Below, piece after piece: positions 1-64,000 of a stretch of 64,000 nucleotides of DNA. Position numbers and translations under genes: made by a program. Numbering within the stretch: position 1 is the first letter of the stretch; the number at the start of each line of letters is the position of its first letter. Origin of the DNA: an uncultured Planctomycetia bacterium (GTDB lineage Bacteria; Omnitrophota; Gorgyraeia; 1-14-0-20-64-10); contig CAZQXN010000003.1 of NCBI GenBank assembly GCA_964597545.1, positions 691-64,690 on the forward strand. The letters run 5' to 3'. The notes beneath the pieces were generated by a model that was given only the letters and a program-made list of their open reading frames with translations, searched no databases and had not been told where the DNA came from.

Positions 1-417
1 TTCGTTATAAAACAGCTCATCCCGCTTTTGATCTTCCTTGTCCTGTCCGCCTTCCAAGACACAATCCTTATACGCCCACGCTAAGGCAACATCGTTTTTC
101 TCTTTCAAATATTCGCCGTTCGTCATCAAACCAATCTTGTTCTTAAAGCTTGTGAAGGAATCCGGAAGAAACTCTTTGTTGTTCACAAAGGCAATGAACT
201 TATCTTTGTCGAAAACAAGAACATCTTTGCCATTCAGCTTCTTGGCAATAAAGAAATGCTCTTTGGAGGTTTCGTCGGAGATGAGAAGATCGAGCAACTG
301 CTCATCCAGCTTAAACGCTAACTCGGTGAGCTTATTCTTTAACAGATGTCCCTTCTCATCAATAACTCGCTCGTCCTTCTCGAAAATCTTTGTAAGTTCA
401 GTCATTAGATTTTGCAT
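1..417 (-). CDS. mod: Type III restriction-modification Mod (adenine DNA methyltransferase), N-terminal 139 aa only; gene runs off left window edge
   Basis: Reverse-strand translation from ATG at 417 gives MQNLMTELTKIFEKDERVIDEKGHLLKNKLTELAFKLDEQLLDLLISDETSKEHFFIAKKLNGKDVLVFDKDKFIAFVNNKEFLPDSFTSFKNKIGLMTNGEYLKEKNDVALAWAYKDCVLEGGQDKEDQKRDELFYNE. From memory this matches the conserved N-terminal region of Type III Mod (and PglX-like) N6-adenine methylases. It is not in the ORF track because it is truncated by the edge. Confidence 0.6.
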   Translation of the reverse strand, partial: MQNLMTELTKIFEKDERVIDEKGHLLKNKLTELAFKLDEQLLDLLISDETSKEHFFIAKKLNGKDVLVFDKDKFIAFVNNKEFLPDSFTSFKNKIGLMTNGEYLKEKNDVALAWAYKDCVLEGGQDKEDQKRDELFYNE

Positions 418-634
418 ATCGCTTCTTTCCTCTCAAGAATTTCTCTATGTGATACTGCTGCACTTTTTGGGGCTTCGTTTTACCGTTGAGCCACCGGCTA
501 ACAGTTGAGAAGCTGACTCTCAATTCCCTGGCTAAAACACCCTGGGGAATTCTGTTTCGCAGGCGGTACAACTCCAATTGCTTTATCGTCTTGGAAGGAT
601 TAGACTTAGAGGTAACGGTTTGCATAGGTTGCAT
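398..634 (-). CDS. XRE-family helix-turn-helix transcriptional regulator (controller-like, immediately upstream of mod)
   Basis: 78-aa ORF with an HTH motif (LARELRVSFSTVSRWLNGKTKP). It overlaps the mod start by ~20 nt and is a paralog of ORF 8110..8301. Confidence 0.6.
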   Translation of the reverse strand: MQPMQTVTSKSNPSKTIKQLELYRLRNRIPQGVLARELRVSFSTVSRWLNGKTKPQKVQQYHIEKFLRGKKRYAKSND

Positions 635-671
635 TCTATGTCAGAAAGAAAAACTGGGCAAGACCTAAGAC

Positions 672-1835
672 ATGGCACGACAATACAAGCTGAAACAATT
701 CGTAAGATACTTGGATGATGCTCTGATTGCTGAGTATCTTCAGGCAAAGAGCATCCGGCAGGAATTACCCCCCAAGCATGAGAAGGAAACCCCTGCGGAC
801 TACTGGGAGCGTTTCATCAGGAACCTTCCGCAGGGTGCGGTAAATGTTGTAGAAGTCGGTTTTCAGGAGATCAATGAGCTGGCCGATGAGGGGGGTGTCC
901 TATCCCTGATTCAGATTGGGAGCGATCACGGCGTAGATATAGCGGGCGAGATTAAGGACATCGAGAACCCGTACAATCAAGCTTTCCACTGCTACTTGAA
1001 GCACCCGAAGATATTCGAGGAAGCCGCAACTCTCTATTGGATTGAGGAATTGCGCTCCAAGAAAGAACGGACAGGACTGCGGAGCAAAACCGCTAAAGAG
1101 GTCATGGAACGCAAGGGTGCGTTGGCGGAGGCGTTGCGTGAATACTTCATCACGCATGACGGACGGGGAACGCATTGTCAGATTGACGTTCATTCCTTTC
1201 AAGGTCGGGTTTGCTTCGTAGCGTATCCTGAAGACTACGCCAAATCGGATTTCCATTACGAAGGAGAGCAACTCAGGCGTGCCAGCAGAAGGCCTTGTTT
1301 TGAGGTGGTGTTTATTTACTACCCCAATACCGGGCGTCTTGAACTCTGGGCCAAGGGAGGCAAAGATCGGGAAAAAGAACTTTTGGATATTTTCAATCAC
1401 CAGGTCTTGGAAGATAAGAACCCCTTAGACCCCTCGCAAAAGGTGTATGACCTAAACCGGCTCTTTGATGAGAACCTCGTGCTGGCTCCGCAGCTTGAGG
1501 ATCAGATTGAAGATATTCGGGTCAAACAAATGCGGTTTGATTTCAAGTTTGGGGGCAGGCAACGGATCACGCTGGAAATGGATCAGGAAGGGGGCCTGAA
1601 GCCGATGCAGGAACTGATGAAAAAGAAAGGCATCAGTGCCGAGTATTTCAACATCACCCAGGCCCGAATCCACATTAAGTTTCCCGGAAAGGGCAAAAAG
1701 GGGAGTGTTACCCTCCAGATCACCGCTCCAGACAAATGCAACCTCAACAGTTCGCCACTCCATCTGAAGGCCGAAAAATACCTGAAGCTCTGGAACCTTG
1801 AAAATACTCCCGTCAGAGAAACGCAAGCTGTTTGA
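672..1835 (+). CDS. hypothetical protein (387 aa), mobile-element cargo
   Basis: Long ORF on the same strand as, and overlapping by 38 nt, the next ORF. I recognise no motifs. Low GC compared with the host region. Confidence 0.5.
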   Translation: MARQYKLKQFVRYLDDALIAEYLQAKSIRQELPPKHEKETPADYWERFIRNLPQGAVNVVEVGFQEINELADEGGVLSLIQIGSDHGVDIAGEIKDIENPYNQAFHCYLKHPKIFEEAATLYWIEELRSKKERTGLRSKTAKEVMERKGALAEALREYFITHDGRGTHCQIDVHSFQGRVCFVAYPEDYAKSDFHYEGEQLRRASRRPCFEVVFIYYPNTGRLELWAKGGKDREKELLDIFNHQVLEDKNPLDPSQKVYDLNRLFDENLVLAPQLEDQIEDIRVKQMRFDFKFGGRQRITLEMDQEGGLKPMQELMKKKGISAEYFNITQARIHIKFPGKGKKGSVTLQITAPDKCNLNSSPLHLKAEKYLKLWNLENTPVRETQAV

Positions 1836-2799
1836 TGCCCTATCCGCCAGCCATCCCCTCAAGTTCTCGGAGGCTGGCCTTGAGGACGACTTCCCCTCTC
1901 TTGCCCCTGTCCTGAAAAAAGCCGGTTTTCTCAGACCGGATCAACCCGGCCTGGAAACCATTTGCCCCGCCCTCCCCAACAATTGCCTTGTAACCGCTCA
2001 CCCATCCAATGGCCGGTATTATGTTCACTGCGAATGCTCGGAAGAAGTGGGGCTGGTACAGATAGACCCCAAAGAGCTTCGCCGCTTCCGTTTTGATCTG
2101 AACTCCTTTATGAACTGGCTTATATCCGCTTCCACTACTGAGTCTGATCTCAAGGAAATCGAATCGGGCAGACTTTGGCGTCTGGGCGAAAAGAGCCTGA
2201 AAGGAGAAACCGCCAAAGTGTATTTCATCAGGTCAAAAGAGGCGGAAGAAAGCGAAGGCCTGCTCAGAAGTCTCCGAAAAGACGAGACTCCTTTGATTCT
2301 CTTTTGGCTTGGCGAAACGCCTCATGGACGGCAATTCCCGCCGAACCTTGTTTCCCTCCCCGAAATTATAAATATCATCGGCAAAGAGTTCACGTTAGAC
2401 CGAAAACCGCTGGAACATCTGCTTGGAAAACGGCTGGTCGCAACGGTTGGCGGTGATCTTGTTCTTGATAGGGACATTGCCTTGCGCAAGGAAGGCGAGA
2501 AGCGCTTCTTGTTGCTCAAACGAGGGCAGAAAAACGCATTTCAGGTTGAAACCCGCATACGGCCTTTAGACTACCGGATCATCAGACATCTTTATCAGAT
2601 TCGTAGGTATCAAAACCGAGCGAGAAGCCTGGCCGAGATGCGAGATAGAGGCCTAGCCGAACACCGGCCCTCAATCTCCAGAAGCATTAAAACGGTAAAC
2701 GAGTTGTGCGAAAAACACGATGTGCCGTCCATTTTCCACAAATTCCCTGAGCAGAAATGGGGGCTCAATCCATCTCTCGACTGCTGTAACGAGCGTTGA
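1798..2799 (+). CDS. hypothetical protein (333 aa), mobile-element cargo
   Basis: Long ORF translationally coupled to 672..1835. Contains Cys/His clusters (HCECSEE). No known domain recognised. Confidence 0.5.
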   Translation: MKILPSEKRKLFDALSASHPLKFSEAGLEDDFPSLAPVLKKAGFLRPDQPGLETICPALPNNCLVTAHPSNGRYYVHCECSEEVGLVQIDPKELRRFRFDLNSFMNWLISASTTESDLKEIESGRLWRLGEKSLKGETAKVYFIRSKEAEESEGLLRSLRKDETPLILFWLGETPHGRQFPPNLVSLPEIINIIGKEFTLDRKPLEHLLGKRLVATVGGDLVLDRDIALRKEGEKRFLLLKRGQKNAFQVETRIRPLDYRIIRHLYQIRRYQNRARSLAEMRDRGLAEHRPSISRSIKTVNELCEKHDVPSIFHKFPEQKWGLNPSLDCCNER

Positions 2800-2971
2800 C
2801 CGAGCCGTTATCAATACTGCTTAGCTAACGCTCCCCATTCCTTCCACCCAGAAAAACTTCCTCTCGTAACCTACTCATCCCCAACGGGATAGAACGGTCA
2901 AAGAATATTTTTCACCATCCTCTTGACCTCCTTCCTCTGTTAACAGCATTCCTATTATGTAAGTCAAAACA

Positions 2972-3226
2972 ATGGGAATGCAGATGAATAACGACGATTT
3001 TCTTAAAACGCACGACCTGAACATCTCCGCCGTACTGGTGGCCTTCGGCCATCCGCTCGATCATATCGAACGCCAAGACAACGGAAGGGTCTTGTTCTGC
3101 TTCAAGGCCTCCCCCGCCGCAAAGAAAACCGCCCAGAGCTACTGGAAGCAGGAAATCAAGATTAACCCACAGAAACTTTTCGACAGTCTCAAGTTTCTGA
3201 AAAACCGCCTTTACAGCGATTTTTGA
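2972..3226 (+). CDS. DUF5659-like small protein (84 aa) typical of plasmid/phage elements
   Basis: Motifs KTHDLNISAVLVA ... GRVLFCF ... NPQKLFDSLKFLKNRLY resemble the DUF5659 family as I remember it. Confidence 0.45.
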   Translation: MGMQMNNDDFLKTHDLNISAVLVAFGHPLDHIERQDNGRVLFCFKASPAAKKTAQSYWKQEIKINPQKLFDSLKFLKNRLYSDF

Positions 3227-3420
3227 TCATGCTGACCAAGCAGGCGGTGGAGGAATTTCGGGAGATTTACCGGCGGCGGTACGGCGTAAGCCTGCCAGAA
3301 GCCAAAGCCTCGGAAATAGCGGCGAATCTCCTGAACCTCTACCGCTCTGTCTATGGGGAGGCCAATATGAAAAGGAATATGGAAAATGAACAACCTGAAA
3401 GAACAGATCAAAAACAGTAA
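3223..3420 (+). CDS. small hypothetical protein (65 aa)
   Basis: ATGA overlap with the upstream ORF and overlaps the primase start; helical composition. Could be a translationally coupled small gene. Confidence 0.3.
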   Translation: MIMLTKQAVEEFREIYRRRYGVSLPEAKASEIAANLLNLYRSVYGEANMKRNMENEQPERTDQKQ

Positions 3421-5983
3421 TCCGATTGCCGAGATCATCCGGGAAAAAGTATCTCTCCGCCAGATCGGAAACCGGCTTATCGGCCTATGCCCCTTCCACG
3501 CCGACCAAAGCAAACCCAACCTGAACGTCTTTCCTGAGACTGAGAGCTTCTTCTGCTTCGCCTGCGGGGCGGGTGGAGATGTTTTCAGCTTCATCATGCG
3601 GGACAGGAATCTGGGCTTCGCTGAAGCCATGCGGCTGCTCGCAGATCGCAAGGGCATCCCTTTCAGGGCAGAAGAATACGATCCCAAAAAGGAGGAGAAA
3701 CGCCTTTCCGCCGAGGCTGCCTTGCGGGAAACCGCCGTCCTGTACCACAAGGCCCTGCCGCCCGAAGTCAGAGAGTATCTTCGGGGCCGGAAGCTCACGG
3801 ATGAAACGATTGACCAATACCTCATCGGCTTTTGTGATGGCAAAACCGATCTCGGCCCACAAAAGGAAACCCTGATGGAAGCCGGTCTGATTTACGAGAA
3901 CGGCAGGCAGTATTTTGAGGGATTCATCACCTTTCCCCACCTTGTCGGGGGCCGTGTCGTCTACATGAGCGGTCGAGGCTGGCCCGAGAAGGCCCATAAA
4001 AAACTGCCAAAGGAGAAAGTCCCGTTGCTCCATCTCTACAACGAAGATGCTCTGAGGCAATCCAATGTCGTTGTAGCGGAGGGAGAGATTGACACCCTTA
4101 CCCTGTTGCAGAACGGCTTCAACGCTTGCGGCATCCTGGGAGCAAACAGCTTCAAGCAGGAATGGTCGGAAAGATTCGCCGGAATCGAGAAAGTCTACGT
4201 CTCTTTCGATGGAGATGAGGCGGGCAGTGAGGGGAACAGAAAAATAGCCGCTTTCATCGGCCCGCAAGCTCACATCGTGAAGCTGCCGGAAGGGGAGGAC
4301 ATCAACGCCTTTTTCCAGTCTAAAACAGCCGACGATTATCAGAAGCTTCTGGGCGATTCCATCAACCTGATCGAGACGAAGATCAAATCCATCCCTTCCG
4401 ACACCTCTCCCCTGGAACTCACCCGCCTGCTCAACCCCATTGTTGAGGAAATAGCGGGTCTGGAGGACACGGCATACGCAGACGCCCTGCTTCAACATTT
4501 CATCAAGGATCATTTCAATCTCAAGGCCAAAGACATCAAAAGCTACGAGAAAGTTCTGAAAGAAACACGCAAGACAAAGCAGTCTGAAGCGGAGCAAGCC
4601 CCGCCCGCTGAGAAGCTGGATCACTCGCAGCTGCTTGAGGTTTTGAAAACCGAAGAAGGAAGTCTGACGATCAATCCCGCTCAGGACTTCCGGGGCGGGA
4701 CATTCTACTTCACCGTGTTCATCAGACAGGCGCCCTATCTGCTGACCTCCAGCAGGCAACTGATAAGTTTCGAGGAGGCCCCCGACAGCGGCGTCATGCT
4801 CCGAAACGAGGACGTAAGCACGGCAAGATTCTCCGCCAAAGGTGTCGCCGGTTTCCTGGAGCAGTCGAACGAGATCGGAATCCCTGAGCTTTACCGGGAC
4901 ATCCACGCCTACATCAAGCGGTACATCTTCCTGGCTGATACCCGTGTCATTTCCTACCTGTCTCTTTGGATCATGGGAACATACCTTTTCTCGATCTTCC
5001 GATACTACCCCTACATCTGGCTGAACGCAGAAAAAGGGAGCGGAAAAACCCTTCTGATGGAGATTCTGGCCGCAGTCGCTTTCAACGGAGAGCTTGTAAC
5101 CAACCCGACCGAAGCCACCCTGTTTCGGGATGTGGCCTGCAACATGACCACCCTTTTCATAGATGAGGTGGAAAACCTTCGCAAGCAAGACAAGGATGCG
5201 GTTGGGGCCGTCATGGCCGTTCTCAATACCGGCTTCTGCAAGTCCGGGAGCGTCAAGCGGATGGAAAAAACGGGCGAAGGCAAATTTGTCCTCAAGGCAT
5301 TTCCGACCTATTCGCCAAAGGCTTTTGCGGGAATCAACGAAATCAACGACGTTTTGCAGGATAGAACCGTCCGCATCCGGCTCTTGAAGAAGCGGGACGA
5401 CGAGATTACCGAACGCTACAAGGGAACGGATGAGGTGGTGCGGCTTCAAGGGGCAATCCGGGACAAGCTCTATACCTTCGCCTTGATCTATGCGAATCAG
5501 ATTGCCCGGCTCTACAACGGGGAAGCCGGAACGATTGACGGAACCGAACACCTCTCAGGCCGGGAACTGGACATCTGGGAGCCGATCATACTTCTTGCCA
5601 ATGTCGTAGACGGCCTATCAGGAACCAGCGATCTGACGGATGCCATGAAGGCTTTGAGCGGCGAAGCCTTCAAGGAAAAGCAGGCCGACAGCGTAGCCCA
5701 GAACGACACCTACCAGCTTCTTACCGTTACACGGGCCATGCTCTCAGAGCTTGCCCCGATGGACACGGACGGGGACACGCTGGTTTTCAGCTCTGAGGCC
5801 GTATTCAAGTATTTCCAGGAAACCGATGAGTTTGGCTGGCTTCAAAGGAAAAACGCCCTGACCATGCGCCTGAAACGCATGGGGGCGCAGTCTGAGCAGC
5901 GGCGGGAAGGTTCTGGGCGAGTCCGGGTCTACGTCATCAATCGAAAGCAGGTGGAGGATTTATGCGAAAGACACAAAATTTGA
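3386..5983 (+). CDS. DNA primase (CHC2 zinc finger + Toprim) fused to a P-loop NTPase/helicase-like C-terminal domain; replication initiator of the element
   Basis: CHC2 Zn finger CPFHADQSKPNLNVFPETESFFCFACGAGGDVFSF; Toprim VVAEGEIDTLTLL...VSFDGDEAG; Walker A AEKGSGKTLLM and Walker B-like LFIDEV in the C-terminal half. Confidence 0.85.
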   Translation: MNNLKEQIKNSNPIAEIIREKVSLRQIGNRLIGLCPFHADQSKPNLNVFPETESFFCFACGAGGDVFSFIMRDRNLGFAEAMRLLADRKGIPFRAEEYDPKKEEKRLSAEAALRETAVLYHKALPPEVREYLRGRKLTDETIDQYLIGFCDGKTDLGPQKETLMEAGLIYENGRQYFEGFITFPHLVGGRVVYMSGRGWPEKAHKKLPKEKVPLLHLYNEDALRQSNVVVAEGEIDTLTLLQNGFNACGILGANSFKQEWSERFAGIEKVYVSFDGDEAGSEGNRKIAAFIGPQAHIVKLPEGEDINAFFQSKTADDYQKLLGDSINLIETKIKSIPSDTSPLELTRLLNPIVEEIAGLEDTAYADALLQHFIKDHFNLKAKDIKSYEKVLKETRKTKQSEAEQAPPAEKLDHSQLLEVLKTEEGSLTINPAQDFRGGTFYFTVFIRQAPYLLTSSRQLISFEEAPDSGVMLRNEDVSTARFSAKGVAGFLEQSNEIGIPELYRDIHAYIKRYIFLADTRVISYLSLWIMGTYLFSIFRYYPYIWLNAEKGSGKTLLMEILAAVAFNGELVTNPTEATLFRDVACNMTTLFIDEVENLRKQDKDAVGAVMAVLNTGFCKSGSVKRMEKTGEGKFVLKAFPTYSPKAFAGINEINDVLQDRTVRIRLLKKRDDEITERYKGTDEVVRLQGAIRDKLYTFALIYANQIARLYNGEAGTIDGTEHLSGRELDIWEPIILLANVVDGLSGTSDLTDAMKALSGEAFKEKQADSVAQNDTYQLLTVTRAMLSELAPMDTDGDTLVFSSEAVFKYFQETDEFGWLQRKNALTMRLKRMGAQSEQRREGSGRVRVYVINRKQVEDLCERHKI

Positions 5984-6011
5984 CCGGCCCTTGCCCCCTG
6001 CCCTGCTTTGA

Positions 6012-6170
6012 GGCTTTAAGCCGGATACGCCCAACCCCATGGAAGGACAAGCAGTTACGAGGTCTTAAATGTGGATTGAACTTCAAACAGGTGTTTAAGG
6101 CAGCTTTAAGACACCGTATCCGTAAAACACCATTGGAGATACGGAAAGTCCGCCTCAATGTCTTAAAGAT
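6012..6170. promoter_or_regulatory. putative replication origin / iteron region downstream of primase
   Basis: Five copies of CTT(T/A)AAG within 160 bp (ctttaagcc, cttaaatg, tttaagg, ctttaagac, cttaaag). Nested inverted repeats: CTTTAAGACA...TGTCTTAAAG flank CCGTATC...GATACGG. Confidence 0.3.
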
Positions 6171-6188
6171 TCGGAGGGGTATGTAGAG

Positions 6189-6467
6189 ATGGAAAATTTG
6201 CTCGATGCAGTAAAAACCCTGAAGGCCAAGCGGCAGGAAACCAGCCAGCCGTCCCTGGAAACGCTCAAGGCGGCGTACAACGACCTGATCCGACGGCAGA
6301 AGGCAATGGAAGCGTATCTGGATGACAACTCCATCCCGCTTGAGACACGGGAAGGCAAGCTGGACGAGTTTAAGAGCGTTCTACGCCGATTGAATCAACT
6401 GCTGTCCGAAATCCGGGGGATGGGATGCGCCATCACGGACAAGGAGATTTTGAACGGTTTCACATAG
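6189..6467 (+). CDS. hypothetical protein (92 aa)
   Basis: ORF with coiled-coil-like composition, in the element between the primase and downstream hypotheticals. Confidence 0.4.
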   Translation: MENLLDAVKTLKAKRQETSQPSLETLKAAYNDLIRRQKAMEAYLDDNSIPLETREGKLDEFKSVLRRLNQLLSEIRGMGCAITDKEILNGFT

Positions 6468-6539
6468 GAACTGGGTTCACAAAACCCTGTTGATTTAGGA
6501 ATAAACGGACGGGAAGTAAACCTGACAGGAGGATCAAAC

Positions 6540-7400
6540 ATGACAACCGAAAAACAGAGTACGGCCAACCAGCAGAACGCCCAGAAGTCTACCGGCCCGA
6601 AAACGGAAGCAGGCAAGGCCGTATCCAAGCTCAACGCAGCCAAGCACGGTATTTTAAGCGATGCGGTGGTTATCACCAGGGGGGAGGGGCAGGAGCGCAA
6701 GGAGGCCTATTTGCGGCTCTACGACGGCCTGAGAGGCTATTTCAAGCCCTCTGGAGCGATGGAGGAAGCTCTGGTGGAACAAATCACCGTTACCCTGTGG
6801 CGCAAGCGGCGTGTGCTTCGGTTTGAGCTTGGCTGTCTACGCAAACAGCTTGATACCTACCAGCAGGAGGCCAAAGGGGACGAAGATGAGGACTCCTCCT
6901 ACGAAAAACCCAAAACTGCCTACCAAAAGCTGGCGGCAACCCAGGGTCGTTTGGCTCACCATCGGCAGGAGAGAAAGTACCTGCAAGAGGGCTACGACAT
7001 CATGTCGGATGAGGAGGTGGAAAACTGGACGGACAGCTATTTCCGGCTGGCGGAGAAGAAGGATTTCGAGGCGGATGAGCCTTTGGAGGTGAGGAACTGG
7101 CTCAAGGAACAGGGCCTCTCAGAGGAACAAATCCGCAAGGAGATGATCGAAGTTCACGATGAGGTCATCCGCAACATTCAGGCGGAAATCAAGGAGCTGG
7201 AGCCCCAGGCGACCCTGGAGCTTGAGCGGGCGGCCCTGCTTGGCTCCGTGCCTGCTTTCGGCCCTGATCTGGACAAGATCATCCGATACGAGGCTTCTCT
7301 TGACCGCCAGCTTTACAAAGCGGTAAACCAGCTTGAACGGCTCCAGCGGAGCCGGGAGGGGGAAACCCTGCCCCCGCCGGTGGTGCTGGATGCGACCTGA
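6540..7400 (+). CDS. hypothetical protein (286 aa)
   Basis: ORF preceded by a GGAGG RBS (gacaggaggatcaaacATG). Upstream carries the shared TTGATTTAGGAA motif. Confidence 0.5.
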   Translation: MTTEKQSTANQQNAQKSTGPKTEAGKAVSKLNAAKHGILSDAVVITRGEGQERKEAYLRLYDGLRGYFKPSGAMEEALVEQITVTLWRKRRVLRFELGCLRKQLDTYQQEAKGDEDEDSSYEKPKTAYQKLAATQGRLAHHRQERKYLQEGYDIMSDEEVENWTDSYFRLAEKKDFEADEPLEVRNWLKEQGLSEEQIRKEMIEVHDEVIRNIQAEIKELEPQATLELERAALLGSVPAFGPDLDKIIRYEASLDRQLYKAVNQLERLQRSREGETLPPPVVLDAT

Positions 7401-7517
7401 AATGGGTTCGTTTCGCAGAATCACGCTGAACGGTTTGGGCTGTTTTCAAGGGGATCAAGTTCCGTTATTTCCGGTTTTCCCTATTGATTTAGGAAAGAAT
7501 CGGGGGCAAGTGCTTTA

Positions 7518-8069
7518 ATGGGCGGCTGGCGTTGGGACAAGAAAACAACGGTGGAGGAGTGTAAATCCATCAGCACGACTTTCCTGAACAAACACGGCTA
7601 CTTCCGCAACGGCTGGAATGCGGGCGGGATGAAGTGGACACGCAACGGTGAGCAGACAGGCAGTATCAGTTTTACGGTGTCTGTTCAGGATTGGACGGGT
7701 GAGATACGGTTTCAATACACTCAAACAGACAAGCAGACAGGCGAAAAGGAGGAAATGGACTACCCTGCCCGACTCTCCGCCACGCCCTGCCATTTTGGAG
7801 GCAAGCGGTGGTGGTTTATCTGCCCCCTGGTCAAGGATGGGATCGCCTGCAACCGGAGAGCGCTGAGATTGTACCTGGGAGGCGGGAAATACTTCGGATG
7901 CCGCCACTGCTACAATTTGACCTACGAGTCCTGCCAAGAACATGACGCCCGTGTAGACCGGCTGGCGAAAAACCCTGATCTGCTGGCCTCCATGCTCCAA
8001 GGGAATCCGATGGCCTCCCTAGTGGCTTTGAAAGCGGCCTTCAAAGTCCGAAAGGATTTGACGCTATGA
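7518..8069 (+). CDS. hypothetical Cys-rich protein (183 aa), possible zinc-ribbon protein
   Basis: Cys cluster CHFGGKRWWFICP...CNRR...GCRHCYNLTYESC. Upstream carries the TTGATTTAGGAA motif. Confidence 0.45.
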   Translation: MGGWRWDKKTTVEECKSISTTFLNKHGYFRNGWNAGGMKWTRNGEQTGSISFTVSVQDWTGEIRFQYTQTDKQTGEKEEMDYPARLSATPCHFGGKRWWFICPLVKDGIACNRRALRLYLGGGKYFGCRHCYNLTYESCQEHDARVDRLAKNPDLLASMLQGNPMASLVALKAAFKVRKDLTL

Positions 8070-8109
8070 AACGCTTGCAATTCGTTATAAAGCGTTATAA
8101 TATGGTTCC

Positions 8110-8301
8110 ATGCCTGATGATCTCATGGATCAACTCAACACCTATCGGCTGGAAAACAAGCTTACCCAGACCCAACTGGCGGAGAAGCTTGAGGTGACTT
8201 TCCAGACCGTCAACCGCTGGCTGAATCGCCGGATGAGGCCCAGACCCATTCAGGAGTATCAGATCAAGAAGCTGATCTCCGGCAAGCTGAGGGGGAAATA
8301 A
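8110..8301 (+). CDS. XRE-family HTH transcriptional regulator (paralog of 398..634)
   Basis: LTQTQLAEKLEVTFQTVNRWLNRRMRP aligns to the regulator at 398..634 at roughly 50% identity. Confidence 0.6.
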   Translation: MPDDLMDQLNTYRLENKLTQTQLAEKLEVTFQTVNRWLNRRMRPRPIQEYQIKKLISGKLRGK

Positions 8302-8302
8302 C

Positions 8303-8707
8303 ATGGCCTTTAGGTCAGGTGGTTATACACTACTGAACAAAGACAAGGTTCCTCCGGCATGGATTAAGCTCTTTGAGCAAGCATGGGAACGACTTCATAA
8401 TTTCGACGATCTCCACAACAAACAATGCACGGTTGTATTCGCCATTGGAGGAAAGCTCGTTGTTGATTTGGTGATTAAAGAGCGTATTGCCGAATATTGG
8501 AGAGACCTGATCGTCTATAACGTCGAAAAGATGCAGGGCAAAACCAACAAAGAACTTGAGGTCATTTTCCTGGAAGAGCTTGTCCACTGTTTCTTCGATT
8601 CGCTTGACGAAACCGCTGTTTCCCTCTTGGTTGCTTCCCAAATTCCCGGAATCAGCTTCGACCTCAAGACGAGGCAGTATGTAACTCAAACTGGTGGCTC
8701 GAAATGA
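8303..8707 (+). CDS. hypothetical protein (134 aa) upstream of and overlapping the recombinase start
   Basis: ORF sharing ATGA with the recombinase start, so an operon with the HTH and recombinase is likely. Confidence 0.45.
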   Translation: MAFRSGGYTLLNKDKVPPAWIKLFEQAWERLHNFDDLHNKQCTVVFAIGGKLVVDLVIKERIAEYWRDLIVYNVEKMQGKTNKELEVIFLEELVHCFFDSLDETAVSLLVASQIPGISFDLKTRQYVTQTGGSK

Positions 8708-10374
8708 AATTGCCTGAGAACCGCTTCGGGAAACCGGCTGGATTGAAGTACTTCGTCTACGCCCGGAAATCTTCCGAAAGCGAAGATAAGCAGGTGGCCT
8801 CAATCGCTTCCCAAATTGACGAACTCAAGACCGTCGCCAGGCGGGAAGGTCTGAAAATCGTCGAAACCTTCACGGAGGAAAAGTCCGCCAAGGCCCCCGG
8901 TCGGCCCGTCTTTACCCGCATGATCGAGCGTATCCATTCCGGCGAGGCCCAGGGAATCATCTGCTGGAAGCTGGACAGATTGGCCCGAAACCCCATTGAC
9001 GGCGGGACGATCAGCTGGATGCTCCAGCAAGGGGCCATCCAACACATTCAGACGTATCAGAGAAGCTACCTCCCTACCGATAACGTCCTGATGATGAGCG
9101 TTGAGTTTGGCTCTGCTAATCAGTTCATCCTCGATCTGAGCCTGAACACCAAGCGGGGTATCCGTCGAAAAGTCCAAGAGGGCTGGCTGCCTCACAAACC
9201 CCCCATCGGCTATTTGAACAACAAATACAGCGATCCGAACAAACCTCCGATCTACAAAGATCCCGAAAGATTCGATCTGATCAAGAAGATGTGGGGCGTT
9301 CTACTCCAACAACAGCATTCCCTTATGCAGATGAAGCAACTGGCGGATGATTGGGGCTTGAGGTCAACCAACGGCAAGAAGCTGTACCGAAGCAAAATCT
9401 ACGACATTTTCACCAACCCCTTTTACTACGGTGTCATCCGATGGGAAGGCGAAATCTACCCTGCCAAGCATGAGCCGATGATTACCCAAGCGGAGTTTGA
9501 ACAAGCACAGAAAATCCTCTCAGGCAGGTATAACGCAAAACCGCATTACAGAAGTTTTGCCTTCACCGGCCTGATGCGCTGCGGAGAGTGCGGAGCCGGT
9601 ATCACGGCAGAAGCCAAGACGAAGATTCAGAAAAACGGCAACGTCCACCACTACACCTACTACCGATGCTCAAAGGCCATAGACCCGCATTGCTCCCAAA
9701 AGACCCTGCGGGAGGAACGGCTGGAAGAACAAATCCTCGACACCCTGGGGCAGATCACGATACCGGCGGAGTTTCACCAGTGGGCGATCAAACACCTGAA
9801 AGAGGAACAGGCCAACGAGATCGAAGATCGGGAGAAAATATCAAAATCTCAGCAAACCACCCTGGATTCCTGCAAAAGACGGTTGGATGCCCTGCTCTCT
9901 CTGCGCTTGAATGACGAGATTGACGCCCAGGAATTTAAGCGGGCCAAAGCAGAACTGATCTCAGAGAAGAACCGTCTTGAGGAATTGATTGGGGACGCCA
10001 ACTACCGGATGGAGACCTGGCTGGACAGGGCGGAAAAGACCCTGGCGTTTGCCGAGACAGCCAAGGAGCGGTTTGAAGCGGGCGATTTGGAAGCCAAGAA
10101 GGAGATTCTTGCCTGCCTGGGGTCGAACCTGATTTTGAGGAATAGAACCCTTTCCCTCCGACTGAATCCCCCTCTGGAAATGGTGAGCCAGGTCGCACCG
10201 GAGGTACAGGCCCTTCATGAAAGCTTAGAACCTACGCAAGTGCCTGCCACACAAGAAGATTGGGAGGCTCTTTACGCCCAAAATGAGAAATGGGGTGGCC
10301 GAGGTGATGCTGATCGGACCCGGTACATTGATGGTGACGCTATGCACCTTATCATCGGTTTGAGCCATAGCTGA
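8704..10374 (+). CDS. large serine recombinase (resolvase/invertase catalytic domain + recombinase domain + zinc ribbon + coiled coil); element integrase
   Basis: N-terminus FVYARKSSESEDKQ...IICWKLDRLARN is a resolvase-type catalytic domain. Zinc ribbon CGECGAGITAE...YYRCS. 556 aa. Confidence 0.85.
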   Translation: MKLPENRFGKPAGLKYFVYARKSSESEDKQVASIASQIDELKTVARREGLKIVETFTEEKSAKAPGRPVFTRMIERIHSGEAQGIICWKLDRLARNPIDGGTISWMLQQGAIQHIQTYQRSYLPTDNVLMMSVEFGSANQFILDLSLNTKRGIRRKVQEGWLPHKPPIGYLNNKYSDPNKPPIYKDPERFDLIKKMWGVLLQQQHSLMQMKQLADDWGLRSTNGKKLYRSKIYDIFTNPFYYGVIRWEGEIYPAKHEPMITQAEFEQAQKILSGRYNAKPHYRSFAFTGLMRCGECGAGITAEAKTKIQKNGNVHHYTYYRCSKAIDPHCSQKTLREERLEEQILDTLGQITIPAEFHQWAIKHLKEEQANEIEDREKISKSQQTTLDSCKRRLDALLSLRLNDEIDAQEFKRAKAELISEKNRLEELIGDANYRMETWLDRAEKTLAFAETAKERFEAGDLEAKKEILACLGSNLILRNRTLSLRLNPPLEMVSQVAPEVQALHESLEPTQVPATQEDWEALYAQNEKWGGRGDADRTRYIDGDAMHLIIGLSHS

Positions 10375-10425
10375 AACTGCAGCCACCAACATAACAGCCA
10401 CAGACAGCGCAATTAACTTTTTCAT
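10225..10425 (-). pseudogene. 5' fragment (signal peptide + ~25 aa) of a paralog of secreted protein 11077..11643; truncated, overlaps recombinase 3' end on the opposite strand
   Basis: MKKLIALSVAVMLVAAVSAMAQTDDKVHSVTINVPGPISITSAT aligns with LALAGVAAADTDQATHSVSISVPKAPLSITDDTG of the downstream gene. Similarity stops after about 45 aa. Confidence 0.5.
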
Positions 10426-10724
10426 TGTTGCATCTCCTTGATTGATATAACTACCGTTGTTTTTGTTTCACCAAGACCGTCGCCCGATGCGCGGCAGGCC
10501 CCCCGCTCCCCAGGGGAGGCCTCCGGCAACGAGTTCGGGTCGCACCCACTTCACCAAAAAAATAGAAACGATGAAGCCGAAACAGCAACTGCATTCTTAA
10601 AAAACAAAGAACCCCAAGCGCCAGCCCTTCTCTTGAGGGTCCTGATGCTTGGGGTTCTTCGGTCCCCGATCAACCACTGCGGCTCTCCCGAGCTCCTTCT
10701 CGGCTCAACCGCTTTGACAAAACA

Positions 10725-10822
10725 GATTATGGCGTTCGGTAACCGGGCTACCATTATCAGGTCCCTCAGTTTTGCGTCCCTGGGTTTCCCCAGGTTTGCC
10801 TTTATCGCTCACCCAATTGTCA
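10725..10822. repeat. direct repeat copy A (~100 bp) containing hairpin CCTGGGTTTCCCCAGG
   Basis: Core tttgcgtccctgggtttccccaggtttgcctttatcgctcacccaattgtca matches 12193..12243 with a few substitutions. Weaker similarity extends ~50 bp further upstream. Confidence 0.7.
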
Positions 10823-11000
10823 AGTGTTTCTGTGTTGCAACCTAAATATACCCAAAATTCCCAGCTTTGTCAAGGGTTCATAAATATTTTTCTTAAGACT
10901 GCCTAAATATCCGGAATGAGCACGGATTTATATGTAATCTGTTGAGGATAAACAGGTTATGCTAAGTTAATGCAGGGATTTGTGCTGGGGATTGTGCTTG

Positions 11001-11046
11001 AAACCGAAAAAGCCGGCCTCCCTGGGTGCCCAGGGAAACCGGCTTT
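11001..11046 (-). terminator. rho-independent terminator for the minus-strand gene ending at 11077
   Basis: On the minus strand: AAAGCCGG-tttccctgggcacccagggagg-CCGGCTTT followed by TTCGGTTT. GC-rich stem plus U-tract about 30 nt after the stop. Confidence 0.6.
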
Positions 11047-11076
11047 GGTCGTGGGTGCGACCGGTCTTGCTGTCTG

Positions 11077-11643
11077 TTAGCTGTCTTTCAGTGTAACGGT
11101 AAGGTGGGCGGGATGAGCCCCGGCTGCCAGGTCCTGCTCTGCCTCTGCCCGCCAAGAGACAGTCAGGGTGCCGTTCAAAACCCTGGCCTGGTTACCGGTA
11201 GTTACTCCCTTGTCTGCCAAGGGGGTTAACTCATCCTCGATCTCCAGAAATCCCCCTCCAGACTCAATTAAGATGATGTTGCCGGCACTGCCCTCATTGG
11301 TAAAGCTGCCCACATCGGCTTGAACCTCTATATCCTCAAGCTCAGAACCAAGGCTTGCCGAGACCACCCCTTCCAGGGAGCTGGTTGGCAGACCATTGCC
11401 CTTGAGGCGGTAATTGACGACTTGGGTATTGGTCAGGGCGCCTTCAATGGGATCTTCAAAGGTGAGCGTAAAGTCGCCGGTATCATCAGTGATAGAGAGG
11501 GGGGCCTTAGGCACTGAAATGGAGACAGAGTGGGTCGCTTGATCGGTATCGGCAGCTGCCACCCCGGCCAAAGCCAAAAGCAGGCTTAAGGCCAGAGTGG
11601 CCTGCCTTCTTACCCCACCCATCCATCTGGAGGCTTGTTTCAT
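11077..11643 (-). CDS. secreted hypothetical protein (188 aa, signal peptide, Thr/Ser/Gly-rich beta-type composition)
   Basis: Signal peptide LALSLLLALAGVAAA, followed by its own terminator. A paralog fragment lies at 10225..10425. Confidence 0.6.
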   Translation of the reverse strand: MKQASRWMGGVRRQATLALSLLLALAGVAAADTDQATHSVSISVPKAPLSITDDTGDFTLTFEDPIEGALTNTQVVNYRLKGNGLPTSSLEGVVSASLGSELEDIEVQADVGSFTNEGSAGNIILIESGGGFLEIEDELTPLADKGVTTGNQARVLNGTLTVSWRAEAEQDLAAGAHPAHLTVTLKDS

Positions 11644-11764
11644 CGGGGAGCCGCGCCTCCTTTCACGCGAACCTATCCAGCTTACTTCCTCGGGTGCCGT
11701 CGGTCAACAAAAGAACTGTTTGGGGCTATGGGGCAAGCAGGGTCCGAATGGTGGCGCTCGCGCG

Positions 11765-11986
11765 CTAGCCTTCGGTCCCGGTTTTGCGGTGTCCGCTGTG
11801 CGGGTGGTTTGAGGAGGAGTCTGGGTGCTTGTGCTTCATTTCACGCGCTAACCATTGATCCAGAAGGGATTTCTTGAACCGCCACTGCCCGCCCAGCTTC
11901 ATGGCAGGCAGATCTGTCTCATGGATCAAGGTGTACAGCGTCATCTCGTGGATGGCCAAATAGTCGGCCACCTCCTTGATCGTCAT
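11765..11986 (-). CDS. excisionase-family (HTH_17 / MerR-like) DNA-binding protein
   Basis: MTIKEVADYLAIHEMTLYTLIHETDLPAMKLGGQWRFKKSLLDQWL is the classic excisionase-family HTH. I placed the start at the internal Met. The longer track ORF 11765..12136 extends into repeat B. Confidence 0.6.
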   Translation of the reverse strand: MTIKEVADYLAIHEMTLYTLIHETDLPAMKLGGQWRFKKSLLDQWLAREMKHKHPDSSSNHPHSGHRKTGTEG

Positions 11987-12139
11987 GAGATGGTCCTCTG
12001 GGTTATTCTCCAGCGGTACCGGTCCTTTTCCTTCCTCAGGTAGCGACCTATCCTTCTTGTGTGTCACGAAAAACTCCTTCCTGTGTCCCACAAACACAAA
12101 GCGGTCTGCCTCTCCGGTAACTGCCCGGCGAAGCAAACC

Positions 12140-12243
12140 GCGTATGACTCGTTTGGTTTCGGCGGCCGGGCTGCCACGTGAGAGGCCCCATAGCTTTGCG
12201 CCCCTGGGTTTCCCCAGGTTTGCTATTATCGTCCCAATTTGTT
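12140..12243. repeat. direct repeat copy B (~100 bp) containing hairpin CCTGGGTTTCCCCAGG
   Basis: ctttgcgcccctgggtttccccaggtttgctattatcgtcccaatttgtta matches copy A. Lies upstream (minus-strand sense) of the excisionase-like gene. Confidence 0.7.
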
Positions 12244-12355
12244 ATTGCACTTAACGTTCCTAATGCACTTGAAGGATACCTGAAAAACAGTGAAAATACA
12301 AGGCCAGTTGATAAAAATCTTGCAACCTTATGTAGAATAACGGGTTAGGTGCTAG

Positions 12356-13483
12356 CTATTCGTAGAATCGGGGGATCCTGGGGGTCAGCCCCGCCAGGAT
12401 CTCATAGGGGATGGTCCGGGCATGCCTGGCCAGCTCCCCGGTGGTGATCCGCTCCTGTCCCTGGGAGCCGATTAATACTACCTCATCACCAATCCTAACC
12501 TCAGGAATATCAGTGACATCCGCCATGAGGTCCTCCATGGTGATCTTGCCGACTACCGGAGCGCGCCTGCCCTGGATTAGGAGACAAGCCCGGTTAGAGA
12601 GGGAGCGGGGATAGCCGTGCGCATAGCCAATCGGGATGGTGGCCACCCGGGTAGGACGCAAGGCTTTAAAGGTGCCGCCGTAGCTGACAGACTGCCCCGC
12701 AGGGAGGGTCTTCAAGAAGCGCACCTGGGCCTTGAGGGTTAAGGGGGCCTTAAGCTCCAGGGGAAGCCGTCCTTCCCGAATGGGGCTGATCCCATAGAGG
12801 AGGAGACCGGTCCGCACCAGATCCAAGCGGGAGGCCGGAAATCTGACAAGCCCCACGCTGTTGGCCAGATGCCGGATGCCCGCCTCCAAGCCTGCCTGCG
12901 GCATCTTCTCCAGTAAGCGGGAAAAGCGGTTGATCTGGGCTGTGGTGGCCTCGGCACTTTGCCCGGCCATCGCCAAATGAGAGAAGATCCCCTGGAGTTT
13001 AATCCCTGGCAGGGTCGCCAGGTGCCGGGCAAGCTCAAGGGCCTCCTCATGCCAGACTCCATAACGGCCCATGCCGGTGTCCACCTTAAGATGCACATCG
13101 ACCTGGTGCTGGCGCCGGAGCCCCTCTTGGCTTAAGGCCTCGGCAATGGCGGCATCCCCCACCGCAGGGATGAGCCCATTCTCAACCACTCCGGGAACCT
13201 CATCCGGAAGAATCTGACCCAGGACAAGGATCTTTTGGCGCAGTTCATTCCGGCGGAGGGTAATCCCCTCTACGGCATGGGCGACACCCAATTGGTCGGC
13301 ACCTGCGGCAACCAGTGCGCGGGCCACCGGGAGCAAACCGTGGCCATAGGCATTGGCCTTGACCACGGCTAAAACCTGGGCCTTAGAGCCGACCAGCTGG
13401 CGGATCTGGCCAAGGTTATGCTCGAAAGCGCTCAGATCCACTTCGATCCATACCGGACCGCGGGAAATCGTTTTAACTACCAT
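12356..13483 (-). CDS. alr: alanine racemase
   Basis: PLP-binding motif AVVKANAYGHG near the N-terminus; 375 aa; typical length. Confidence 0.9.
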   Translation of the reverse strand: MVVKTISRGPVWIEVDLSAFEHNLGQIRQLVGSKAQVLAVVKANAYGHGLLPVARALVAAGADQLGVAHAVEGITLRRNELRQKILVLGQILPDEVPGVVENGLIPAVGDAAIAEALSQEGLRRQHQVDVHLKVDTGMGRYGVWHEEALELARHLATLPGIKLQGIFSHLAMAGQSAEATTAQINRFSRLLEKMPQAGLEAGIRHLANSVGLVRFPASRLDLVRTGLLLYGISPIREGRLPLELKAPLTLKAQVRFLKTLPAGQSVSYGGTFKALRPTRVATIPIGYAHGYPRSLSNRACLLIQGRRAPVVGKITMEDLMADVTDIPEVRIGDEVVLIGSQGQERITTGELARHARTIPYEILAGLTPRIPRFYE

Positions 13484-14148
13484 CCTGTGATGTTGCTCTC
13501 CTGAGAATAGAGATATTTTGGCACGAGGGCAGCCGTTTGCTCAAGGGCATTACCCGGCCAAGCCGATGCAGCCAATCGGCAAAGGTGATCGGCCCGGGGC
13601 ACCCATTGATCCTGCTCTGCGAGCTGCCAGTCTTGGGCTTGTTTCTCGGCGGCCAGCTGGTCATAGCGCTTCAAGCCGTCACCCACGAGGATGGCCGGCT
13701 CTGGGGCAAGCTTTAAGGCATCCTCTGGAAGGAGGAGCTGGTCCTCGATCAAGCGTCGGCCCTCAGAGGAAAAACGGGCGGTATAGACCTTGCCCTTTCG
13801 CGCATCCAAGAAGGGCTGAATGACGCCTAAAGCGGCTTGGACATTTTGAGCAATCACTTCCAGGCTCGAGACCGGTGCGACCGGTTTTTTCAGCGCCCAA
13901 GAAAGGGTTTTCGCCGTGGTCACCCCTACGCGCAAACCGGTAAAGGAACCTGGGCCGATGGAAACGGCAAAGCCGTCTATTTGCGCCAGCGTCAACCCGG
14001 CCTGTGTCAGGACCCGCTCAATGAGATCAGCCAACAGATCTGAGGCCCGGCCGGTCCCGGTCTCCTGCAGGAAACCCTTGGGGCGGCCCTCTTCGGCAAC
14101 CGCTACTGAGAAGGTGGGGCTTGAGGTTTCGATCCCAAGAAGGATCAT
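13477..14148 (-). CDS. tsaB: tRNA threonylcarbamoyladenosine biosynthesis protein TsaB
   Basis: N-terminus MILLGIETSSPTFSVAV with the YeaZ-like fold signature. Adjacent to tsaE. Confidence 0.8.
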   Translation of the reverse strand: MILLGIETSSPTFSVAVAEEGRPKGFLQETGTGRASDLLADLIERVLTQAGLTLAQIDGFAVSIGPGSFTGLRVGVTTAKTLSWALKKPVAPVSSLEVIAQNVQAALGVIQPFLDARKGKVYTARFSSEGRRLIEDQLLLPEDALKLAPEPAILVGDGLKRYDQLAAEKQAQDWQLAEQDQWVPRADHLCRLAASAWPGNALEQTAALVPKYLYSQESNITGW

Positions 14149-14229
14149 GAGGATTCTCGCCGGAGTTCACCCTCGGCTACGACCGAGGACGAGAGCCTGC
14201 CCTCGGCCTGACCGAGGGATGACAAATTC

Positions 14230-14685
14230 TTAATTCCAGCTGCGCGCTTCATAGCTTTTCCCGTGGGGCACTAGGGTAAGGGTCCGGGTTTCGGTGCCGG
14301 TCACCTCAAAGCAAATCTCTAGGAACTCCGCGGGCAACACCTCGGGGATCCGGTTGGCCCACTCAATGACGGTCACCGCCTCCTGCTCGTAATGTTCCTC
14401 CAAACCCACGGTTTCGGCCTCGGGCATGCCCTCCAACCGAAACAGATCCGCGTGCACCAAGGGGATGCGACCACGGTAGAGGCGAATCAACACAAAGGAG
14501 GGGCTTGCCACTGAACGGGCATCGGCCCCCAAACCCTCGGCCAATCCCTGAACAAAGGTGGTTTTGCCGGCCCCCATCTGTCCGGTCAGGGCGATGACAT
14601 CCCGCGCCTGGAGCTTCTTGCCCAGGGCGCAGGCATATTGCCGGGTTTGATCGTCAGAGTCAGAGTAAAAGGGTGTTGGCTTCAT
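14230..14685 (-). CDS. tsaE: tRNA threonylcarbamoyladenosine biosynthesis ATPase TsaE
   Basis: P-loop GQMGAGKTTFVQG, SPSFVL and HADLFRL motifs. Start placed at internal Met (MKPTPF), giving a 4-nt overlap with the thiL stop. Confidence 0.8.
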   Translation of the reverse strand: MKPTPFYSDSDDQTRQYACALGKKLQARDVIALTGQMGAGKTTFVQGLAEGLGADARSVASPSFVLIRLYRGRIPLVHADLFRLEGMPEAETVGLEEHYEQEAVTVIEWANRIPEVLPAEFLEICFEVTGTETRTLTLVPHGKSYEARSWN

Positions 14686-15695
14686 TGAAAGTGCTGAAAT
14701 CCCCCGAAACGTATCGAGAGGCGCTTTCCCTTCGCGTCCACGCAAACCACCTGCTCCTGTCCAGAGCGCCGAGCAACCACGTGGCCCACGCAGGTTAAGC
14801 CGCTCTTGAGATTCTGCTTTGCCCAGCGCAGAAGCGGACCTGCCTGGGGCCTCGCAACCGCCATCAGCAGCTCAAAATCCTCTCCGCCACAGAGGGCTGA
14901 TTTTAGCTCAACGCCCCGGTGCCGAGGGACGCAGTCTGCTTCAATGACCGCCCCCACTTTACTCGCTGAGCAGATCCGTGCGCAATCGGTCAGCAAACCG
15001 TCAGAAAGATCGATCATGGCATGGAGCTTTGTCTGGATCCCCAAGGCGCGTCCCTCTGCAACCCGCGGGGTGAAGGTCAAGTGCCTGCCCGAGCGGACCG
15101 CCCCACCCAACCGACCTGTCACCAGCAGCAAATCCCCGGGTTGAGCCCCTGTCCGCTTGACCAGGTGCTTGGGCTCTACCTCTCCTAAGATGGCAACATC
15201 AAGCACAACGCCTCCGGATTGAACGGTGTCCCCTCCAACCCAGTTCACACCGAATCGCTCGGCGCATCGCCTCAAGCCCAAACTCAAGCGCTGCGCAGCC
15301 GCGTGCGGGCTTTTCTTGGGCAGCCCCATGGATACCACTGCATGGCGAGGCACGCCCCCCATGGCAGCGACATCACTTAAGGCAACTGCCATCCCCTTCC
15401 ACCCCACCGCCTCCAGGGAGGCCCCTTTGCGAAAGTGAACCCCTTCGACCAGCATGTCAGAGGCAAGCAGGGTGAGCTTTCCCCGTCCGCCAGAGAGAAC
15501 CGCGCAGTCGTCCCCTGCCCCCAAGAGGACGGACCGGTCCAATCGCAGACGGCGAGTCATCCGGTGAATAATCTCTGCTTCCGCATCCCGGAGGGTCTGA
15601 CCCTTTCGTACGTGATCGCTCCGCAGGCGCTGTACGAAAGGGTCTTGTACGAAAGGGTCTGACCCTTTCGTACTGTATGGGGCGCGGGCCATCAA
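14682..15695 (-). CDS. thiL: thiamine-monophosphate kinase (start uncertain; real start probably ~15575)
   Basis: AIR-synthase-related fold. GAGDDCAVL...LVEGVHF and GGDT motifs typical of ThiL. The N-terminal ~40 codons of the track ORF run through palindromic repeat B1. Confidence 0.75.
   Translation of the reverse strand: MMARAPYSTKGSDPFVQDPFVQRLRSDHVRKGQTLRDAEAEIIHRMTRRLRLDRSVLLGAGDDCAVLSGGRGKLTLLASDMLVEGVHFRKGASLEAVGWKGMAVALSDVAAMGGVPRHAVVSMGLPKKSPHAAAQRLSLGLRRCAERFGVNWVGGDTVQSGGVVLDVAILGEVEPKHLVKRTGAQPGDLLLVTGRLGGAVRSGRHLTFTPRVAEGRALGIQTKLHAMIDLSDGLLTDCARICSASKVGAVIEADCVPRHRGVELKSALCGGEDFELLMAVARPQAGPLLRWAKQNLKSGLTCVGHVVARRSGQEQVVCVDAKGKRLSIRFGGFQHFQ
15593..15674. repeat. palindromic repeat family B copy (GTACGAAAGGGTCTGACCCTTTCGTAC, duplicated)
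   Basis: GGGTCTGACCCTTTCGTACG ... TACGAAAGGGTCTTGTACGAAAGGGTCTGACCCTTTCGTAC, between the CPBP stop (15692) and thiL. Confidence 0.7.
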
Positions 15696-16789
15696 GGGAT
15701 CAGCACAGCCTTTAAGGTGGAGGCCAAGATTAAGATCGCGATGTTGTGAAAAACATGGATCGCAATGGGCGCTGCGAGGGAACCGGTCCGTTCATATACC
15801 CATCCAAACAAAAGCCCCAATCCAAAGATCGGAAAGAAGGCTGCCAGGTGCGCGTGAAGGGCGCCGAAGCAGACGGCTGTTAGAATCAACGCATGCCACC
15901 TGTGCACGCGGGTCCGAAGCCAGCCGTAGAGCACTCCGCGAAAGAAAAATTCCTCTGTGACCGGACCGACCACCGCAACCAAGACCAACAGCCATCCTAA
16001 GACTCCGGTGCGATCCTCAGACAAATACATGGTAACCACCGGCTGAGGCGGCGGTTCAATGGAGAGAGCCCGCAGTACCATCACGACACCCAAGAGAAGG
16101 ACGGCCAACAGGGGCAGTACAGTCAGGTAAGCGCCGAGTGCCAATTGAAGCTTGTCCCGAAGCTTCGGAGCGCCGGCTTCAGGTCTGGGGTAGCTGACAT
16201 CAGGGATTGGGTACCAGCAGGGATGGCACGGTGGGCCAGCCCTTCGAAAGAGGAGCCAAAAGGCCCCGACCAAAACCACGGCATCGATCAGGAAGGTGCT
16301 CATAAGGGCAACCCAATGGTGGTCAAATCCTGACATCTGCCCGCCCCTTGAGAAGAGCAGCGCCGTCACTGAGGCGAACTGCATCGCCACCAGGGCTACA
16401 AGCCCCAGGCGGAGGATCTGCCGAAATCCCCAAGTGGGCGGCGGGGGCGTTCCCAGCGGGCGGCTGACCGGAAGCCCGCGCAAAAGCTTCAAGATCCACC
16501 GCAGGAAAGCCGCGCCAGAAGCCAGCATCAAGAGGATGAGCCCAAAGAAAACCAGCTGCAGTCGTTGGCGCAGAGCCGGGTTGGTCTCCAATCGCGCCTG
16601 GAACTCAGCTTGATCCACAGCAAAGGTCTCTTGAATCTGCTCTTGAACAGCAGTCTCTTGCTGTTCCCAGCGCTGGACCCCTTCGGCACCCTGCTGCGCT
16701 TCCTGAACAGGTGGGTGGAGTGCGATCTCGGCAGACAACCCCAAACCAAACGCCACAAGCAGGGCAAGTTCCAATCGGCTGATCTTCAT
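15692..16789 (-). CDS. CPBP family (CAAX/Abi) intramembrane metalloprotease
   Basis: Multi-TM protein with EEFFFRG...FGALH C-terminal motifs. Confidence 0.75.
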   Translation of the reverse strand: MKISRLELALLVAFGLGLSAEIALHPPVQEAQQGAEGVQRWEQQETAVQEQIQETFAVDQAEFQARLETNPALRQRLQLVFFGLILLMLASGAAFLRWILKLLRGLPVSRPLGTPPPPTWGFRQILRLGLVALVAMQFASVTALLFSRGGQMSGFDHHWVALMSTFLIDAVVLVGAFWLLFRRAGPPCHPCWYPIPDVSYPRPEAGAPKLRDKLQLALGAYLTVLPLLAVLLLGVVMVLRALSIEPPPQPVVTMYLSEDRTGVLGWLLVLVAVVGPVTEEFFFRGVLYGWLRTRVHRWHALILTAVCFGALHAHLAAFFPIFGLGLLFGWVYERTGSLAAPIAIHVFHNIAILILASTLKAVLIP

Positions 16790-16792
16790 CGG

Positions 16793-18247
16793 TTAGCCCA
16801 CATCGTTGTAAGTGCGTACGCGAAAATTCACCTTGAGCTCCTCTGTGGCCACGCGGCGGACCGCCTCTAAGTCCACACCCGGAACTGCCACTGCTGTAAT
16901 CCCGGTCTTGAGCCTCGCGGCTTTACATTCCCGGACAAAGACCTTTATGGCATCGTAAGCCGCCTCCCCAAAGGTAGGCCGGCACATCTGAAGATACTGC
17001 TTAGGGTCTGCCGTATTGAGGCTCACCGATACTTCATCCACCACTGCGGCCAGCTCCGGGGCCACAGACCTGCGATGAATCAGATTACCATGGCCGTTGG
17101 TATCTAAGCGGATTCTCCGAGCCCCCTGTTCCTTGAAGCGCCGACCCGCCGCCAGGAGCGCCTCCAGCCGAAGCAGTGGCTCTCCATAGCCGCAGAAAAC
17201 AATCTCCTCGTAACGGGACGGGTCGTTGACCTCCGAAAAGATTTGGTCCACCGAAGGATCCCGCTCCATCTTCAAGTGGTGCCCCTTCACAAAGGGAGCG
17301 CGCCCCTTGCCTGTCTTAAAATCCTCAGTACTCAAGGCGCAGAAAACGCACCTTCCGGTGCAGGCGTTGGTGAGATTCACATAGAGGGAATTGCGGATAA
17401 CATAAGTGGCTTTTCCCTGGGCCGGGGCCGGACCCATCCCAAAAAGGGCGTGGGCATTGACGGTGGTGACCCGGGCAACATCCTCCAGGGTCACCCCATG
17501 CAGCTGGGCCAAGGCTTCGGCCAGGCTTTTAAGAAAAGCAGGCTCGTTGCGCTTGCCGCGGCAGGCTTGGGGAGCCAGATAGGGCGCATCGGTCTCCAAG
17601 AGGATACGGTCTAAGGGGATTGCCTGGGCCACCGAACGGAGGGCCTTGGCCTTGGGAAAGGTGAGATTTCCCGCAAAGGAGATGTACAGCCCTAGGTCAA
17701 GACCCCGACGGGCTGTCTCCAAATCACCCGAAAAACAGTGCAGCACCCCCCGGAGTGGGGGATTGGAAAATTTCGAGAGCAGCGCAAAGAGGTCCTGGTG
17801 GGCGCGTGCCCCGCTCCAAGGGACCTGGCCGCCAGCTGTCCCGGCCTCATCATTGCGGCAGTGCAGGATGACCGGAAGATCCTGCTCATGGGCAAGAGCC
17901 AGAAGCTTACGCAAAAGATCCTGCTGGAGCGGCACCGGGGTCAAGTGGCGATGGTAATCCAGGCCAATCTCCCCGATCGCCACCACCTTCTCCTGGGCCG
18001 CAAGGGATGCCAGGGACGCGAGCACATCGCCGCTCACCTTGTCCGCCTCGTGAGGATGGACCCCGACGCCGGCATAGAGCTGAGGGTGCTTGCCGGCCAT
18101 GGCGGAAACCGCTTGGGCCGATTGCAAATCGGTCGCGGCAAGGAGCAGGGCGACGACACAGGCGGCTTCCGCCCGCGCCAACACCTCATCCCGGTCCGGA
18201 TCAAACTTAGGGTCTTGAAGATGGCAGTGGCTGTCAATCAGCTGCAT
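16793..18247 (-). CDS. fusion of TatD-family metal-dependent hydrolase (N) and TatD-associated radical SAM protein (C)
   Basis: N-terminus QLIDSHCHLQD...VGVHPHEA...EIGLDYHR (TatD). C-terminus NLTNACTGRCVFCA (CxxxCxxC radical SAM). Start moved to MQLIDSH. Confidence 0.75.
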   Translation of the reverse strand: MQLIDSHCHLQDPKFDPDRDEVLARAEAACVVALLLAATDLQSAQAVSAMAGKHPQLYAGVGVHPHEADKVSGDVLASLASLAAQEKVVAIGEIGLDYHRHLTPVPLQQDLLRKLLALAHEQDLPVILHCRNDEAGTAGGQVPWSGARAHQDLFALLSKFSNPPLRGVLHCFSGDLETARRGLDLGLYISFAGNLTFPKAKALRSVAQAIPLDRILLETDAPYLAPQACRGKRNEPAFLKSLAEALAQLHGVTLEDVARVTTVNAHALFGMGPAPAQGKATYVIRNSLYVNLTNACTGRCVFCALSTEDFKTGKGRAPFVKGHHLKMERDPSVDQIFSEVNDPSRYEEIVFCGYGEPLLRLEALLAAGRRFKEQGARRIRLDTNGHGNLIHRRSVAPELAAVVDEVSVSLNTADPKQYLQMCRPTFGEAAYDAIKVFVRECKAARLKTGITAVAVPGVDLEAVRRVATEELKVNFRVRTYNDVG

Positions 18248-18304
18248 GGCAGAGTAGATTTCTTTTACAGACAAGATGCATGGTTACGAATCATTTAGTA
18301 TACT

Positions 18305-19186
18305 ATGTCTTACAATGACCAAAGGGGACAACCTGTGACGACAACATGCGCTTGGATCATCGCTGGAGTGCTCTTGGCCGGCCTTTCAGGTGTCTGGTTC
18401 TATCTGCACTTAATGACTCAGCGCCTCCGGGACCGCTCCCAAGAGCTGGAGCAGCTTAAATCTCAGGTCCTTGAGTGGAACCGCCGGCTCGAGCAGACCG
18501 TCTCCCACCGTACCGGAGACCTGGAGCAGGCCCACCGCCGACTTCAGGAAACATACCTCGAGACCGTCACCTCCTTGGTGGAGGCGATCAGCGCCAAGGA
18601 CAAATATCTCTTTGGGCACTCCCACAACGTTGCCTACTTTGCTCGAGCCATCGCCGAGGAGATGGGCTTTTCCAAGGACCGCATCTCCCGCCTGATGTAC
18701 GGCTGTGAACTGCATGATTTGGGCAAGATCGCCATCCCTGACGACATCCTGCTTAAACCCGGCCCCCTGACCGAAGAGGAGTTTGCCATTGTCAAGGAGC
18801 ACCCGGGATGGGGGGCACGAATCCTGGAACCGCTCACCTTCATGAAGGACATCATGGAGATGGTCCACCAGGAGCATGAGCGGTTTGACGGCTCCGGCTA
18901 CCCCAGAGGAATGAGAGGAGAGCAGATTCGCCTGGAGGCCCGCATCGTCACGGTGGCCGATGCCTTAGATGCGATGGTCTCTGACCGCCCCTACCGCAAG
19001 CGAGTTACACTGGAGGAGGCCTGCAAGGAACTGAAGCGCTGCTCAGGATCGCATTTTGATCCCAGGGTCGTAGAGGCGACCCTGAAGGCCTACGACGAAG
19101 GAAAGCTGTCGGCTCCGATCAGAACCACACCCCCGCCCCTGGGACCCAAGCCCCGCAAGCGCGGCTCTTCATCCCTGACCCCTTAA
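18305..19186 (+). CDS. HD-GYP domain cyclic-di-GMP phosphodiesterase-like protein with N-terminal TM and coiled coil
   Basis: Motifs HSHNVAYFARAIA, HDLGKIAIPD, HHERFDGSGYPRG. Confidence 0.8.
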   Translation: MSYNDQRGQPVTTTCAWIIAGVLLAGLSGVWFYLHLMTQRLRDRSQELEQLKSQVLEWNRRLEQTVSHRTGDLEQAHRRLQETYLETVTSLVEAISAKDKYLFGHSHNVAYFARAIAEEMGFSKDRISRLMYGCELHDLGKIAIPDDILLKPGPLTEEEFAIVKEHPGWGARILEPLTFMKDIMEMVHQEHERFDGSGYPRGMRGEQIRLEARIVTVADALDAMVSDRPYRKRVTLEEACKELKRCSGSHFDPRVVEATLKAYDEGKLSAPIRTTPPPLGPKPRKRGSSSLTP

Positions 19187-19246
19187 AGCAGATCCCCAAT
19201 CAAGTTGGGGATGACACCCCTTTCCCATGCGGAGGATAACCTCTCT

Positions 19247-20773
19247 TTATTTCTCTAAGCGGGGGAAGAGGGGTTTGCCTTTCTGGATGGCCTGCCCCGG
19301 AGGGATCGCTGTTTCCAGCGCCTGAGGAAGACGCTGTTCCGGCAGCGCGCTGCCAAATCCCAGTTGCTTCCAGATCGATTCTGCGGTCATCGGCAAAAAG
19401 GGCCAAAGGAGTAAGGCCGTAGCGCGCACCTGCTCTGAGAGCTGAACCATGAAATTTTCTAACTCATCGCGGCGATTCTCTCGGGCCAAGGTCCAGGGAG
19501 CTGCCTGCTCCACCGAACGATTGGCCTGCCCCACCAAATTCCACAACGACCGAACTGCCCGATCCGGAGCGAGTGCTTCTAAAGCGCGCCAAAGGTTCTG
19601 GGCTGTTTCTGTGATGTTTTGACGGGTTTGTCCGCTCAGCTGGCCTTCGGGGATCTTTCCGCCGGTATGCTTCTCGAGCATCGTGAGGGTTCGGTAGACG
19701 AGATTGCCCAGGTCGTTGGCCAAATCCGAATTGATCCTTTTGACCAGCGCCCCCTGCGAGAAGAAACCATCGTCACCCAAGGGGACCTCTGAAAGGAGGA
19801 AGTGCCGAAAGGCATCCAGCCCATAGGTGGCAATGACGGCCTCGGGCTCGATGATGTTGCCCTTTGACTTGGACATCTTCTCACCCTTAATCATCCACCA
19901 GCCGTGCGCAAAGATCGTCTTGGGCGGCGGTATCCCTGCCGCATGCAGGATGATCGGCCAATACAGGGCGTGGTGACGGAGAATGTCTTTCCCGATCAAG
20001 TGAATGGCACCCGACCCCATCCAATGTTGGCGGAAACGAGCCCCATCGGGCCAACCGAGCGCAGAGATGTAGTTGACCAGCGCATCCAACCACACATAGG
20101 TGACGTGGCCGGGGCTGAAAGGAACCTCAATTCCCCAGGAGACTCGTTCTTTGGGACGAGTGATGCACAGCGGGGGCAAGGGCTTTTCCAGCATGGCGAG
20201 CAGTTCATTGCGCCTCACCACGGGCAGGATAAAGTTTTTGTTTTTCTCGATGTGTCCACGAAGCCATGCCCGATGATTCTCCAGCGGCAGGAAGTAATCC
20301 TCCTCTTCCACCTGGGATATCGGGCGCTTGCAGCTGGGGCAAAGCGCTTTTGCTTTGTCCACCTCATCCGGGCCCCAGTTGGTTTCGCAGGGGACGCAGT
20401 ACCAGAAGCGATAGCTTCCCAGCTCCAGCTCGGGCCGCAGGCGCTCGAGCATGGCTTGAACAACCTTTTGATGCCGCGGCTCGGTGGTCCGGATGAAATC
20501 ATCGTAGGAGATGTTGAATGCGGCCCACAGCTTCCGGAAGGCCTCGGAGCCCCTGTCCACAAAGGCCTGGGGTTTTAATCCCTGTTCTGTGGCGGCCTGG
20601 GCGATCTTTTCTCCATGCTCATCGGTCCCGGTTAAAAGAAAGGTCTCCTCACCGCGTTGTCGATGGGCGCGAGCTAAGACATCAGCAATGATGGTTGTGT
20701 AGGCGTGTCCCAGGTGCGGCTTGGCATTGACGTAGTAGATGGGGGTTGTCAGGTAGCATGATTGGGGATTCAT
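19247..20773 (-). CDS. metG: methionine--tRNA ligase
   Basis: HIGH-type motif PHLGHAYT, KMSKSKGN, CPxC zinc knuckle; 508 aa. Confidence 0.9.
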   Translation of the reverse strand: MNPQSCYLTTPIYYVNAKPHLGHAYTTIIADVLARAHRQRGEETFLLTGTDEHGEKIAQAATEQGLKPQAFVDRGSEAFRKLWAAFNISYDDFIRTTEPRHQKVVQAMLERLRPELELGSYRFWYCVPCETNWGPDEVDKAKALCPSCKRPISQVEEEDYFLPLENHRAWLRGHIEKNKNFILPVVRRNELLAMLEKPLPPLCITRPKERVSWGIEVPFSPGHVTYVWLDALVNYISALGWPDGARFRQHWMGSGAIHLIGKDILRHHALYWPIILHAAGIPPPKTIFAHGWWMIKGEKMSKSKGNIIEPEAVIATYGLDAFRHFLLSEVPLGDDGFFSQGALVKRINSDLANDLGNLVYRTLTMLEKHTGGKIPEGQLSGQTRQNITETAQNLWRALEALAPDRAVRSLWNLVGQANRSVEQAAPWTLARENRRDELENFMVQLSEQVRATALLLWPFLPMTAESIWKQLGFGSALPEQRLPQALETAIPPGQAIQKGKPLFPRLEK

Positions 20774-21735
20774 CTGCGCGGCACCCGATGGCTTAAGAGG
20801 GCCCCCAGCGCCAAGCGACCGGAGGCGTTGCGTTGAAGGCAGCGCTCAACCCCATACACCTGTTGAATCCTCGCCATGAGCCCCTCGACTGAGAAAGGAC
20901 GTTCAGCGGCACGTTGAAGTTCGCGCAGTCGGTCCTGATGAATTACCCAGCGAGGGTCTCCTTTGAGCTTTAAAACCAAGAGATCCCGCCAGAAGCTGGC
21001 GGTCCACTCCAGAGCCGACTTGAGCTCCTCTCGGGGTGCAGCCCCCAAGGGCAGTTCAATCTCTCCCTTTTTAAGTGCTGCCAGGATCTGATCCAGGGCG
21101 GCATTTCTCTCGGCCAAGAGATCATCCCGGTGCAGGGCCAGGGCCAACCCGATCCGACCGCCCGAAGCATTGGCCAAGAGACAAGCCTGAGCGGAATCCA
21201 ACCCCTCCTGATCTTGAAGGAAGGACGCTACCGGATCAATCCCCTGAGGAAGACAGCGAACGACATGGCATCGGGAAAGCAGCGTTGAAGGCAGTCGATG
21301 CGGTTGAGCCGCAGTCAAAATCAAAACCGAACGTTCAGGCGGCTCTTCCAAGAGCTTCAAGGTCGCATGGGTTGCCTCTTCAGTAAGCTCCTCTGCCCCA
21401 TCAATGACCCCCACTTTGCGCCGGCCCCCGTGCGGAGTTAAGGACAAGGCCCTGATCAGCGCACGAACCTGATCAATCCCCAGCTTGCCCTCAAAGCGAG
21501 CAAGATCCGGTGAGGTATCCGCGGCGCACCGTTGACAGGAGGCACAGGTGCCGCAGGCATCCCCTTGGACAGGCTTTTCACACAGCAGGCTCTGTGCCCA
21601 GGCTAAGCCCAAGGAACGCTTACCGGTACCGGTCGCTCCCGTAAAAAGATAGGTATGGCTCACACGCCCTGTCATCAACTCCTGCTTCAAGAGCTGCTGG
21701 GCAGTCGCGTTACCGATCAGATCAGCGAATGACAT
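20770..21735 (-). CDS. holB: DNA polymerase III delta' subunit
   Basis: YLFTGATGTGKRSL P-loop and Cys cluster CGTCASCQRC. Start placed at internal MSFADLIGN. Confidence 0.8.
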   Translation of the reverse strand: MSFADLIGNATAQQLLKQELMTGRVSHTYLFTGATGTGKRSLGLAWAQSLLCEKPVQGDACGTCASCQRCAADTSPDLARFEGKLGIDQVRALIRALSLTPHGGRRKVGVIDGAEELTEEATHATLKLLEEPPERSVLILTAAQPHRLPSTLLSRCHVVRCLPQGIDPVASFLQDQEGLDSAQACLLANASGGRIGLALALHRDDLLAERNAALDQILAALKKGEIELPLGAAPREELKSALEWTASFWRDLLVLKLKGDPRWVIHQDRLRELQRAAERPFSVEGLMARIQQVYGVERCLQRNASGRLALGALLSHRVPRR

Positions 21736-22414
21736 ACTGCACGTGCTCCCGAATGATTCTCTGAACCTGTTGGGGAGGCGGAAGCGCAGAGAGGACTTTG
21801 ATCCGCTTGCGATTGCGACGAGCCAAGGCCAGATAGCCGGAGCGAACACGTCGATGGAACCCAAGGGGCATGGTCTCCATGCGGTTGGGCCGCCTGACGC
21901 GGCGCAACCCCTTGCGAGCCGGAAGATCCAGCAAAAGGGTCAAGTCAGGCTTTACGCCCTGTGTCGCGGCCTCTCCCATGGCATCCACCAGTTTCAGATC
22001 CAACCGGCCGGCAAACCCCTGATAGACCCAGGTAGAATCCTGAAACCGATCCAACACCACGGTATCGCCGCGCTGCAATGCCGGCAAGACAACCTCGGCC
22101 ACCAGGGCCGCGCGGCTGGCCTCAACTAAACACAGCTCCACCACAGGATCCATCTTGCCTCGGCCTTGTGAGAGAAAGATCCGCCTTAACCGGCTGCCCA
22201 GTGCAGTCCCGCCTGGTTCGCGGGTGAGCACTACCCGGTGCCCCCGGGAGCGTAGCCAAGCGGCGAGTCGCCGGCTGTGCGTAGATTTGCCTGAGCCTTC
22301 CGGCCCCTCAAGGGTGATCAGAAACCCCTTGCGGGGTTTCTGATCATCTCGAGGAGTCCGCCCTCGCTTGCTGGAGCGCGAACGGGCGACGAGAGATCTA
22401 TTGCGCTTAGGCAT
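21722..22414 (-). CDS. tmk: thymidylate kinase
   Basis: FITLEGPEGSGKST P-loop, DRF motif. Confidence 0.85.
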   Translation of the reverse strand: MPKRNRSLVARSRSSKRGRTPRDDQKPRKGFLITLEGPEGSGKSTHSRRLAAWLRSRGHRVVLTREPGGTALGSRLRRIFLSQGRGKMDPVVELCLVEASRAALVAEVVLPALQRGDTVVLDRFQDSTWVYQGFAGRLDLKLVDAMGEAATQGVKPDLTLLLDLPARKGLRRVRRPNRMETMPLGFHRRVRSGYLALARRNRKRIKVLSALPPPQQVQRIIREHVQYVIR

Positions 22415-22415
22415 C

Positions 22416-23825
22416 CTAGACGCCCTTGCGAATCACGGTGCCACCGGCGGTATCTTCCACAACGTATCCCTGTTCAGCCAACTGCAGGCGCAAGGCATCG
22501 GCCTTCTGAAAATCTTTTGTCTTGCGCGCTGCTTCCCGATCGATCACCAGTTGACGCACTGTTTTAGGCAGCTCCTCCTTCGGGAAGGTCAACCCCAGCA
22601 CTTCACCCAACTCACGAACCACCCTGACCGCTCGCTTGAGCCATCGACCATGCAAGCCGGGGTCCTGAGGAGAACGCGCTTGCAACCAAGGGAGCGCTTG
22701 ACTCACCAACTCAAATAAAGCGGAGAGTGCAACTGGGGTGTTGAGATCGTCCTCCATGGCCTCTAAGAACTTCTTTCGGGCCGACTTGATGGTAGCACTC
22801 TCCTCCTCCTGCTCTTGAGAGCTTAAGCGCTGCTCAACCTGTGTCAGGAAATCAAAGAGCCGTTCGTAGGCGCGGGCCGCCTCATCCAAACGCTCCCAGG
22901 TAAAATCAATCGGGGAGCGGTAGTGAGCACCCAGGAAAAAGAGACGCAAAACTTCGGCAGAATGCCTGGAGAGCACATCTTGGATGGTCACAATGTTCCC
23001 TAAGCTCTTGGACATCTTCTGCCCTGCCACCGACAAGAGTCCGTTGTGCAGCCAAATCCGGGCAAAGGCGTTTCCGGCACCCAAGGCCTGGGCCAGCTCA
23101 TTTTCATGATGGGGAAAGATTAAATCTTGGCCGCCGCCGTGAATATCAAAGGTGGGCCCGAGCAAATCCATGGACATGGTGGAGCACTCCATGTGCCAAC
23201 CGGGCCGTCCCGGTCCCCAGGGGCTCTCCCAGCTGGGTTCATCCGGTTTGGCCTGCTTCCAGAGGGCAAAGTCCAGCGGGTCCTGCTTGCCTCCGCCGCT
23301 CTCTTCCCGTGCACCCTCCTTCATTTGATCGGGATTCTGATGGGAGAGCTTGCCGTATTCCGGAAGTTTGCGGACCGCAAAATAAACCCCGTCTGCGCCG
23401 ATGTAGGCCGCTCCCCGATCAAGGAGCTCTGTGATGCGGTGAATCATGGGTTTTACGAATTCGGTTGCCTTGGGCTCTCGATCCGGAGGGACAAGTCCCA
23501 AACGTTTGTAATCGGCCTGGAACCGCTGGGTGTAGGTGGAGGCAATCTCCTGGGCGGCGTTCTTTAAGTTTGTCTTGCCGAGCTTGCGGGCCCGATCAAT
23601 GATCTTGTCATCCACATCGGTGATGTTGCGGATGTAAGTCACGGTAAAACCTGCATGCGCCAAGAAACGGCGCAGCACATCAAAGACCACGGCTCCCCGG
23701 GCATGGCCGATGTGGCAGTCGTCGTAGACCGTCACCCCGCAGACATAAAGGGTCGCGCAGGAAGCTTTAAGGGGGCGGAATTCTTCTTTCTTCCCGGTCA
23801 GCGTGTTTGTAAGCTTAAGGGGCAT
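22416..23825 (-). CDS. cysS: cysteine--tRNA ligase
   Basis: YVCGVTVYDDCHIGHAR (HIGH) and KMSKSLGN motifs; 469 aa. Confidence 0.9.
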   Translation of the reverse strand: MPLKLTNTLTGKKEEFRPLKASCATLYVCGVTVYDDCHIGHARGAVVFDVLRRFLAHAGFTVTYIRNITDVDDKIIDRARKLGKTNLKNAAQEIASTYTQRFQADYKRLGLVPPDREPKATEFVKPMIHRITELLDRGAAYIGADGVYFAVRKLPEYGKLSHQNPDQMKEGAREESGGGKQDPLDFALWKQAKPDEPSWESPWGPGRPGWHMECSTMSMDLLGPTFDIHGGGQDLIFPHHENELAQALGAGNAFARIWLHNGLLSVAGQKMSKSLGNIVTIQDVLSRHSAEVLRLFFLGAHYRSPIDFTWERLDEAARAYERLFDFLTQVEQRLSSQEQEEESATIKSARKKFLEAMEDDLNTPVALSALFELVSQALPWLQARSPQDPGLHGRWLKRAVRVVRELGEVLGLTFPKEELPKTVRQLVIDREAARKTKDFQKADALRLQLAEQGYVVEDTAGGTVIRKGV

Positions 23826-23854
23826 TGTGTCCTGTGCACGGCTAAGGGTTAGAG

Positions 23855-24568
23855 CTACTTGCTGTCCCTGCGGCGGTGCTCTTTGATCTCATGCTCGATA
23901 AAGTCAATCTCGCGCTGGAGCTTCTCCAGCGCCTGAGCCAAGGGATCGGGCAGCGTGGTGTGATCCAGATTGATCCCGGGAAAATGGCGTCCGGCCTGAC
24001 GCACCACCCGGCCCGGAACACCGACCACAACAGAGTTGGCAGGGGCCTCCCGAACCACCACGGCATTGGCGCCGATCTGAACATTGTCGCCGATGGTGAA
24101 GCTGCCAAGCACCTTGGCGCCCGAGCCCACCACAACGTTGTTGCCGAGAGTGGGATGGCGCTTGCCCCGCTCCTTGCCGGTGCCTCCCAAGGTCACCCCC
24201 TGGAAAAGGGTGACGTTGTCGCCGATCACTGCGGTTTCACCGATCACCACCCCCATCCCGTGATCAATGAACAGACCCTTGCCGATCGTCGCCCCCGGAT
24301 GAATTTCGATTCCGGTAAAAGCGCGGATGGTTTGGGAGATAAGGCGGGCCAGAAACTTCAAACCCAATTTGTGCAGCAGGTGGGCTGTGCGATGTGCCCC
24401 GATGGCCTGCACGCTCGGATAAACGGCCAGCACCTCCCACCCCGAGCGGGCAGCCGGATCACGCTCCATGGCGGCTCTGATCTCGCCTCTGAGCCACCAA
24501 CGCAAAACGCCCAGTGAAACCGCCAAAATACCAACAAACCAAAGTAGTGTCGTCATCGTAAGTTCCAT
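23855..24568 (-). CDS. cysE: serine O-acetyltransferase
   Basis: Hexapeptide repeat block [34 protein letters not shown]. Confidence 0.8.
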
Positions 24569-24571
24569 GCG

Positions 24572-25060
24572 CTATGAATCAGGTTTGTCCAACAGTACCG
24601 CAGCCTGTGCCGCGATGGCTTGACCTTCGCCGATGGGACCTAAGCCCTCCATGGTCTTGGCCTTGAGATTCACTTGGGCAGCTTCAACGCCAAGCAGCGT
24701 GGAAAGGGAGCGGATAATCTCGGGCCGATGCGGCGTCATCTTGGGGGACTCCGCAAAAATCGTCACATCCACGTTGGAGATCGAAAAACCCTCCTCCTTG
24801 ACCCACGCCACCGCCTGCTCGATGAAAAGGGTGCTGGCGGCATCCTTCCACTTGGGATCGGCATCCGGAAAATGACAGCCGATGTCCCCCTTCCCAAGGG
24901 CCCCCAGGAGGGCATCGCAGAGGGCATGCAGAAGGGCATCCGCATCCGAATGTCCTTGAAGGCCCCGCTCTGCGGGGATCGTTACCCCGCCCAAGATGAG
25001 GGGCCGCCCGGCCTCAAGCCTATGAATGTCAAACCCGACGCCGAGACGCACCATTGCCAT
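24572..25060 (-). CDS. ispF: 2-C-methyl-D-erythritol 2,4-cyclodiphosphate synthase
   Basis: GVGFDIHRL...GHSDADALLHAL motifs. Confidence 0.9.
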   Translation of the reverse strand: MAMVRLGVGFDIHRLEAGRPLILGGVTIPAERGLQGHSDADALLHALCDALLGALGKGDIGCHFPDADPKWKDAASTLFIEQAVAWVKEEGFSISNVDVTIFAESPKMTPHRPEIIRSLSTLLGVEAAQVNLKAKTMEGLGPIGEGQAIAAQAAVLLDKPDS

Positions 25061-25757
25061 TACGCATGAGGGCCTCGGCGCAAACCAAGTCCTCGGGTGT
25101 TGTAACCTTTAAATTCCTATGGGAGCCGACCGCCACTTGGACCGGATGGCCCAAGGCCTCCACCAAGGCGGCATCATCCGTTGCCTGAAGTTTTCGAGTG
25201 CGCCTGTTTTCGTGGGCCCGGCGGATCAGGTCATACCGGAAGACCTGCGGAGTTTGAACTGCCCAGAGACGATCCCGGTTGAGGGTCTTGGTAATGGTGC
25301 GCTGGGTCACCTCTTTTACCGTCGGGGCAACCGGCACAGCCGCTACCGCGGCTTGCGCTTTACGCGCGGTCCTCAAGGTGGTGCGAATCACCTCTGGGGT
25401 CACCAAAGGCCTGGCACCATCATGAATCGCGACCCATTGGACCTGCGGGGAGAGAGCCTTGATCCCCTGGTAAACCGACTCCCTGCGAGATGCCCCTCCA
25501 GGAACCACTCGGAGCACCTTCTTGAATCTCCAGGCGCGGATGGCCCGCTTGGCCCGGGAGAGATCGTTCGGATGGATCGCAACAACCACTGCCTTCACCT
25601 CCCGAGTCGCCTCCAAGGCCTTCAAACTCCAGTACAGCATGGGCTTGCCTGCCAGCGACACAAAGGATTTGCGCACGCGGCCTCCCAGCCGCTTGCCGAT
25701 ACCTCCGGCCACCACCACCGCTGCTACCAAAGGGGGACCCAAAGGGGGACGGTCCAT
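25029..25757 (-). CDS. ispD: 2-C-methyl-D-erythritol 4-phosphate cytidylyltransferase
   Basis: VVVAGGIGKRLGG nucleotide-binding motif. Overlaps ispF as in an ispDF operon. Confidence 0.85.
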   Translation of the reverse strand: MDRPPLGPPLVAAVVVAGGIGKRLGGRVRKSFVSLAGKPMLYWSLKALEATREVKAVVVAIHPNDLSRAKRAIRAWRFKKVLRVVPGGASRRESVYQGIKALSPQVQWVAIHDGARPLVTPEVIRTTLRTARKAQAAVAAVPVAPTVKEVTQRTITKTLNRDRLWAVQTPQVFRYDLIRRAHENRRTRKLQATDDAALVEALGHPVQVAVGSHRNLKVTTPEDLVCAEALMRNGNGASRRRV

Positions 25758-25838
25758 TCTGGGACACTCTGGCTTTCAAGTGCCGAAGCATCCCTGCTGA
25801 TAAGTGTAAGGTGTGTCCCCAAATGGACCGTCCCCATT

Positions 25839-26876
25839 TTATCGGCCGTTCTTCCAACCGGGACGGGGGTGCTCATTCTCCGGCTTGGCAAAGATCATCC
25901 GCCCTGCCGCGGTCTGGAGAACCGAAGTCACCATGACCCGCACCGTCTGTCCGATCAAAGAGCGGCCCTGCTCCACCACCACCATGGTGCCGTCGTCGAG
26001 ATAGGCCACCCCCTGGTTGTACTCCTTGCCCTCTTTAATGACCCGGGTTTCCATCAGCTCACCCGGCAGCACCACAGGCTTTAACGCATTGGCCAGCTCA
26101 TTGACGTTGAGCACTTGAACGCCCTGGAGTTCGGCGATCTTGTTCAGGTTAAAATCGTTGGTGAGCACCTTGCCGCCCATGAGCTTGGCCAGCTTCACCA
26201 GCTTGGCATCCACCTCTTTGATTTCCGGGAAATCCTCATCGTGGATTCGAACATCCAGATGGGGAATCTTCTGGATCTTGGCCAAGACATCCAACCCCCG
26301 GCGTCCCCGGTTGCGCTTGATCGGATCCTGGCTGTCAGCGATCTGCTGGAGCTCCTTCAAGACAAAGCGAGGTGCGATGAACCGGCCTTCCAGGAAACGG
26401 GTTTGGCACACATCTGCAATGCGCCCGTCAATGACAACGGAGGTATCGAGGATGACGATCTCTTCGTGCTGATCCTGCCGGGAAAACTTGACGTACGGGA
26501 TGATGATATTAAAATCGTCCCTCCCCCGCAGGGCAATGGCCATTCCAAAGTAACAAAAGATTACGGCAATGACCGTCCGGATGGGAGAGCTGATCTCGAT
26601 CGCCGTAGGGAGCATGTCCAGCGTGGAGAGCACCAACCGCGCCATGATGAGCCCGAAGAGCAGACCAAAGACGGCCGCCGAAAGCCCCCGAGTGGAAACC
26701 TTCTTGAGAGCCACTTCCAAAAGAATGAGCAACAGCGCAAAGACCGCCCCCAAAGCGCTTCCTGTCCACGCAGAAGAAGGTCCCATCCAGGTATTGAGCG
26801 CACCAATCTGATAGCCCACGGTAGCAATCACGAATACGAGGAAAAAACGAACGAGCCAAAGTGTCATGTAAACCAC
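25839..26876 (-). CDS. PIN/TRAM domain membrane protein (YacL-like)
   Basis: N-terminal TM helices, PIN domain ([12 protein letters not shown]), C-terminal TRAM-like beta region. Confidence 0.65.
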
Positions 26877-26949
26877 CTCCTTGATTGGAATTGATAATGA
26901 TGCCGAACAACATGGTCTTCATGTCATCCCCAAAAAGACGGGGACCTTT

Positions 26950-27717
26950 TCACCGTTTCTTTTTCTTGTCCTTGGTCCGGAAGAATAGCTTCCAGGGATG
27001 GGCCTTCACATCGGCAACAGTCTCTTTGACATCCTTGTAAATCTCCTCTTCCATGAGGAGCTTGCCGATCGTCCCTTCCCCTTTTCGAACCCGCTCCATG
27101 ATTTCGTTGGACTGCGCCAGCAGGCGCTTCAACTCATCCATGGCATCACTGGAGCTTGCAAATGTGCTTTTAAGAGACTCCTGTGTGGCTTCGTCGCCGA
27201 TCACCTCGTGGACGGCCGCGACGGTCTTTTCCATCTGCTTGACCGCGTCGTAGCCGGCCTCCACCAGCTTCTCAGCCGGAACAGAATCTTTGCCGATCAA
27301 GATGTCGTTGGCCCCCAGGGTTTCGGCGCCGGGGGTCCCAGGGATGATCTCCAAGTACTTTTCCCCGATGAAACCGAGCGTGTTGATGTAGGCGACGGAG
27401 TCGGTCTCGAGGATCGCGTCCTTAGAAACCCTTACCTTCACCTCTGCCAAAGTGCGCTGGTTTGCTTCGTCGCGATAGGTGCGCACCACGCGCACCTCTC
27501 CCACCTTCACACCGGCCAGGCGCACCGGGGCCCCCACCTCGATGCCGCTGACATAGCTGAAGCGGATCCGCAGGGGATAGGTATACTGCGCCTGAGTCGT
27601 GTAGAAGTCAGAGATCGAAAAAACCATCACGGCGAGCAGGATGAAGGCGATAAAAACGAAGAGCCCTATTTTGACTTCTCGGGTTCCTTGAGCCATGCCT
27701 CTTTTTTCACCTCCCAT
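26950..27717 (-). CDS. mlaD: MlaD (MCE-domain) phospholipid transport substrate-binding protein
   Basis: N-terminal TM plus MCE domain, in an operon with mlaF and mlaE. Confidence 0.75.
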   Translation of the reverse strand: MGGEKRGMAQGTREVKIGLFVFIAFILLAVMVFSISDFYTTQAQYTYPLRIRFSYVSGIEVGAPVRLAGVKVGEVRVVRTYRDEANQRTLAEVKVRVSKDAILETDSVAYINTLGFIGEKYLEIIPGTPGAETLGANDILIGKDSVPAEKLVEAGYDAVKQMEKTVAAVHEVIGDEATQESLKSTFASSSDAMDELKRLLAQSNEIMERVRKGEGTIGKLLMEEEIYKDVKETVADVKAHPWKLFFRTKDKKKKR

Positions 27718-28445
27718 TCATTCGATTGACCCAGAATAAATTGTTTCACAACGGGGTTGGGGGTCTGGCGAATCTCATCGGGAGACCCCACCTGGATGAT
27801 CTTGCCCTCGTGCAGCATTGCAATGCGGTCGGCCACCTTGTAGGCGCTGACCATGTCATGGGTGACGACGATCCCCGTCACCTTAAAGCGGTCATGAAGC
27901 GACTTGATGAGATTATTGATGACATCTGCCATGATGGGATCGACGCCGGTTGTCGGTTCGTCGTACAGCAAAAACCGGGGCCGCAACGCCAGCGCCCGGG
28001 CCAACCCCACGCGCTTGCGCATTCCGCCGGAGAGCTCAGCGGGCTTTAAGTTCTGGATGCCGCTTAGGCCCACCACCCCTAAACATTCCTGTACCCGATC
28101 CGCGATCTCCTTTTCGGTCATGGGGGTATGCTCCCGAAGGGTAAAGGAAACATTCTCGCTGACCGTCAGGGAATCAAAGAGGGCCGCCCCCTGGAAGAGC
28201 ATCGCAAACTGCAGCCGCAGCTGAATCAGCTTCTGCCCTTTAAGCCGATTCATCTCTTGGCCGTCGATGACCACCTGGCCCTCATCCGGCTCCATCAAAC
28301 CAATAATGTGCTTGAGGAGTACCGACTTGCCGCAGCCGGAGCGGCCGATGATGACCATGGTCTCCCCTTCGCGGATCGTCAGGTTCGCCCCCCGGAGAAC
28401 CGGCTGTTTGTTAAAACTCTTATAGAGATTGATGATCTCAATCAT
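27666..28445 (-). CDS. mlaF: phospholipid ABC transporter ATP-binding protein MlaF
   Basis: Walker A GRSGCGKS, ABC signature LSGGMRKRVGLARAL. Confidence 0.8.
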   Translation of the reverse strand: MIEIINLYKSFNKQPVLRGANLTIREGETMVIIGRSGCGKSVLLKHIIGLMEPDEGQVVIDGQEMNRLKGQKLIQLRLQFAMLFQGAALFDSLTVSENVSFTLREHTPMTEKEIADRVQECLGVVGLSGIQNLKPAELSGGMRKRVGLARALALRPRFLLYDEPTTGVDPIMADVINNLIKSLHDRFKVTGIVVTHDMVSAYKVADRIAMLHEGKIIQVGSPDEIRQTPNPVVKQFILGQSNEWEVKKEAWLKEPEKSK

Positions 28446-29308
28446 GGAAACATAAAGTAAAACAGGGCTGTGATAAAGCAGTTGGCTGCGATGATCAGGA
28501 TAAAGGAGATGACCACCGACAGGGTGGTTGCCCGTCCCACCCCTTCAGCCCCTCCGCCGGTCACAAAGCCCTCATGGCAAGCGATGGTGGCGATGATGGC
28601 CGCAAAGGTTCCAGCCTTAAAGAGACCGGTAAAGATGTCCTTCATCTGCATCGGATCCCATGTCATCTGCATGTAAAGGGCCGAACCGATCCCCAGCTTG
28701 TACACCCCGACCAGGTACCCCCCCAAGATGCCGATCATGTCGGCATAGAGAGTTAAGACCGGCAGCATGACAAGCAGCGCAATCAATCGTGGAACCGAGA
28801 GGTATTTAATCGGATCGGCGGCGGCGGTCTGCATGGCATCGATCTGCTCGGTCACGCGCATCGTCCCCATCTCCGCGGTGATGGCAGCCCCGACCCGGCC
28901 TGCTATGACCAGAGAGGTGAGCACCGGTCCGAGCTCCCGGGTCATCGAGAGGGCCACGAGAGAACCGATGAACTGTTCTCCTTCAATCTTCTGCAGCTGG
29001 TAGGCGCTCTGCAGGGCCAGTACCATTCCGGTAAAGAGGGCCGTTAGAAAGACCAGGGGGAAGCTGGCAACACCGACCTTCTGCATTTGGTCTAAGAGAT
29101 TGGTCCACCGACGATCATGCGCCAGGCGCTTCCAGCGCCAGGGGAGCGCCGCCGAGAGGGCCCAACCGCCCCAAGGCAGCGTCAAAGCTCCCACCAGAGA
29201 GCGCCAAAAGAGGACGGCCGCCCCGCCGATGTAGTTAAAGAAAGAGAGGGACCCCTCCCCCAGCTGCTCCAGCATGTTTTGAGGAACCGGCCCCAGAGAG
29301 AGTCTCAT
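28442..29308 (-). CDS. mlaE: phospholipid ABC transporter permease MlaE
   Basis: Polytopic permease with MlaE/YrbE-like length and position. Confidence 0.75.
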   Translation of the reverse strand: MRLSLGPVPQNMLEQLGEGSLSFFNYIGGAAVLFWRSLVGALTLPWGGWALSAALPWRWKRLAHDRRWTNLLDQMQKVGVASFPLVFLTALFTGMVLALQSAYQLQKIEGEQFIGSLVALSMTRELGPVLTSLVIAGRVGAAITAEMGTMRVTEQIDAMQTAAADPIKYLSVPRLIALLVMLPVLTLYADMIGILGGYLVGVYKLGIGSALYMQMTWDPMQMKDIFTGLFKAGTFAAIIATIACHEGFVTGGGAEGVGRATTLSVVISFILIIAANCFITALFYFMFP

Positions 29309-30792
29309 TAAAACCGCTCCCGATGTTCGATCCCCAGGAAAGTGCCCTCGCTGTCCATCTCAAGCTCCAGATGCTCCTCGGGTGAGAGGGCATACTCCAC
29401 CGCAACTTTTTCCCGGGTCACCGCCTCCGGCCCGGTCTCTGCATCCACGCCGTAGGAGAAGCCAACGGTGATGGGATCATCGGGATTGGCCTGGCGCACC
29501 TGTACCCCGCCAGCTGCTTTCCCAGTCGCACTTCCATTTAAGGCGCCCATGGAATAAAAGGTCTGCTTTGCCGGACTCATCTCCCAGCCGGCCATCTCCA
29601 GTGTCTTCTCCATGGAGGTCAACTTCACCCCCCGAAAGAAATCGTTCCGGCCCACCCGGCGCAAATCCACTGTCCCCTCTGCCAGCAAAATACCGTTTGG
29701 CCGGGTCAACTGCGAGTTGGCGATCTTGAGCAAAGGTCCAGCTCCCTCGAAGCGGAGTGCCATCCGGGGATAGGAAACAATCCCAAAGAGAACGTTCTGG
29801 GCAATCAACTCACCCTTGCTGTCAAGTTGAGGAGGAGTGCCCGAAAGCTGAACCGCACCGGAGAGTCGGCCCGAGAGCGTTCCGAAGTCCGCGCCTGAAA
29901 AGATCCAATCGGCCAGATCCATCACACTGGCTCCCCGGAACATCAAATTCAGATCGACGGGATAGGGATGCCGAAGATCCATCTGGCCGGAAAGCCGAAT
30001 CCTCTCGCTTAAGAAACTGATCTCAAGCTCCAGGGCTGAACGCTCCACCTGCCACTGTATGACAAGTTCCTGTGGAATCAAGTCTTCCTGATACAGCCAG
30101 AGGAGTGCCTTGCCGCCAACGGGTGCGACCCCTTCGACTTGAAGGGCGTATCGGCTGTTGAGACCTACCACCTCCAGGGACCCCCTGCGCTGAGCAGGAT
30201 CCATCTGTCCGGTTGCCCTCCATCCGCCGGTCACCTCCAGGCGTGAGAGCTGGAGCTTGCCGTCCGAAAAACCCAACTGACCTACAAAATGTCGGCGGCT
30301 CTGCCCCAATCCCTCGAGCCACCCCAAGAAGACCGGTGTTTCAATGGCGCCCGACACCTCTACCTCTCCACTCAAGAAGGCATGCTCAATGGCAAGCCGG
30401 CCATCACACTTCGCAGTACCGTCAGGCTGAGTGGTCACGAAAAGCCGCCCATCGGCCTCAAGGGGAACCCCCGCGATATTCAAACGAATACCGGTGACGG
30501 TAGCGGCCTGCATCGTGGGTTTTAGGAATCCGAGTGAGCCTTTTAACTTCAAGCGCTCAATGGCAAAAGCAGAAGGTGTCTTCAGGCGCGCTGAGGCAGG
30601 GTCAGGATGAAAGGTAACACCGTAGAGGGTCAGGTGGGTGGGCGAAAAGGTGAGCTTTCGAATCTGAACGTCCACGCCCAGCATGCGGGTCAGGCGGCCC
30701 TGCGCGATCAACCGCCCCGCCTCCATGGCGAAGAGGGTCCCCCCTCCCAACAAGAGGAGCAATCCCAACACCCAGAGCCCGGGTCGCTTCAT
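29308..30792 (-). CDS. exported hypothetical protein (494 aa), possibly AsmA/TamB-like, co-located with the Mla operon
   Basis: N-terminal signal/TM MKRPGLWVLGLLLLLGGG. Beta-rich repetitive composition. No catalytic motif. Confidence 0.5.
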   Translation of the reverse strand: MKRPGLWVLGLLLLLGGGTLFAMEAGRLIAQGRLTRMLGVDVQIRKLTFSPTHLTLYGVTFHPDPASARLKTPSAFAIERLKLKGSLGFLKPTMQAATVTGIRLNIAGVPLEADGRLFVTTQPDGTAKCDGRLAIEHAFLSGEVEVSGAIETPVFLGWLEGLGQSRRHFVGQLGFSDGKLQLSRLEVTGGWRATGQMDPAQRRGSLEVVGLNSRYALQVEGVAPVGGKALLWLYQEDLIPQELVIQWQVERSALELEISFLSERIRLSGQMDLRHPYPVDLNLMFRGASVMDLADWIFSGADFGTLSGRLSGAVQLSGTPPQLDSKGELIAQNVLFGIVSYPRMALRFEGAGPLLKIANSQLTRPNGILLAEGTVDLRRVGRNDFFRGVKLTSMEKTLEMAGWEMSPAKQTFYSMGALNGSATGKAAGGVQVRQANPDDPITVGFSYGVDAETGPEAVTREKVAVEYALSPEEHLELEMDSEGTFLGIEHRERF

Positions 30793-30805
30793 TCCGCTTT
30801 CCGTC

Positions 30806-33277
<2,472 letters not shown>

Positions 33278-33443
33278 TCCCCCTAATGATAAATTCCAAT
33301 AAATAGGATGCTCACAGCTGCTTACCGGATTCGGATAGAGAAACTCAGCGTCTATTATCCCATAAACCCCTGATGCGCCAAGGGGATTTTGAAGAGAGAG
33401 AGGCTTTGTAACCCGTTATGGAATGGTCTGTTAGGAAATTCTA

Positions 33444-34493
33444 CTACAAAGATTCCCGCAGGAGCTGTGCCCGCCGGGAATCTCGCTCAGCCGGGCTTAG
33501 GGGGCGACCTTCCAGCTTCTGAAGGTGTGCCGGCTGTGTTTGGATGAAGAGTTGGTTGACCAAACCGCGCTTGAGGTTGGGGATGATGGCCAAATCCACC
33601 CCAAGCCGAACCAGGGAGAGCATCCCCACGGTCTCATTGGAGGTGATCAGGTGTGCTGACTTCAAGGTACCGTAGGCGCGCCAGATCCGATCCTCCAGGG
33701 CTTCCCGACTCTTCTGGAGGAGGGCGCGGCGCGCAGCCTCCTCCTGCTCAATAACCTGCTGGATGAGCCGCTCCAGATTATCTAAGATCTCTTCTTCGGA
33801 GAGGCCCAAACTCACCTGGTTGGACAGCTGAAAGAAGTTGCCGGTTGCCTCGGTCCCCTCCCCGTAGAGACCGCGTGCAGTCAAGCCCAGCTTGGAGATG
33901 GCATGCAGGACCCTATTGATCTGCTTGGTCATGACCAAGCACGGCAGGTGCAGCATACAGGAAGCTCGCATGCCGGTTCCGATATTCGTCGGGCAGGCAG
34001 TCAGATACCCCCAGTCAGACTCAAAGGCATAGGAGAGCTTGCTCTCGAGCTCGGTATTGACCTGCGAAAGCATTGCCCAAGCCTCTTGAAGATTGAAACC
34101 AGACTGGAGCACCTGCAGGCGCAGGTGGTCCTCCTCGTTGATCATCAGTGCCATGATCTCTCGATCGCTGATCACCGTCCCCTTGGAGGCAGCTGCGTTC
34201 CCTAAGGCATGCTCCCGGCTGATCAAGTGGCGCTCCACGAGAAAGAGCCGATCCAGCTCTGAAAGGACCTCCATCTTGAGAATCAAAGAGCCTTTCAGAA
34301 ATTTGCTGGCTTTGACCGCGGCAATGACCCCTTCAAGGGTCTGGCGGCGCTCGCTGGGGTTGCTGCGTTGGTAAAATCGGCAGCGGGCGAGATTCCGGGC
34401 CAAGCGAATCCGGGAAGACATGACGATCTCCCCGTGCGGTCCACCCCCGCGCAGCCATTCGCCGGTCTGTGTTACGAGATCGTTAAGCGTCAT
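33444..34493 (-). CDS. mcsB: protein arginine kinase McsB (ATP:guanido phosphotransferase)
   Basis: Phosphagen-kinase C-terminal domain motifs (EEDHLRLQVL, CPTNIGTGMRAS). Confidence 0.8.
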   Translation of the reverse strand: MTLNDLVTQTGEWLRGGGPHGEIVMSSRIRLARNLARCRFYQRSNPSERRQTLEGVIAAVKASKFLKGSLILKMEVLSELDRLFLVERHLISREHALGNAAASKGTVISDREIMALMINEEDHLRLQVLQSGFNLQEAWAMLSQVNTELESKLSYAFESDWGYLTACPTNIGTGMRASCMLHLPCLVMTKQINRVLHAISKLGLTARGLYGEGTEATGNFFQLSNQVSLGLSEEEILDNLERLIQQVIEQEEAARRALLQKSREALEDRIWRAYGTLKSAHLITSNETVGMLSLVRLGVDLAIIPNLKRGLVNQLFIQTQPAHLQKLEGRPLSPAERDSRRAQLLRESL

Positions 34494-34503
34494 GGGAACA
34501 ACA

Positions 34504-34563
34504 GGGGTCAGACCCCTTTAGGTTTCTTGGGGATCGGCTTCTTAGGGGTCAGACCCCCTTTGG
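34504..34563. repeat. palindromic repeat family B copy (two GGGGTCAGACCCC units)
   Basis: GGGGTCAGACCCCTTTAGG...TTAGGGGTCAGACCCCCTTTGG. It overlaps the mcsA 3' coding end (KGGLTPKKPIPKKPKGV-stop) and the mcsB start region. Confidence 0.65.
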
Positions 34564-35065
34564 CTTCCAGCGCTCGAATTTGGTCTCTCAGCCGAGCCGC
34601 CTCTTCAAAGGCTTCGGCAGCCACTGCTGTTTTGAGCTGCTCCTTAAGTTGGTTCAATTCATCAGGTGTCTGCACGGGCTTTCTTCCCTTTCTTCTCTGT
34701 GACAGGGTTGTTGGAATTCGACCCACATGCTGAGTAGAACCATGGATGTGCTTCAGCAGGGGTACCAGGAAGGGGCGAAAAGCGGTGTAGCAGCCCCCGC
34801 AGCCCAATCGGCCGGACTTACGAAAATCTTCGTAAGTGAGCCCGCACTCGGGACAGGTGGGTTTTGGGGTGCGCTTACCGGAGGGCTTGATCCCGAAGTC
34901 GGTGAGTCCCGCCAAAAGACCCGCCAACCCAAACTCCTGAGCTGCTCCGGCCCCCTTCTCTCGGGCGCACGCTTCGCACAGGTGCAGCTCGCGGGATTCA
35001 TCGTCAATGATCTCGGTCAGATGGACCGTCGCCGCACTCTGACCGCACAGATCACATTTCATCAA
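34508..35065 (-). CDS. mcsA: McsA-like activator of protein arginine kinase (zinc finger + UVR domain)
   Basis: CDLCGQ...CEAC zinc fingers; UVR motif AAEAFEEAARLRDQIRALE. The stop codon is provided by palindromic repeat B2. Confidence 0.7.
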   Translation of the reverse strand: MMKCDLCGQSAATVHLTEIIDDESRELHLCEACAREKGAGAAQEFGLAGLLAGLTDFGIKPSGKRTPKPTCPECGLTYEDFRKSGRLGCGGCYTAFRPFLVPLLKHIHGSTQHVGRIPTTLSQRRKGRKPVQTPDELNQLKEQLKTAVAAEAFEEAARLRDQIRALEAKGGLTPKKPIPKKPKGV

Positions 35066-36054
35066 TACTTCACGCCCTCACTTCGGGTGAGGGATCGAAA
35101 CGCTTTCATGAGCTTCAAGGTCACCTTGCCGGGACGGCCCTCGCCGATTCGGCGGCCGTCAATCTTGACCACCGGTGCAATCTCGGCAGCCGTTCCGGTC
35201 AGGAAACACTCCTCAGCATTGAACAGATCGTGCCGGGTCAGCATCTCCTCGCGGGGGCGCACCTTGGCCTTGGAGGTCAGCTGCATGACGCAGTCTCGCG
35301 TGATCCCCTTTAAGATCCCAGCATGGGCAGGGGGGGTAATCAATTCTCCCCGGCGCACGATAAAGAGATTCTCCCCGGTGCACTCCGCCACATACCCGTG
35401 CGCACTCAACATCAGCGCCTCTTCCACCCCGGCGTTGATCGCCTCGATCTTGGCGAGGATGTTGTTGAGGTAGTTGAGGGATTTGATCTGAGGGTTTAAG
35501 GCCTCAGGCAGATTGCGCGGTGTGGGAACGGTCACAATCTCCATCCCCTCCCGGTAGAGCTTCGCTGGATACAGGACGATCTTGTCGGCGATGATGAAGA
35601 CGCTGGGTTTGTCGCATTTTCTGGGATCTAACCCTAAGTCCCCTACGCCGCGGGTCACCACCACCCGGATGTAGGCATCCTTCAAGTGATTGGCCTTGAG
35701 GGTGCTGATAACAGCCGCAATCATCTCCTTCTTGCTCATCGGGATCTTAAGCATCAAGGTGTGGGCGGATTCATACAGCCGGTCCACGTGCTCAGCGAGC
35801 TTAAAGACCAACCCCCTGTAGGAGCGGATCCCCTCAAAGACACCGTCGCCGTAGAGCAATCCGTGATCGAAAATCGAAACCTTCGCCTCGGTGCTGTCCA
35901 CCAACTTGCCGTTTAAGAAAATTTTCACCCCACCACCTGCCTTTCTGCCTTTGGCAGACGAACCCTCACCAACTCCCCGCTCTGCCAAAGGCAGATCCAA
36001 TCTCCGATTGGATGGGCCTAAGGGGCCCAAGTCAGGTGGTGGGGTCATGCCCAT
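35062..36054 (-). CDS. ilvE: branched-chain amino acid aminotransferase (class IV); start uncertain, probably near 35920
   Basis: KIFLNGKLVDSTEAKVSIFDHGLLYGDGVFEGIRSY, class IV aminotransferase fold motifs. Confidence 0.75.
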   Translation of the reverse strand: MGMTPPPDLGPLGPSNRRLDLPLAERGVGEGSSAKGRKAGGGVKIFLNGKLVDSTEAKVSIFDHGLLYGDGVFEGIRSYRGLVFKLAEHVDRLYESAHTLMLKIPMSKKEMIAAVISTLKANHLKDAYIRVVVTRGVGDLGLDPRKCDKPSVFIIADKIVLYPAKLYREGMEIVTVPTPRNLPEALNPQIKSLNYLNNILAKIEAINAGVEEALMLSAHGYVAECTGENLFIVRRGELITPPAHAGILKGITRDCVMQLTSKAKVRPREEMLTRHDLFNAEECFLTGTAAEIAPVVKIDGRRIGEGRPGKVTLKLMKAFRSLTRSEGVKY

Positions 36055-36770
36055 AGTTGACCATCCTTTAAAGAGAGTACGCGCCCGGCCATCTTAAGCA
36101 TTGAGGGCTCGTGCGTCACCATCACAAACGACATCTGCTCTTGCCGACTAAACTTCATGAGTAACCGAAGAATTTCGTCTCCGCTCTTTGCATCCAGGTT
36201 GCCGGTCGGCTCATCGCAGAAGACAAGCTTCGGCCGGTTGATCAGTGCCCGGGCGATGGCGCAGCGCTGCTGCTCACCCCCTGAGAGTTCGCTCGGGCGG
36301 TGGCCCACACGACCTTCCAACCCCACCGCCTTTAAGAGATCGCGCGCTTCAGCCTTGAGCTCCTTGAGGCTTCGGCTCTTCTCGCCCTTTCCTGAATCAG
36401 AAAAACCGGGCATCCAGCCGGGAATCATGACGTTCTCAAGGGCGGTCAGCTCCGGCACCAAATGATAGAACTGAAAGACAAAACCAAAAGCCGCATTGCG
36501 AATCCGGGAGACCTCTGCATCCTGCAATCGATAGAGGGACTTCCCCTGGAACTTTACCTCACCTGAGGTGGGGCGATCAAGTCCCGCCAGCAGGTACAGG
36601 AGGGTGGACTTCCCTGACCCCGAGGGGCCAATGATCCCCACCCATTCACCCGCCCCAACCTCAAGGTCAACGCCCCGGAGCACCTCGAGCGGTTTGGGCC
36701 CCGCGTAGCGCTTCTTTAAACCAGTGCCTTTAAGCAACGGTATCGTCATTTCGATCCCGCCAGCATCCAA
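36045..36770 (-). CDS. lolD: lipoprotein-releasing ABC transporter ATP-binding protein LolD
   Basis: Walker A GPSGSGKST, signature LSGGEQQRCAIARAL; paired with an FtsX-type permease. Confidence 0.8.
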   Translation of the reverse strand: MDAGGIEMTIPLLKGTGLKKRYAGPKPLEVLRGVDLEVGAGEWVGIIGPSGSGKSTLLYLLAGLDRPTSGEVKFQGKSLYRLQDAEVSRIRNAAFGFVFQFYHLVPELTALENVMIPGWMPGFSDSGKGEKSRSLKELKAEARDLLKAVGLEGRVGHRPSELSGGEQQRCAIARALINRPKLVFCDEPTGNLDAKSGDEILRLLMKFSRQEQMSFVMVTHEPSMLKMAGRVLSLKDGQLWA

Positions 36771-36836
36771 GGGTCAGGCACTTTTGTACCGGTTTGTACC
36801 AAAGGGTCTGACCCCTTGGTACAAAAGTGCCAGACC
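36771..36836. repeat. palindromic repeat family B copy (66-bp near-perfect palindrome)
   Basis: GGGTCAGGCACTTTTGTACCGGTTTGTACCAAAGGGTCTGACCCCTTGGTACAAAAGTGCCAGACCC; abuts the lolE stop codon. Confidence 0.75.
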
Positions 36837-38021
36837 CTATTCATAGCGCAGCGCCTGAGCCGGATTTAAGCGTGAAGCAAGCCACGCCGGATACAGGCAG
36901 GCCCCCAGGCTGATGCCGAGTGCCGCCGCCATTACCGTAAGGGCATCGACCCACTCGAGCTTCACCGGCAGATGATCAATATAATAGATCTCCGGCGGCA
37001 GCTGAACAAATTGGTATTGGGAGAGGGCCCAGCACAGCCCCAAACCCACCAACAGGCCGAGGGTCGTTCCCAAAGCGCCCAAGGTCAGCCCCGCCCAGAT
37101 AAAGATCCGCCGGATGCTTCGACCGGTCGCCCCCACTGAGCGCAGGATACCAATCTCCTTGGTCTTCTGCACCACCAAAGTCAACAAGGTCGCCACGATG
37201 TTAAAGCAGGCCACCAGAACAATGAGGGTCAAGATCACAAACATCGTGGTTTTCTCAAGCTTGAGCGCGGCAAAGAGATTTTTATTGCGATCCATCCAGC
37301 TGGTCACCCAATGGGGGTAGCCGAGCTCGCGTTGAATCGAACGCTTCATGGTGCGGGCCTGGATGGCGTGCTGAAGCCTTACCCCGATCCCGGAGACGGT
37401 GCCCTCGATGCCTAAGATCTGCTGCGCCGTTGCCAGTGTGCAGAGGGTCAGGTGGAGATCGTACTCGTACATGCCGGTCGTGAATATCGCCCCCACCTTG
37501 AGCGCGTGCGGCTTTCCTTTTTTTCCGGCAACCACATCAACGGAGTCCCCCAGGCGAAGCCCCCAGCGGCGGGCAAGCTCTGATCCGACCACCAGGCTCC
37601 CTTCCTCGGGCGGCCAAGCACCCCGCTGGATCGCCTGCTCGAGGCCCGTAACCTCAGACTCCCGAACCGGATCGATGCCGCGCAGCAGCACGCCGAACCC
37701 TTCTTCCCTGCGACGCACCAGGATCTGCGTCTGGATGAAGGGTGCGGCTGCGGTTACTCCGGAGACCGCCTTGATCTTTTGGATGAGCAGTTCAGCCTGA
37801 TCAATGCCCCCATCGGCCTCTACCGTCAGATGCGGATTGGAACCGATGATCTTGGCCTCCAGCTCCGCATCAAAACCGCTCATCACCCCCAGCACCACCA
37901 ACAGGGCGGCCACCCCGAGGGCGATCCCCAGGATGGAGATCGCGGCAATGACCGAGACAAAGGGTTGGGAGCGTCGCAATCCCCCCAAATATCGAAAGGC
38001 CAAAAAGAGCTCGTATCTCAC
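36837..38021 (-). CDS. lolE: lipoprotein-releasing system permease LolC/LolE (FtsX family)
   Basis: Four-TM FtsX-like permease with a large periplasmic loop, directly upstream of lolD. Confidence 0.75.
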   Translation of the reverse strand: MRYELFLAFRYLGGLRRSQPFVSVIAAISILGIALGVAALLVVLGVMSGFDAELEAKIIGSNPHLTVEADGGIDQAELLIQKIKAVSGVTAAAPFIQTQILVRRREEGFGVLLRGIDPVRESEVTGLEQAIQRGAWPPEEGSLVVGSELARRWGLRLGDSVDVVAGKKGKPHALKVGAIFTTGMYEYDLHLTLCTLATAQQILGIEGTVSGIGVRLQHAIQARTMKRSIQRELGYPHWVTSWMDRNKNLFAALKLEKTTMFVILTLIVLVACFNIVATLLTLVVQKTKEIGILRSVGATGRSIRRIFIWAGLTLGALGTTLGLLVGLGLCWALSQYQFVQLPPEIYYIDHLPVKLEWVDALTVMAAALGISLGACLYPAWLASRLNPAQALRYE

Positions 38022-38054
38022 TTCACATCATCCCCAACAGTCGGCAGCGATCCA

Positions 38055-38483
38055 TTACGGTGCCACGGGGAGTCCCCGGTTGGACTCAAAATCTTCGCTG
38101 CCTATCAAGGATTGCGCGCGCTGGATCTTGTTGTTCACATCCAATGCTTCAATGTTCTCAAGCTTTTTCCGCATCTGAGCTTTGTGGTCATCCGAGGTGT
38201 TTGGATTCTTCAGGCACGCCCCAACCGCCCGCCTGGCCTGCTGCAGCGCCCCTTGAATCGTCCACTGCATGAGGGAAGTTCTGCACTGATACACCAACAC
38301 GGCCAACAGAGCGCCTGAGAGCGCAGTCAGGGCCGGAGCGGCATACAGAAGCCACGGCTTCCACCATAAACCGTCGGGCAACCCCAAGGCATAATTCACC
38401 AGAAAGGTCCCGCCGCCGACACCCACAACCCCTGCGCCAATCTTTGTCTTGGTGGGCTTGTGCGCCCCTTCGACATCGGACAT
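38055..38483 (-). CDS. hypothetical membrane protein (142 aa)
   Basis: Two predicted TM helices; no known motif. Confidence 0.4.
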   Translation of the reverse strand: MSDVEGAHKPTKTKIGAGVVGVGGGTFLVNYALGLPDGLWWKPWLLYAAPALTALSGALLAVLVYQCRTSLMQWTIQGALQQARRAVGACLKNPNTSDDHKAQMRKKLENIEALDVNNKIQRAQSLIGSEDFESNRGLPVAP

Positions 38484-38484
38484 C

Positions 38485-38943
38485 TTATGCCTCGCCGGCT
38501 GCTCCGTTGTCCTTTTTCATCTTTTCGTTGTCCTTTTTCATCTTTTCAACGAAGTTGCGTACGGCATTCTGGAGGGCAGACATGCATCTTGAAAAGATCG
38601 GTTTAAATCCTTCCGGATCATCCACGAAAATCTCAACACTGCCCCAGACGTCGTCGTGGACGGTGAAGATCTTCGCAACCTTGGAGAGGGCGTTGGCATA
38701 ATCGCACGCGGCGAGAACGTTTCGGCGCTCTTCGTCATTCTCGATCTCCCAGAAATTCGGGAAGCAGATGCGAAAGAATGCCTCGTCCTTCTCATCCACC
38801 TGGATGAAGTACGTCTTGCCCTCTTTTTTAAACCGCACATCACCATCCTCATCAATGGCAGGCTGGTAGCCCTCTTCTTTCAGGTAGCAGTGGTAGAGCT
38901 GTGCCTTCAGGTCCTTGGTCTTCTCATGCGATTTGGTCTTCAA
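38485..38943 (-). CDS. YbjN-like (T3SS-chaperone-like fold) hypothetical protein
   Basis: Composition and motifs (DEDGDVRFKKEGKTYFIQVDEKDEAFFRI) resemble the YbjN family. Confidence 0.4.
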   Translation of the reverse strand: MKTKSHEKTKDLKAQLYHCYLKEEGYQPAIDEDGDVRFKKEGKTYFIQVDEKDEAFFRICFPNFWEIENDEERRNVLAACDYANALSKVAKIFTVHDDVWGSVEIFVDDPEGFKPIFSRCMSALQNAVRNFVEKMKKDNEKMKKDNGAAGEA

Positions 38944-38971
38944 TGGAATCTCCCTTTTTGGTGGTAATGCT

Positions 38972-40429
38972 TTAAGTGGTGTCCGGTCGAAGCGTCGGAA
39001 AGAGTATGGCGTCGCGAATCGAGGTTTGTTGGGTCAAGAGCATCGTGAGCCGGTCCACGCCGATCCCCAGTCCCCCTGCAGGCGGCATGCCGTATTCCAG
39101 CGCTTCTAAGAAGTCCTCATCGATCCGCTGGGACTGTTCGCTGCCCAACCCCTGGCTGGATTCAAAGCGATGGCGCTGTTCTAAGGGATCATTCTGCTCG
39201 CTGTAAGCGTTGGCCACCTCTAGACCCCCAATGAACAGCTCAAACCGGTCTGCAATCTCCGGGTGCTTTGGTAAAGACTTTGCCAGCGGTGAGAAGGGGG
39301 CAAAGAACTCTGTGACAAAAACAGGTGACTTCTCATTTTGGCAGGTCACCTCATCCACCCAATCCATGATGAGATTGACCAGTTGGTTCTTTGGGATCTT
39401 TTCGACCGCTTCACCCTTAAGATGCCCCTTGGCCTTGAGCTTCTCGGCCATCTCCTCCAAGGAGTCCTCCGGCTTGATGCCGCACTTCTTCTGGGCGAGC
39501 TCGGCAAAGGAAACCCGCTTCCAGGGAGGGGTCAAATCCAGGGATTTATCTCCCCATTGAATCTGGAGTGTGCCCTTGAGCTCCTGCGTCAGGGCCGCAA
39601 TCATCTCTTCGGTGAGTGTCATCATCGAGGCACAGCTGCCGTAAGCCTCATACACCTCGAGCATGGTGAACTCCGGATTGTGCCGGGTGGAGAGCCCTTC
39701 GTTTCGGAAGCTTCGCCCCAACTCATAGACCTTGTCAAAACCCCCCACCAAGAGGCGCTTCAAGTACAGCTCCGGTGCTACGCGCAGGTACAGATCCATC
39801 CCCAGCGCCTGGTGATGCGTCTGAAAGGGCCGACCGGCGGCACCCCCGGGGATCGGCTGCATGATCGGAGTCTCCACCTCCATGAATCCCCGCCCGTCCA
39901 AGAAGCGCCGGACACCTGAGACAATCCGGCTTCGCATCGCAAAGGTTTCGGCAGCTTCGGGGTTGGCAATCAGATCCAGGTAGCGCTTCCGGTATTTGAG
40001 CTCCACATCTTTAAGACCATGCCATTTCTCCGGCAGGGGCCGCAGGCTCTTGGCCAGAAGGGACCAATGGCTGATCCTGAGTGTAGGCTCTCCGGTTTTT
40101 GTCTTAAAGCAGGTGCCGGTGAGGGCCACGATGTCGCCGAGGTCCAGTTCCTCGAGGCTGTCGTAGCGCTCCCCCAAGATCTCTTGAGAGAAGTAGAGCT
40201 GGATCCTTCCGCTCTGGTCCTTGAGATCCCCAAAGGTGGTCTTGCCGTGGGCCCTGAGGGCCGTCAACCGTCCGGCTGCACGAACCTGTTTTTCCTCGGA
40301 GAAGGCAGAGAGGATCTCTCCCACAGAACCGTCCCGTTCAAACGGAGTCAGGTAGGGGTCGAAGCCTCCCTGCTGTGCGACCTTCAATTTCGTAAGACGT
40401 TGTTTTATAAGCTGATCCAGTGTTTCCAT
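38972..40429 (-). CDS. lysS: lysine--tRNA ligase (class II)
   Basis: N-terminal OB fold plus class II catalytic motifs (FMEVETP, TMLEVYEAYG, GGLGIGVDRL). Confidence 0.9.
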   Translation of the reverse strand: METLDQLIKQRLTKLKVAQQGGFDPYLTPFERDGSVGEILSAFSEEKQVRAAGRLTALRAHGKTTFGDLKDQSGRIQLYFSQEILGERYDSLEELDLGDIVALTGTCFKTKTGEPTLRISHWSLLAKSLRPLPEKWHGLKDVELKYRKRYLDLIANPEAAETFAMRSRIVSGVRRFLDGRGFMEVETPIMQPIPGGAAGRPFQTHHQALGMDLYLRVAPELYLKRLLVGGFDKVYELGRSFRNEGLSTRHNPEFTMLEVYEAYGSCASMMTLTEEMIAALTQELKGTLQIQWGDKSLDLTPPWKRVSFAELAQKKCGIKPEDSLEEMAEKLKAKGHLKGEAVEKIPKNQLVNLIMDWVDEVTCQNEKSPVFVTEFFAPFSPLAKSLPKHPEIADRFELFIGGLEVANAYSEQNDPLEQRHRFESSQGLGSEQSQRIDEDFLEALEYGMPPAGGLGIGVDRLTMLLTQQTSIRDAILFPTLRPDTT

Positions 40430-40430
40430 C

Positions 40431-41930
40431 TCAGGAACGATTATATCGGCCTCGTCGACGGAAAGTCAATGCAGCCACCCCGAAAGCAAGTCCCACAAAC
40501 CAGTCCCCCCAGCGCAAATAGGGGCTCGGGAGTTTCGGGGTGTGCAGCAGCGCCTCTGCCGTCCCAGGCTTGAACCGAGGAATCTGATGGGGAGCCTTCA
40601 AGACCCGACCGGTGGGGTCAACAAACCCGGACCAGCCGGTATTTCCTGCGCGCACCACCCAGACCCGCCCCTCCACCGCGCGAAAAACAGAGGCCTGAAG
40701 ATGCTGCAGGGAGGCTGCCGTCTTCTCAAACCATGCATCGTTGGTAATGACAAAGAGAAACCTTGCCCCCTCCCTTACGAACCGCAGGCTCAATGCCGGA
40801 AATAGATCCTCAAAACAGATCAACACCCCAAAGGGGGTGACGGCACTGCCGGCGGGCGACTCAAAGACCGTGAAGCGCTCCCCGGGATTAAAACGGCCGA
40901 TGGGGTAGATGCGGTTGAGCCACCCCAAGAGCGGCTCTGCCGGAATGTATTCGCCGAAGGGAACCAAGTGAAGCTTGCTGTGCTTTTCAAGGATCTCCCC
41001 TGACGGCCCCAGCAAAACCGCGCTGTTGAACATCGGGTACGGCGCAAGGGGCGCCTCGGTGGGAATCCCCGCCAAAAGAAGGGTCCCGGTCTCTTGGCTG
41101 AGGCGCTTGAGACGCTGGGCGATCCCAGGATCATGCAGGAAACCAGGCACTGAGGTCTCCGGCCAAACGATCAAATCCGGCTTAGCTTTCGCTGCCTGAT
41201 CGGTTAAGGTTTCGTATCGGTTCCAGATCTTGGCGACGTAATCGCGGTCCCATTTCTCGGCTTGAGGGATATTTCCCTGGACCACGGCCACGCGGAATGC
41301 CTCCTCTCCTGGATCAGAAATCGCACGCTGGAATCGCGCAACCTGGGAAGCGCCGTAACCCAACGCCCCTGCCGCACAGAGGGCCGCCAAAATAAGCGGG
41401 ATGAACTTTCGCTTGCGCCAGGCGAGATACAGCGCCGCATTCACCAAAACAATCAGAAAAGAGACGCCGTAGACGCCTACAAGATCCGAGATTTGGATCA
41501 TCTCCAACCAGCGCCACTGGGTATGCCCCAACAGGTTCCAGCCAAAACCGCTGAAGAGATTGCCGCGCAGATATTCACTCACCGCCCAAGCCGATGGCGC
41601 GGCCACAAAAAAGGCCCACCCGCCCCGCTGCAGTGCCCCATGCATCAACACCACCCATAAGACCACCATGGTCGGCAGCACCGCGGCCAGGACAAGAAAT
41701 CCGGGAACCGCCAACACCACAAACCACGAAAGGGAACCTGCAAAGAAGAGCGCCCCGGCAAGATAGCCCCACAGGATCGCCTTCTCAAAGGAAAGCTGCT
41801 CGAGGATAGCGAGGAGCGGAAGAAAAGCCACCCAGGCCAGCCACCCCATATCAAACGGCGGATAGCAAAGGATGAGCAGGCCTGGTGTGGCCAGAGCAGC
41901 CAGCAGCTTCATGGAAAAAGCTGTGCGCAT
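40431..41930 (-). CDS. lnt: apolipoprotein N-acyltransferase
   Basis: N-terminal multi-TM region plus CN-hydrolase domain (VVQGNIPQAEKW, ICFEDLFP). Confidence 0.85.
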   Translation of the reverse strand: MRTAFSMKLLAALATPGLLILCYPPFDMGWLAWVAFLPLLAILEQLSFEKAILWGYLAGALFFAGSLSWFVVLAVPGFLVLAAVLPTMVVLWVVLMHGALQRGGWAFFVAAPSAWAVSEYLRGNLFSGFGWNLLGHTQWRWLEMIQISDLVGVYGVSFLIVLVNAALYLAWRKRKFIPLILAALCAAGALGYGASQVARFQRAISDPGEEAFRVAVVQGNIPQAEKWDRDYVAKIWNRYETLTDQAAKAKPDLIVWPETSVPGFLHDPGIAQRLKRLSQETGTLLLAGIPTEAPLAPYPMFNSAVLLGPSGEILEKHSKLHLVPFGEYIPAEPLLGWLNRIYPIGRFNPGERFTVFESPAGSAVTPFGVLICFEDLFPALSLRFVREGARFLFVITNDAWFEKTAASLQHLQASVFRAVEGRVWVVRAGNTGWSGFVDPTGRVLKAPHQIPRFKPGTAEALLHTPKLPSPYLRWGDWFVGLAFGVAALTFRRRGRYNRS

Positions 41931-41938
41931 ACATACAT

Positions 41939-41974
41939 CTGTACCGGGTACATCGTAGATGTACCCGGTACAGG
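41939..41974. repeat. GTAC-palindromic repeat family A, copy 1 (perfect 32-bp palindrome)
   Basis: GTACCGGGTACATCGTAGATGTACCCGGTAC between lnt and the Met-rich protein gene. Confidence 0.8.
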
Positions 41975-41982
41975 GTGCAGGA

Positions 41983-42381
41983 TCAGCGCTGTCCCCCGCC
42001 GGCCGACGGAAAACCGCTGGAGGTTACAATCTGCATGGCCTCCTCCTCAGAAAAGCCGCGCTCGATGAGGGCTGTATAGAGGTTTCGGCTGAAGCTGGCG
42101 AAATCATCGGCCACTTCCTGCTGAGCGAGGGCGTTGGCCATCCCGCGGATCATGACCTCCATCATCTGTCCCATCATCGGAATCATCATCGCCTGCATCA
42201 TCTGGCCGATCTCTTCGGGGGAGGGCTCCTCTTCGCCGCCCGGCCGCGCGGGTGCTGCCTGCCGGCTTCCCGGCTCCCATTGATCTGCGTCACCTTCCAC
42301 CGCAAAGGCCGCGCCCGAAGAAGCCACCAAGGCCGCAGCAAGCACTGCCGCTAACATCATCTGGAATCGCTTTGACATCAT
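41983..42381 (-). CDS. secreted Met-rich hypothetical protein (132 aa)
   Basis: GGAGAG RBS then MMSKRFQMMLAAVLAAALVASSGAAFA signal peptide. Met-rich segment MMQAMMIPMMGQMMEVM. The track ORF extends upstream through the repeat; start placed at the internal ATG. Confidence 0.55.
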   Translation of the reverse strand: MMSKRFQMMLAAVLAAALVASSGAAFAVEGDADQWEPGSRQAAPARPGGEEEPSPEEIGQMMQAMMIPMMGQMMEVMIRGMANALAQQEVADDFASFSRNLYTALIERGFSEEEAMQIVTSSGFPSAGGGQR

Positions 42382-42393
42382 TGCTCTCCTATT

Positions 42394-42477
42394 GGTTCGG
42401 TACCTGGTTCGGTACCTGGTTCGGTACCGGGTACATTGTACCCGGTACAATGTACCCGGTACCGGTTTTGGGTATGG
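42394..42477. repeat. GTAC-palindromic repeat family A, copy 2 (3x GGTTCGGTACCT tandem + 41-bp palindrome + GGTTTTGGGTATGG tail)
   Basis: GGTACCGGGTACATTGTACCCGGTACAATGTACCCGGTACCGGTTTTGGGTATGG abuts the secA stop codon. Confidence 0.8.
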
Positions 42478-42478
42478 A

Positions 42479-45346
42479 TTACGCACCGTGACACTTCTTG
42501 AATTTCTTTCCACTGCCGCAGGGGCAGGGGTCGTTGCGGCCCACCTTGGGCCCTTCCCTGCGCGCTGCTCCCGGAGGTGCGGCAGGGGACCTGGGCTGCG
42601 CCCCTCCCAGCGTTGAACTGATGGTGGGGGCTTGCGGGCTGCCGCTGGGCGGCGCAGCAGGTTCTCCTGCGCCAGGACCTTCGGTCGCGCTCGGAGCATC
42701 CGGGTGAATAAACTGCGTGGGAGCCATCACGCGACTCTGGCGCTCTTGGTGAGTCACCTGAATCCTGTAGAGCAGCTCCAACACCTGCGCCCGAACGGAT
42801 CCGACCATCTGGGTAAACATCTGATAAGCCTCGTGCTGATACTCCACCAGGGGATTCTGCTGGCCGTACACCCGGTAGCCGATCCCCTGTCTCAAGTGAT
42901 CCATGCTGAAGAGGTGATCCTTCCACTTGGAATCAATCACCCGCAGCATGACCCATCGTTCAAGCCGGCGCATCTCCTCAACCCCAAAGGTCTTCTCCCG
43001 TTCGGCATAGGTCTGGGAGGCCACAGTCTCAAGCCTCTCAACCAGCTCCCCGCGGCCCAAGGTCTCCAAACCGCTTACGACCACGCCGAACTGTCCCTGG
43101 AAAGCCTCGGCCATCTCTTTGAGGTTCCACTCCTCAGGCTCCTGGTGCTCTGGAGCGTAGAGATCGACGATCCCCTCAACCGCTTCATGGACTGACTTGA
43201 GGACCTCTGTTTTTAGATCGCCGCCCTCTAAAATCTCGCGCCGCTCCTTGTAGACCACCTCCCGCTGCCGGTTCATGACGTTGTCGTATTCCAACAACTG
43301 CTTGCGGATTTCAAAGTTGTGCATCTCCACCCGCTTCTGAGCGGTCTCTACGGCTCGAGTCAGCCATGGATGCTCAATCGCCTCCCCCGCCGGAATGGCT
43401 GCCTTGGTCCATTCCAAGAGGCGGTTCTCGCCAAAGAGCCGGATCAGCTCATCCTCCAGGGACAGATAAAAGCGGCTCGAACCCGGATCTCCCTGGCGCC
43501 CGGAGCGGCCTCGCAGCTGATTGTCGATCCGCCGGGACTCATGCCGCTCGGTACCTAAGACATGGAGGCCTCCCAGCTTCACCACCTTGTCATGCTCGCT
43601 CGAAGCCTGCTGCTGGAACTCACGCTCAATCTTGCCTCGCTCTTCCTCGGGCAAGGGGGCCTCGGGGTCGTCCCCTTGCCGGCGCTTACACTCCGCTTGA
43701 ATCAAGAAATCGGTGTTGCCGCCTAAGACAATGTCGGTTCCGCGGCCGGCCATGTTGGTGGCGATGGTCACCCCTTGGAAGCGACCGGCCTGAGCAACAA
43801 TCTGGGCTTCCATCTCGTGGTAGCGCGCATTGAGCACGGTGTGAGGAATCTGACGGGTCTTGAGCATCGCGCCCAACCGCTCTGATTTTTCAATCGAGAC
43901 CGTGCCCACCAGGACCGGGCGGCCGGCCTGGTGAAGCTCGGCAATCTCCTCCACCACCGCCTGGAATTTCTCCTCCTCGGTCTTAAGGATCACATCCGGA
44001 TGATTGGTGCGGGCGAGCGGCTGGTTGGTGGGGATGGAGGCCACATCCAACTTGTAGATCTCATGGAATTCCGCCGCCTCGGTGGAAGCGGTTCCGGTCA
44101 TCCCGGCCAACTTGTCGTACATCCGGAAGTAATTCTGGAAGGTGATCGTCGCCAAGGTCTGGTTCTCCCGCTCGATCTTGACCCCCTCCTTGGCTTCAAT
44201 CGCCTGGTGAAGTCCGTCGGACCAGCGCCTCCCGGGCATGAGCCGCCCGGTGAACTCATCGACGATCACCACCTGGTTGTCCTTGATCATGTAATCCACA
44301 TCCCGGCGATAGAGGGCATGGGCCCGGAGGCCCTGGTTGATGTGGTGAACCAGGGTGATGTGGGTATCGTCATAGAGGTTGTCCACCCCGAGGGCCTCCT
44401 CGGCCTTCTTAACCCCATCCTCGGTCAGCATCGCTGAGTGGGCCTTTTCATCCACCGTATAGTCGGCATCCCGTTTGAGTTTGGGGATCACTCGGTCGAT
44501 CTTGTAGTACAGCTCAGTGGATTCCTCGGCCGGCCCTGAGATGATGAGCGGGGTCCGGGCCTCGTCAACCAAGATGGAGTCGACCTCGTCGACAATGGCA
44601 TAGGAGAGCCGCCTTTGTACGCACTCGGCTGCTGAGATCGCCATGTTGTCCCTCAAGTAGTCAAAGCCAAATTCATTGTTGGTGCCGTACGTCACGTCAC
44701 AGGCGTAGGCAACCCGGCGCTCTCCGGGATCCATCCCGTGCTGGATGGTCCCGACGGTAAGTCCTAAGGTTTCATAGATCGGCCCCATCCAGTTGCGGTC
44801 TCGGCGAGCCAGGTAGTCGTTGACCGTGATCACATGCACCCCGCGTCCCAAGAGGGCATTCAGATAGACGGCCAAGGTGGCGACCAAGGTCTTGCCTTCA
44901 CCGGTGGCCATCTCGGCAATCATCCCCTGGTGGAGGACGAGCCCGCCGATCATCTGAACATCAAAGTGCCGCATCCCTGTTTTTCTGCGTCCGGTCTCGC
45001 GCACCAGGGCAAAGGCCTCGGGCAGAATCTCCTGCATGGCCTGCTCTTCGACCTTCAGGCGGCGCTTGCGCTCACGCTTTAGGAAATCTTCGTTCTCGAC
45101 CTCATCGGCTTCTTCGCCACGGCGAACCACCGGGACCGATCCATCCGGATTGAGGCCCCCTCCCAACGCTTCAATCCGTTCCTTGATCCGGGTTTTGAGT
45201 GCACGACTCTTCTCTGGAAGCTCACCGTCGGCAAGCTTCTGTATCTCGGGCTCAAAGGTCAGAATCTGCTCCACGGTGGGAGTAAGACGCTTGAGGAGCC
45301 GCGCATTCTGAGAGCCGACGATTTTTCTGAGAAACCAGGTGAACAT
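42479..45346 (-). CDS. secA: preprotein translocase ATPase SecA
   Basis: 955 aa. N-terminus [25 protein letters not shown]-like motifs, C-terminal zinc-binding [14 protein letters not shown]. Confidence 0.95.
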
Positions 45347-45351
45347 GGATC

Positions 45352-46468
45352 CTAAGCCTTTCCGGCTTTGCGCTGGGCTGACCAGCGCAAGGCTGCATCC
45401 AGGAAGAGGTCCAGCTCCTCACCGTCCAAGACCGCCTGGGTCTTTCCGGTCTCGGTGCCGGTGCGGTGGTCCTTCACCATCTGATAGGGCTGAAGCACAT
45501 AAGAGCGGATCTGACTGCCCCATTCAATCTTCTGTTTTTGGGCATGGGCCTGCGCCACTTTCTCATCGCGTTTTTTTCGCTCCAACTCATGCAAACGGGC
45601 CTTGAGCACCTTAAGGGCAGAGGCCTTGTTCTTGATCTGAGAACGCTCATTCTGGCACTGCACAACAATCCCGCTGGGCAAGTGGGTTACCCGTACCGCC
45701 GAATCGGTGGTGTTGACCCCCTGGCCCCCGGGCCCGCTGGCACGATAGACATCTACCCGGAGGTCCTTTTCCTGGATATCGATCTGGATCTCATCGGAGA
45801 TCTCCGGGATCACATCCACCGCCGCAAAGGAGGTGTGCCGCCTGCGGTTGGCGTCAAAGGGGGAAATCCTAACCAGCCGGTGCACCCCTGCCTCGCCCTT
45901 AAGCGAACCATAGGCGTAGTCGCCCCGGATGATTAGAGTGGCCGATTTGATTCCGGCCTCTTCGCCGGCCAAATAATCGATGACCTGTGGTGAGAAGGCC
46001 TTGGTCTCTGCCCAGCGGGAGTACATCCGAAACAGCATTGACACCCAGTCGCACGATTCGGTCCCCCCGGCGCCTGCGGCAATCGAGAGGATGGCTGGGT
46101 TCGGATCCATCTCATCCTGAAACAGGGTCCGATGTTCAAGCTGGCCGGCGGTCTTACCCAGGGCCTCCAGCGCCGCCTTCATCTCCGCCCTGGCTGCCGC
46201 ATCCTCCGGGTCGATCAAGGGGTTGAGCTCCTCCAAGGTTTGAAGCTCAGACCAGGCGGCGCGCCAGGGCTCGGCAACGGATTTAAGCCGTTTGAGCTCC
46301 TGGACGGTAACCTTGGCTTTATCTTGATCGTCCCAAAAACCTGGAGTGGCTAGCGATGCTTCAAGGGTTTGAATCCTGGACTCGGCTGAATCCAGGTCAA
46401 AGATACCCCCGAAGGTTTTGAAGGGTCTTTCGAAGGGCTGCGAGCTGCGCCGTAATCGATTCGAGCAT
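45352..46468 (-). CDS. prfB: peptide chain release factor 2 with programmed +1 ribosomal frameshift (shift site at 46397..46402)
   Basis: Frame 1: ATG at 46468 giving [23 protein letters not shown], then in-frame TGA inside CGG GGG TAT CTT TGA C. The +1 frame continues [10 protein letters not shown]...FWDDQDKA...SPF...GGQ. Confidence 0.9.
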
Positions 46469-46520
46469 AATGGATAATTATAGGGTGGGGATCTCTCGGA
46501 AGCAAGGGTGGAGGAACGTT

Positions 46521-46567
46521 CTTGGTACCGGGTACATATGTACCCGGTACCGGTTTTAGGTGTGGGG
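46521..46567. repeat. GTAC-palindromic repeat family A, copy 3 (28-bp perfect palindrome + tail)
   Basis: GGTACCGGGTACATATGTACCCGGTACC GGTTTTAGGTGTGGGG immediately followed by the stop codon of the 1466-aa gene. Confidence 0.85.
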
Positions 46568-49500
46568 TTACGCCAGCTCCTCTAACCAGCCAGCCAAGCG
46601 CTCGAGGTTAACTCGCTCGGCCACTGTTTTGGGAAGTAGACCGCTCATATTGGAGAGGAGCTTTTGAAGGACCTGCGCGAAGGCAGCCTGGCCTGCAACA
46701 TAGGTATCTGCAACTGTGACCAACGCTTTTTTGGCTTGGACCTTAAAACGCGCCGTCCACTCCTTGAAACCATAGACAAAGACAGTCCGGACACCTTGAC
46801 CAATGAGGCGCACAAGGGTCTGGTCGATATCGGGCTCGGCAACCATCACCCCTTCTTCAAGCCCCGCCAGCGCCTTTAAGCCCGGGTGCTGTCCCAAACC
46901 CGGCCCGATCAGATGAATCGCACCGGTATCTGCTCTGGGCAACTCTTGCAGTTCATCACGCACCCGCTCCTCCTGGCCGGCCTGCTCCGGCCCCAGCAAA
47001 TCATCAGCGGTAATCTCCGGGAAATGACGAACAACACTATAAGAAAGATCCATCGGCAGGGCTGCGGTATTCTCAACAAAGGCCATCTCCCCATTGGCCC
47101 TCACCACAAAGAAAGTCTCCGGCCCTGTCATCTCACTAAAGTCGCCATAGCCTCCCAGCGGAGTAGGAGTCCCGGCATCCTTTCTGACCATGAGGCCCGA
47201 TGCGTATCCCTCGGGTTGCTCGCTGTAGAGCTGGATGGTCTCTGTCTCCCCCTCCTGCAATACCCTCCTCAGCACAGTAATTCCTGCTCCATTGGAAAGG
47301 CGGCAATCCCTTCCGAGTGGATTCCTGACCCTTAAGTCATTTAATCCCATGACCTCTCGATACCGGCGGATCAGCGCCAAGAGCTGCTGCTCGTCATAGA
47401 GTCTGGCCAAAGGAATCCGTTGATCCGTGGCGGCCGCTGCAATCCTCATGCTGCCCTGTTGGCGAGCAAGCTCTAGAATGGTTCTGTCGGTGATGGTCTG
47501 AACAGTCAAATGCTGAACCGACAACACAGCCCCCAAGAAGGGAATGAGATTAAACAAAAAGACTTGCTGCGGCGTCACGATAGGGGGCTGAGGCGGAGCG
47601 TTCACATCCCAGTAGAGGTAACTGAGATCCCTAAACCGAAGCGAGGCCCTTTCCAACTGCAAGCTCAGTTTTTCCCCCGACCCAAAGAGAGTGCGGGCAA
47701 ACTGCTCAAATGGAGGTCGCTCTGTCCCTGCGGTCTTAAACCAGGTTACTGTGAGTTCTCGCGCAAAGAAATCAACGGCTGCAATTCGATCTTCAATCCT
47801 CTGCTCCTCCGGAGACAACGCCTGCTCCTCCAGACCGGTGCGATCGGCTGTAGCAACTTCTCCTCTCCCTGAATCCACCGAGGCATCTTCCCTTGGGAGA
47901 TCCGGCTCCGGCGCCTCATCGTCACTCCTGTCAAAATCAGAGGGGGGAGTCGTGGCGATGGCGGCAAGGGCGGTAAGAACAAACAGGGCGTTTGTCTGCT
48001 CTTCGGTTGCAAAGGGCACCTCTGGAGCTACAAACCGCGCCTCAACAAACGGATAAGCGGAGACTTGGGTTGGCATCTGATAAGATCGGTCTCCCCGGTT
48101 GAATCTGAGGTTAGCCGCCTCACCCGCAGGCATCGGTATCCCTCGAGTCACGAATTTGCTCATTGCCGTAGGGGTAAAAGTCTCGGGGACGCTAACGGCG
48201 AAAGCATCCTTTTCTGTGGCGTCGCCCTCTATTTGATAGCGGACCCACACAAAAATAAGCCCCCGAAGAGAAGTGTCGTCTCCCTGATACCTGTAAAAAA
48301 CGCGGCCCCCTTCCCGGGGAAAAGAAGAGGCGTGCAGCTCGCGCAACAATCTTGGCACCGGATCCGCCTCGTCTATACCGAAACCCAATCCGAGAGGGAT
48401 CGTCTCAAGGTCAAATTGGCCCTCTGTGATGGCCTTGCTCTGATCAATAACGCCATCGATCAACTCCTGGAAACGATCCTCTTCCACCGGCCCATGCAGT
48501 GAAAAATCAACGGCATTCTCCTCCAGCCCGGTCCCGTGCATTTTCAGATCGCTCGGCAAAACCAGTTCGACAAAGCGAACGTTCCAGTGTGATGCAACTA
48601 TTGGGAACCCGCTTTCCTCGCGCTGGTATGCCTCTAAAGTCGCATGCCTCCCACTCCCCCATGGCAGAACAAGGCGCCCACCTATGGCAAGCTGCCTACC
48701 CAGTGCATCCCGGGCTTCGAGATTGGGCGTAGCGGCAAAGGCAATGACAGCGTCAAAGAGCCCCTCATCCGGAAGGCCTAAGATTTCAGGGTCGCTTCGG
48801 CGGACCTCAACATTCCCGAAGTCTGCCAGTTTCCGAGCCGCATCCTGAGCGATCTCTGGATCCACTTCCAGGGCAATGACCCGGTTATCCCAATTTGGAC
48901 GCAAAAGTTCAAGATACCGGCTTAAGATGGCCGAAGAATAGCCGGGTCCTGCGCCAACCACCAAAATCCTTAAGGGTCTATCCTGGGCCAAGCTGCCGGT
49001 TCCCTCACCGTACAGTTGAGGCGGAACAGCTTGGTAAACCATCCAAGCAATCAGAGAGGGTAGGGTCACAGGTCCCTTGATGCCGTAATCGCTCCCGAAG
49101 GAATCGCGAAAGCTCTGTCCTGGGACAAAGTGTCCTCGGTCAACCTGCCGGAAAGCTTGCTCCAATGCTGGCGGCAATTCGGGTGCCCTGTCGCGCTTCA
49201 TCGCTCTCTGAAGGAGATCGATAAAGTGATCCTCTAGAGTCGGCCGCCCCTCCTCCAGGCCAGCTTTGGGCTCGGCTGAGGGACCGGAAGTGGTCGGACC
49301 AGCTTCGAAAAGGGGCGTTTCCCCCTCACGAAGCAGAAAATTCTTGATCTTTCGCTGTGCCAGCTCATTCTCGGCGGCGGCAGCTGATCCATCGTAGAGG
49401 ACAATCCCCTCAGGCCGAATGCCGACCCCGCTCACCTTAACCCACAAGAAACGGGAATTCCTGAAAGGTTTCCACTGATCATGCGCATTCATGATAACGC

Positions 49501-50968
49501 TGCCGTGAAAGCCGGGTTCCGGCTCAGCTCCTCCTTCTTCGAACGCCACGGATAGCGTCAGGTGCTCGGCCACTTCATGCAGCGTTACCCAAACCAGCCG
49601 TTCATCCCGGCGGAAAAGGTTAATGGCTGTCATCAGAACATCGACCTGCCCCGCAATGTCCTCGGAAAGCGCAAGGGCTGGGAGGGAAAAAGTGTGCTGC
49701 GTCCCTTGGCCCACGGTGCTGCTCACCCCTTCAAAGTCTCCCCCTGCCCCATGGACAATAGAGCGGATTATCCCCATCCCCCTGCCATGCCCACGAGCTT
49801 TTTCGCCGTCCTTGGTGGTAAAGGGCACCCCAGCCAGCAACCGCTGCAGGGTCTCCGGCTCCATGCCGCCGGCCTCATCAGAAACCTCCAAGCGAACGCT
49901 CCCCTCCTCGCCCCTGCTGAAAACAGCCCGAAAGGGGTTGCCTTTTCTTCCGTTTTCCTTCGCCGCGCGTGCGGCATTGTGGGCAAGGTTGTTGAGGACC
50001 TCATAGAGGCGGACCGGATCGATCCAAACATCAGGGGTATCTGGAGCTGCCAAGCACTCCACTTGAAGAGGCTGGCTGGATGGGGATGATTGAAGAATCG
50101 CTTCCATCTCCCCGGCAAACTGAACCAGGTCCACCCGCCTCGGTGTGCCCACCGGATCAAATCGGCCCCGCCGGTCAACAAAGTTGCGATGCAGCTGCTG
50201 AATCACGACATGGTGGATAACAAAATTCCGCGCCAACTGTCCCACCGGATGTGACAAGCCGGCGATGCGCACCTGATGGGTACGATGGATATGCCCCATG
50301 ACGAGAATGGCTCGGTCACTCAGCTCTTCCACCATCCGGCCAACTCGATGCTCTGTTTCGACGAGGCGCCGGCCAAGCTCATCGGCGCCCAAGCCTGCCA
50401 TGCCGTTTTCGATAGGCCAGGGTCTCGTCAAATTGCCCCACTCCTGCATATCGTCCACGAGCCTATCGTAAATAACGGTGTATCGCCGCATCGCCTCCCA
50501 GTTATCCATCTCCCGGATCTGTTCGGTTAAAGCAGCCCGAACCCCTGCAATTCTATTCAATTCGTTGCCCATGTCATGCAGAAGGTTGTCCAGTTGATCC
50601 ATATAGACCCAAACCGCCTGCTCGTCCCAGGTCTGCCCATCTGCCGAAACAGGACGATCGGCCGCCGCCTCATCTTGACTCGATGCCTCCTCCAATCCGA
50701 CCTGGAGCAGCTTGTGCAGTTCGCCCACAGCGGTATCTTCCTGGGGTTCGCGCAGGGTCCCTCGATCAAGCTGAGGATAGGCTCCGGCCGGGCTAGGCAA
50801 CCCAAGGCTCAGCGCCAACAAAAGGGCCAAGCATCTGGGCAAAAAAAGGCGTTTGAGTGTCAGATGGAGGCAGGCTCCGCCGTTCCTATTCATATAAGTA
50901 AGTTTACCTGATGGAAGGAGATATCGCCAAGGGTATAATTGGCTTTGTATTGCTACTAATTCAGCCAA
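46568..50968 (-). CDS. very large multidomain protein (1466 aa): signal peptide, possible degenerate metallophosphoesterase-like region, GHKL/HATPase_c domain, protein-L-isoaspartate O-methyltransferase (PCMT)-like domain, ~600-aa C-terminal region of unknown function
   Basis: HATPase: N-box LNNLAHNAARAA, G1 SDEAGGM, G2 GHGRGMG. PCMT: RGHFVPG...PSLIAWMV...ILVVGAGPGYSSAIL...NVEVRRSDPE...FDAVIAFAATP...GGRLVLPWG. GHIHRTH resembles the metallophosphatase GHxH motif. Confidence 0.65.
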   Translation of the reverse strand: MAELVAIQSQLYPWRYLLPSGKLTYMNRNGGACLHLTLKRLFLPRCLALLLALSLGLPSPAGAYPQLDRGTLREPQEDTAVGELHKLLQVGLEEASSQDEAAADRPVSADGQTWDEQAVWVYMDQLDNLLHDMGNELNRIAGVRAALTEQIREMDNWEAMRRYTVIYDRLVDDMQEWGNLTRPWPIENGMAGLGADELGRRLVETEHRVGRMVEELSDRAILVMGHIHRTHQVRIAGLSHPVGQLARNFVIHHVVIQQLHRNFVDRRGRFDPVGTPRRVDLVQFAGEMEAILQSSPSSQPLQVECLAAPDTPDVWIDPVRLYEVLNNLAHNAARAAKENGRKGNPFRAVFSRGEEGSVRLEVSDEAGGMEPETLQRLLAGVPFTTKDGEKARGHGRGMGIIRSIVHGAGGDFEGVSSTVGQGTQHTFSLPALALSEDIAGQVDVLMTAINLFRRDERLVWVTLHEVAEHLTLSVAFEEGGAEPEPGFHGSVIMNAHDQWKPFRNSRFLWVKVSGVGIRPEGIVLYDGSAAAAENELAQRKIKNFLLREGETPLFEAGPTTSGPSAEPKAGLEEGRPTLEDHFIDLLQRAMKRDRAPELPPALEQAFRQVDRGHFVPGQSFRDSFGSDYGIKGPVTLPSLIAWMVYQAVPPQLYGEGTGSLAQDRPLRILVVGAGPGYSSAILSRYLELLRPNWDNRVIALEVDPEIAQDAARKLADFGNVEVRRSDPEILGLPDEGLFDAVIAFAATPNLEARDALGRQLAIGGRLVLPWGSGRHATLEAYQREESGFPIVASHWNVRFVELVLPSDLKMHGTGLEENAVDFSLHGPVEEDRFQELIDGVIDQSKAITEGQFDLETIPLGLGFGIDEADPVPRLLRELHASSFPREGGRVFYRYQGDDTSLRGLIFVWVRYQIEGDATEKDAFAVSVPETFTPTAMSKFVTRGIPMPAGEAANLRFNRGDRSYQMPTQVSAYPFVEARFVAPEVPFATEEQTNALFVLTALAAIATTPPSDFDRSDDEAPEPDLPREDASVDSGRGEVATADRTGLEEQALSPEEQRIEDRIAAVDFFARELTVTWFKTAGTERPPFEQFARTLFGSGEKLSLQLERASLRFRDLSYLYWDVNAPPQPPIVTPQQVFLFNLIPFLGAVLSVQHLTVQTITDRTILELARQQGSMRIAAAATDQRIPLARLYDEQQLLALIRRYREVMGLNDLRVRNPLGRDCRLSNGAGITVLRRVLQEGETETIQLYSEQPEGYASGLMVRKDAGTPTPLGGYGDFSEMTGPETFFVVRANGEMAFVENTAALPMDLSYSVVRHFPEITADDLLGPEQAGQEERVRDELQELPRADTGAIHLIGPGLGQHPGLKALAGLEEGVMVAEPDIDQTLVRLIGQGVRTVFVYGFKEWTARFKVQAKKALVTVADTYVAGQAAFAQVLQKLLSNMSGLLPKTVAERVNLERLAGWLEELA

Positions 50969-51252
50969 TTTCCCTCTTTCTTCAACAGCCGGCGCTTGCG
51001 CGCCGGCCCCCCGGGGGCAGAATAGCCCCCCAGGTCGCCTGAGGAGGAGATGACCCGGTGGCAGGGGATCTTAGGTGCCCATTGGTTTCGCTTTAAGGCC
51101 TGCCCTACTGCCCGGGCTGCCTTCGGGCGGCCAATGGCTCGGGCGATCTGTCCGTAGGTGCGAACCTGGCCCTTGGGGATTTTCAAGACCGCCTCATACA
51201 CCTTGCGCTCAAACGGAGTCACTGACACTCGCCAATCGCGCAGCCGGCTCAT
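50956..51252 (-). CDS. ogt: methylated-DNA--protein-cysteine methyltransferase (MGMT/Ogt DNA-binding catalytic domain only, 98 aa)
   Basis: VPKGQVRTYGQIA...PCHRVI active-site motif. Confidence 0.8.
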   Translation of the reverse strand: MSRLRDWRVSVTPFERKVYEAVLKIPKGQVRTYGQIARAIGRPKAARAVGQALKRNQWAPKIPCHRVISSSGDLGGYSAPGGPARKRRLLKKEGNWLN

Positions 51253-52682
51253 CCTCTGGCAGGGCTCCTCAGCCTCTGGTGGACTCTCTGGGCGAGCACC
51301 GGCGAGATCCCCCGCACCTGGGTGAGGGTTTCCGGGGAGGCGCGGCGCATCGTCTCAACCGATCCAAAACGGACCAGCAGATCCTGTTTCTTCCTGGGAC
51401 CCAATCCAGGAATCTGATCCAAGGCTGAAGTCAAGGCATGCTTGCCCCTTAAGAGCCGGTGGTAGCCGATCGCAAAGCGGTGGGCTTCGTCGCGGATCCG
51501 CTGCATCAACTGAAGGGCGCGGGAGCTGGGGGGCAAGACAATGGGCTCTCTCTGCCCTGGGAGGAAGAGCTGTTCAAACTCCTTGGCAATGCCCACTGCC
51601 GGGAGTTGGAGCCCCCGGCCTTTGAGGACTTGCACCGCACAGCTTAAATGTCCCCTGCCCCCATCGATGACCACCAGGTCGGGTAACACAACGGTACCAG
51701 GTACCTTCGGTGCCTGGTACCTGGTTTTGGGGGCAAAGCGGCGCTCAACAATCTCCTGCATCATGGCATAGTCATCGATTCCGGAGACTGCTTTGATCTT
51801 GAAGCGCTTGTAGCCGTCCTTGTGGGGCTTGCCGTCGACAAAGGTGACCATGGAACCGACCGCCTCCCGGCCGAAGATGTTGGAGACGTCAAACCCTTCG
51901 ATCCTGCGCGGCAGCTTCTTCAACCGCAGCACCGACGCCAAATCTTCCAGCGCTTCAGAGGGAACCAGCCGCCGGGGCCGCACGGTCAGTTGAATGAGTC
52001 CTGCCACCTGGTCCCGGAAGCGGGCCGCATCCTCATACCGGCGCGCCTTGGAGGCTGAGAGCATCTTGCCCCTAAGCTCGTCGAGCACCTCCTCTTTCTT
52101 GCCCTCCATCAAACGAAAGACCTGGGCAAGCGCTTCTTCATAATCGGCCTGAGAGATCTTCTCCTCGCAAGGGGCAGAACAGAGCTTCAAGTGATAATCC
52201 AGGCAGGCCCGCTTGGGCAGTGTCCGACATGTTCTAAAGGGAATAATCCTGCGGATGGCCCGGAAGGCTTGGTGAAGCAGGGTGGCCTGGGTAAAGGGAC
52301 CCACGGCCCGAACTCCTGCCTCACTGGGGCCCCGCCCGACAAAGAGACGCGGAAAGGCCTCCTCTGCGGTGATCTTTAGATACGGATAGGATTTGTCGTC
52401 TTTGAGGGAGATGTTGTATTTAGGCTTATGCTCTTTGATGAGGGCATTCTCAATTAAGAGGGCCTCGGCCTCAGAGCCGGTGACAATCCACTCGAGATCC
52501 TCGGCATCCCGCACGAGCCGCATCTGCTTTTCGGCTTGGGGGCGTCCGGAATGAAAATAGGTTAAGATCCGCTTCTTTAAGGAGCGAGCCTTACCCACAT
52601 AGAGAATGACACCGGCGCGGTCCTTGAACAGATAGACGCCGGATTGATCGGGAAGTTGTTTTAGCCGCGCCTGAACAGCCAT
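51249..52682 (-). CDS. uvrC: excinuclease ABC subunit C (short form, 477 aa)
   Basis: GIY-YIG GVYLFKDRAGVILYVGKA; UvrBC-binding and RNaseH-like regions (DLVVIDGGRGHL, RIRDEAHRFAI); C-terminal HhH. A GTAC-palindrome copy lies inside the coding sequence. Confidence 0.85.
   Translation of the reverse strand: MAVQARLKQLPDQSGVYLFKDRAGVILYVGKARSLKKRILTYFHSGRPQAEKQMRLVRDAEDLEWIVTGSEAEALLIENALIKEHKPKYNISLKDDKSYPYLKITAEEAFPRLFVGRGPSEAGVRAVGPFTQATLLHQAFRAIRRIIPFRTCRTLPKRACLDYHLKLCSAPCEEKISQADYEEALAQVFRLMEGKKEEVLDELRGKMLSASKARRYEDAARFRDQVAGLIQLTVRPRRLVPSEALEDLASVLRLKKLPRRIEGFDVSNIFGREAVGSMVTFVDGKPHKDGYKRFKIKAVSGIDDYAMMQEIVERRFAPKTRYQAPKVPGTVVLPDLVVIDGGRGHLSCAVQVLKGRGLQLPAVGIAKEFEQLFLPGQREPIVLPPSSRALQLMQRIRDEAHRFAIGYHRLLRGKHALTSALDQIPGLGPRKKQDLLVRFGSVETMRRASPETLTQVRGISPVLAQRVHQRLRSPARG
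51693..51733. repeat. GTAC-palindromic repeat family A, copy 4, inside uvrC coding sequence (ORF unbroken)
   Basis: GGTACCAGGTACCTTCGGTGCCTGGTACC TGGTTTTGGGGG encodes KTRYQAPKVPGT within ...RRFAPKTRYQAPKVPGTVVLPDLVVIDGG. Confidence 0.7.
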
Positions 52683-54253
52683 CGGATGGTACGGCGCGAT
52701 TCTTCAATGCCCAGGATCGCCGAAAGACCAAAGAAACCTGCCGTACCGGTTGCAATCGTCAACCCCAGCCATCCCGCTCTTGCCAGGGGCATCGTAGAAC
52801 CGGCTGCGGGTGTCAACCCCCAGATCCACCACACCAAAATCCCCATCCCGGCGCCGGCTGCCATCAGCTTCACGGCCCATCCCCGCATTTGAGCAGGGAG
52901 CGGACCCAGCTTTCCGCGAAGCGCCCGGTAAAGATGCAGTGCATTCCAGGTGGCACTGAGGGAAGTTGCCAGCGCCAAACCGGCCAGCCCCATCACCCGA
53001 ATCAACAGGAGGTTGAGGATAATGTTGAGGCTTAAGGCAATGCCGGCTGCGCGAACCGGTGTCCAGGTGTCTCCAAAGGCATAAAGGGCATTGATCATCA
53101 CCTTGGCGGCACATAGGGAAGACAGCCCCACGGCATACCAGCTCAAGGCGGCCACCGTCATCTGGGTGGAGACCGAGGAGAAGGCCCCGTGTTCGAGCAA
53201 GGTCTGAATGATGGGTTGAGCCATCACCATCAGACCCACAGTCGAAGGCACGGCAACAAAGAGGGTAGAGCGCAGGGTCTCGATGAAGGTACTGCGTACG
53301 GCCGCGGTTTGCTGGGAAGCCACCTGGGCAGAGAAGGCAGGCAGGGAGGCCTGCGCTAAGGAGATGCCGAATAACGCCAGCGGGAGTTGGAGGAAGCGGT
53401 TTGCAAAGTACAGGGCCGCAACACCTCCAGGCCCCACCCAAGCGGCAAAGGAGGCAAAGATGGTGTCCACCAAGACAGAACCTTGATAGACAGCGGCCCC
53501 AGCCATTCGAGGGAGGAGGAGTTTGCGGATTTGGCTGACCGCAGGATGGCGCTCCATGGCAAGCTTGAGCTCAAGGCCGCATCGACGCAAGGCCGGCCGC
53601 TGAATCACAATCTGAAGCACCCCTCCTGCCAGAATCCCAAAGACCAATCCCATCGCATCCTGGCGCCAGAGCAAGATTCCGGTGATCATGCAGACATTGA
53701 GCACGATGGGGCCGAGGCTCGGACGGGCAAAATGCCGAACGCTGTTGAGCAATCCCGTCAAGAAGGCATAGACCCCCACCAGCCCCAAGAAAGGAAAGAG
53801 GATCCGGGTAAGTTTCACGGTCAAGGCCATCAAGGCAGGATCGGTTTCAAAGCCGGGGGCAATGAGGCGCACCGCCCAGGGGGCAACCCAAATTCCGATG
53901 AGGGAGACCGCGGCGGCACCGATTAAGAGCCGCACCCAGACGGCCTGCGCCAAGCGCATCCAGGAATCGTTCCCCTCCCGCTCGCGGATCCGGCTGAAGA
54001 CCGGGACGAAAACGCTGTTGGCAGCTCCTTCGCCGATCAGCACCCGCAAGAGATTGGGAATTCTAAAGGCCACCACAAAGGCCTGTGCAGTCAGGGAGGT
54101 GCCGTACAAGACGGCAATCAGCCAGTCCCGGGCAAAACCCAGAACGCGGCTTGCGGCCGTGGCAACCCCGAGGGTGCCGGCCGCCCTTAAGACTGATCCT
54201 GTTTCTGGTCTGGTTGACAACGGGGGATTCTTTGTGTTACGTTCAGGCACCAT
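52661..54253 (-). CDS. murJ: lipid II flippase MurJ
   Basis: 530 aa, 14-TM MviN family with N-terminal motif ASRVLGFARDWLIAVLYG. Confidence 0.85.
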   Translation of the reverse strand: MVPERNTKNPPLSTRPETGSVLRAAGTLGVATAASRVLGFARDWLIAVLYGTSLTAQAFVVAFRIPNLLRVLIGEGAANSVFVPVFSRIREREGNDSWMRLAQAVWVRLLIGAAAVSLIGIWVAPWAVRLIAPGFETDPALMALTVKLTRILFPFLGLVGVYAFLTGLLNSVRHFARPSLGPIVLNVCMITGILLWRQDAMGLVFGILAGGVLQIVIQRPALRRCGLELKLAMERHPAVSQIRKLLLPRMAGAAVYQGSVLVDTIFASFAAWVGPGGVAALYFANRFLQLPLALFGISLAQASLPAFSAQVASQQTAAVRSTFIETLRSTLFVAVPSTVGLMVMAQPIIQTLLEHGAFSSVSTQMTVAALSWYAVGLSSLCAAKVMINALYAFGDTWTPVRAAGIALSLNIILNLLLIRVMGLAGLALATSLSATWNALHLYRALRGKLGPLPAQMRGWAVKLMAAGAGMGILVWWIWGLTPAAGSTMPLARAGWLGLTIATGTAGFFGLSAILGIEESRRTIRWLFRRG

Positions 54254-54521
54254 GCCAAACGTTCATGCTGCAAAAAAACGGGTACGAGCCGATCGGAAGC
54301 GACACCAGCAGAATCTCAACATCACATCGGAGCTCAAAACCTTGACGCGATCCCTTCAGGCGCTGATCAAGGAGAAGAAGACCGATCACGCTCGCCAGAT
54401 CCTTCAGAAGCTGACCAAGCGACTGGACCAGGCCGCCAGCAAAGGACTCCTCCATCGCAACACCGCTTCCCGGAAGAAGTCCCGCCTGGCTCGCCTACTC
54501 GCCTCCGGCAGCGCTTCCTAG
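54252..54521 (+). CDS. rpsT: 30S ribosomal protein S20
   Basis: MPNVHAAKKRVRADRKRHQQN...ASKGLLHRNTASRKKSRLARLL. Start at the internal ATG of track ORF 53862..54521; divergent from murJ. Confidence 0.85.
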   Translation: MPNVHAAKKRVRADRKRHQQNLNITSELKTLTRSLQALIKEKKTDHARQILQKLTKRLDQAASKGLLHRNTASRKKSRLARLLASGSAS

Positions 54522-54542
54522 TATTCGCTTTCCGCCCTCAGC

Positions 54543-55532
54543 TTACGAGCCCAACCCCATCAGGAGTTGATCTGCCAAAAGCTCCGGTGCGGGGTGGCCG
54601 TATTTGACGTGTGAATCGGCCTCCATGGCATCGGCCAGCGCCTTCTCGAGTTTTGTCACCGGCCAGCGGGCCAACCGGCTTAAGGCCGCCTGTCGAGCCG
54701 GAGACATCCATCGAGCAACAGCCCCACCCTGCCGCGTCTTCCAGGCCATCCGGTAATACCAACCCATTGCGCCAAAGAACTGCTCAATCGAGATCCTGCC
54801 TGCGGCAATTCCCCGGTGCAGCCCGAGCAACGCATCCTCCATCTTGCCGGAGGCGGCGGAATCCAAGATCTCAAAGGCAGTCTCCTGATAGGAGGGGGGG
54901 ATAAGGGCCTCAACATCGCAAGCTTCAATGGGCTCAGCCGAATCCACTAAAAGGGAGAGGCTCTCCAGGGCCAGGCTTAAACTGTTGAGGTCTGCTCCGG
55001 CGCGCGCCGTCAACAGCGCCGCTGCCTGAGGCTTAAGCTGCTTGCCCAGCTGCTGGGCTTGAGTCACCAGCCAATCCTGAAGCGCCCTGCCCTTTAAGGG
55101 GTAGCACTCCATGATTTCAATCCCCTTAGAGCGCAAGGCAGCAGGAGAGAATCCTCCCCGCTTCTCATCTGTCGCATCAGCGCAGATGACCAGAAGGGTC
55201 TTGGGGTTCGGGTGGTTGAGATACCTTTCCAGCCAAGGGAGATGCTTGGGGGTAAGGACCTTAAGCCCCTCCACCACCACCAGGCGCCGCTCGGAACCAA
55301 AGGGGAGGGTCTGCAGTGCCTCGAGAAGGGTTTGCGATTCTTCCTCGGCGGGATTGTGGAAACGGGCAAGGTCCGTCTCTTCAAAACCGTCTGTGACCCA
55401 CTTGGATTTGAGCTGATCGACGGCCTGAAGTTGAAGGAGACGCTCCGGCCCTAAGCAGAGGACAACCGAAGGCCTACCAGTACTCAACGACCCACTCCAC
55501 GACGCGCCGGGAAAAATCCACCACCAGGTCAT
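54543..55532 (-). CDS. holA: DNA polymerase III delta subunit (start uncertain)
   Basis: Conserved lptE-holA gene order. Delta-subunit N-terminal domain pattern (VVLCLGPERLL). Helical C-terminal domain. Confidence 0.6.
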   Translation of the reverse strand: MTWWWIFPGASWSGSLSTGRPSVVLCLGPERLLQLQAVDQLKSKWVTDGFEETDLARFHNPAEEESQTLLEALQTLPFGSERRLVVVEGLKVLTPKHLPWLERYLNHPNPKTLLVICADATDEKRGGFSPAALRSKGIEIMECYPLKGRALQDWLVTQAQQLGKQLKPQAAALLTARAGADLNSLSLALESLSLLVDSAEPIEACDVEALIPPSYQETAFEILDSAASGKMEDALLGLHRGIAAGRISIEQFFGAMGWYYRMAWKTRQGGAVARWMSPARQAALSRLARWPVTKLEKALADAMEADSHVKYGHPAPELLADQLLMGLGS

Positions 55533-56046
55533 TGACCGCTGTCGACTCAGCTACAGCGGCCGAGCCTTGGACAAAGTAAGTGGTGTCGGCGATCAAGGCG
55601 GGCTCTTCCAGCACAAGCTCCCCTTTGGCGTCCCGGAGTGTTAGAGCGGCGACGAGATTGAGGCGATATTCTTCTACCGACTCGTCATTCAGCCGGCGGA
55701 TCGGCTGGCGGTAGAAATCCTTAAGCTCCCCATACAGGATGAGATCCGCCGTGGATCGCTCCGAGGTGACCCGGAGATTGCCGTCAAAGAGGAACCGTTC
55801 GTACAGCCCCTGGGTGACGTCCTCCTCAAGCTTGGGGATATTGCTGATGAAGCCAGTCCATTCGCTGGTTTCTTGGGCAATCGGAATCCGGTTTTGGATC
55901 GGCTCAATGTAGATCACCTGGTACTCGGCAGGAAGGAGCCGGGTCGCAGAGTAGCCGCACCCAGCCAGAGACAGCGCCAAGAACACCGAAACCACACCTG
56001 CGACACGCGTTGATCCAAAGAGGGTTTTCGTCCATCCGGCACTCAT
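55474..56046 (-). CDS. lptE: LPS-assembly lipoprotein LptE-like
   Basis: Lipobox LSLAGC, ~190 aa, located immediately upstream of holA as in the conserved lptE-holA arrangement. Confidence 0.5.
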   Translation of the reverse strand: MSAGWTKTLFGSTRVAGVVSVFLALSLAGCGYSATRLLPAEYQVIYIEPIQNRIPIAQETSEWTGFISNIPKLEEDVTQGLYERFLFDGNLRVTSERSTADLILYGELKDFYRQPIRRLNDESVEEYRLNLVAALTLRDAKGELVLEEPALIADTTYFVQGSAAVAESTAVNDLVVDFSRRVVEWVVEYW

Positions 56047-57026
56047 TCGGCGTCTAGCTCCTGCAGTTTGGAGACGGCCGTGGCCGCATAAGAGGACTCT
56101 GGATATAGGTCCACAATCTCCCGGTAATAAAAGACAGCGGATTTCGGCTTGCCCTGGATCTCATAGAACTGGGCGATCTCGGCAAGCCCTTTGGCTTTAA
56201 TCTCACGCAGCTGCACCAAGCTCTTTTTGGCCTCGGGTACCAAATCGCTGTCTGGGTGGCTCTCAATGAAGCTTTCGAACCATTCCATCGCCTCTTCGGT
56301 CGCTGACTGATCGTAGCTGGCCTTAAGGGAAAGTTGTCTGGCGCAGTAGGCCACCTTGAACTCCGCATCCTCAATCAGGTCAGAGGCGGGATATTCATCC
56401 ACCACCCGCTGAAACGCCCGGTTGGCCTCCTCAAAGCGGTTCTGTTTGAGATAGCACTCGCCCAGGCGAAGCTGAGCCCGCGCTCCAAAAGCACCGTACG
56501 GAGCGTGGTCCACCACATGCTGGTAAATCTCAATGGCGGTGCTCAGCGCCGGAAGTGTGACCGGTCCGATCAGCTCCATGCGCTTTCCGGCAAAGAAGCT
56601 CTCGGCGATCAAGAACTCCCGCTCCACCGCCTCCTTGAACTCAACGCTGAAAGGATAGACCTCTACCACCTGTTTGTAGGCCCTAAAAGCATGGCGGGGT
56701 TTGTTCATCAACTCATAGGAAAGGCCAGCCAGATACTGCGCCTTGGGGGCCAACTCTGAGCGGGGATAGGTGCGGACCAGCCGGATGAATTCCTTGACGG
56801 CGCGGGGATAATCCTGCCCCTCAAAGAAGTCCACCGCCCATTCCATCTGGTGCCCAGGGGTATCTTTCGCCGCATACTTAGGGTTAATCCAGCGGCGGGT
56901 TTGGGGGGTCCAAACCCAATCAGCAGCTGCCTCAACAGCCAGGAAGCTGATTAAAAGTGCGGCAAAGATAACGGGTCTTGGTTTCATGGGGACATTCCGG
57001 TGGATTCTGATCTGTAACGATACCAC
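56043..57026 (-). CDS. TPR-repeat outer membrane assembly lipoprotein BamD-like
   Basis: Signal peptide plus TPR-like repeats; ~320 aa, BamD/YfiO-like. Confidence 0.5.
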   Translation of the reverse strand: MVSLQIRIHRNVPMKPRPVIFAALLISFLAVEAAADWVWTPQTRRWINPKYAAKDTPGHQMEWAVDFFEGQDYPRAVKEFIRLVRTYPRSELAPKAQYLAGLSYELMNKPRHAFRAYKQVVEVYPFSVEFKEAVEREFLIAESFFAGKRMELIGPVTLPALSTAIEIYQHVVDHAPYGAFGARAQLRLGECYLKQNRFEEANRAFQRVVDEYPASDLIEDAEFKVAYCARQLSLKASYDQSATEEAMEWFESFIESHPDSDLVPEAKKSLVQLREIKAKGLAEIAQFYEIQGKPKSAVFYYREIVDLYPESSYAATAVSKLQELDAE

Positions 57027-57088
57027 ACTAAGAATCAGGGTGTAAAGGCTTGGCCCATGTCATCCCCGACTTGATCGGGGATCTCCTT

Positions 57089-57157
57089 CTGGTACCCGGT
57101 ACCGATTTTAGATCTGGTATCTGGTACCAAGTTTAGGTTTGGTAGCTGGTACCGACT
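57089..57157. repeat. GTAC-repeat family A, copy 5 (multiple GGTACC units with GATTTTAG / AAGTTTAGGTTTGG spacers)
   Basis: CTGGTACCCGGTACCGATTTTAGATCTGGTATCTGGTACCAAGTTTAGGTTTGGTAGCTGGTACCGACT immediately 3' of the PilZ stop codon. Confidence 0.75.
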
Positions 57158-57562
57158 CTACGCCGGAGCAGCCCCGGCCCTGGCTACAACCCCCTGGAGG
57201 ACATAATGGGTGATGGCAGAGCGGTCTTCCCCTTGAATCTGGGTGAATTGAAGGCCGCATTCGCAGCTTTTGGCGGGCCATTCCTTGCGAATCCACACCA
57301 CCTGAGCAATGGTTCGAATCGAGCGCTTTAGGCCCGGCAGGGACAGTTCCAGCACCAGCTGCGTTCCCTTAGACAAGAGGGAGGCAGCACTCATCCGGAC
57401 ACCGCCTTGGCTGATATCCTTGAGCCGAGACTCGGCAAAGGGCTCTTCGGGCTTTAAGAGCTCTCGGCTTTGGATTCGGCCGTCGACCTTGAGGCGGGGC
57501 TGGCGTCGGTCGGGAATATGCACACCGGGGATTAGAATGTTTTCGTCCATAGTTACCTGCAA
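57158..57562 (-). CDS. PilZ domain protein (c-di-GMP binding)
   Basis: RRQPR and DISQGGVRM PilZ motifs. Confidence 0.7.
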   Translation of the reverse strand: MQVTMDENILIPGVHIPDRRQPRLKVDGRIQSRELLKPEEPFAESRLKDISQGGVRMSAASLLSKGTQLVLELSLPGLKRSIRTIAQVVWIRKEWPAKSCECGLQFTQIQGEDRSAITHYVLQGVVARAGAAPA

Positions 57563-57599
57563 TTGTATTCATTTTATCACAGGGATGCCGCACCGTGTG

Positions 57600-57700
57600 C
57601 CGATTTTTGGGTTCTGGTACCAGGTACCGATTTCTGCTTCTGGTACCGGGTACACTCGCTGTTAAAAATTGTACCTGGTACCGATGTTAGGTGTTGTTTT
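57600..57700. repeat. GTAC-repeat family A, copy 6
   Basis: GATTTTTGGGTTCTGGTACCAGGTACCGATTTCTGCTTCTGGTACCGGGTACA...TGTACCTGGTACCGATGTTAGGTGTTG, ending ~13 nt before the comEC stop. Confidence 0.75.
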
Positions 57701-57712
57701 TGTGCGACAGCG

Positions 57713-59314
57713 CTACCACTGCCAGGCAGCGCCGGGTAGATCAGCTATCCAGTTGACCAGGCGGGTCAGCCCCCAGGCCAACAGTTCGAAACTGGCAGCA
57801 AAGGGCTTAGCCAGCACCGGGCTTACGAATCCGACGCCATATACCAGAAAACCTGTGGCGATCAAGAGGGAGGCCCAGGGGACCACCACCAGATTGGCCA
57901 AGGGGGCGATCAGGGTCACGGTCTTAAAATGCCAGGCGATAAGGGGCAAAACAGCGACCCACGCTGCACAGGAGACTGCAAGGGCCTGAGCGATGCGCCG
58001 CTGGATCTTTGCCCAGGCACCAGGTACCGGCTGTAAGATTTTGGTACAGATTTCGGTACCAGGTACCGATTTCTGATTTTGGTACCTGGTACCGATTTGA
58101 GGTGTTGATTTGAAGATGTGGGGGCCAACCAACAAAATCCCTAAGACCGCTGCAAAGGAAAGTTGAAAGCTGGGGTCCCAAATCGCTCTGGGCTGCAGCA
58201 CAAGAATGACCAGCGCGGCCAACCCCAATGCATTGAGTGCGCTGTGGGCCCGACCCAAGGCCAGATTCAGACAAAGGATCACCCCCATGATGGTGGCCCG
58301 AACAATTGGAAGGCGCATGCCGGTCAAAGTGCAGTAGACCACCAGAATCCCGGCCAGCAGGCAATAGCGCAAGCCCCGGGGAATGCACACAACCGAGAGG
58401 AGCAGGTTGCAGATAAGCCCAATCAACCCCACATGGAGGCCGCTGACTACCAAGACGTGGACCGTACCGGTCTTACGAAAAAGCTCCTTGAGGCTCTTGG
58501 GAATTCCCTGCCCCTCACCCAGGAGGAGTCCCTCCAAGTAAACGCGCGCCTCGGGCGATACCAAGGAGCGGCCTAGCTGAATAAGTTTCCAGCGCAAGGC
58601 GGCGATTGACTTGCGGTAGCGGGAATAGAGGCCGGAGGCAGCTTGCAGCTGCACGATCCCCTCGCGCGCTGAAACCGTCAATACCCCTTCTGCCCCTCTG
58701 AGCCACAGCCACCTCGTCTCATCCCAACCCTGGTACCGGTTTTCGTTTTTGGTACCGCTTTTGGTACCGGGTACAGTTATTGACAGCGCCTGTTGAGAAG
58801 TGTACCCGGTACCGGGTTTAGGTGTGGGGGTATGTCCTGCTCGGATTGTCCCGTAGGCTCGCAGGCGATCGCCGTATCCCAGAGAGTCATCCCACCGGGG
58901 CCACTTGAGCTTGAGCTTGCCGGAGGCGGGCAGCCAGCGATCCCCTTGCCGGATGGAATTGATCTTAAGCCACGCCGTTCGAATCCGTCGGTTGAAGGCG
59001 GGGGCGTGTGGGTCGCTGACCAGGACTCCCTCAATGGCTGCAGGGCGTGGTCCCGCCGTAAGGTAACGGGCAAGGGAATCCGGTGCAACTCGCTGATCCA
59101 CCCCCAACCGGAATGCCCCCAACAAGCAAACCAGCAGGGTCATCATCAGGTTGGCTCTCGGAGGATGGCGCCGGAACCAAAACGGCAGGGCAACTGCCAA
59201 AACGGTCAGGAGCCCCAGAAAAACGCATGGCAGCGCCAAGAATCCCTGCAGGCCAATACCTAATCCCAGCGAGAGGACCAACCAGAAGAGTGGCGAACGA
59301 ATGCGCTCAGTCAA
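57713..59314 (-). CDS. comEC: DNA internalization competence protein ComEC/Rec2 (533 aa, no beta-lactamase domain) carrying two in-frame repeat insertions
   Basis: Competence domain VHVLVVSGLHVGLIGL; polytopic. Protein segments PQIGTRYQNQKSVPGTEICTKILQPVPG and TPKPGTGYTSQQALSITVPGTKSGTKNENRYQG are encoded by repeat copies 7 and 8. Confidence 0.8.
   Translation of the reverse strand: MTERIRSPLFWLVLSLGLGIGLQGFLALPCVFLGLLTVLAVALPFWFRRHPPRANLMMTLLVCLLGAFRLGVDQRVAPDSLARYLTAGPRPAAIEGVLVSDPHAPAFNRRIRTAWLKINSIRQGDRWLPASGKLKLKWPRWDDSLGYGDRLRAYGTIRAGHTPTPKPGTGYTSQQALSITVPGTKSGTKNENRYQGWDETRWLWLRGAEGVLTVSAREGIVQLQAASGLYSRYRKSIAALRWKLIQLGRSLVSPEARVYLEGLLLGEGQGIPKSLKELFRKTGTVHVLVVSGLHVGLIGLICNLLLSVVCIPRGLRYCLLAGILVVYCTLTGMRLPIVRATIMGVILCLNLALGRAHSALNALGLAALVILVLQPRAIWDPSFQLSFAAVLGILLVGPHIFKSTPQIGTRYQNQKSVPGTEICTKILQPVPGAWAKIQRRIAQALAVSCAAWVAVLPLIAWHFKTVTLIAPLANLVVVPWASLLIATGFLVYGVGFVSPVLAKPFAASFELLAWGLTRLVNWIADLPGAAWQW
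58019..58112. repeat. GTAC-repeat family A, copy 7 (in-frame within comEC)
   Basis: CAGGTACCGGCTGTAAGATTTTGGTACAGATTTCGGTACCAGGTACCGATTTCTGATTTTGGTACCTGGTACCGATTTGAGGTGTTGATTTG. Confidence 0.8.
58731..58833. repeat. GTAC-repeat family A, copy 8 (in-frame within comEC; palindrome arms GGTACCGGGTACA / TGTACCCGGTACC plus tail GGGTTTAGGTGTGGGGG)
   Basis: TGGTACCGGTTTTCGTTTTTGGTACCGCTTTTGGTACCGGGTACAGTTATTGACAGCGCCTGTTGAGAAGTGTACCCGGTACCGGGTTTAGGTGTGGGGGTATG. Confidence 0.8.
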
Positions 59315-59672
59315 AACAGAGGAGAGGCTTTAAGCGCTGCAAGGTCTTTTGACCGATTCCCTTGACCCGCGCCAAATCCGAAAGGGTTAAGAACCGGCCG
59401 CTTTGGTTTCGCTCTTCGGCGATTCTCCTGGCAGTCGCCGGCCCCACCCCCGGCAGAGCAGCCAATTCCCCAACAGAGGCCCGGTTGACGGCAACGCGGC
59501 TAGGGAGCACATGGGAGGGGTGGGTGGGTGGCAAAATTCCGGTTGGAGTTCTTCCCAGCGCCATCACCCCCAACCCCAGCAGAGAGATTCCTGTCAGAAA
59601 GATGAGCGCCGTCCGCTCCTGGCGGGTAAACAGATCCTCCAGGAAACCGACGCGTGGTAAATGTTTCTTCAT
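59307..59672 (-). CDS. comEA: competence protein ComEA (helix-hairpin-helix DNA-binding)
   Basis: N-terminal TM plus tandem HhH (GELAALPGVGPATARRI...VKGIGQKTLQRL). Confidence 0.85.
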   Translation of the reverse strand: MKKHLPRVGFLEDLFTRQERTALIFLTGISLLGLGVMALGRTPTGILPPTHPSHVLPSRVAVNRASVGELAALPGVGPATARRIAEERNQSGRFLTLSDLARVKGIGQKTLQRLKPLLCFD

Positions 59673-59750
59673 GCCACATTATTAGCATAATCTGCAAACT
59701 TGGGTCAAATGAAACAACACATACAAGAAAACCGCTGAGCTTCTCTAGGG

Positions 59751-61589
59751 TTAAGCAGCCCTCAGGCGGGCAAGCAACCGCTCCAGGGCAACCAACGCGT
59801 TGGTTGTGGGTGTGACGCCGGAGAGATTGGTGACGAGCTGCTGGAAATACGGTCTAAAGGCCTGCTGCTCCTGGAGGGTGAGCTCCCGGACATCCAACTC
59901 CATCGCCCGGGCAATCCCAAGAAAAACATCCAGGCGGAGGTCTGAATCCTGCCGGGAACCATACCCCCGTACCACTGTTCTGCGCGCTCCGCTTTGACTG
60001 AACTGCTCTATCAGCAGGTTCTGCATCTGCTCTCTGGTCTCAGGGACAGCAACCAGGGTGATACTTCCGATGGAGACGGGGCCGGCCCGCAATCCTTCCA
60101 GGAAGGGGTTGCCTGAAATCGCCTGAGGGGAGACAGCAACCAGATGGTGTGCTTTGAGGTCAGCCAGTTTCCACCGGCTTGCGAGATCCCGGAGTGACTG
60201 GGGCTCTCCTTCCAAGCGGGTTGGCGTTTCGAGGGCAGCACCGTCCTCCCCCGGGCCGGAGGCATCAAAAACCAACGCACCGGAACCAGACATTGGGGCG
60301 GACAAGTCACTCAGGGTCACTGCTGCCTCTTCAACCCGTTCCTCCAGCCCAACAAATTCTCCTCCCTCCGCATCCATCAGAGGTTCAACCAACAACGCAT
60401 AGGGGGTGGCTTGTGCGCTAAAGGGATTGATAAGGGCAACATTAAATCGACTATCATTAATATTCGTACGAGCCCAACGCGGCAAGCGACTTTCAAGCGC
60501 CCGAAGGAGAGCTTCCGCGGAAGCAACCTCTCCCAACAGCTGCAGAGACACATAGGGTGGAGCGCCAGGGGCAAAAGCTTTCACGGGTGCTTGCCATGGA
60601 TAGGCTGCTGCAGGCTCATTTGGAGCAACCACCCAAGCCTCCTTTAATCTTTCAGGATCCCCCTGAAGAAGCGTCTTAATAGCACTCCAGCTCACTCCTC
60701 GCATGGGAGCTTCAAGAAGCTGAGCCTTGGGATATGTTTCCAGGACAGACTCAAATGCAGCAGGAATAGGGTTGTCACTCACCAATCGGCTGCCCATTTG
60801 AACGACCACCGTCTCTATGTGCTGTGCAGCTTCTGAGGTTACCAACCACAGATCAAACGGTTCGTCCCGCCAAACCTCTTTTCTGGGAGGAAGCCACCGC
60901 CCATACGCACGTGCAAGAGAATGCTCAAAATGCTCGGCCATCATAAGCTCTGCGGCTTCCAATCTTTCAACCAGTCCTTCAGGAGAAACCAAAACAACTT
61001 CCCCGGGGGAATGCTCCTGAACAAATGCGTGTAGATCTCTACCGACCACCCAACGCTTTCGGCTTACCCTGGAACCAGAACCGCCTGAATGAATCATCGC
61101 TCTGATTTGACGCTCGATCTTCTCCCGAGAAAGACGTCCTTCTCTCAACACATGAGGAACGCCGCCTTCCTGCAAGATCATTTTGCTTACCCGCCACAAG
61201 AATAACTCTATCCACTTCTCGCTATCCCCGCTCCAAGCAAACTCTTGCCACCGAGTCTGAATATCACGTAATTCACCAGCCATATCGGGGTTACCAGAGT
61301 TCTGATACTTTTCATACACATCGGGCCGCACTTCATCCACCAATCTGAAGGTTATCAAAACCTCAGCCAGCCACTCAACCGGTGACATGATGTCCTTGTC
61401 CTTCCCCGACAACTTAATGCCTCTGTATTCGCCGAAATCAAATACAAGCCAGCCCATGATTGTGGGCAAACCCCGGAAGAGGTGTCTGTCCCATTCTCGC
61501 CTGAAGTTTCGGTGGGTGCTTCTCGGCTCCACTCGGACTGGCCTCTTGGTATTCCAGACGGACATATTGCTTCTGTGGATCAACCTCAA
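59751..61589 (-). CDS. large hypothetical protein (up to 612 aa; real start probably internal because of a 150-nt overlap with the upstream gene)
   Basis: Long ORF in the same orientation as, and immediately downstream of, the GGDEF-motif protein. No recognisable domains. Confidence 0.5.
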   Translation of the reverse strand: MRLIHRSNMSVWNTKRPVRVEPRSTHRNFRREWDRHLFRGLPTIMGWLVFDFGEYRGIKLSGKDKDIMSPVEWLAEVLITFRLVDEVRPDVYEKYQNSGNPDMAGELRDIQTRWQEFAWSGDSEKWIELFLWRVSKMILQEGGVPHVLREGRLSREKIERQIRAMIHSGGSGSRVSRKRWVVGRDLHAFVQEHSPGEVVLVSPEGLVERLEAAELMMAEHFEHSLARAYGRWLPPRKEVWRDEPFDLWLVTSEAAQHIETVVVQMGSRLVSDNPIPAAFESVLETYPKAQLLEAPMRGVSWSAIKTLLQGDPERLKEAWVVAPNEPAAAYPWQAPVKAFAPGAPPYVSLQLLGEVASAEALLRALESRLPRWARTNINDSRFNVALINPFSAQATPYALLVEPLMDAEGGEFVGLEERVEEAAVTLSDLSAPMSGSGALVFDASGPGEDGAALETPTRLEGEPQSLRDLASRWKLADLKAHHLVAVSPQAISGNPFLEGLRAGPVSIGSITLVAVPETREQMQNLLIEQFSQSGARRTVVRGYGSRQDSDLRLDVFLGIARAMELDVRELTLQEQQAFRPYFQQLVTNLSGVTPTTNALVALERLLARLRAA

Positions 61590-64000
61590 GCTCTGCGGTT
61601 ACATCTTTGTCGTCCCCCGCCCATTCTGAGAATCCCATCAAGCTGCGCTCCCATTGATCAGCAGGCGTCGCTCCACCCCTGGGAAGATGGATGCGCTTAG
61701 CATGTAAAAGGAGCGTCCACAACTCCTCCCGCGCCTTCTCCAGAGCATAGGCAGAACGTCTTTGAAAGAGGGGAGTTGCATCATTTGCCTCCTCCAAGCC
61801 AGCGCCATCTTCACGCTCCCCCCCATCTGCCGACTCGTCTTCTGGGATGCGTTCGAGTTGAACCGATGCTTCTACCAGCTCCATGTCCGGCGTGCGCACA
61901 TAATTCCCGGCCAGCGCCGCCCCGGCAGCCTTGAGCAGATCCCTGCGGCTCATGCGAGAGATCCGCCCTTCCTCCAGGCCCGAGGGGGAGGGACGGATCT
62001 CCATCAACTTCCTTGCGTTCCGCCATGCTGCACTATCCACCTCTGCGGGGTACGGCGGATGGCCCAGGGGAAATATCTTCGCTCTATATTCCCGGAGCCC
62101 GCCCCCTGGCCTGGCTCGGTAATCATTGCCGTAGGCCCGAACGAATAACTCGCGGAGTTTTTTACCAGGATGCTCTTCCGGGATTAAATCAGCGCCCTCT
62201 GCTTCAACAACCTGCCGCCCTTCAAGCAAGTGGAATCTCATCGTTTCCATCGGGTAGCGCCTAATCGCTTTGAGAAGGTCCCCTGCGACTGCAGCGCCTA
62301 TAGTCTCCATGGGCTTAGGAGCTATAACCTCAGGGCCCTCATCGGTTTCCTCTTGGCCAGCTGTGGGTGCGCTGCCGGACAGACCAAGGAGAAAGGGGTG
62401 TGTGGAGGGAGCCGCCGGAGCCGCGTGGGGTGCATCCAGCCTGTAGGCAGGTTCGCGCTGGGTACCGGTTATCCCGAGGACAAGCCGGGCCTCTGCTTTT
62501 GCGCGATTGAGAAATCCTCTCTCCAGCCTTACCCTGGCCGCATCGATCTGGTCGCCGGTGACACCCGTTTCAATCGGATCAAAGAGAAAACCGTACTCCT
62601 GCCCCTCGGCAAGCTTTGGGTGATGCAAGAATCCAACCCTCTCTGGAGGGTTCTTCTGGCTGGAGCGCAGGTCTTGAGTGACCATAAGCGCGGCATCCAA
62701 CCGTTGGAAGTGGCGCGCTGCTCCAGCGTCATCGCGCTCCAGATCTGAAACCACCCCCGCCCAGTCCAGATGAACGCGAATGCCAAAGGGAGCAAATGCA
62801 TCGGTGACATAGCTGTCGAGATATTGGTTTGCTTGCGCTCGTGCCCGCTCGACCCGCTGCTCAATGGCTTCTCGCAACCGGATCCACGCCAGCTTTTCAT
62901 CAGGAGCCGGCAATGGCTTCCCCTCACCTTTTCGGTGGGGCCACCGCAGGTGAACTCGAATGACATCGGCAGAGATCGCCGGAGGAGCCCGGGAGACGGT
63001 CACCTCGAGCTGCTGATCCTCAAAAGAGAAACCCTTAAAAGCATCATGAGCGACCGCCAGGAGCAGCATGATCATGTTATCGCCGGCCTTGTAGGACTTG
63101 TCGTTGAGCCCTTTGAGACGCATGTTGCCGTGCTCGTCTCTATGCCTCTGCTGTGCCCCAGACGCCCAGCGGTAACCGGGACGTATCTCGACCGTAACGC
63201 TGGAATACCCCGCCTCGAAATCGTCGTATACCTGCTCGCGCACCTGTTCGGGCGGAAAATTTTGGAGCAGAACCGCGTCTCCTGAAATCTGAGGCGATAC
63301 GGTGAGCAACGATTTGCCCCCGTGGACATGGGTATTGACCTTCAGACCATCCCCAACGGCAACCGCATTCTTCCACCGGGTCGCGGTCTTGGCCTCGGCC
63401 AACCAATCATCGGCATTGAAGCGAAGGCGCTCATACTGCTCGAGGTTAAGCGCATCCTTATCCAACCTGCTGATCACCTGAGCGCCCAGGGAAACGGTCA
63501 CCGGAAACTGTTTAGGCTTCTCTCGTTCCCCTTTATGCAGCAAACCAAAGACCCCGTTATTGCCTTCAATCCGAAGCGGCTGCGGCTTGCCCAACCCCTG
63601 CTCTGCTGCCTTGGCCTGCAGATCCGGCAGAATGGCCAGGGGATCCTCGCGCTCTTCCTCCGGCACCTCCAGAAGATAGAGGGTTCTACCGGCATATTGC
63701 TCCTCAGCACGTCTCCTTGGCCAATATTCCGCGGGCAGATGTGAACGCTCTCCTTTGGCGAAGTTCTGAATAACGATGTAGCGGTTCTGAAATGCCTCCG
63801 CGACGCTCTGGAGAATCTCTTCGAGCATTGCATGGGCCTCGGTGGTCAGATCGGCCTCATCGGCAACGACATCGGACAGCGGCACCAAACAGGCGAATTC
63901 ATCTCCGCCGTGGCGGTAGATGATGCCGCCTCGCTTCTCAACCTCTCTTTTCAAGATGATGAAGATCTCCGCTAAGACCGGATTGACGATCCTCTTGGAG
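61438..64000 (-). CDS. large protein with an N-terminal GGDEF-like (nucleotide cyclase palm) motif and a long uncharacterized C-terminal region; 5' end beyond the right window edge
   Basis: In-frame translation continues past the track start with no stop up to the window edge (SKRIVNPVLAEIFIILKREVEKRGGIIYRHGGDEFACLVP). The RHGGDEF motif lies about 30 aa from the window edge, so the domain must start outside the window. Confidence 0.6.
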   Translation of the reverse strand, partial: SKRIVNPVLAEIFIILKREVEKRGGIIYRHGGDEFACLVPLSDVVADEADLTTEAHAMLEEILQSVAEAFQNRYIVIQNFAKGERSHLPAEYWPRRRAEEQYAGRTLYLLEVPEEEREDPLAILPDLQAKAAEQGLGKPQPLRIEGNNGVFGLLHKGEREKPKQFPVTVSLGAQVISRLDKDALNLEQYERLRFNADDWLAEAKTATRWKNAVAVGDGLKVNTHVHGGKSLLTVSPQISGDAVLLQNFPPEQVREQVYDDFEAGYSSVTVEIRPGYRWASGAQQRHRDEHGNMRLKGLNDKSYKAGDNMIMLLLAVAHDAFKGFSFEDQQLEVTVSRAPPAISADVIRVHLRWPHRKGEGKPLPAPDEKLAWIRLREAIEQRVERARAQANQYLDSYVTDAFAPFGIRVHLDWAGVVSDLERDDAGAARHFQRLDAALMVTQDLRSSQKNPPERVGFLHHPKLAEGQEYGFLFDPIETGVTGDQIDAARVRLERGFLNRAKAEARLVLGITGTQREPAYRLDAPHAAPAAPSTHPFLLGLSGSAPTAGQEETDEGPEVIAPKPMETIGAAVAGDLLKAIRRYPMETMRFHLLEGRQVVEAEGADLIPEEHPGKKLRELFVRAYGNDYRARPGGGLREYRAKIFPLGHPPYPAEVDSAAWRNARKLMEIRPSPSGLEEGRISRMSRRDLLKAAGAALAGNYVRTPDMELVEASVQLERIPEDESADGGEREDGAGLEEANDATPLFQRRSAYALEKAREELWTLLLHAKRIHLPRGGATPADQWERSLMGFSEWAGDDKDVTAELEVDPQKQYVRLEYQEASPSGAEKHPPKLQARMGQTPLPGFAHNHGLACI

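Follow-up and report, generated by a model that had tools for sequence, protein, structure and literature searches.

GGTACC-rich palindromic repeats, probably of the REP/REPIN type, between and within genes of an Omnitrophota bacterium

Relation to described palindromic repeats

REP, BIME and REPIN sequences and the associated RAYT (TnpA-REP) transposases are known from Escherichia coli, Pseudomonas and Stenotrophomonas (PMC2817692, PMC3116915, PMC3733652). REPs may abut or supply the stop codons of genes, and in-frame REPs have been reported in excision-repair and recombination genes (Di Nocera et al. 2013, PMC3733652). The same authors regard the Rickettsia palindromic elements RPE-4 and RPE-6 as REPs of the CGTC type, and also describe 'TIRtrons', in which RAYT-like genes are bordered by long inverted repeats that contain a GGGGWSAS motif (PMC3733652).

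Here we describe eight clusters of a GGTACC-rich palindrome in a 64,000-nt stretch of DNA (the window) from a member of the Omnitrophota. This is a little-known, uncultured phylum of bacteria with very small cells. Like REPs and REPINs, the repeats are stem-loop palindromes that occur as inverted doublets and mosaic arrays. They lie just 3' of open reading frames between co-directional genes, sometimes touching the stop codon, and occasionally in frame within a gene. The same core is found on both sides of a RAYT gene in other phyla, as in the REP 'REPtron'. Unlike REPs and REPINs, the repeats have no GTAG or CGTC tag (inspection of the cluster sequences revealed neither at either end of the eight clusters); the tetranucleotide that recurs is GTAC, which is self-complementary and lies inside the stem. 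Also distinct are the unit itself, a perfect 13-bp palindrome with one asymmetric centre base and an A-rich head, and the local concentration of the eight clusters. Whereas described REP families are lineage-specific, an identical 11-mer core is found here in many phyla.

The repeats resemble Rickettsia palindromic elements in that they occur in frame in essential or housekeeping genes, including uvr genes, and leave the frame open with an extra surface peptide. By description, host phylum and core motif set the two apart, and unlike RPE-1 (100-150 bp), most copies here are 36-100 nt and the majority are intergenic. Bacterial MITEs (Correia/NEMIS, RUP, ERIC, Nezha, Chunjie) are likewise miniature, non-coding, transcribed with their neighbours and sometimes in frame, but their terminal inverted repeats, target-site duplications and DDE-type parent insertion sequences were not found here. 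Overall, the analysis supports the original prediction, which read the repeats as dispersed palindromes akin to RPEs or REPs.

Sequence and architecture of the repeats

Eight copies of a GGTACC palindrome had been predicted, and a check of the eight coordinate sets located all of them as clusters of (G)GTACC-N-GGTAC(C), 11-13 bp long. Allowing for up to one mismatch, GTACCNGGTAC has 23 matches in the window (0.44 expected), 16 of them exact, and 22 of the 23 fall within clusters. GGTACC occurs 36 times, versus 6.0 +/- 2.3 in shuffled sequences, with 28 of the 36 occurrences inside the eight clusters. These clusters (22 units) are confined to 17 kb, and the other 47 kb of the window contain none. 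The repeats match no Rfam family at the gathering threshold.

On the gene-sense strand the unit consists of an A-rich head (..ACACCTAAAAYC), then the 13-bp palindrome GGTACC-N-GGTACC, and a single polarity is common to all eight clusters. The head corresponds to a tail, GGTTTTAGGTGTGGGG, that was originally thought to be shared by the copies. It is well conserved in copies 3 and 8 only; the others have looser versions. The palindrome first given as an example, GGTACCGGGTACATATGTACCCGGTACC, is at 46524-46551. In inverted doublets, a purine-centred unit is combined with a partner that has the complementary pyrimidine centre (seven of seven doublets), and tandem arrays have a period of either 12 nt or 25-26 nt. 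All six frames of the palindrome core are free of stop codons.

Intergenic copies and predicted hairpins

Five of the eight clusters are intergenic and fill gaps in co-directional operons; the other three are in frame inside genes. All eight, like the genes that host the in-frame copies, are assigned to the minus strand. The predicted abutment of stop codons is borne out: the tail touches the stops of secA (42479) and of a gene encoding a 1466-aa protein (46568), the pilZ stop is 4 nt away from a GGTACC unit, and ~12 nt separate the comEC stop from the start of copy 6.

Copy 1 (41939..41974), an inverted doublet of the form GTACCgGGTACA-7nt-TGTACCcGGTACA, lies in a gap of 52 nt that separates a small ORF, whose stop is at 41983, from lnt, which starts at 41930. 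The RNA of this copy is predicted to form a 16-bp stem (-31 kcal/mol, z -6.8; DNA fold z -6.9). GGTACC is absent from this gap at the syntenic locus of a relative, L120. Copy 2 (42394..42478) takes up all of the space from the secA stop (42479-42481) to the ribosome-binding site of the following gene. It combines a head with three GTACCNGGTAC units and a tandem run of three 12-nt units (TGGTTCGGTACC; period 12, 3.3 copies), and folds into a 20-bp stem (-48.9 kcal/mol, z -6.4). The corresponding gap in L120 is 16 nt, without GGTACC. The cleanest copy is copy 3 (46521..46567), which reads TAA-CCCCACACCTAAAACC-GGTACCgGGTACAtaTGTACCcGGTACC on the sense strand, immediately 3' of the stop of the 1466-aa HATPase/PCMT gene. 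It is predicted to form a 12-bp stem (-26.4 kcal/mol, z -4.5) and is terminator-like on the antisense (+) strand only.

Two further intergenic copies flank pilZ. Copy 5 (57089..57157), between the pilZ stop (57158) and a bamD-like gene, is an array with a 25-nt period (2.7 copies) that contains one intact and several decayed GGTACC units; a second relative, L001, has only GGTGCCGGGTGCC at this site and is 72 nt shorter than the window. Copy 6 (57600..57700), located between comEC (stop at 57713) and pilZ (start at 57562), has a head and three GTACCNGGTAC units with a 26-nt period. This site spans 26 nt in L001 versus ~126 nt in the window, and the gap in L120 is 14 nt.

The hairpins anticipated by the original prediction are found in every copy, for RNA and DNA alike, with stems of 9-20 bp (RNA z -2.2 to -6.8; DNA z -2.9 to -6.9). 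Terminator-like matches in copies 2, 3, 5, 6 and 7 are confined to the + strand, which is antisense to the genes, and copy 4 has an additional weak 5-pair match of this type on the minus strand. We do not read the repeats as intrinsic (Rho-independent) terminators, since the A-rich head, read in the sense direction, comes before the hairpins, and these lack a U-tract on their 3' side. Based on known REP biology, copies just 3' of stop codons within operons would be transcribed. By analogy, such 12-20-bp RNA hairpins without a U-tract probably serve as barriers to 3' exonucleases or as modulators of translation, not as terminators.

Copies within comEC and uvrC

Two copies had been placed inside comEC and one inside uvrC, with the frames left open. 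Translation confirms this, and the encoded peptides contain the expected VPGT and RYQ, as well as PGTG. Both ORFs are intact, and Pfam matches bear out the gene identities. The comEC gene (57713..59314), which hosts copies 7 and 8, has Pfam matches to Competence (6e-58, in a single stretch) and DUF4131 (1e-15); uvrC (51249..52682), which hosts copy 4, encodes GIY-YIG, UVR, UvrC_RNaseH_dom and HhH domains. AF2 models of the two proteins each have a mean pLDDT of 83.

Copy 4 (51687..51734) encodes APKTRYQAPKVPGTVV (residues 317-332) in the RRF-LPDL loop of the RNase H-like endonuclease domain of UvrC, where three solved UvrC structures are shorter by 7-12 residues and at least six Omnitrophota orthologs have no insert. 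The pLDDT falls below 50 at residues 321-329. L122 and L120 have a homologous doublet in which the centre bases differ (a/t versus g/c) and complementarity is kept, and among related lineages the doublet spacer is 3 or 11 nt. A separate palindrome, GGGTCWGACCC, is dispersed in both the window and L123, is akin to the GGGGTCAGAC-type repeats described below, and also occurs as an in-frame UvrC insertion. One loop of UvrC is an insertion hot spot in Omnitrophota, hit recurrently by two unrelated families of palindromes.

Within comEC, copy 8 (58730..58834; site 1) encodes HTPTPKPGTGYTSQQALSITVPGTKSGTKNENRYQ (residues 161-195; pLDDT below 50 at 174-193) in the DUF4131/OB-fold domain. L001, at 79% amino acid identity, has seven residues at this site, a net difference of 84 nt, and L127 has a different GTACC-type insert. 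Copy 7 (58010..58108; site 2) encodes STPQIGTRYQNQKSVPGTEICTKILQPVPGAWA (residues 403-435; pLDDT below 50 at 409-429) between two transmembrane helices of the Competence domain, in a loop that is variable across all orthologs aligned. Here L001 has a different GGTACC-bounded segment, arranged differently from that in the window. The three inserts fall in variable loops of ComEC and UvrC that, judging from the low model confidence, are likely disordered or floppy. The ortholog alignment also upholds the view of the copies as insertions, most being missing from L001 and L120, and many Omnitrophota UvrC proteins being insert-free.

Gain and loss of copies among relatives

Compared with the window, L001 (88.5% nucleotide identity) lacks copy 8 and is shorter by ~100 nt at copy 6 and by ~72 nt at copy 5. 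L120, which is syntenic across the whole 20 kb, retains the uvrC copy alone and has a copy of its own between lnt and lysS. Because the syntenic loci of relatives are without most copies, or have copies elsewhere, copies have been both gained and lost. Neither a target-site duplication nor a clean empty site was identified at the boundaries of copies 5, 6 and 8 relative to L001; specifically, L001 differs from the window at copies 6 and 8 in a way that is not simple excision.

These comparisons bear on the possibility that the palindrome is self-propagating, somewhat like a microsatellite, and spread locally without a transposase via slippage, hairpin-mediated template switching and gene conversion between GGTACC units. 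The 12-nt and 25-26-nt tandem arrays of variable length, the clustering within 17 kb, the lack of target-site duplications and the different internal arrangements at a shared site (window versus L001 at comEC site 2; the uvrC spacer) are all in line with such spread. We nevertheless consider it unlikely as the origin of the family. Slippage does not explain the de novo appearance of copy 8 in a protein loop relative to L001, nor does local spread account for a head-plus-doublet architecture shared by unlinked sites and by non-orthologous sites in Omnitrophota, or for the same 11-mer in many phyla. In addition, other genomes have RAYT genes inside such repeats.

Distribution across phyla and association with RAYT genes

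At least six other Omnitrophota assemblies contain members of the family, typically 4-26 nt 3' of a stop codon and also at other loci. More broadly, the 11-mer core recurs across many phyla (Bacillota, Halanaerobiales, Gemmatimonadota, Marinimicrobia, Omnitrophota, Proteobacteria and others), the exact core being conserved and the spacers varying. The core was not found literally in the literature searched, and to this extent the family is novel, as had been proposed. The behaviour of the repeats, on the other hand, is a known phenomenon that agrees with published properties of REPs (PMC3733652). New are the tagless core that recurs in many phyla and the UvrC hot spot.

A core that is exact across phyla despite varying spacers might be expected of a binding site. 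GTACC-N-GGTAC is a perfect dyad of a size suited to dimeric DNA-binding proteins, and the regular 25-26-nt spacing, seen in the window and in Bacillaceae, corresponds to ~2.5 helical turns. An 11-bp site for a nucleoid-associated protein or regulator, with arrays kept by selection and not by mobility, is nonetheless distinctly unlikely. Copies come and go between close relatives in which the genes are conserved, some are within coding loops where there is no obvious reason for a regulatory site, and the complementary centres in seven of seven doublets point to a hairpin unit, not to independent duplex sites. Moreover, the only protein that consistently adjoins the motif is RAYT.

Specifically, doublets or arrays of the same 11-mer flank a Y1_Tnp gene on both sides in Rossellomorea (L016, L053), Marinimicrobia (L010, L072) and Gemmatimonadota (L024); in Clostridia the association of the palindrome with a Y1/HUH transposase is looser than in these three lineages. 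The top family match of the palindrome-flanked transposase is NCBIfam NF047646 (REP-associated tyrosine transposase), its nearest solved relative is E. coli TnpA-REP (4ER8), and the HUH motif and catalytic Tyr are invariant. Further dispersed clusters are present in the genomes with a palindrome-flanked RAYT gene. The original suggestion that a RAYT may mobilise the repeats thus finds support in other phyla, but neither the window nor L001 nor any other Omnitrophota locus examined contains a RAYT gene. Three RAYT homologs picked by protein similarity alone, which share 46-56% identity with the GTACC-flanked ones, have GGGGTCAGAC-type repeats on their flanks in place of GTACCNGGTAC. The GTACC motif is thus not a general property of that RAYT clade, and there is no one-to-one correspondence between the type of repeat motif and RAYT similarity. 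The GGGGTCAGAC-flanked genes resemble TIRtrons, and their repeats are a different family from the GGTACC repeats.

It is very unlikely that the repeats are instead MITEs, deletion derivatives of insertion sequences moved by a DDE transposase that recognizes terminal inverted repeats. The elements are small, palindromic, non-coding and polymorphic between relatives, and in-frame MITE insertions are known in other bacteria (PMC3733652). However, several copies are only 36-47 nt, versus 70-300 bp for typical MITEs, and there are no target-site duplications at the boundaries relative to L001. The window encodes no DDE transposase, no parent insertion sequence with GGTACCNGGTACC-bearing ends was seen in it, and the sole transposase found beside the motif belongs to the Y1/HUH type.

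Uptake signals such as the DUS of Neisseria and the USS of Haemophilus are short motifs that often form inverted pairs after genes and are tolerated within them. The repeats share these traits and lie within or close to the competence genes comEA and comEC and a repair gene, but over-representation through biased uptake during natural transformation is extremely improbable here. DUS and USS occur ~1 per kb genome-wide on both strands, whereas 47 of 64 kb are empty and the repeats have one polarity; the same core is also present in phyla whose competence systems are unrelated, and it flanks RAYT genes.

Proposed origin and implications

Overall, we consider it probable that the eight clusters are a REP/REPIN-type family of short, non-autonomous, hairpin-forming repeats mobilised by a RAYT, a domesticated transposase. 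Favoring this are the enrichment far above chance, the shared architecture and polarity, the stable predicted folds, presence or absence at orthologous sites, the RAYT genes bordered by the same palindrome in other phyla, and the location of the insert peptides in the lowest-confidence loops of otherwise confident models. Against it are the confinement to 17 kb, in place of the even spread typical of REPs, the absence of a GTAG/CGTC tag, of target-site duplications and of clean empty sites, the RAYT homologs with GGGGTCAGAC-type flanks, and the lack of a RAYT gene in the window or the Omnitrophota loci examined. New copies would arise from single-stranded hairpin DNA via a Y1/HUH RAYT that acts in trans from a gene elsewhere in the genome. 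The arrays could then be lengthened, shortened or reshuffled as their self-complementary GGTACC units slip and recombine. Given that the core is stop-free in all six frames, in-frame copies would survive in tolerant surface loops, and may subsequently be inherited as disordered peptide inserts of ComEC and UvrC.

A bolder proposal, which we offer tentatively and think more doubtful than the REP/REPIN assignment itself, is that GTACC-N-GGTAC is the recognition core of a multi-phylum REP class, undescribed in the literature searched, that is kept by or repeatedly acquired with one RAYT lineage, and that two REP families are actively targeted to the same UvrC (RRY..LPDL) and ComEC loops and are not merely tolerated there. 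If true, a multi-phylum core would be at odds with the prevailing view of REPIN-RAYT systems as lineage-specific and strictly vertical, and REP insertion would repeatedly supply DNA-uptake and repair proteins with new disordered segments.

The REP/REPIN assignment would extend the biology of these elements to Omnitrophota. A tagless core that is identical in distant phyla provides a handle on RAYT specificity, whether conserved or horizontally transferred. The syntenic series formed by the window, L122, L001, L120, L127 and L123 amounts to a natural experiment in which mobile palindromes become protein sequence, with insertion, decay, paired centre-base changes and replacement at single UvrC and ComEC loops. 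For genome annotation, the repeats account for odd low-complexity VPGT/RYQ segments (GQTL/GLTP for the other family) in Omnitrophota proteins and for inflated intergenic gaps.

Other palindromes near the repeats

A second palindrome family occurs beside copy 5, represented by ATCCCCGATCAAGTCGGGGAT (57062..57082, minus strand). Another copy of this palindrome, at 19192-19212, has two changes that keep the pairing, and a near-identical copy lies within comEC site 2 of L001.

GGTACC clusters in the window

All eight GGTACC clusters counted in the original prediction were found again on re-reading the window sequence. They lie in the lnt gap (copy 1, 41939-41974), after secA (copy 2, 42394-42477), after the gene for a 1466-aa protein (copy 3, 46521-46567), within uvrC (copy 4, 51693-51733), after pilZ (copy 5, 57089-57157), after comEC (copy 6, 57600-57700) and twice within comEC (copies 7 and 8, 58019-58112 and 58731-58833), all confined to 17 kb of the 64-kb window. 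The claimed recurrence of the palindrome is real: GGTACC occurs 36 times, versus 6.0 +/- 2.3 in dinucleotide-preserving shuffles, and 28 of these occurrences are inside the clusters. The longer palindrome GTACCNGGTAC has 16 exact matches, all of them outside the initial 41.9 kb and the final 5 kb; allowing up to one mismatch there are 23 (0.44 expected), of which 22 are in clusters.

Among the neighbouring genes, Pfam confirmed comEC, uvrC, pilZ, comEA, an MGMT-type DNA-binding protein and the 1466-aa HATPase/PCMT protein, and secA, prfB, lnt and lysS were identified from their translations. Homologs of ComEC and UvrC carry the names Candidatus Omnitrophica/Omnitrophota, which places the window in a metagenome-assembled genome (MAG) of Omnitrophota. 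A metagenome scan with the tail-containing pattern GTACCNGGTACCGNNTTNRGGTRT gave five matches, none attributable to the source lineage. Four are from low-GC organisms (0.37-0.41) and form arrays with a 22-nt period; the fifth (L118, GC 0.61) has one unit.

Unit anatomy and folding

Read on the gene-sense (minus) strand, each cluster starts with an A-rich head, e.g., CCCCACACCTAAAACC, followed by a GGTACC-R-GGTAC(A) unit, a spacer of 2-25 nt and a partner unit, (T)GTACC-Y-GGTACC. The centre bases of the paired units are complementary in all seven doublets, and polarity is identical in all eight clusters. Extra GGTACC units with A-rich spacers occur downstream in some clusters, and Tandem Repeats Finder assigned a 12-nt period to copy 2 and one of 25-26 nt to copies 5, 6 and 7. 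The core GGTACCNGGTACC is free of stop codons in all six frames.

As suspected from the palindromes, every cluster is predicted to form a strong RNA hairpin (stems 9-20 bp long, with energies from -20 to -49 kcal/mol and z from -2.2 to -6.8). Folding as DNA is also good in the four copies tested, including copies 1, 3 and 4. We rejected an intrinsic terminator on the sense strand because the hairpins lack a U-tract 3' on that strand; terminator-like matches at the repeats are antisense, except for a weak one of 5 pairs at copy 4. A known RNA family was rejected given that the repeats have no match in Rfam. IS608 uses a TTAC target site, and here TTAC follows the tail only in copies 2 and 3, where the GCG-TAA gene end explains both cases, so a target site of this kind was set aside. 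In the same two copies the hairpin starts 15-16 nt 3' of the stop codon. Liang, Rudd and Deutscher are said to have described, in 2015, E. coli REPs (hairpin repeats) that stall terminating ribosomes at 15-16 nt from the stop, the same spacing.

Gain and loss among Omnitrophota relatives

The proposal that the copies are insertions relative to orthologs is borne out by the ComEC and UvrC alignments and by three loci from relatives. The first, a JGI metagenome contig (L001, from JGI 3300009127; ComEC 79% identical, 88.5% nucleotide identity over 6.2 kb of synteny), lacks copy 8 and has 7 residues there versus 35 in the window, a net difference of 84 nt. It has 26 nt at the copy 6 site versus ~126 nt in the window, only a decayed GGTGCCGGGTGCC at the copy 5 site, and a different GGTACC-bounded segment at the copy 7 site. 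Separately, the 5' end of murJ in this contig (5118-5206) has 58 + 25 extra nt relative to the window, including the GC-rich palindrome GCAGCGCCGCGAAGGCGGCGCTGC; this is a further candidate for a palindromic insertion that is lineage-specific and lies within or beside coding sequence.

The second locus (L120, GCA_964373805.1; UvrC 71% identical) is syntenic from comEA to lysS. Its GTACC units are limited to the uvrC loop and the lnt-lysS spacer, and the window's lnt-lysS spacer has none. A ParE/PhdYeFM toxin-antitoxin pair just upstream of comEA in this locus (2426-2960) is absent from the window. The third (L127), another Omnitrophota contig, carries inserts of GTACC type at two places in ComEC, one of them the copy 8 site, and none of this type in UvrC. 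Doublets also occur in four further Omnitrophota MAGs, in three of which (L033, L055 and L066) they are 4-26 nt 3' of a stop codon.

In-frame copies in ComEC and UvrC

Two copies in comEC (58730-58834 and 58010-58108, minus strand) and one in uvrC (51687-51734, minus strand) had been described as in-frame, and they indeed encode inserts at ComEC residues 161-195 and 403-435 and UvrC residues 317-332. Both ComEC sites are variable loops in an alignment of 21 orthologs. In the AlphaFold2 model of ComEC (mean pLDDT 83) the sole long segments with pLDDT <50, residues 174-193 and 409-429, fall within the two inserts.

The UvrC insert, APKTRYQAPKVPGTVV, lies between RRF and LPDL, with pLDDT <50 at residues 321-329 of the model. 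Three solved UvrC structures have 7-12 residues fewer at this point, and in six or more Omnitrophota orthologs the linker is just five or six residues long. The doublet reads GGTACCaGGcACC-gaa-GGTACCtGGTACC in the window, GGTACCgGGTACC-gaa-GGTACCcGGTACC in a relative with 91% identity (L122) and GGTGCCaGGCACC-11 nt-GGTACCtGGTACC in L120, so the insertion is old enough to be common to these lineages. One arm is decaying, and the centre bases vary between lineages yet stay complementary.

In other UvrC orthologs this loop holds peptides of the GQTL/GLTP type. Three units of a different palindrome, GGGTCWGACCC, with a 15-nt period, encode them in one Omnitrophota MAG (L123), so two palindrome families have colonised the loop independently. 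The UvrC and ComEC loops behave as insertion hot spots in Omnitrophota. Insert lengths and families vary by lineage, or inserts are absent, at UvrC alignment columns 340-375 and ComEC columns 250-295 and 520-560.

The motif in other phyla and its link to RAYT genes

A scan for GTACCNGGTACA-N(0-30)-TGTACCNGGTAC covered a single genome of each GTDB species; we estimate that about two matches are expected by chance. At least 113 eight-kb blocks matched. Those listed include Rossellomorea, Halobacillus, Lysinibacillus, Halanaerobium, Clostridia MAGs, Gemmatimonadota, Marinimicrobia, Omnitrophota, Beta- and Gammaproteobacteria, Rhodospirillaceae and Planctomycetota, among others. Halanaerobium has the motif as 36-nt perfect palindromes. 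In six Bacillaceae loci (L013, L016, L029, L034, L053 and L099, from Rossellomorea, Lysinibacillus and Halobacillus) TGTACCWGGTACA, a 13-mer, recurs 3-7 times per array, with an exact 25-nt (or 28-nt) period and variable 12-nt spacers. A CRISPR-like array was rejected based on the 13-nt units, the 12-nt spacers and the RAYT-flanking position. The regularity, common to window copies 5-7, is reminiscent of protein-binding arrays.

The original prediction named a REP-associated tyrosine transposase (RAYT) as a possible mobiliser, and the palindrome does flank RAYT genes in other phyla. Doublets or arrays occur on both sides of a ~190-230-aa gene at five loci in three phyla; at a sixth (L057, Clostridia) the gene is farther from the motif. 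One flanked gene is at 3812-4504 of L016 (Rossellomorea). These genes match Pfam Y1_Tnp, and their only NCBIfam match is NF047646, REP-associated tyrosine transposase (80.3, 69 and 60 bits; cut-off 80). Among solved structures they are closest to E. coli TnpA-REP (4ER8), with ISDra2 TnpA ranking behind it, and the HUH histidines and catalytic tyrosine are invariant. Further dispersed motif clusters occur in the same genomes. This arrangement is a textbook REPtron (PMC2817692, PMC3116915, PMC3733652).

Neither the window nor any Omnitrophota locus examined contains a RAYT, and none of the 120 listed among thousands of profile-search matches is attributable to Omnitrophota. For the source genome, we infer mobilisation by a RAYT from the flanking pattern elsewhere. 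Three homologs picked by protein similarity alone (L124-L126) share 46-56% identity with the Marinimicrobia RAYT; the inverted repeats that flank them are GGGGTCAGAC(TCGA), not the GTACC motif. We therefore rejected the simple notion of a motif carried throughout this RAYT clade; the type of flanking repeat is not simply tied to RAYT similarity. The GGGGTCAGAC repeats fit the GGGGWSAS 'TIRtron' motif (PMC3733652) and resemble the window's GGGTCWGACCC family.

Origin of the clusters

Hairpin formation, gain and loss, and RAYT flanking in other phyla support the earlier reading of a dispersed palindromic family like REPs or Rickettsia palindromic elements. It is very probable that the clusters are dispersed, hairpin-forming, REP-like repeats gained and lost between lineages. 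How they arise and persist is less certain, and we lean towards a joint explanation. A RAYT would copy single-stranded hairpins, slippage would remodel the arrays, copies after stop codons may have a role as RNA hairpins, and in-frame copies could survive passively in tolerant loops. Local slippage without a transposase and an array bound by a host protein both rank below this combination, as do a MITE and a signal resembling DNA-uptake sequences.

Relation to described REPs

Di Nocera et al. (2013) found REPs mostly just 3' of ORFs, where neighbouring genes are co-directional or convergent, with the stop codon often supplied by REP ends. They also reported REPs inside the ORFs of several species, single, dimeric or grouped, that encode 20-80 residues; many of the host genes are excinuclease ABC, UvrD, recBCD or polymerase genes, and intragenic GTAG repeats are most numerous in Opitutus terrae (PMC3733652). 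Abutment of stop codons and in-frame copies in uvrC and comEC are thus known REP behaviour, and in this respect the family is not new in kind. The original prediction called the sequence family novel, and this holds for the core, for which no description was found in the main REP/RAYT papers or by a literal-sequence literature search. These sources do not mention a GTACC core that lacks a GTAG/CGTC tag and forms perfectly palindromic units around a single asymmetric centre base. Nor do they mention its recurrence across many phyla, an account of REPs in Omnitrophota, or a hot-spot loop common to two palindrome families.

Other features of the window

A second palindrome family, ATCCCCGATCAAGTCGGGGAT (8-bp stem), occurs at 57062-57082 (minus strand) and at 19192-19212 (plus strand), the latter with two changes by which base pairing is preserved. 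In L001 (1431-1453) an almost identical copy lies between two GGTACC sites within the ComEC insert at the copy 7 site, so the two families can be nested. The third family, GGGTCWGACCC, is distinct from the GTACC family. The window has five occurrences of it, and stretches with this family are at 15583-15673, 34504-34557 and 36770-36838, with some GTAC-ended arms. In L123 it is found at 822-860, 1679-1702, 10979-11017 and 14691-14714, and its arrays of 15-nt period are in-frame in uvrC and leuS, encoding GQTL/GLTP peptides. A gene junction at 25741-25839 has a 27-nt inverted repeat (AAAGGGGGACGGTCCATTCTGGGACAC / GTGTCCCCAAATGGACCGTCCCCATTT; 89% complementarity, arms 45 nt apart), the sequence of which is unrelated to that of the GTACC family.

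Two c-di-GMP-I riboswitch aptamers (10734-10809 and 12158-12234, minus strand; RF03167, GGC variant, 64 bits, and RF01051, 56 bits) account for a 49-nt direct repeat of the window (D9). The PilZ-domain gene is at 57158-57562. Positions 1-12000 have a G+C of 0.48-0.54 versus 0.55-0.61 elsewhere, and genes switch to the plus strand; this region may be of different origin. Upstream of comEA, two minus-strand ORFs of 612 aa (59751-61589) and 838 aa (61438-63954) lack Pfam domains. Both have GLEE-type motifs, which also occur in the 1466-aa protein (46568-50968, minus strand), along with a histidine-kinase-type ATPase domain and a protein-isoaspartate methyltransferase domain.

Follow-up and report, generated by a model that had tools for sequence, protein, structure and literature searches.

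Results

The window, as we call the whole 64,000-nucleotide stretch of DNA analyzed, carries on its minus strand an open reading frame of 1466 codons at positions 46568..50968, with its first TTG at 50968. We use X as shorthand for this ORF and its protein; all features within X are given on the minus strand. The genes around it lie in the order uvrC-ogt-X-prfB-secA, as a preliminary description of the sequence had stated. The SecA protein encoded in this cluster is 67 to 74% identical to proteins from Omnitrophota metagenome-assembled genomes (MAGs), and the source organism is a Candidatus Omnitrophota bacterium of a high-GC lineage. Translation likely starts at the ATG at 50893 (M26), which gives a CDS at 46568..50893 and 1441 aa; the identical NCBI protein (P0001) is a 1441-aa product that matches this start, and homologous leaders of related proteins likewise begin about 10 to 20 aa ahead of the hydrophobic core. 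GC content by codon position is even in each 150-codon interval (GC1, about 0.66; GC2, about 0.44; GC3, about 0.60), so X is one unbroken coding frame. The single ORF of the preliminary description is therefore intact, and the frameshift that it had considered is excluded. A perfect 28-nt palindrome with a 14-bp stem (46524..46551) lies 17 nt past the stop codon and is probably a transcript-end hairpin separating X from prfB.

The top hydropathy segment of X is a predicted Sec-type signal peptide (aa 26-63, MNRNGGACLHLTLKRLFLPRCLALLLALSLGLPSPAGA|YPQ; 50780..50893), with the cleavage site set by the A-x-A rule. It is the single N-terminal hydrophobic segment, and hydropathy along the protein gave no second transmembrane (TM) segment. 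It aligns with the leaders of a protein family, being a subgroup variant, PAGA|YP...LR, of the family leader LP[NS]PA[FW]A|LRP; this supports the earlier view of X as a secreted or membrane-anchored protein. The mature leader segment that follows (aa 70-94, GTLREPQ...VGLEE; 50687..50761) holds the invariant LR and junction motif 1 (GLEE, 50687-50698), and in the leader alignment (A5) A, L, R, and G-x-E are invariant. The family leader is present in 12 further Omnitrophota proteins, and 32 metagenomic loci have head ORFs with LP[SN]PA[WF]ALR; the shortest of these ORFs has 101 aa and the longest exceed 2045 aa, and of the 25 unique ones 16 are longer than 700 aa. The census was seeded by pattern searches, and family numbers are lower bounds. 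X is acidic, and its Cys content is 0.27%, compared with about 0.1% for the family and 1.1% for the other proteins of the window. Of the 28 complete family proteins, 22 have Ala as their last residue, against a background of 6.8% (P = 5e-21); X ends in ...RLAGWLEELA-COOH.

The N-terminal helical region (aa 95-316; 50021..50686) had no homologue in the database search, and the AF2 model of the N-terminal part, which is unreliable (mean pLDDT, 41), shows long helices. In this low-confidence model an H-box-like GHIHRTH (50276-50296) sits in the last helical hairpin ahead of the ATPase. The longer string VMGHIHRTH is part of a predicted helix. It precedes the stretch aligned to kinase catalytic domains by about 55 aa, a position at which the H-box of a histidine kinase would be expected. 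It had been read as a degenerate metallophosphatase motif, a reading that we reject, as Metallophos gave no match at E<=1. The HATPase_c (GHKL) ATP-binding domain follows (aa 317-431, 49676..50020; Pfam E value 3.7e-14, 53.6 bits against a cutoff of 26.4). Alignment to CA domains in the PDB (ZraS, FixL, WalK, and HK853) places the N box at 49961-49999, the G1 box at 49862-49882, and the G2 box at 49772-49792. All three had been called clear, and all are present, G1 as DEAGG, in which Ala takes the place of the first Gly. Pfam searches of X matched neither HisKA/DHp nor a receiver domain, in line with the preliminary description, and no response regulator adjoins X among the annotated neighbors. 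The next region (aa 432-569; 49262..49675) ends in a Pro/Ser/Thr-rich linker; it has no Pfam or NCBIfam match and a low-confidence AF2 model.

A PCMT-like class I SAM methyltransferase domain occupies aa 602-803 (48560..49165; Pfam E value 6.7e-15, 55.9 bits against a cutoff of 20.3) and aligns to 1R18, 1JG1, and 3LBF. SAM motifs I (48932-48964), II (48725-48757), and III (48656-48682) are present, but the substrate-serine motif region (49037-49069) is 2 residues short at the place where protein-L-isoaspartate methyltransferases (PIMTs) have T-I-S-A-P, and the domain scores 58 against 188 bits and 41.5 against 159 bits at the NCBIfam equivalog cutoffs. HMM annotation thus places both HATPase_c and PCMT above their Pfam thresholds and all the peptide strings cited earlier occur in X; the methyltransferase, which had been called complete, lacks the PIMT substrate-serine motif.

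Large parts of the roughly 600 aa behind the methyltransferase lack Pfam matches, as had been noted, and most modules of the family have no recognizable fold. Module A (aa 818-1044; 47837..48517) has none; it matches aa 64-288 of P0004, a protein of 1618 aa encoded at a different locus, with 46% identity. Module B (aa 1049-1330; 46979..47824) consists in the AF2 model of a helical domain at about aa 1053-1210 and a low-confidence stretch; it is homologous to P0003/L001 (30 to 38% identity) and P0006 (27%). The family C-terminal domain (aa 1331-1466; 46571..46978) is common to X, P0003, P0004, P0005, P0007-P0010, L110, and L113. AF2 predicts for it a four-strand alpha/beta (flavodoxin/Rossmann-like) fold, with block-mean pLDDT values of 75 to 90 over most of the domain, and the PDB gave no significant fold match.

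The modules are bordered by a short junction motif, P-A-A-G-[LAM]-E-E, which is enriched about 100-fold in the family: 38 family proteins (37,893 aa in total) contain 176 copies of its relaxed form, whereas its density in other ORFs (432,729 aa) is 0.039 per 1000 aa. X itself contains five G-L-E-E strings (about 0.07 expected). Motif 2 (K-A-G-L-E-E, aa 570-573; 49250..49261) stands directly ahead of the methyltransferase module. Motif 3 (T-G-L-E-E, aa 814-817; 48518..48529) is where the block shared with P0004 begins, and motif 4 (T-G-L-E-E, aa 1045-1048; 47825..47836) is the border of modules A and B. Motif 5 (A-G-Q-E-E, 46967-46978) forms the first residues of the C-terminal domain, and a further A-G-L-E-E (46853-46864) lies inside that domain. 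The borders of homology coincide with the motifs. In both proteins the block X 812-1048/P0004 64-288 has a motif at either end, as does a second block, P0009 506-696/L009-X 173-361. Around motif 4, phmmer starts its P0003 block at aa 1047 and BLAST its P0006 block at aa 1055, although the BLAST alignment with P0003 reaches weakly back to aa 1009, past the motif. A motif is no more than 6 aa away from 38.5% of the 169 internal BLAST endpoints; with motif positions randomized, this share is 6.5%, and the highest value among 1000 permutations was 14%.

The flanks of X are collinear with those of relatives, and the order murJ-uvrC-ogt-[X]-prfB-secA is kept in L003, L005, L006, and L009, so the earlier gene order holds for the flanks; the content of the slot between ogt and prfB is hypervariable. 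The slot protein varies from 448 to 1566 aa among relatives, and the slot is empty in L008. Slot proteins resemble each other only in the leader and junction motifs and, for the pair L006 and L009 alone, in the C-terminal domain; those of L003 and L005 end in Pro and lack that domain. The pairing of HATPase_c with PCMT is not conserved: relatives have mosaics of ARMT1, WD40, GNAT, and HATPase or of three HTH domains, a methyltransferase, ROK, and HATPase, and elsewhere small ORFs without domains or nothing. Divergence is steep even against L001, a near-identical strain (SecA, 96.5% identical). Its DNA is 89.8% identical from lnt until 9 codons before AGQEE, with no identity past that point; at the protein level high identity is limited to the last 145 aa or so (81% in the C-terminal domain), falls to the 30 to 38% given above in module B, and is undetectable upstream. 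Two large ORFs adjoining secA in other Omnitrophota (L016 and L026) contain no junction motif.

X is a singleton protein cluster from a MAG. A full-length search of 5.8 billion sequences returned X as its sole match and no full-length ortholog, and an exhaustive search of 1.84 billion representatives with the C-terminal 663 aa gave nine matches, one module each. The plan of leader, motifs, and C-terminal domain was found again in independent assemblies from several projects, and across the family the cargo includes ARMT1-like, WD40, GNAT, HATPase_c, three HTH, MTS, ROK, 2-Hacid_dh, PP2C, N_Asn_amidohyd, and HEAT domains.

Discussion

We propose, with a probability of roughly 55% for the reading as a whole, that X belongs to a clade-specific family of cassette-built, predicted exported Omnitrophota proteins and is itself a Sec-exported, rapidly recombining cassette-mosaic cargo protein, perhaps an effector and perhaps processed at its junctions. 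In the family plan, a conserved predicted signal peptide with the cleavage region LP[NS]PA[FW]A|LRP or PAGA|YP...LR is followed by one or two P-A-A-G-[L/A/M]-E-E motifs, then by a variable run of unrelated modules with Pro/Ala-rich linkers that each close with a junction motif, and in many members by an alpha/beta C-terminal domain of about 140 aa with a terminal Ala. The cargo of X consists of the helical region together with an ATP-binding domain of the histidine-kinase type, a segment of unrecognized fold, the PCMT-like methyltransferase lacking the PIMT substrate-serine motif, and two further modules of unrecognized fold. The ogt-prfB interval would be a recombination hot spot, in which the ends are conserved and the cargo is exchanged at junction motifs.

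We infer that X is exported via Sec. The conserved, predicted cleavable leader and the depletion of Cys point to export and away from cytoplasmic ATP and SAM; the hydrophobic N terminus could equally not serve export, as ATP- and SAM-binding domains behind a signal peptide are a paradox. Because the enzyme modules need ATP and SAM, X may serve a host- or prey-associated lifestyle as an effector that is delivered or secreted, or as a polyprotein that undergoes processing, and not have a housekeeping role in sensing or repair. Next to X we found no genes for a secretion system or for immunity and no toxin domain. A host- or prey-associated lifestyle has been reported for Omnitrophota, and RNA of an Omnitrophota predator was detected within dead archaeal prey cells (PMC13153191).

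A possible refinement, which we hold tentatively, is that exported X is cut at each P-A-A-G|L-E-E, so that the module proteins are freed. The junction, P(-4)-A(-3)-x-G(-1)|L(+1), resembles the predicted site of the leader, P-A-F-A|L-R-P, and the motifs stand in Pro/Ala-rich linkers right at module borders. The protease could be signal-peptidase-like or tail-specific, recognizing C-terminal Ala; the terminal Ala of 22 of the 28 proteins is the type of end recognized by Prc/Tsp-type proteases. However, signal peptidase I normally requires a membrane-embedded h-region, the annotated parts of the window showed no protease gene, and the motif is not solely an interdomain cleavage site, because some copies sit within the folded C-terminal domain. 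An earlier proposal had giant proteins of Omnitrophota cut by proteases, with cleavage points reported as unknown (10.1101/2023.11.21.568195).

We consider it unlikely that the N terminus of X is an uncleaved anchor and that the enzymes act, as a membrane-bound scaffold, in the cytoplasm of the producer. HATPase_c, SAM methyltransferase, GNAT, ROK, and HTH modules do need cytoplasmic cofactors or DNA, and the reported majority class of the Omnitrophota giants, 46% of those with 10 kaa or more, is predicted to be TM-only with the bulk in the cytoplasm (10.64898/2026.06.07.730766). Yet positive charges, a hydrophobic core, and then a conserved small-x-small site are the arrangement of cleaved Sec signals, with N-in/C-out topology; the cleavage region is conserved far beyond what an anchor requires, and Cys is reduced 4- to 10-fold.

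The preliminary description had suggested a dedicated bifunctional enzyme, in which a histidine-kinase-like sensor controls or is coupled to isoaspartate repair or methylation. Both domains are there, with nucleotide- and SAM-binding motifs mostly intact and the H-box-like H-I-H-R-T-H about 55 aa ahead of the kinase-aligned stretch, but this coupling is very improbable: we found no ortholog in which the two domains stay together, the genes in syntenic positions encode other modules, HisKA, a receiver, and a neighboring response regulator are all absent, the methyltransferase has lost the PIMT serine motif and scores far under the equivalog cutoffs, and X carries a predicted export signal. Just as improbable is a chimeric MAG assembly, several genes run together, or a nonfunctional ORF, for although X is a MAG-derived singleton with a GC3 (0.60) below that of the adjacent housekeeping genes (0.67 to 0.76), the 4.4-kb frame has an even coding signature, the flanks are collinear, the family plan recurs across independent assemblies, inspection showed no start codon at Shine-Dalgarno spacing after the motifs, and GGAGG occurs 16 times against 15.9 expected by synonymous resampling.

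Several known systems resemble X in part. Like two-component histidine kinases (HisKA plus HATPase_c), it has N, G1, and G2 boxes alignable to CA domains and a helical hairpin with a His-x-x-R-T string ahead of them, but it lacks a HisKA match, a second TM segment, HAMP or a sensor arrangement, and a receiver or response-regulator partner, and the whole domain sits behind a predicted cleavable signal peptide. With Pcm/PIMT and the RiPP PCMT-like O-methyltransferases (TIGR04188 and TIGR04364) it shares the class I SAM fold and PCMT motifs I to III; it differs in the gap at T-I-S-A-P, in falling far under the equivalog cutoffs, and in being embedded in a mosaic, and there are no RiPP genes near X.

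Closer are the long and giant multienzyme proteins of the same phylum ("Archaeovorin-type"; "Module 1" with methyltransferase, HATPase_c, GNAT, and HAD; West-Roberts et al. 2023, 10.1101/2023.11.21.568195; 10.64898/2026.06.07.730766), which likewise join many unrelated, normally cytoplasmic enzyme domains on one polypeptide, have a signal peptide (SP) or TM segments, and are mostly unique in sequence. Methyltransferase, HATPase_c, and GNAT domains occur together on long Omnitrophota proteins, 94% of which have an SP or TM (10.64898/2026.06.07.730766). The preliminary description knew of no described family with the architecture of X; exactly as it stands it is unique in the databases searched, but the co-occurrence of methyltransferase and HATPase_c on long Omnitrophota polypeptides was reported earlier (bioRxiv 10.64898/2026.06.07.730766, section 8). 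The giants have at least 10 kaa, whereas X has 1.4 kaa and a predicted signal peptide only, without a TM array. The family leader and junction motif appear to be previously undescribed: term searches of 10.1101/2023.11.21.568195 and 10.64898/2026.06.07.730766 found no mention of an LPNPAFALRP-type leader, P-A-A-G-L-E-E, the shared C-terminal domain, or a uvrC/ogt-prfB hot spot.

Polymorphic toxins and MARTX-type effectors differ from X, which has a Sec-type leader and a different junction motif and lacks RTX repeats, a cysteine protease domain, a known toxin domain, and a downstream immunity gene. The likeness to them is a functional analogy only: conserved trafficking ends, exchanged central or cargo modules, steep cargo divergence among near-identical strains, and possibly processing between modules.

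A variable gene between ogt and prfB

The gene X lies on the minus strand at 46568..50968, and its product carries a HATPase_c and a PCMT-like domain. Candidatus Omnitrophota MAGs, some of them labelled 'uncultured Planctomycetia', have SecA proteins 67-74% identical to that of the window, and a diderm envelope is indicated by LptE, a BamD-like protein, MurJ, and Lnt. The surroundings of X are as they were given in the preliminary description, namely, uvrC, ogt, X, and prfB; the ogt-like gene has 98 aa, and secA lies beyond prfB. The order murJ-uvrC-ogt-[X]-prfB-secA-lnt is conserved in related genomes, with X itself variable or missing. Among the Omnitrophota loci compared, the X protein of L003 has 1327 aa with ARMT1-like, WD40, GNAT, and HATPase_c domains, and that of L006 has 1566 aa with three HTH domains, an MTS methyltransferase, ROK, and HATPase_c_2. 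Those of L005 (448 aa) and L009 (515 aa) are without a Pfam domain, and in L008, where X is absent, about 650 nt separate ogt and prfB. BLAST of X of the window against the syntenic proteins of L003, L005, L006, and L009 found no similarity, and among these four the C-terminal domain described below is common to L006 and L009 only.

When full-length X was searched against 5.8 billion sequences, it was itself the only match. A word-indexed search with aa 26-316 against 5.8 billion proteins gave zero matches, X itself included, and is therefore insensitive for this stretch; this type of homology search also missed known family members. An exhaustive HMMER search with the C-terminal 663 aa against 1.84 billion representatives gave nine matches, each spanning one piece only. 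The idea that the HATPase-PCMT fusion is a conserved unit was not borne out, as X stands alone in the full-length search and the syntenic proteins carry other cargo. The pairing of these two domains is incidental, and it is the grammar of the family that is interesting.

L001 belongs to a very close relative, with SecA, PrfB, and Lnt 96.5%, 94%, and 89% identical to those of the window, respectively. Its DNA is 89.8% identical from lnt to window position 47005, which precedes the A-G-Q-E-E at the start of the C-terminal domain by nine codons, and beyond this position similarity is no longer detectable. In protein sequence, identity is 81% in the C-terminal domain and 30-38% in the module before it, and nothing further upstream is related. 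Since so close a relative keeps the C-terminal end only, X is a hypervariable insert with conserved ends. In the more distant Omnitrophota loci L016 (1-7629) and L026 (3-8831), ORFs of >2500 aa, cut by the contig end and without the junction motif, lie just upstream of prfB/secA. In Omnitrophota generally, this neighbourhood may be where large variable genes reside.

The junction motif

G-L-E-E occurs five times in X, at aa 91, 570, 814, 1045, and 1369, where ~0.07 copies are expected from composition, and together with A-G-Q-E-E at aa 1331 this gives six motifs of the form [AST]-G-[LAMQ]-E-E. The ends of every homology block found in X fall at or near these motifs. The PCMT module is flanked by the copies at 570 and 814, residues 64-288 of the related protein P0004 align to X aa 812-1048 and end at motifs, and the block shared with P0006 starts at aa 1055, just past the motif at 1045. 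The block shared with P0003 starts at aa 1047 in phmmer and runs weakly back to aa 1009 in BLAST. For the C-terminal domain, the alignments to P0008 and P0010 open no more than 5 aa from the copy at 1331, and those to P0005 and P0007 open 18-35 aa upstream of this copy.

A set of 38 family proteins, 37,893 aa in all, contains 176 copies of the motif in its relaxed form, [ASTVG]-G-[LAVMQT]-E-[ED], with P-A-A-G-L-E-E as the consensus context and proline enriched upstream. The rate in the other ORFs of the same loci (432,729 aa) is 0.039 per 1000 aa, and the enrichment is therefore about 100-fold. Internal BLAST endpoints (n = 169) lay within 6 aa of a motif in 38.5% of cases, compared to 6.5% in a control with randomised motif positions (maximum, 14% in 1000 permutations).

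The motif codons lean to GGNCTGGAGGAG, and GAG makes up 79% of the motif Glu codons versus 64% overall. A Shine-Dalgarno reading, with the motif serving in internal ribosome binding or pausing, was rejected as the main explanation, because GGAGG occurs 16 times in the ORFs versus 15.9 expected from synonymous resampling (only L009 is above expectation) and no start codon is found at proper spacing after the motifs. The signal therefore lies chiefly in the peptide; microhomology over short stretches of DNA at the motif may still aid recombination.

Leader and C-terminal domain

In all family members, the N terminus consists of a basic n-region and a hydrophobic core, the cleavage region that comes next is strongly conserved, and one or two junction motifs stand after it. 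The cleavage region reads LP[NS]PA[FW]A/LRP in most members and PAGA/[YC]P...LR in a subgroup made up of X, P0009, P0019, and P0020; in alignment A5, X conforms to the general pattern of the Sec leader, ...LP.PA.A/(..)LR and then G-L-E-E. A scan of metagenome contigs for LP[SN]PA[WF]ALR gave 32 loci, and the 25 unique ORFs in them range from 101 to >2045 aa, with 16 above 700 aa, in a census that is seeded by patterns and hence incomplete. Their cargo consists of MTS+2-Hacid_dh, PP2C, WD40, N-terminal asparagine amidohydrolase, or HEAT domains or has no known domain. The metagenomic loci L083-L114 are putatively assigned to Omnitrophota. On one contig (Ga0209726_10001178), two family genes (L091/L093), each reaching >2000 aa before the locus end, lie about 6.5 kb apart with near-identical leaders, which points to local duplication of mosaics. 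P0011 (L082 3379-3660) was discarded as an N-terminal homologue, as only a leader, two junction motifs, and the start of a module similar to X aa 46-133 are present in this 93-aa ORF, and the next gene encodes an unrelated periplasmic binding protein. P0011 looks like the leftover of a family gene.

A C-terminal domain of ~140 aa is common to many family members, and X has it up to the final alanine. AF2 confidently predicts a four-stranded alpha/beta fold, with block-mean pLDDT values of 75-90 over most of the domain, and no significant neighbour was found in the PDB. Alignment A2 was too divergent to serve as a search profile for this domain. With alignment A3, the profile search of genome contigs of GTDB representatives recovered no relative, which indicates that the source genome is absent from the representatives scanned. 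The last residue is alanine in 22 of the 28 complete family proteins (X, P0003-P0010, and L084-L113) versus 6.8% of other ORFs (P 5e-21), and this suggests that the tail is read by some factor, such as a tail-specific protease or a sorting factor. Cysteine makes up 0.27% of X and about 0.1% of the family versus 1.1% of the other window proteins, and X is acidic and poor in lysine. Such a composition, low in cysteine, acidic, and lysine-poor, is a feature of exported proteins. Overall, the comparisons show a modular family of exported type, in which cassettes are exchanged at junctions marked by the motif and the two ends of the chain are conserved as handles.

Proposed export and possible mechanism

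Omnitrophota are widespread, uncultivated, and ultra-small bacteria that are suspected of living on other cells and that encode the longest proteins known. X would be exported via Sec, with its signal cleaved. As the periplasm offers neither ATP nor SAM, X would then act outside its producer, for example, in a partner or prey cell. Many cargo domains of the family act on proteins (kinase-like ATPase, PCMT-like, ARMT1-like, GNAT, PP2C, and N-terminal amidase), and this suits an effector role, although the argument is circumstantial. An effector-type mechanism also fits what has been published, namely, that Omnitrophota are host dependent or predatory (PMC10066038), that macromolecules of an Omnitrophota predator were found in dead archaeal prey cells (PMC13153191), that Omnitrophota long proteins bear an SP/TM and are mosaics of enzymes in which methyltransferase, HATPase_c, and GNAT domains abound (10.64898/2026.06.07.730766), and that the cleavage points of giant multi-enzyme proteins are stated to be unknown (West-Roberts et al., 10.1101/2023.11.21.568195). 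Multi-enzyme mosaics as such are already known in Omnitrophota. No mention of the leader or the junction motif, of the alanine-ended C-terminal domain, or of the ogt-prfB hot spot was found in the literature searched, where the only matches to 'AGLEE' were irrelevant.

The most far-reaching reading, to which we give a probability of about one in four, is that the motif, P-A-A-G-[L/A/M]-E-E, marks the junctions of a new exported-protein system that combines cassette exchange by recombination, cutting after Sec export, and delivery to a host or prey cell. A protease would read the signal-peptidase-like P-A-x-G/L and/or the invariant C-terminal alanine, and one gene would deliver a changeable set of protein-modifying enzymes, including a kinase-like ATPase, methyltransferases, GNAT, PP2C, and N-terminal amidase. 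Proteolytic processing at the junctions, as a refinement of export, we put forward tentatively. The chain would possibly be cut there after export, and the junction P-A-x-G/L resembles the leader's own P-A-F-A/L site, but copies of the motif also lie inside the folded C-terminal domain, so it is not only a cleavage site. More doubtful is a cytoplasmic scaffold held at the membrane by its N terminus; X has a single N-terminal hydrophobic segment, and the family has the conserved cleavage region and the composition of exported proteins. A second transmembrane segment at aa 1136-1154 was rejected, since its hydropathy is borderline (1.75), it lies within a predicted helical domain, and homologues are not hydrophobic there; it is treated as a buried helix.

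The ATPase and methyltransferase modules of X

The Pfam HATPase_c match covers aa 317-431 (E 3.7e-14; 53.6 bits versus a cutoff of 26.4). The N, G1, and G2 boxes are seen in alignments to solved histidine kinases in the PDB, with the G1 box reading D-E-A-G-G, that is, with Ala in place of the first Gly. The domain is a CA domain of the histidine kinase type, with plausible nucleotide-binding residues. No HisKA-family match was obtained at E<=1 in Pfam. A possible metallophosphatase motif noticed earlier (VMGHIHRTH) had no HMM support in the Pfam search. Its GHIHRTH string falls in a helical hairpin in AF2, with a pLDDT of only about 40-50, and this predicted helix occupies the place expected of an H-box, about 55 aa ahead of where the alignment to kinase catalytic domains starts. 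The structure predictions rested on shallow MSAs, and the model of aa 92-575 (mean pLDDT, 41) is usable for secondary structure only. X shares HATPase_c and its boxes with sensor histidine kinases but has no receiver domain (no Response_reg match in Pfam), no response-regulator partner among the neighbours ogt, uvrC, prfB, and secA, and no canonical topology, its one hydrophobic segment being N-terminal. The HATPase_c label should not be taken to mean a two-component sensor.

PCMT (PF01135) matches aa 602-803 (E 6.7e-15; 55.9 bits versus a cutoff of 20.3), and SAM motifs I, II, and III (LVVGAGPGY, FDAVIAFAATP, and GGRLVLPWG) align to those of PIMT. The NCBIfam/TIGRFAM equivalog cutoffs for Pcm are not reached (NF001453, 58.3 bits versus 188; TIGR00080, 41.5 bits versus 159), and RiPP-type PCMT-like models match about equally well. 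In the alignment to 1R18, X has a 2-residue gap at 'TIsaPHMHA' (it reads VTL--PSLIA) and so is without the T-I-S-[AQ]-P motif. The serine of T-I-S-A-P binds the isoaspartyl substrate in PIMT structures. The module is a member of the PCMT superfamily, and the label should not be taken to mean an isoaspartate repair enzyme. The dedicated kinase-repair enzyme first proposed is very unlikely.

Coding integrity of X

That X is a single ORF with both domains was confirmed, as the frame is open without interruption over 1466 codons counted from the first TTG and both Pfam matches exceed their gathering thresholds. The product from ATG 50893 has 1441 aa and is identical to the NCBI protein P0001, a singleton, so that X measures 1441-1466 aa, depending on the start used. 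Because homologous proteins begin about 10-20 residues ahead of the hydrophobic core, M26 is the likely start. A frameshift or a run-together of separate genes was rejected, since GC at the three codon positions is steady along the whole ORF and the same plan recurs in independent assemblies; an assembly artefact is very unlikely.

Other features of the window

Just past the stop codon of X, at 46524-46551, lies a perfect 28-nt palindrome (GGTACCGGGTACATATGTACCCGGTACC), with related sequences after secA in L001 (5832-5875) and at ~42421-42463 of the window. The gene prfB starts at ATG 46468 (minus strand) and carries an RF2 programmed +1 frameshift site (...GGGGG TAT CTT TGA C, with CTT TGA C at 46402-46396), which is why the listed ORF (45352-46236) is without the N terminus. 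This type of site is classical for RF2.

Two overlapping long ORFs on the minus strand, 59751-61589 and 61438-63999, have no Pfam domain but contain G-L-E-E or A-G-Q-E-E. The former ends in ...LVTNLSGV...LARLRAA, is alanine terminated, and resembles the family C-terminal domain (hmmsearch E 0.013). The latter runs off the window, opens with the tail of a GGDEF domain (YRHGGDEF), and has an internal TAT-like RRDLLKAAGAALAG between two motifs. They are probably a second family locus and possibly one frameshifted gene.

A primase-like protein with a CHC2 zinc finger and Toprim (3386-5983, plus strand) and a large serine recombinase (8704-10374, plus strand) are encoded in the first 10 kb, which probably holds an integrated mobile element. 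Two aptamers of c-di-GMP-I-class riboswitches, one of the GGC variant type, lie on the minus strand at 10734-10809 and 12158-12234; downstream of the second, a 188-aa ORF (11077-11643) has no Pfam match. Another unusual fusion, of TatD-type DNase and radical SAM domains, is found in a single 493-aa ORF (16793-18274, minus strand). At 30806-34493 (minus strand), a ClpC-type AAA+ chaperone (823 aa) adjoins an McsB-like ATP:guanido phosphotransferase (protein arginine kinase), a pairing best known from Firmicutes.

Comparison with known systems

With its 1.4 kaa, X is a tractable miniature for the problem of how Omnitrophota organise, export, and perhaps cut their multi-enzyme chains. It displays a conserved leader, a sharp motif delimiting modules, an alanine-ended handle, and a hot spot for cargo between strains about 90% identical in DNA. 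The motif offers a way to split family proteins into modules for structure prediction, and if the same junction is present in proteins of 10-150 kaa, it would give the missing cleavage map of the giants. X is like the Omnitrophota multi-enzyme long proteins in its Omnitrophota origin, its unrelated enzyme Pfams, including a methyltransferase and HATPase_c, and its SP/TM, but these are defined as having at least 10,000 aa, far beyond the length of X. With polymorphic toxin and MARTX effectors it shares conserved trafficking ends and a cargo that varies between close strains, as seen between the window and L001. It differs from them in that toxin, RTX, and CPD domains are not matched in Pfam and the downstream gene is prfB, not an immunity gene.
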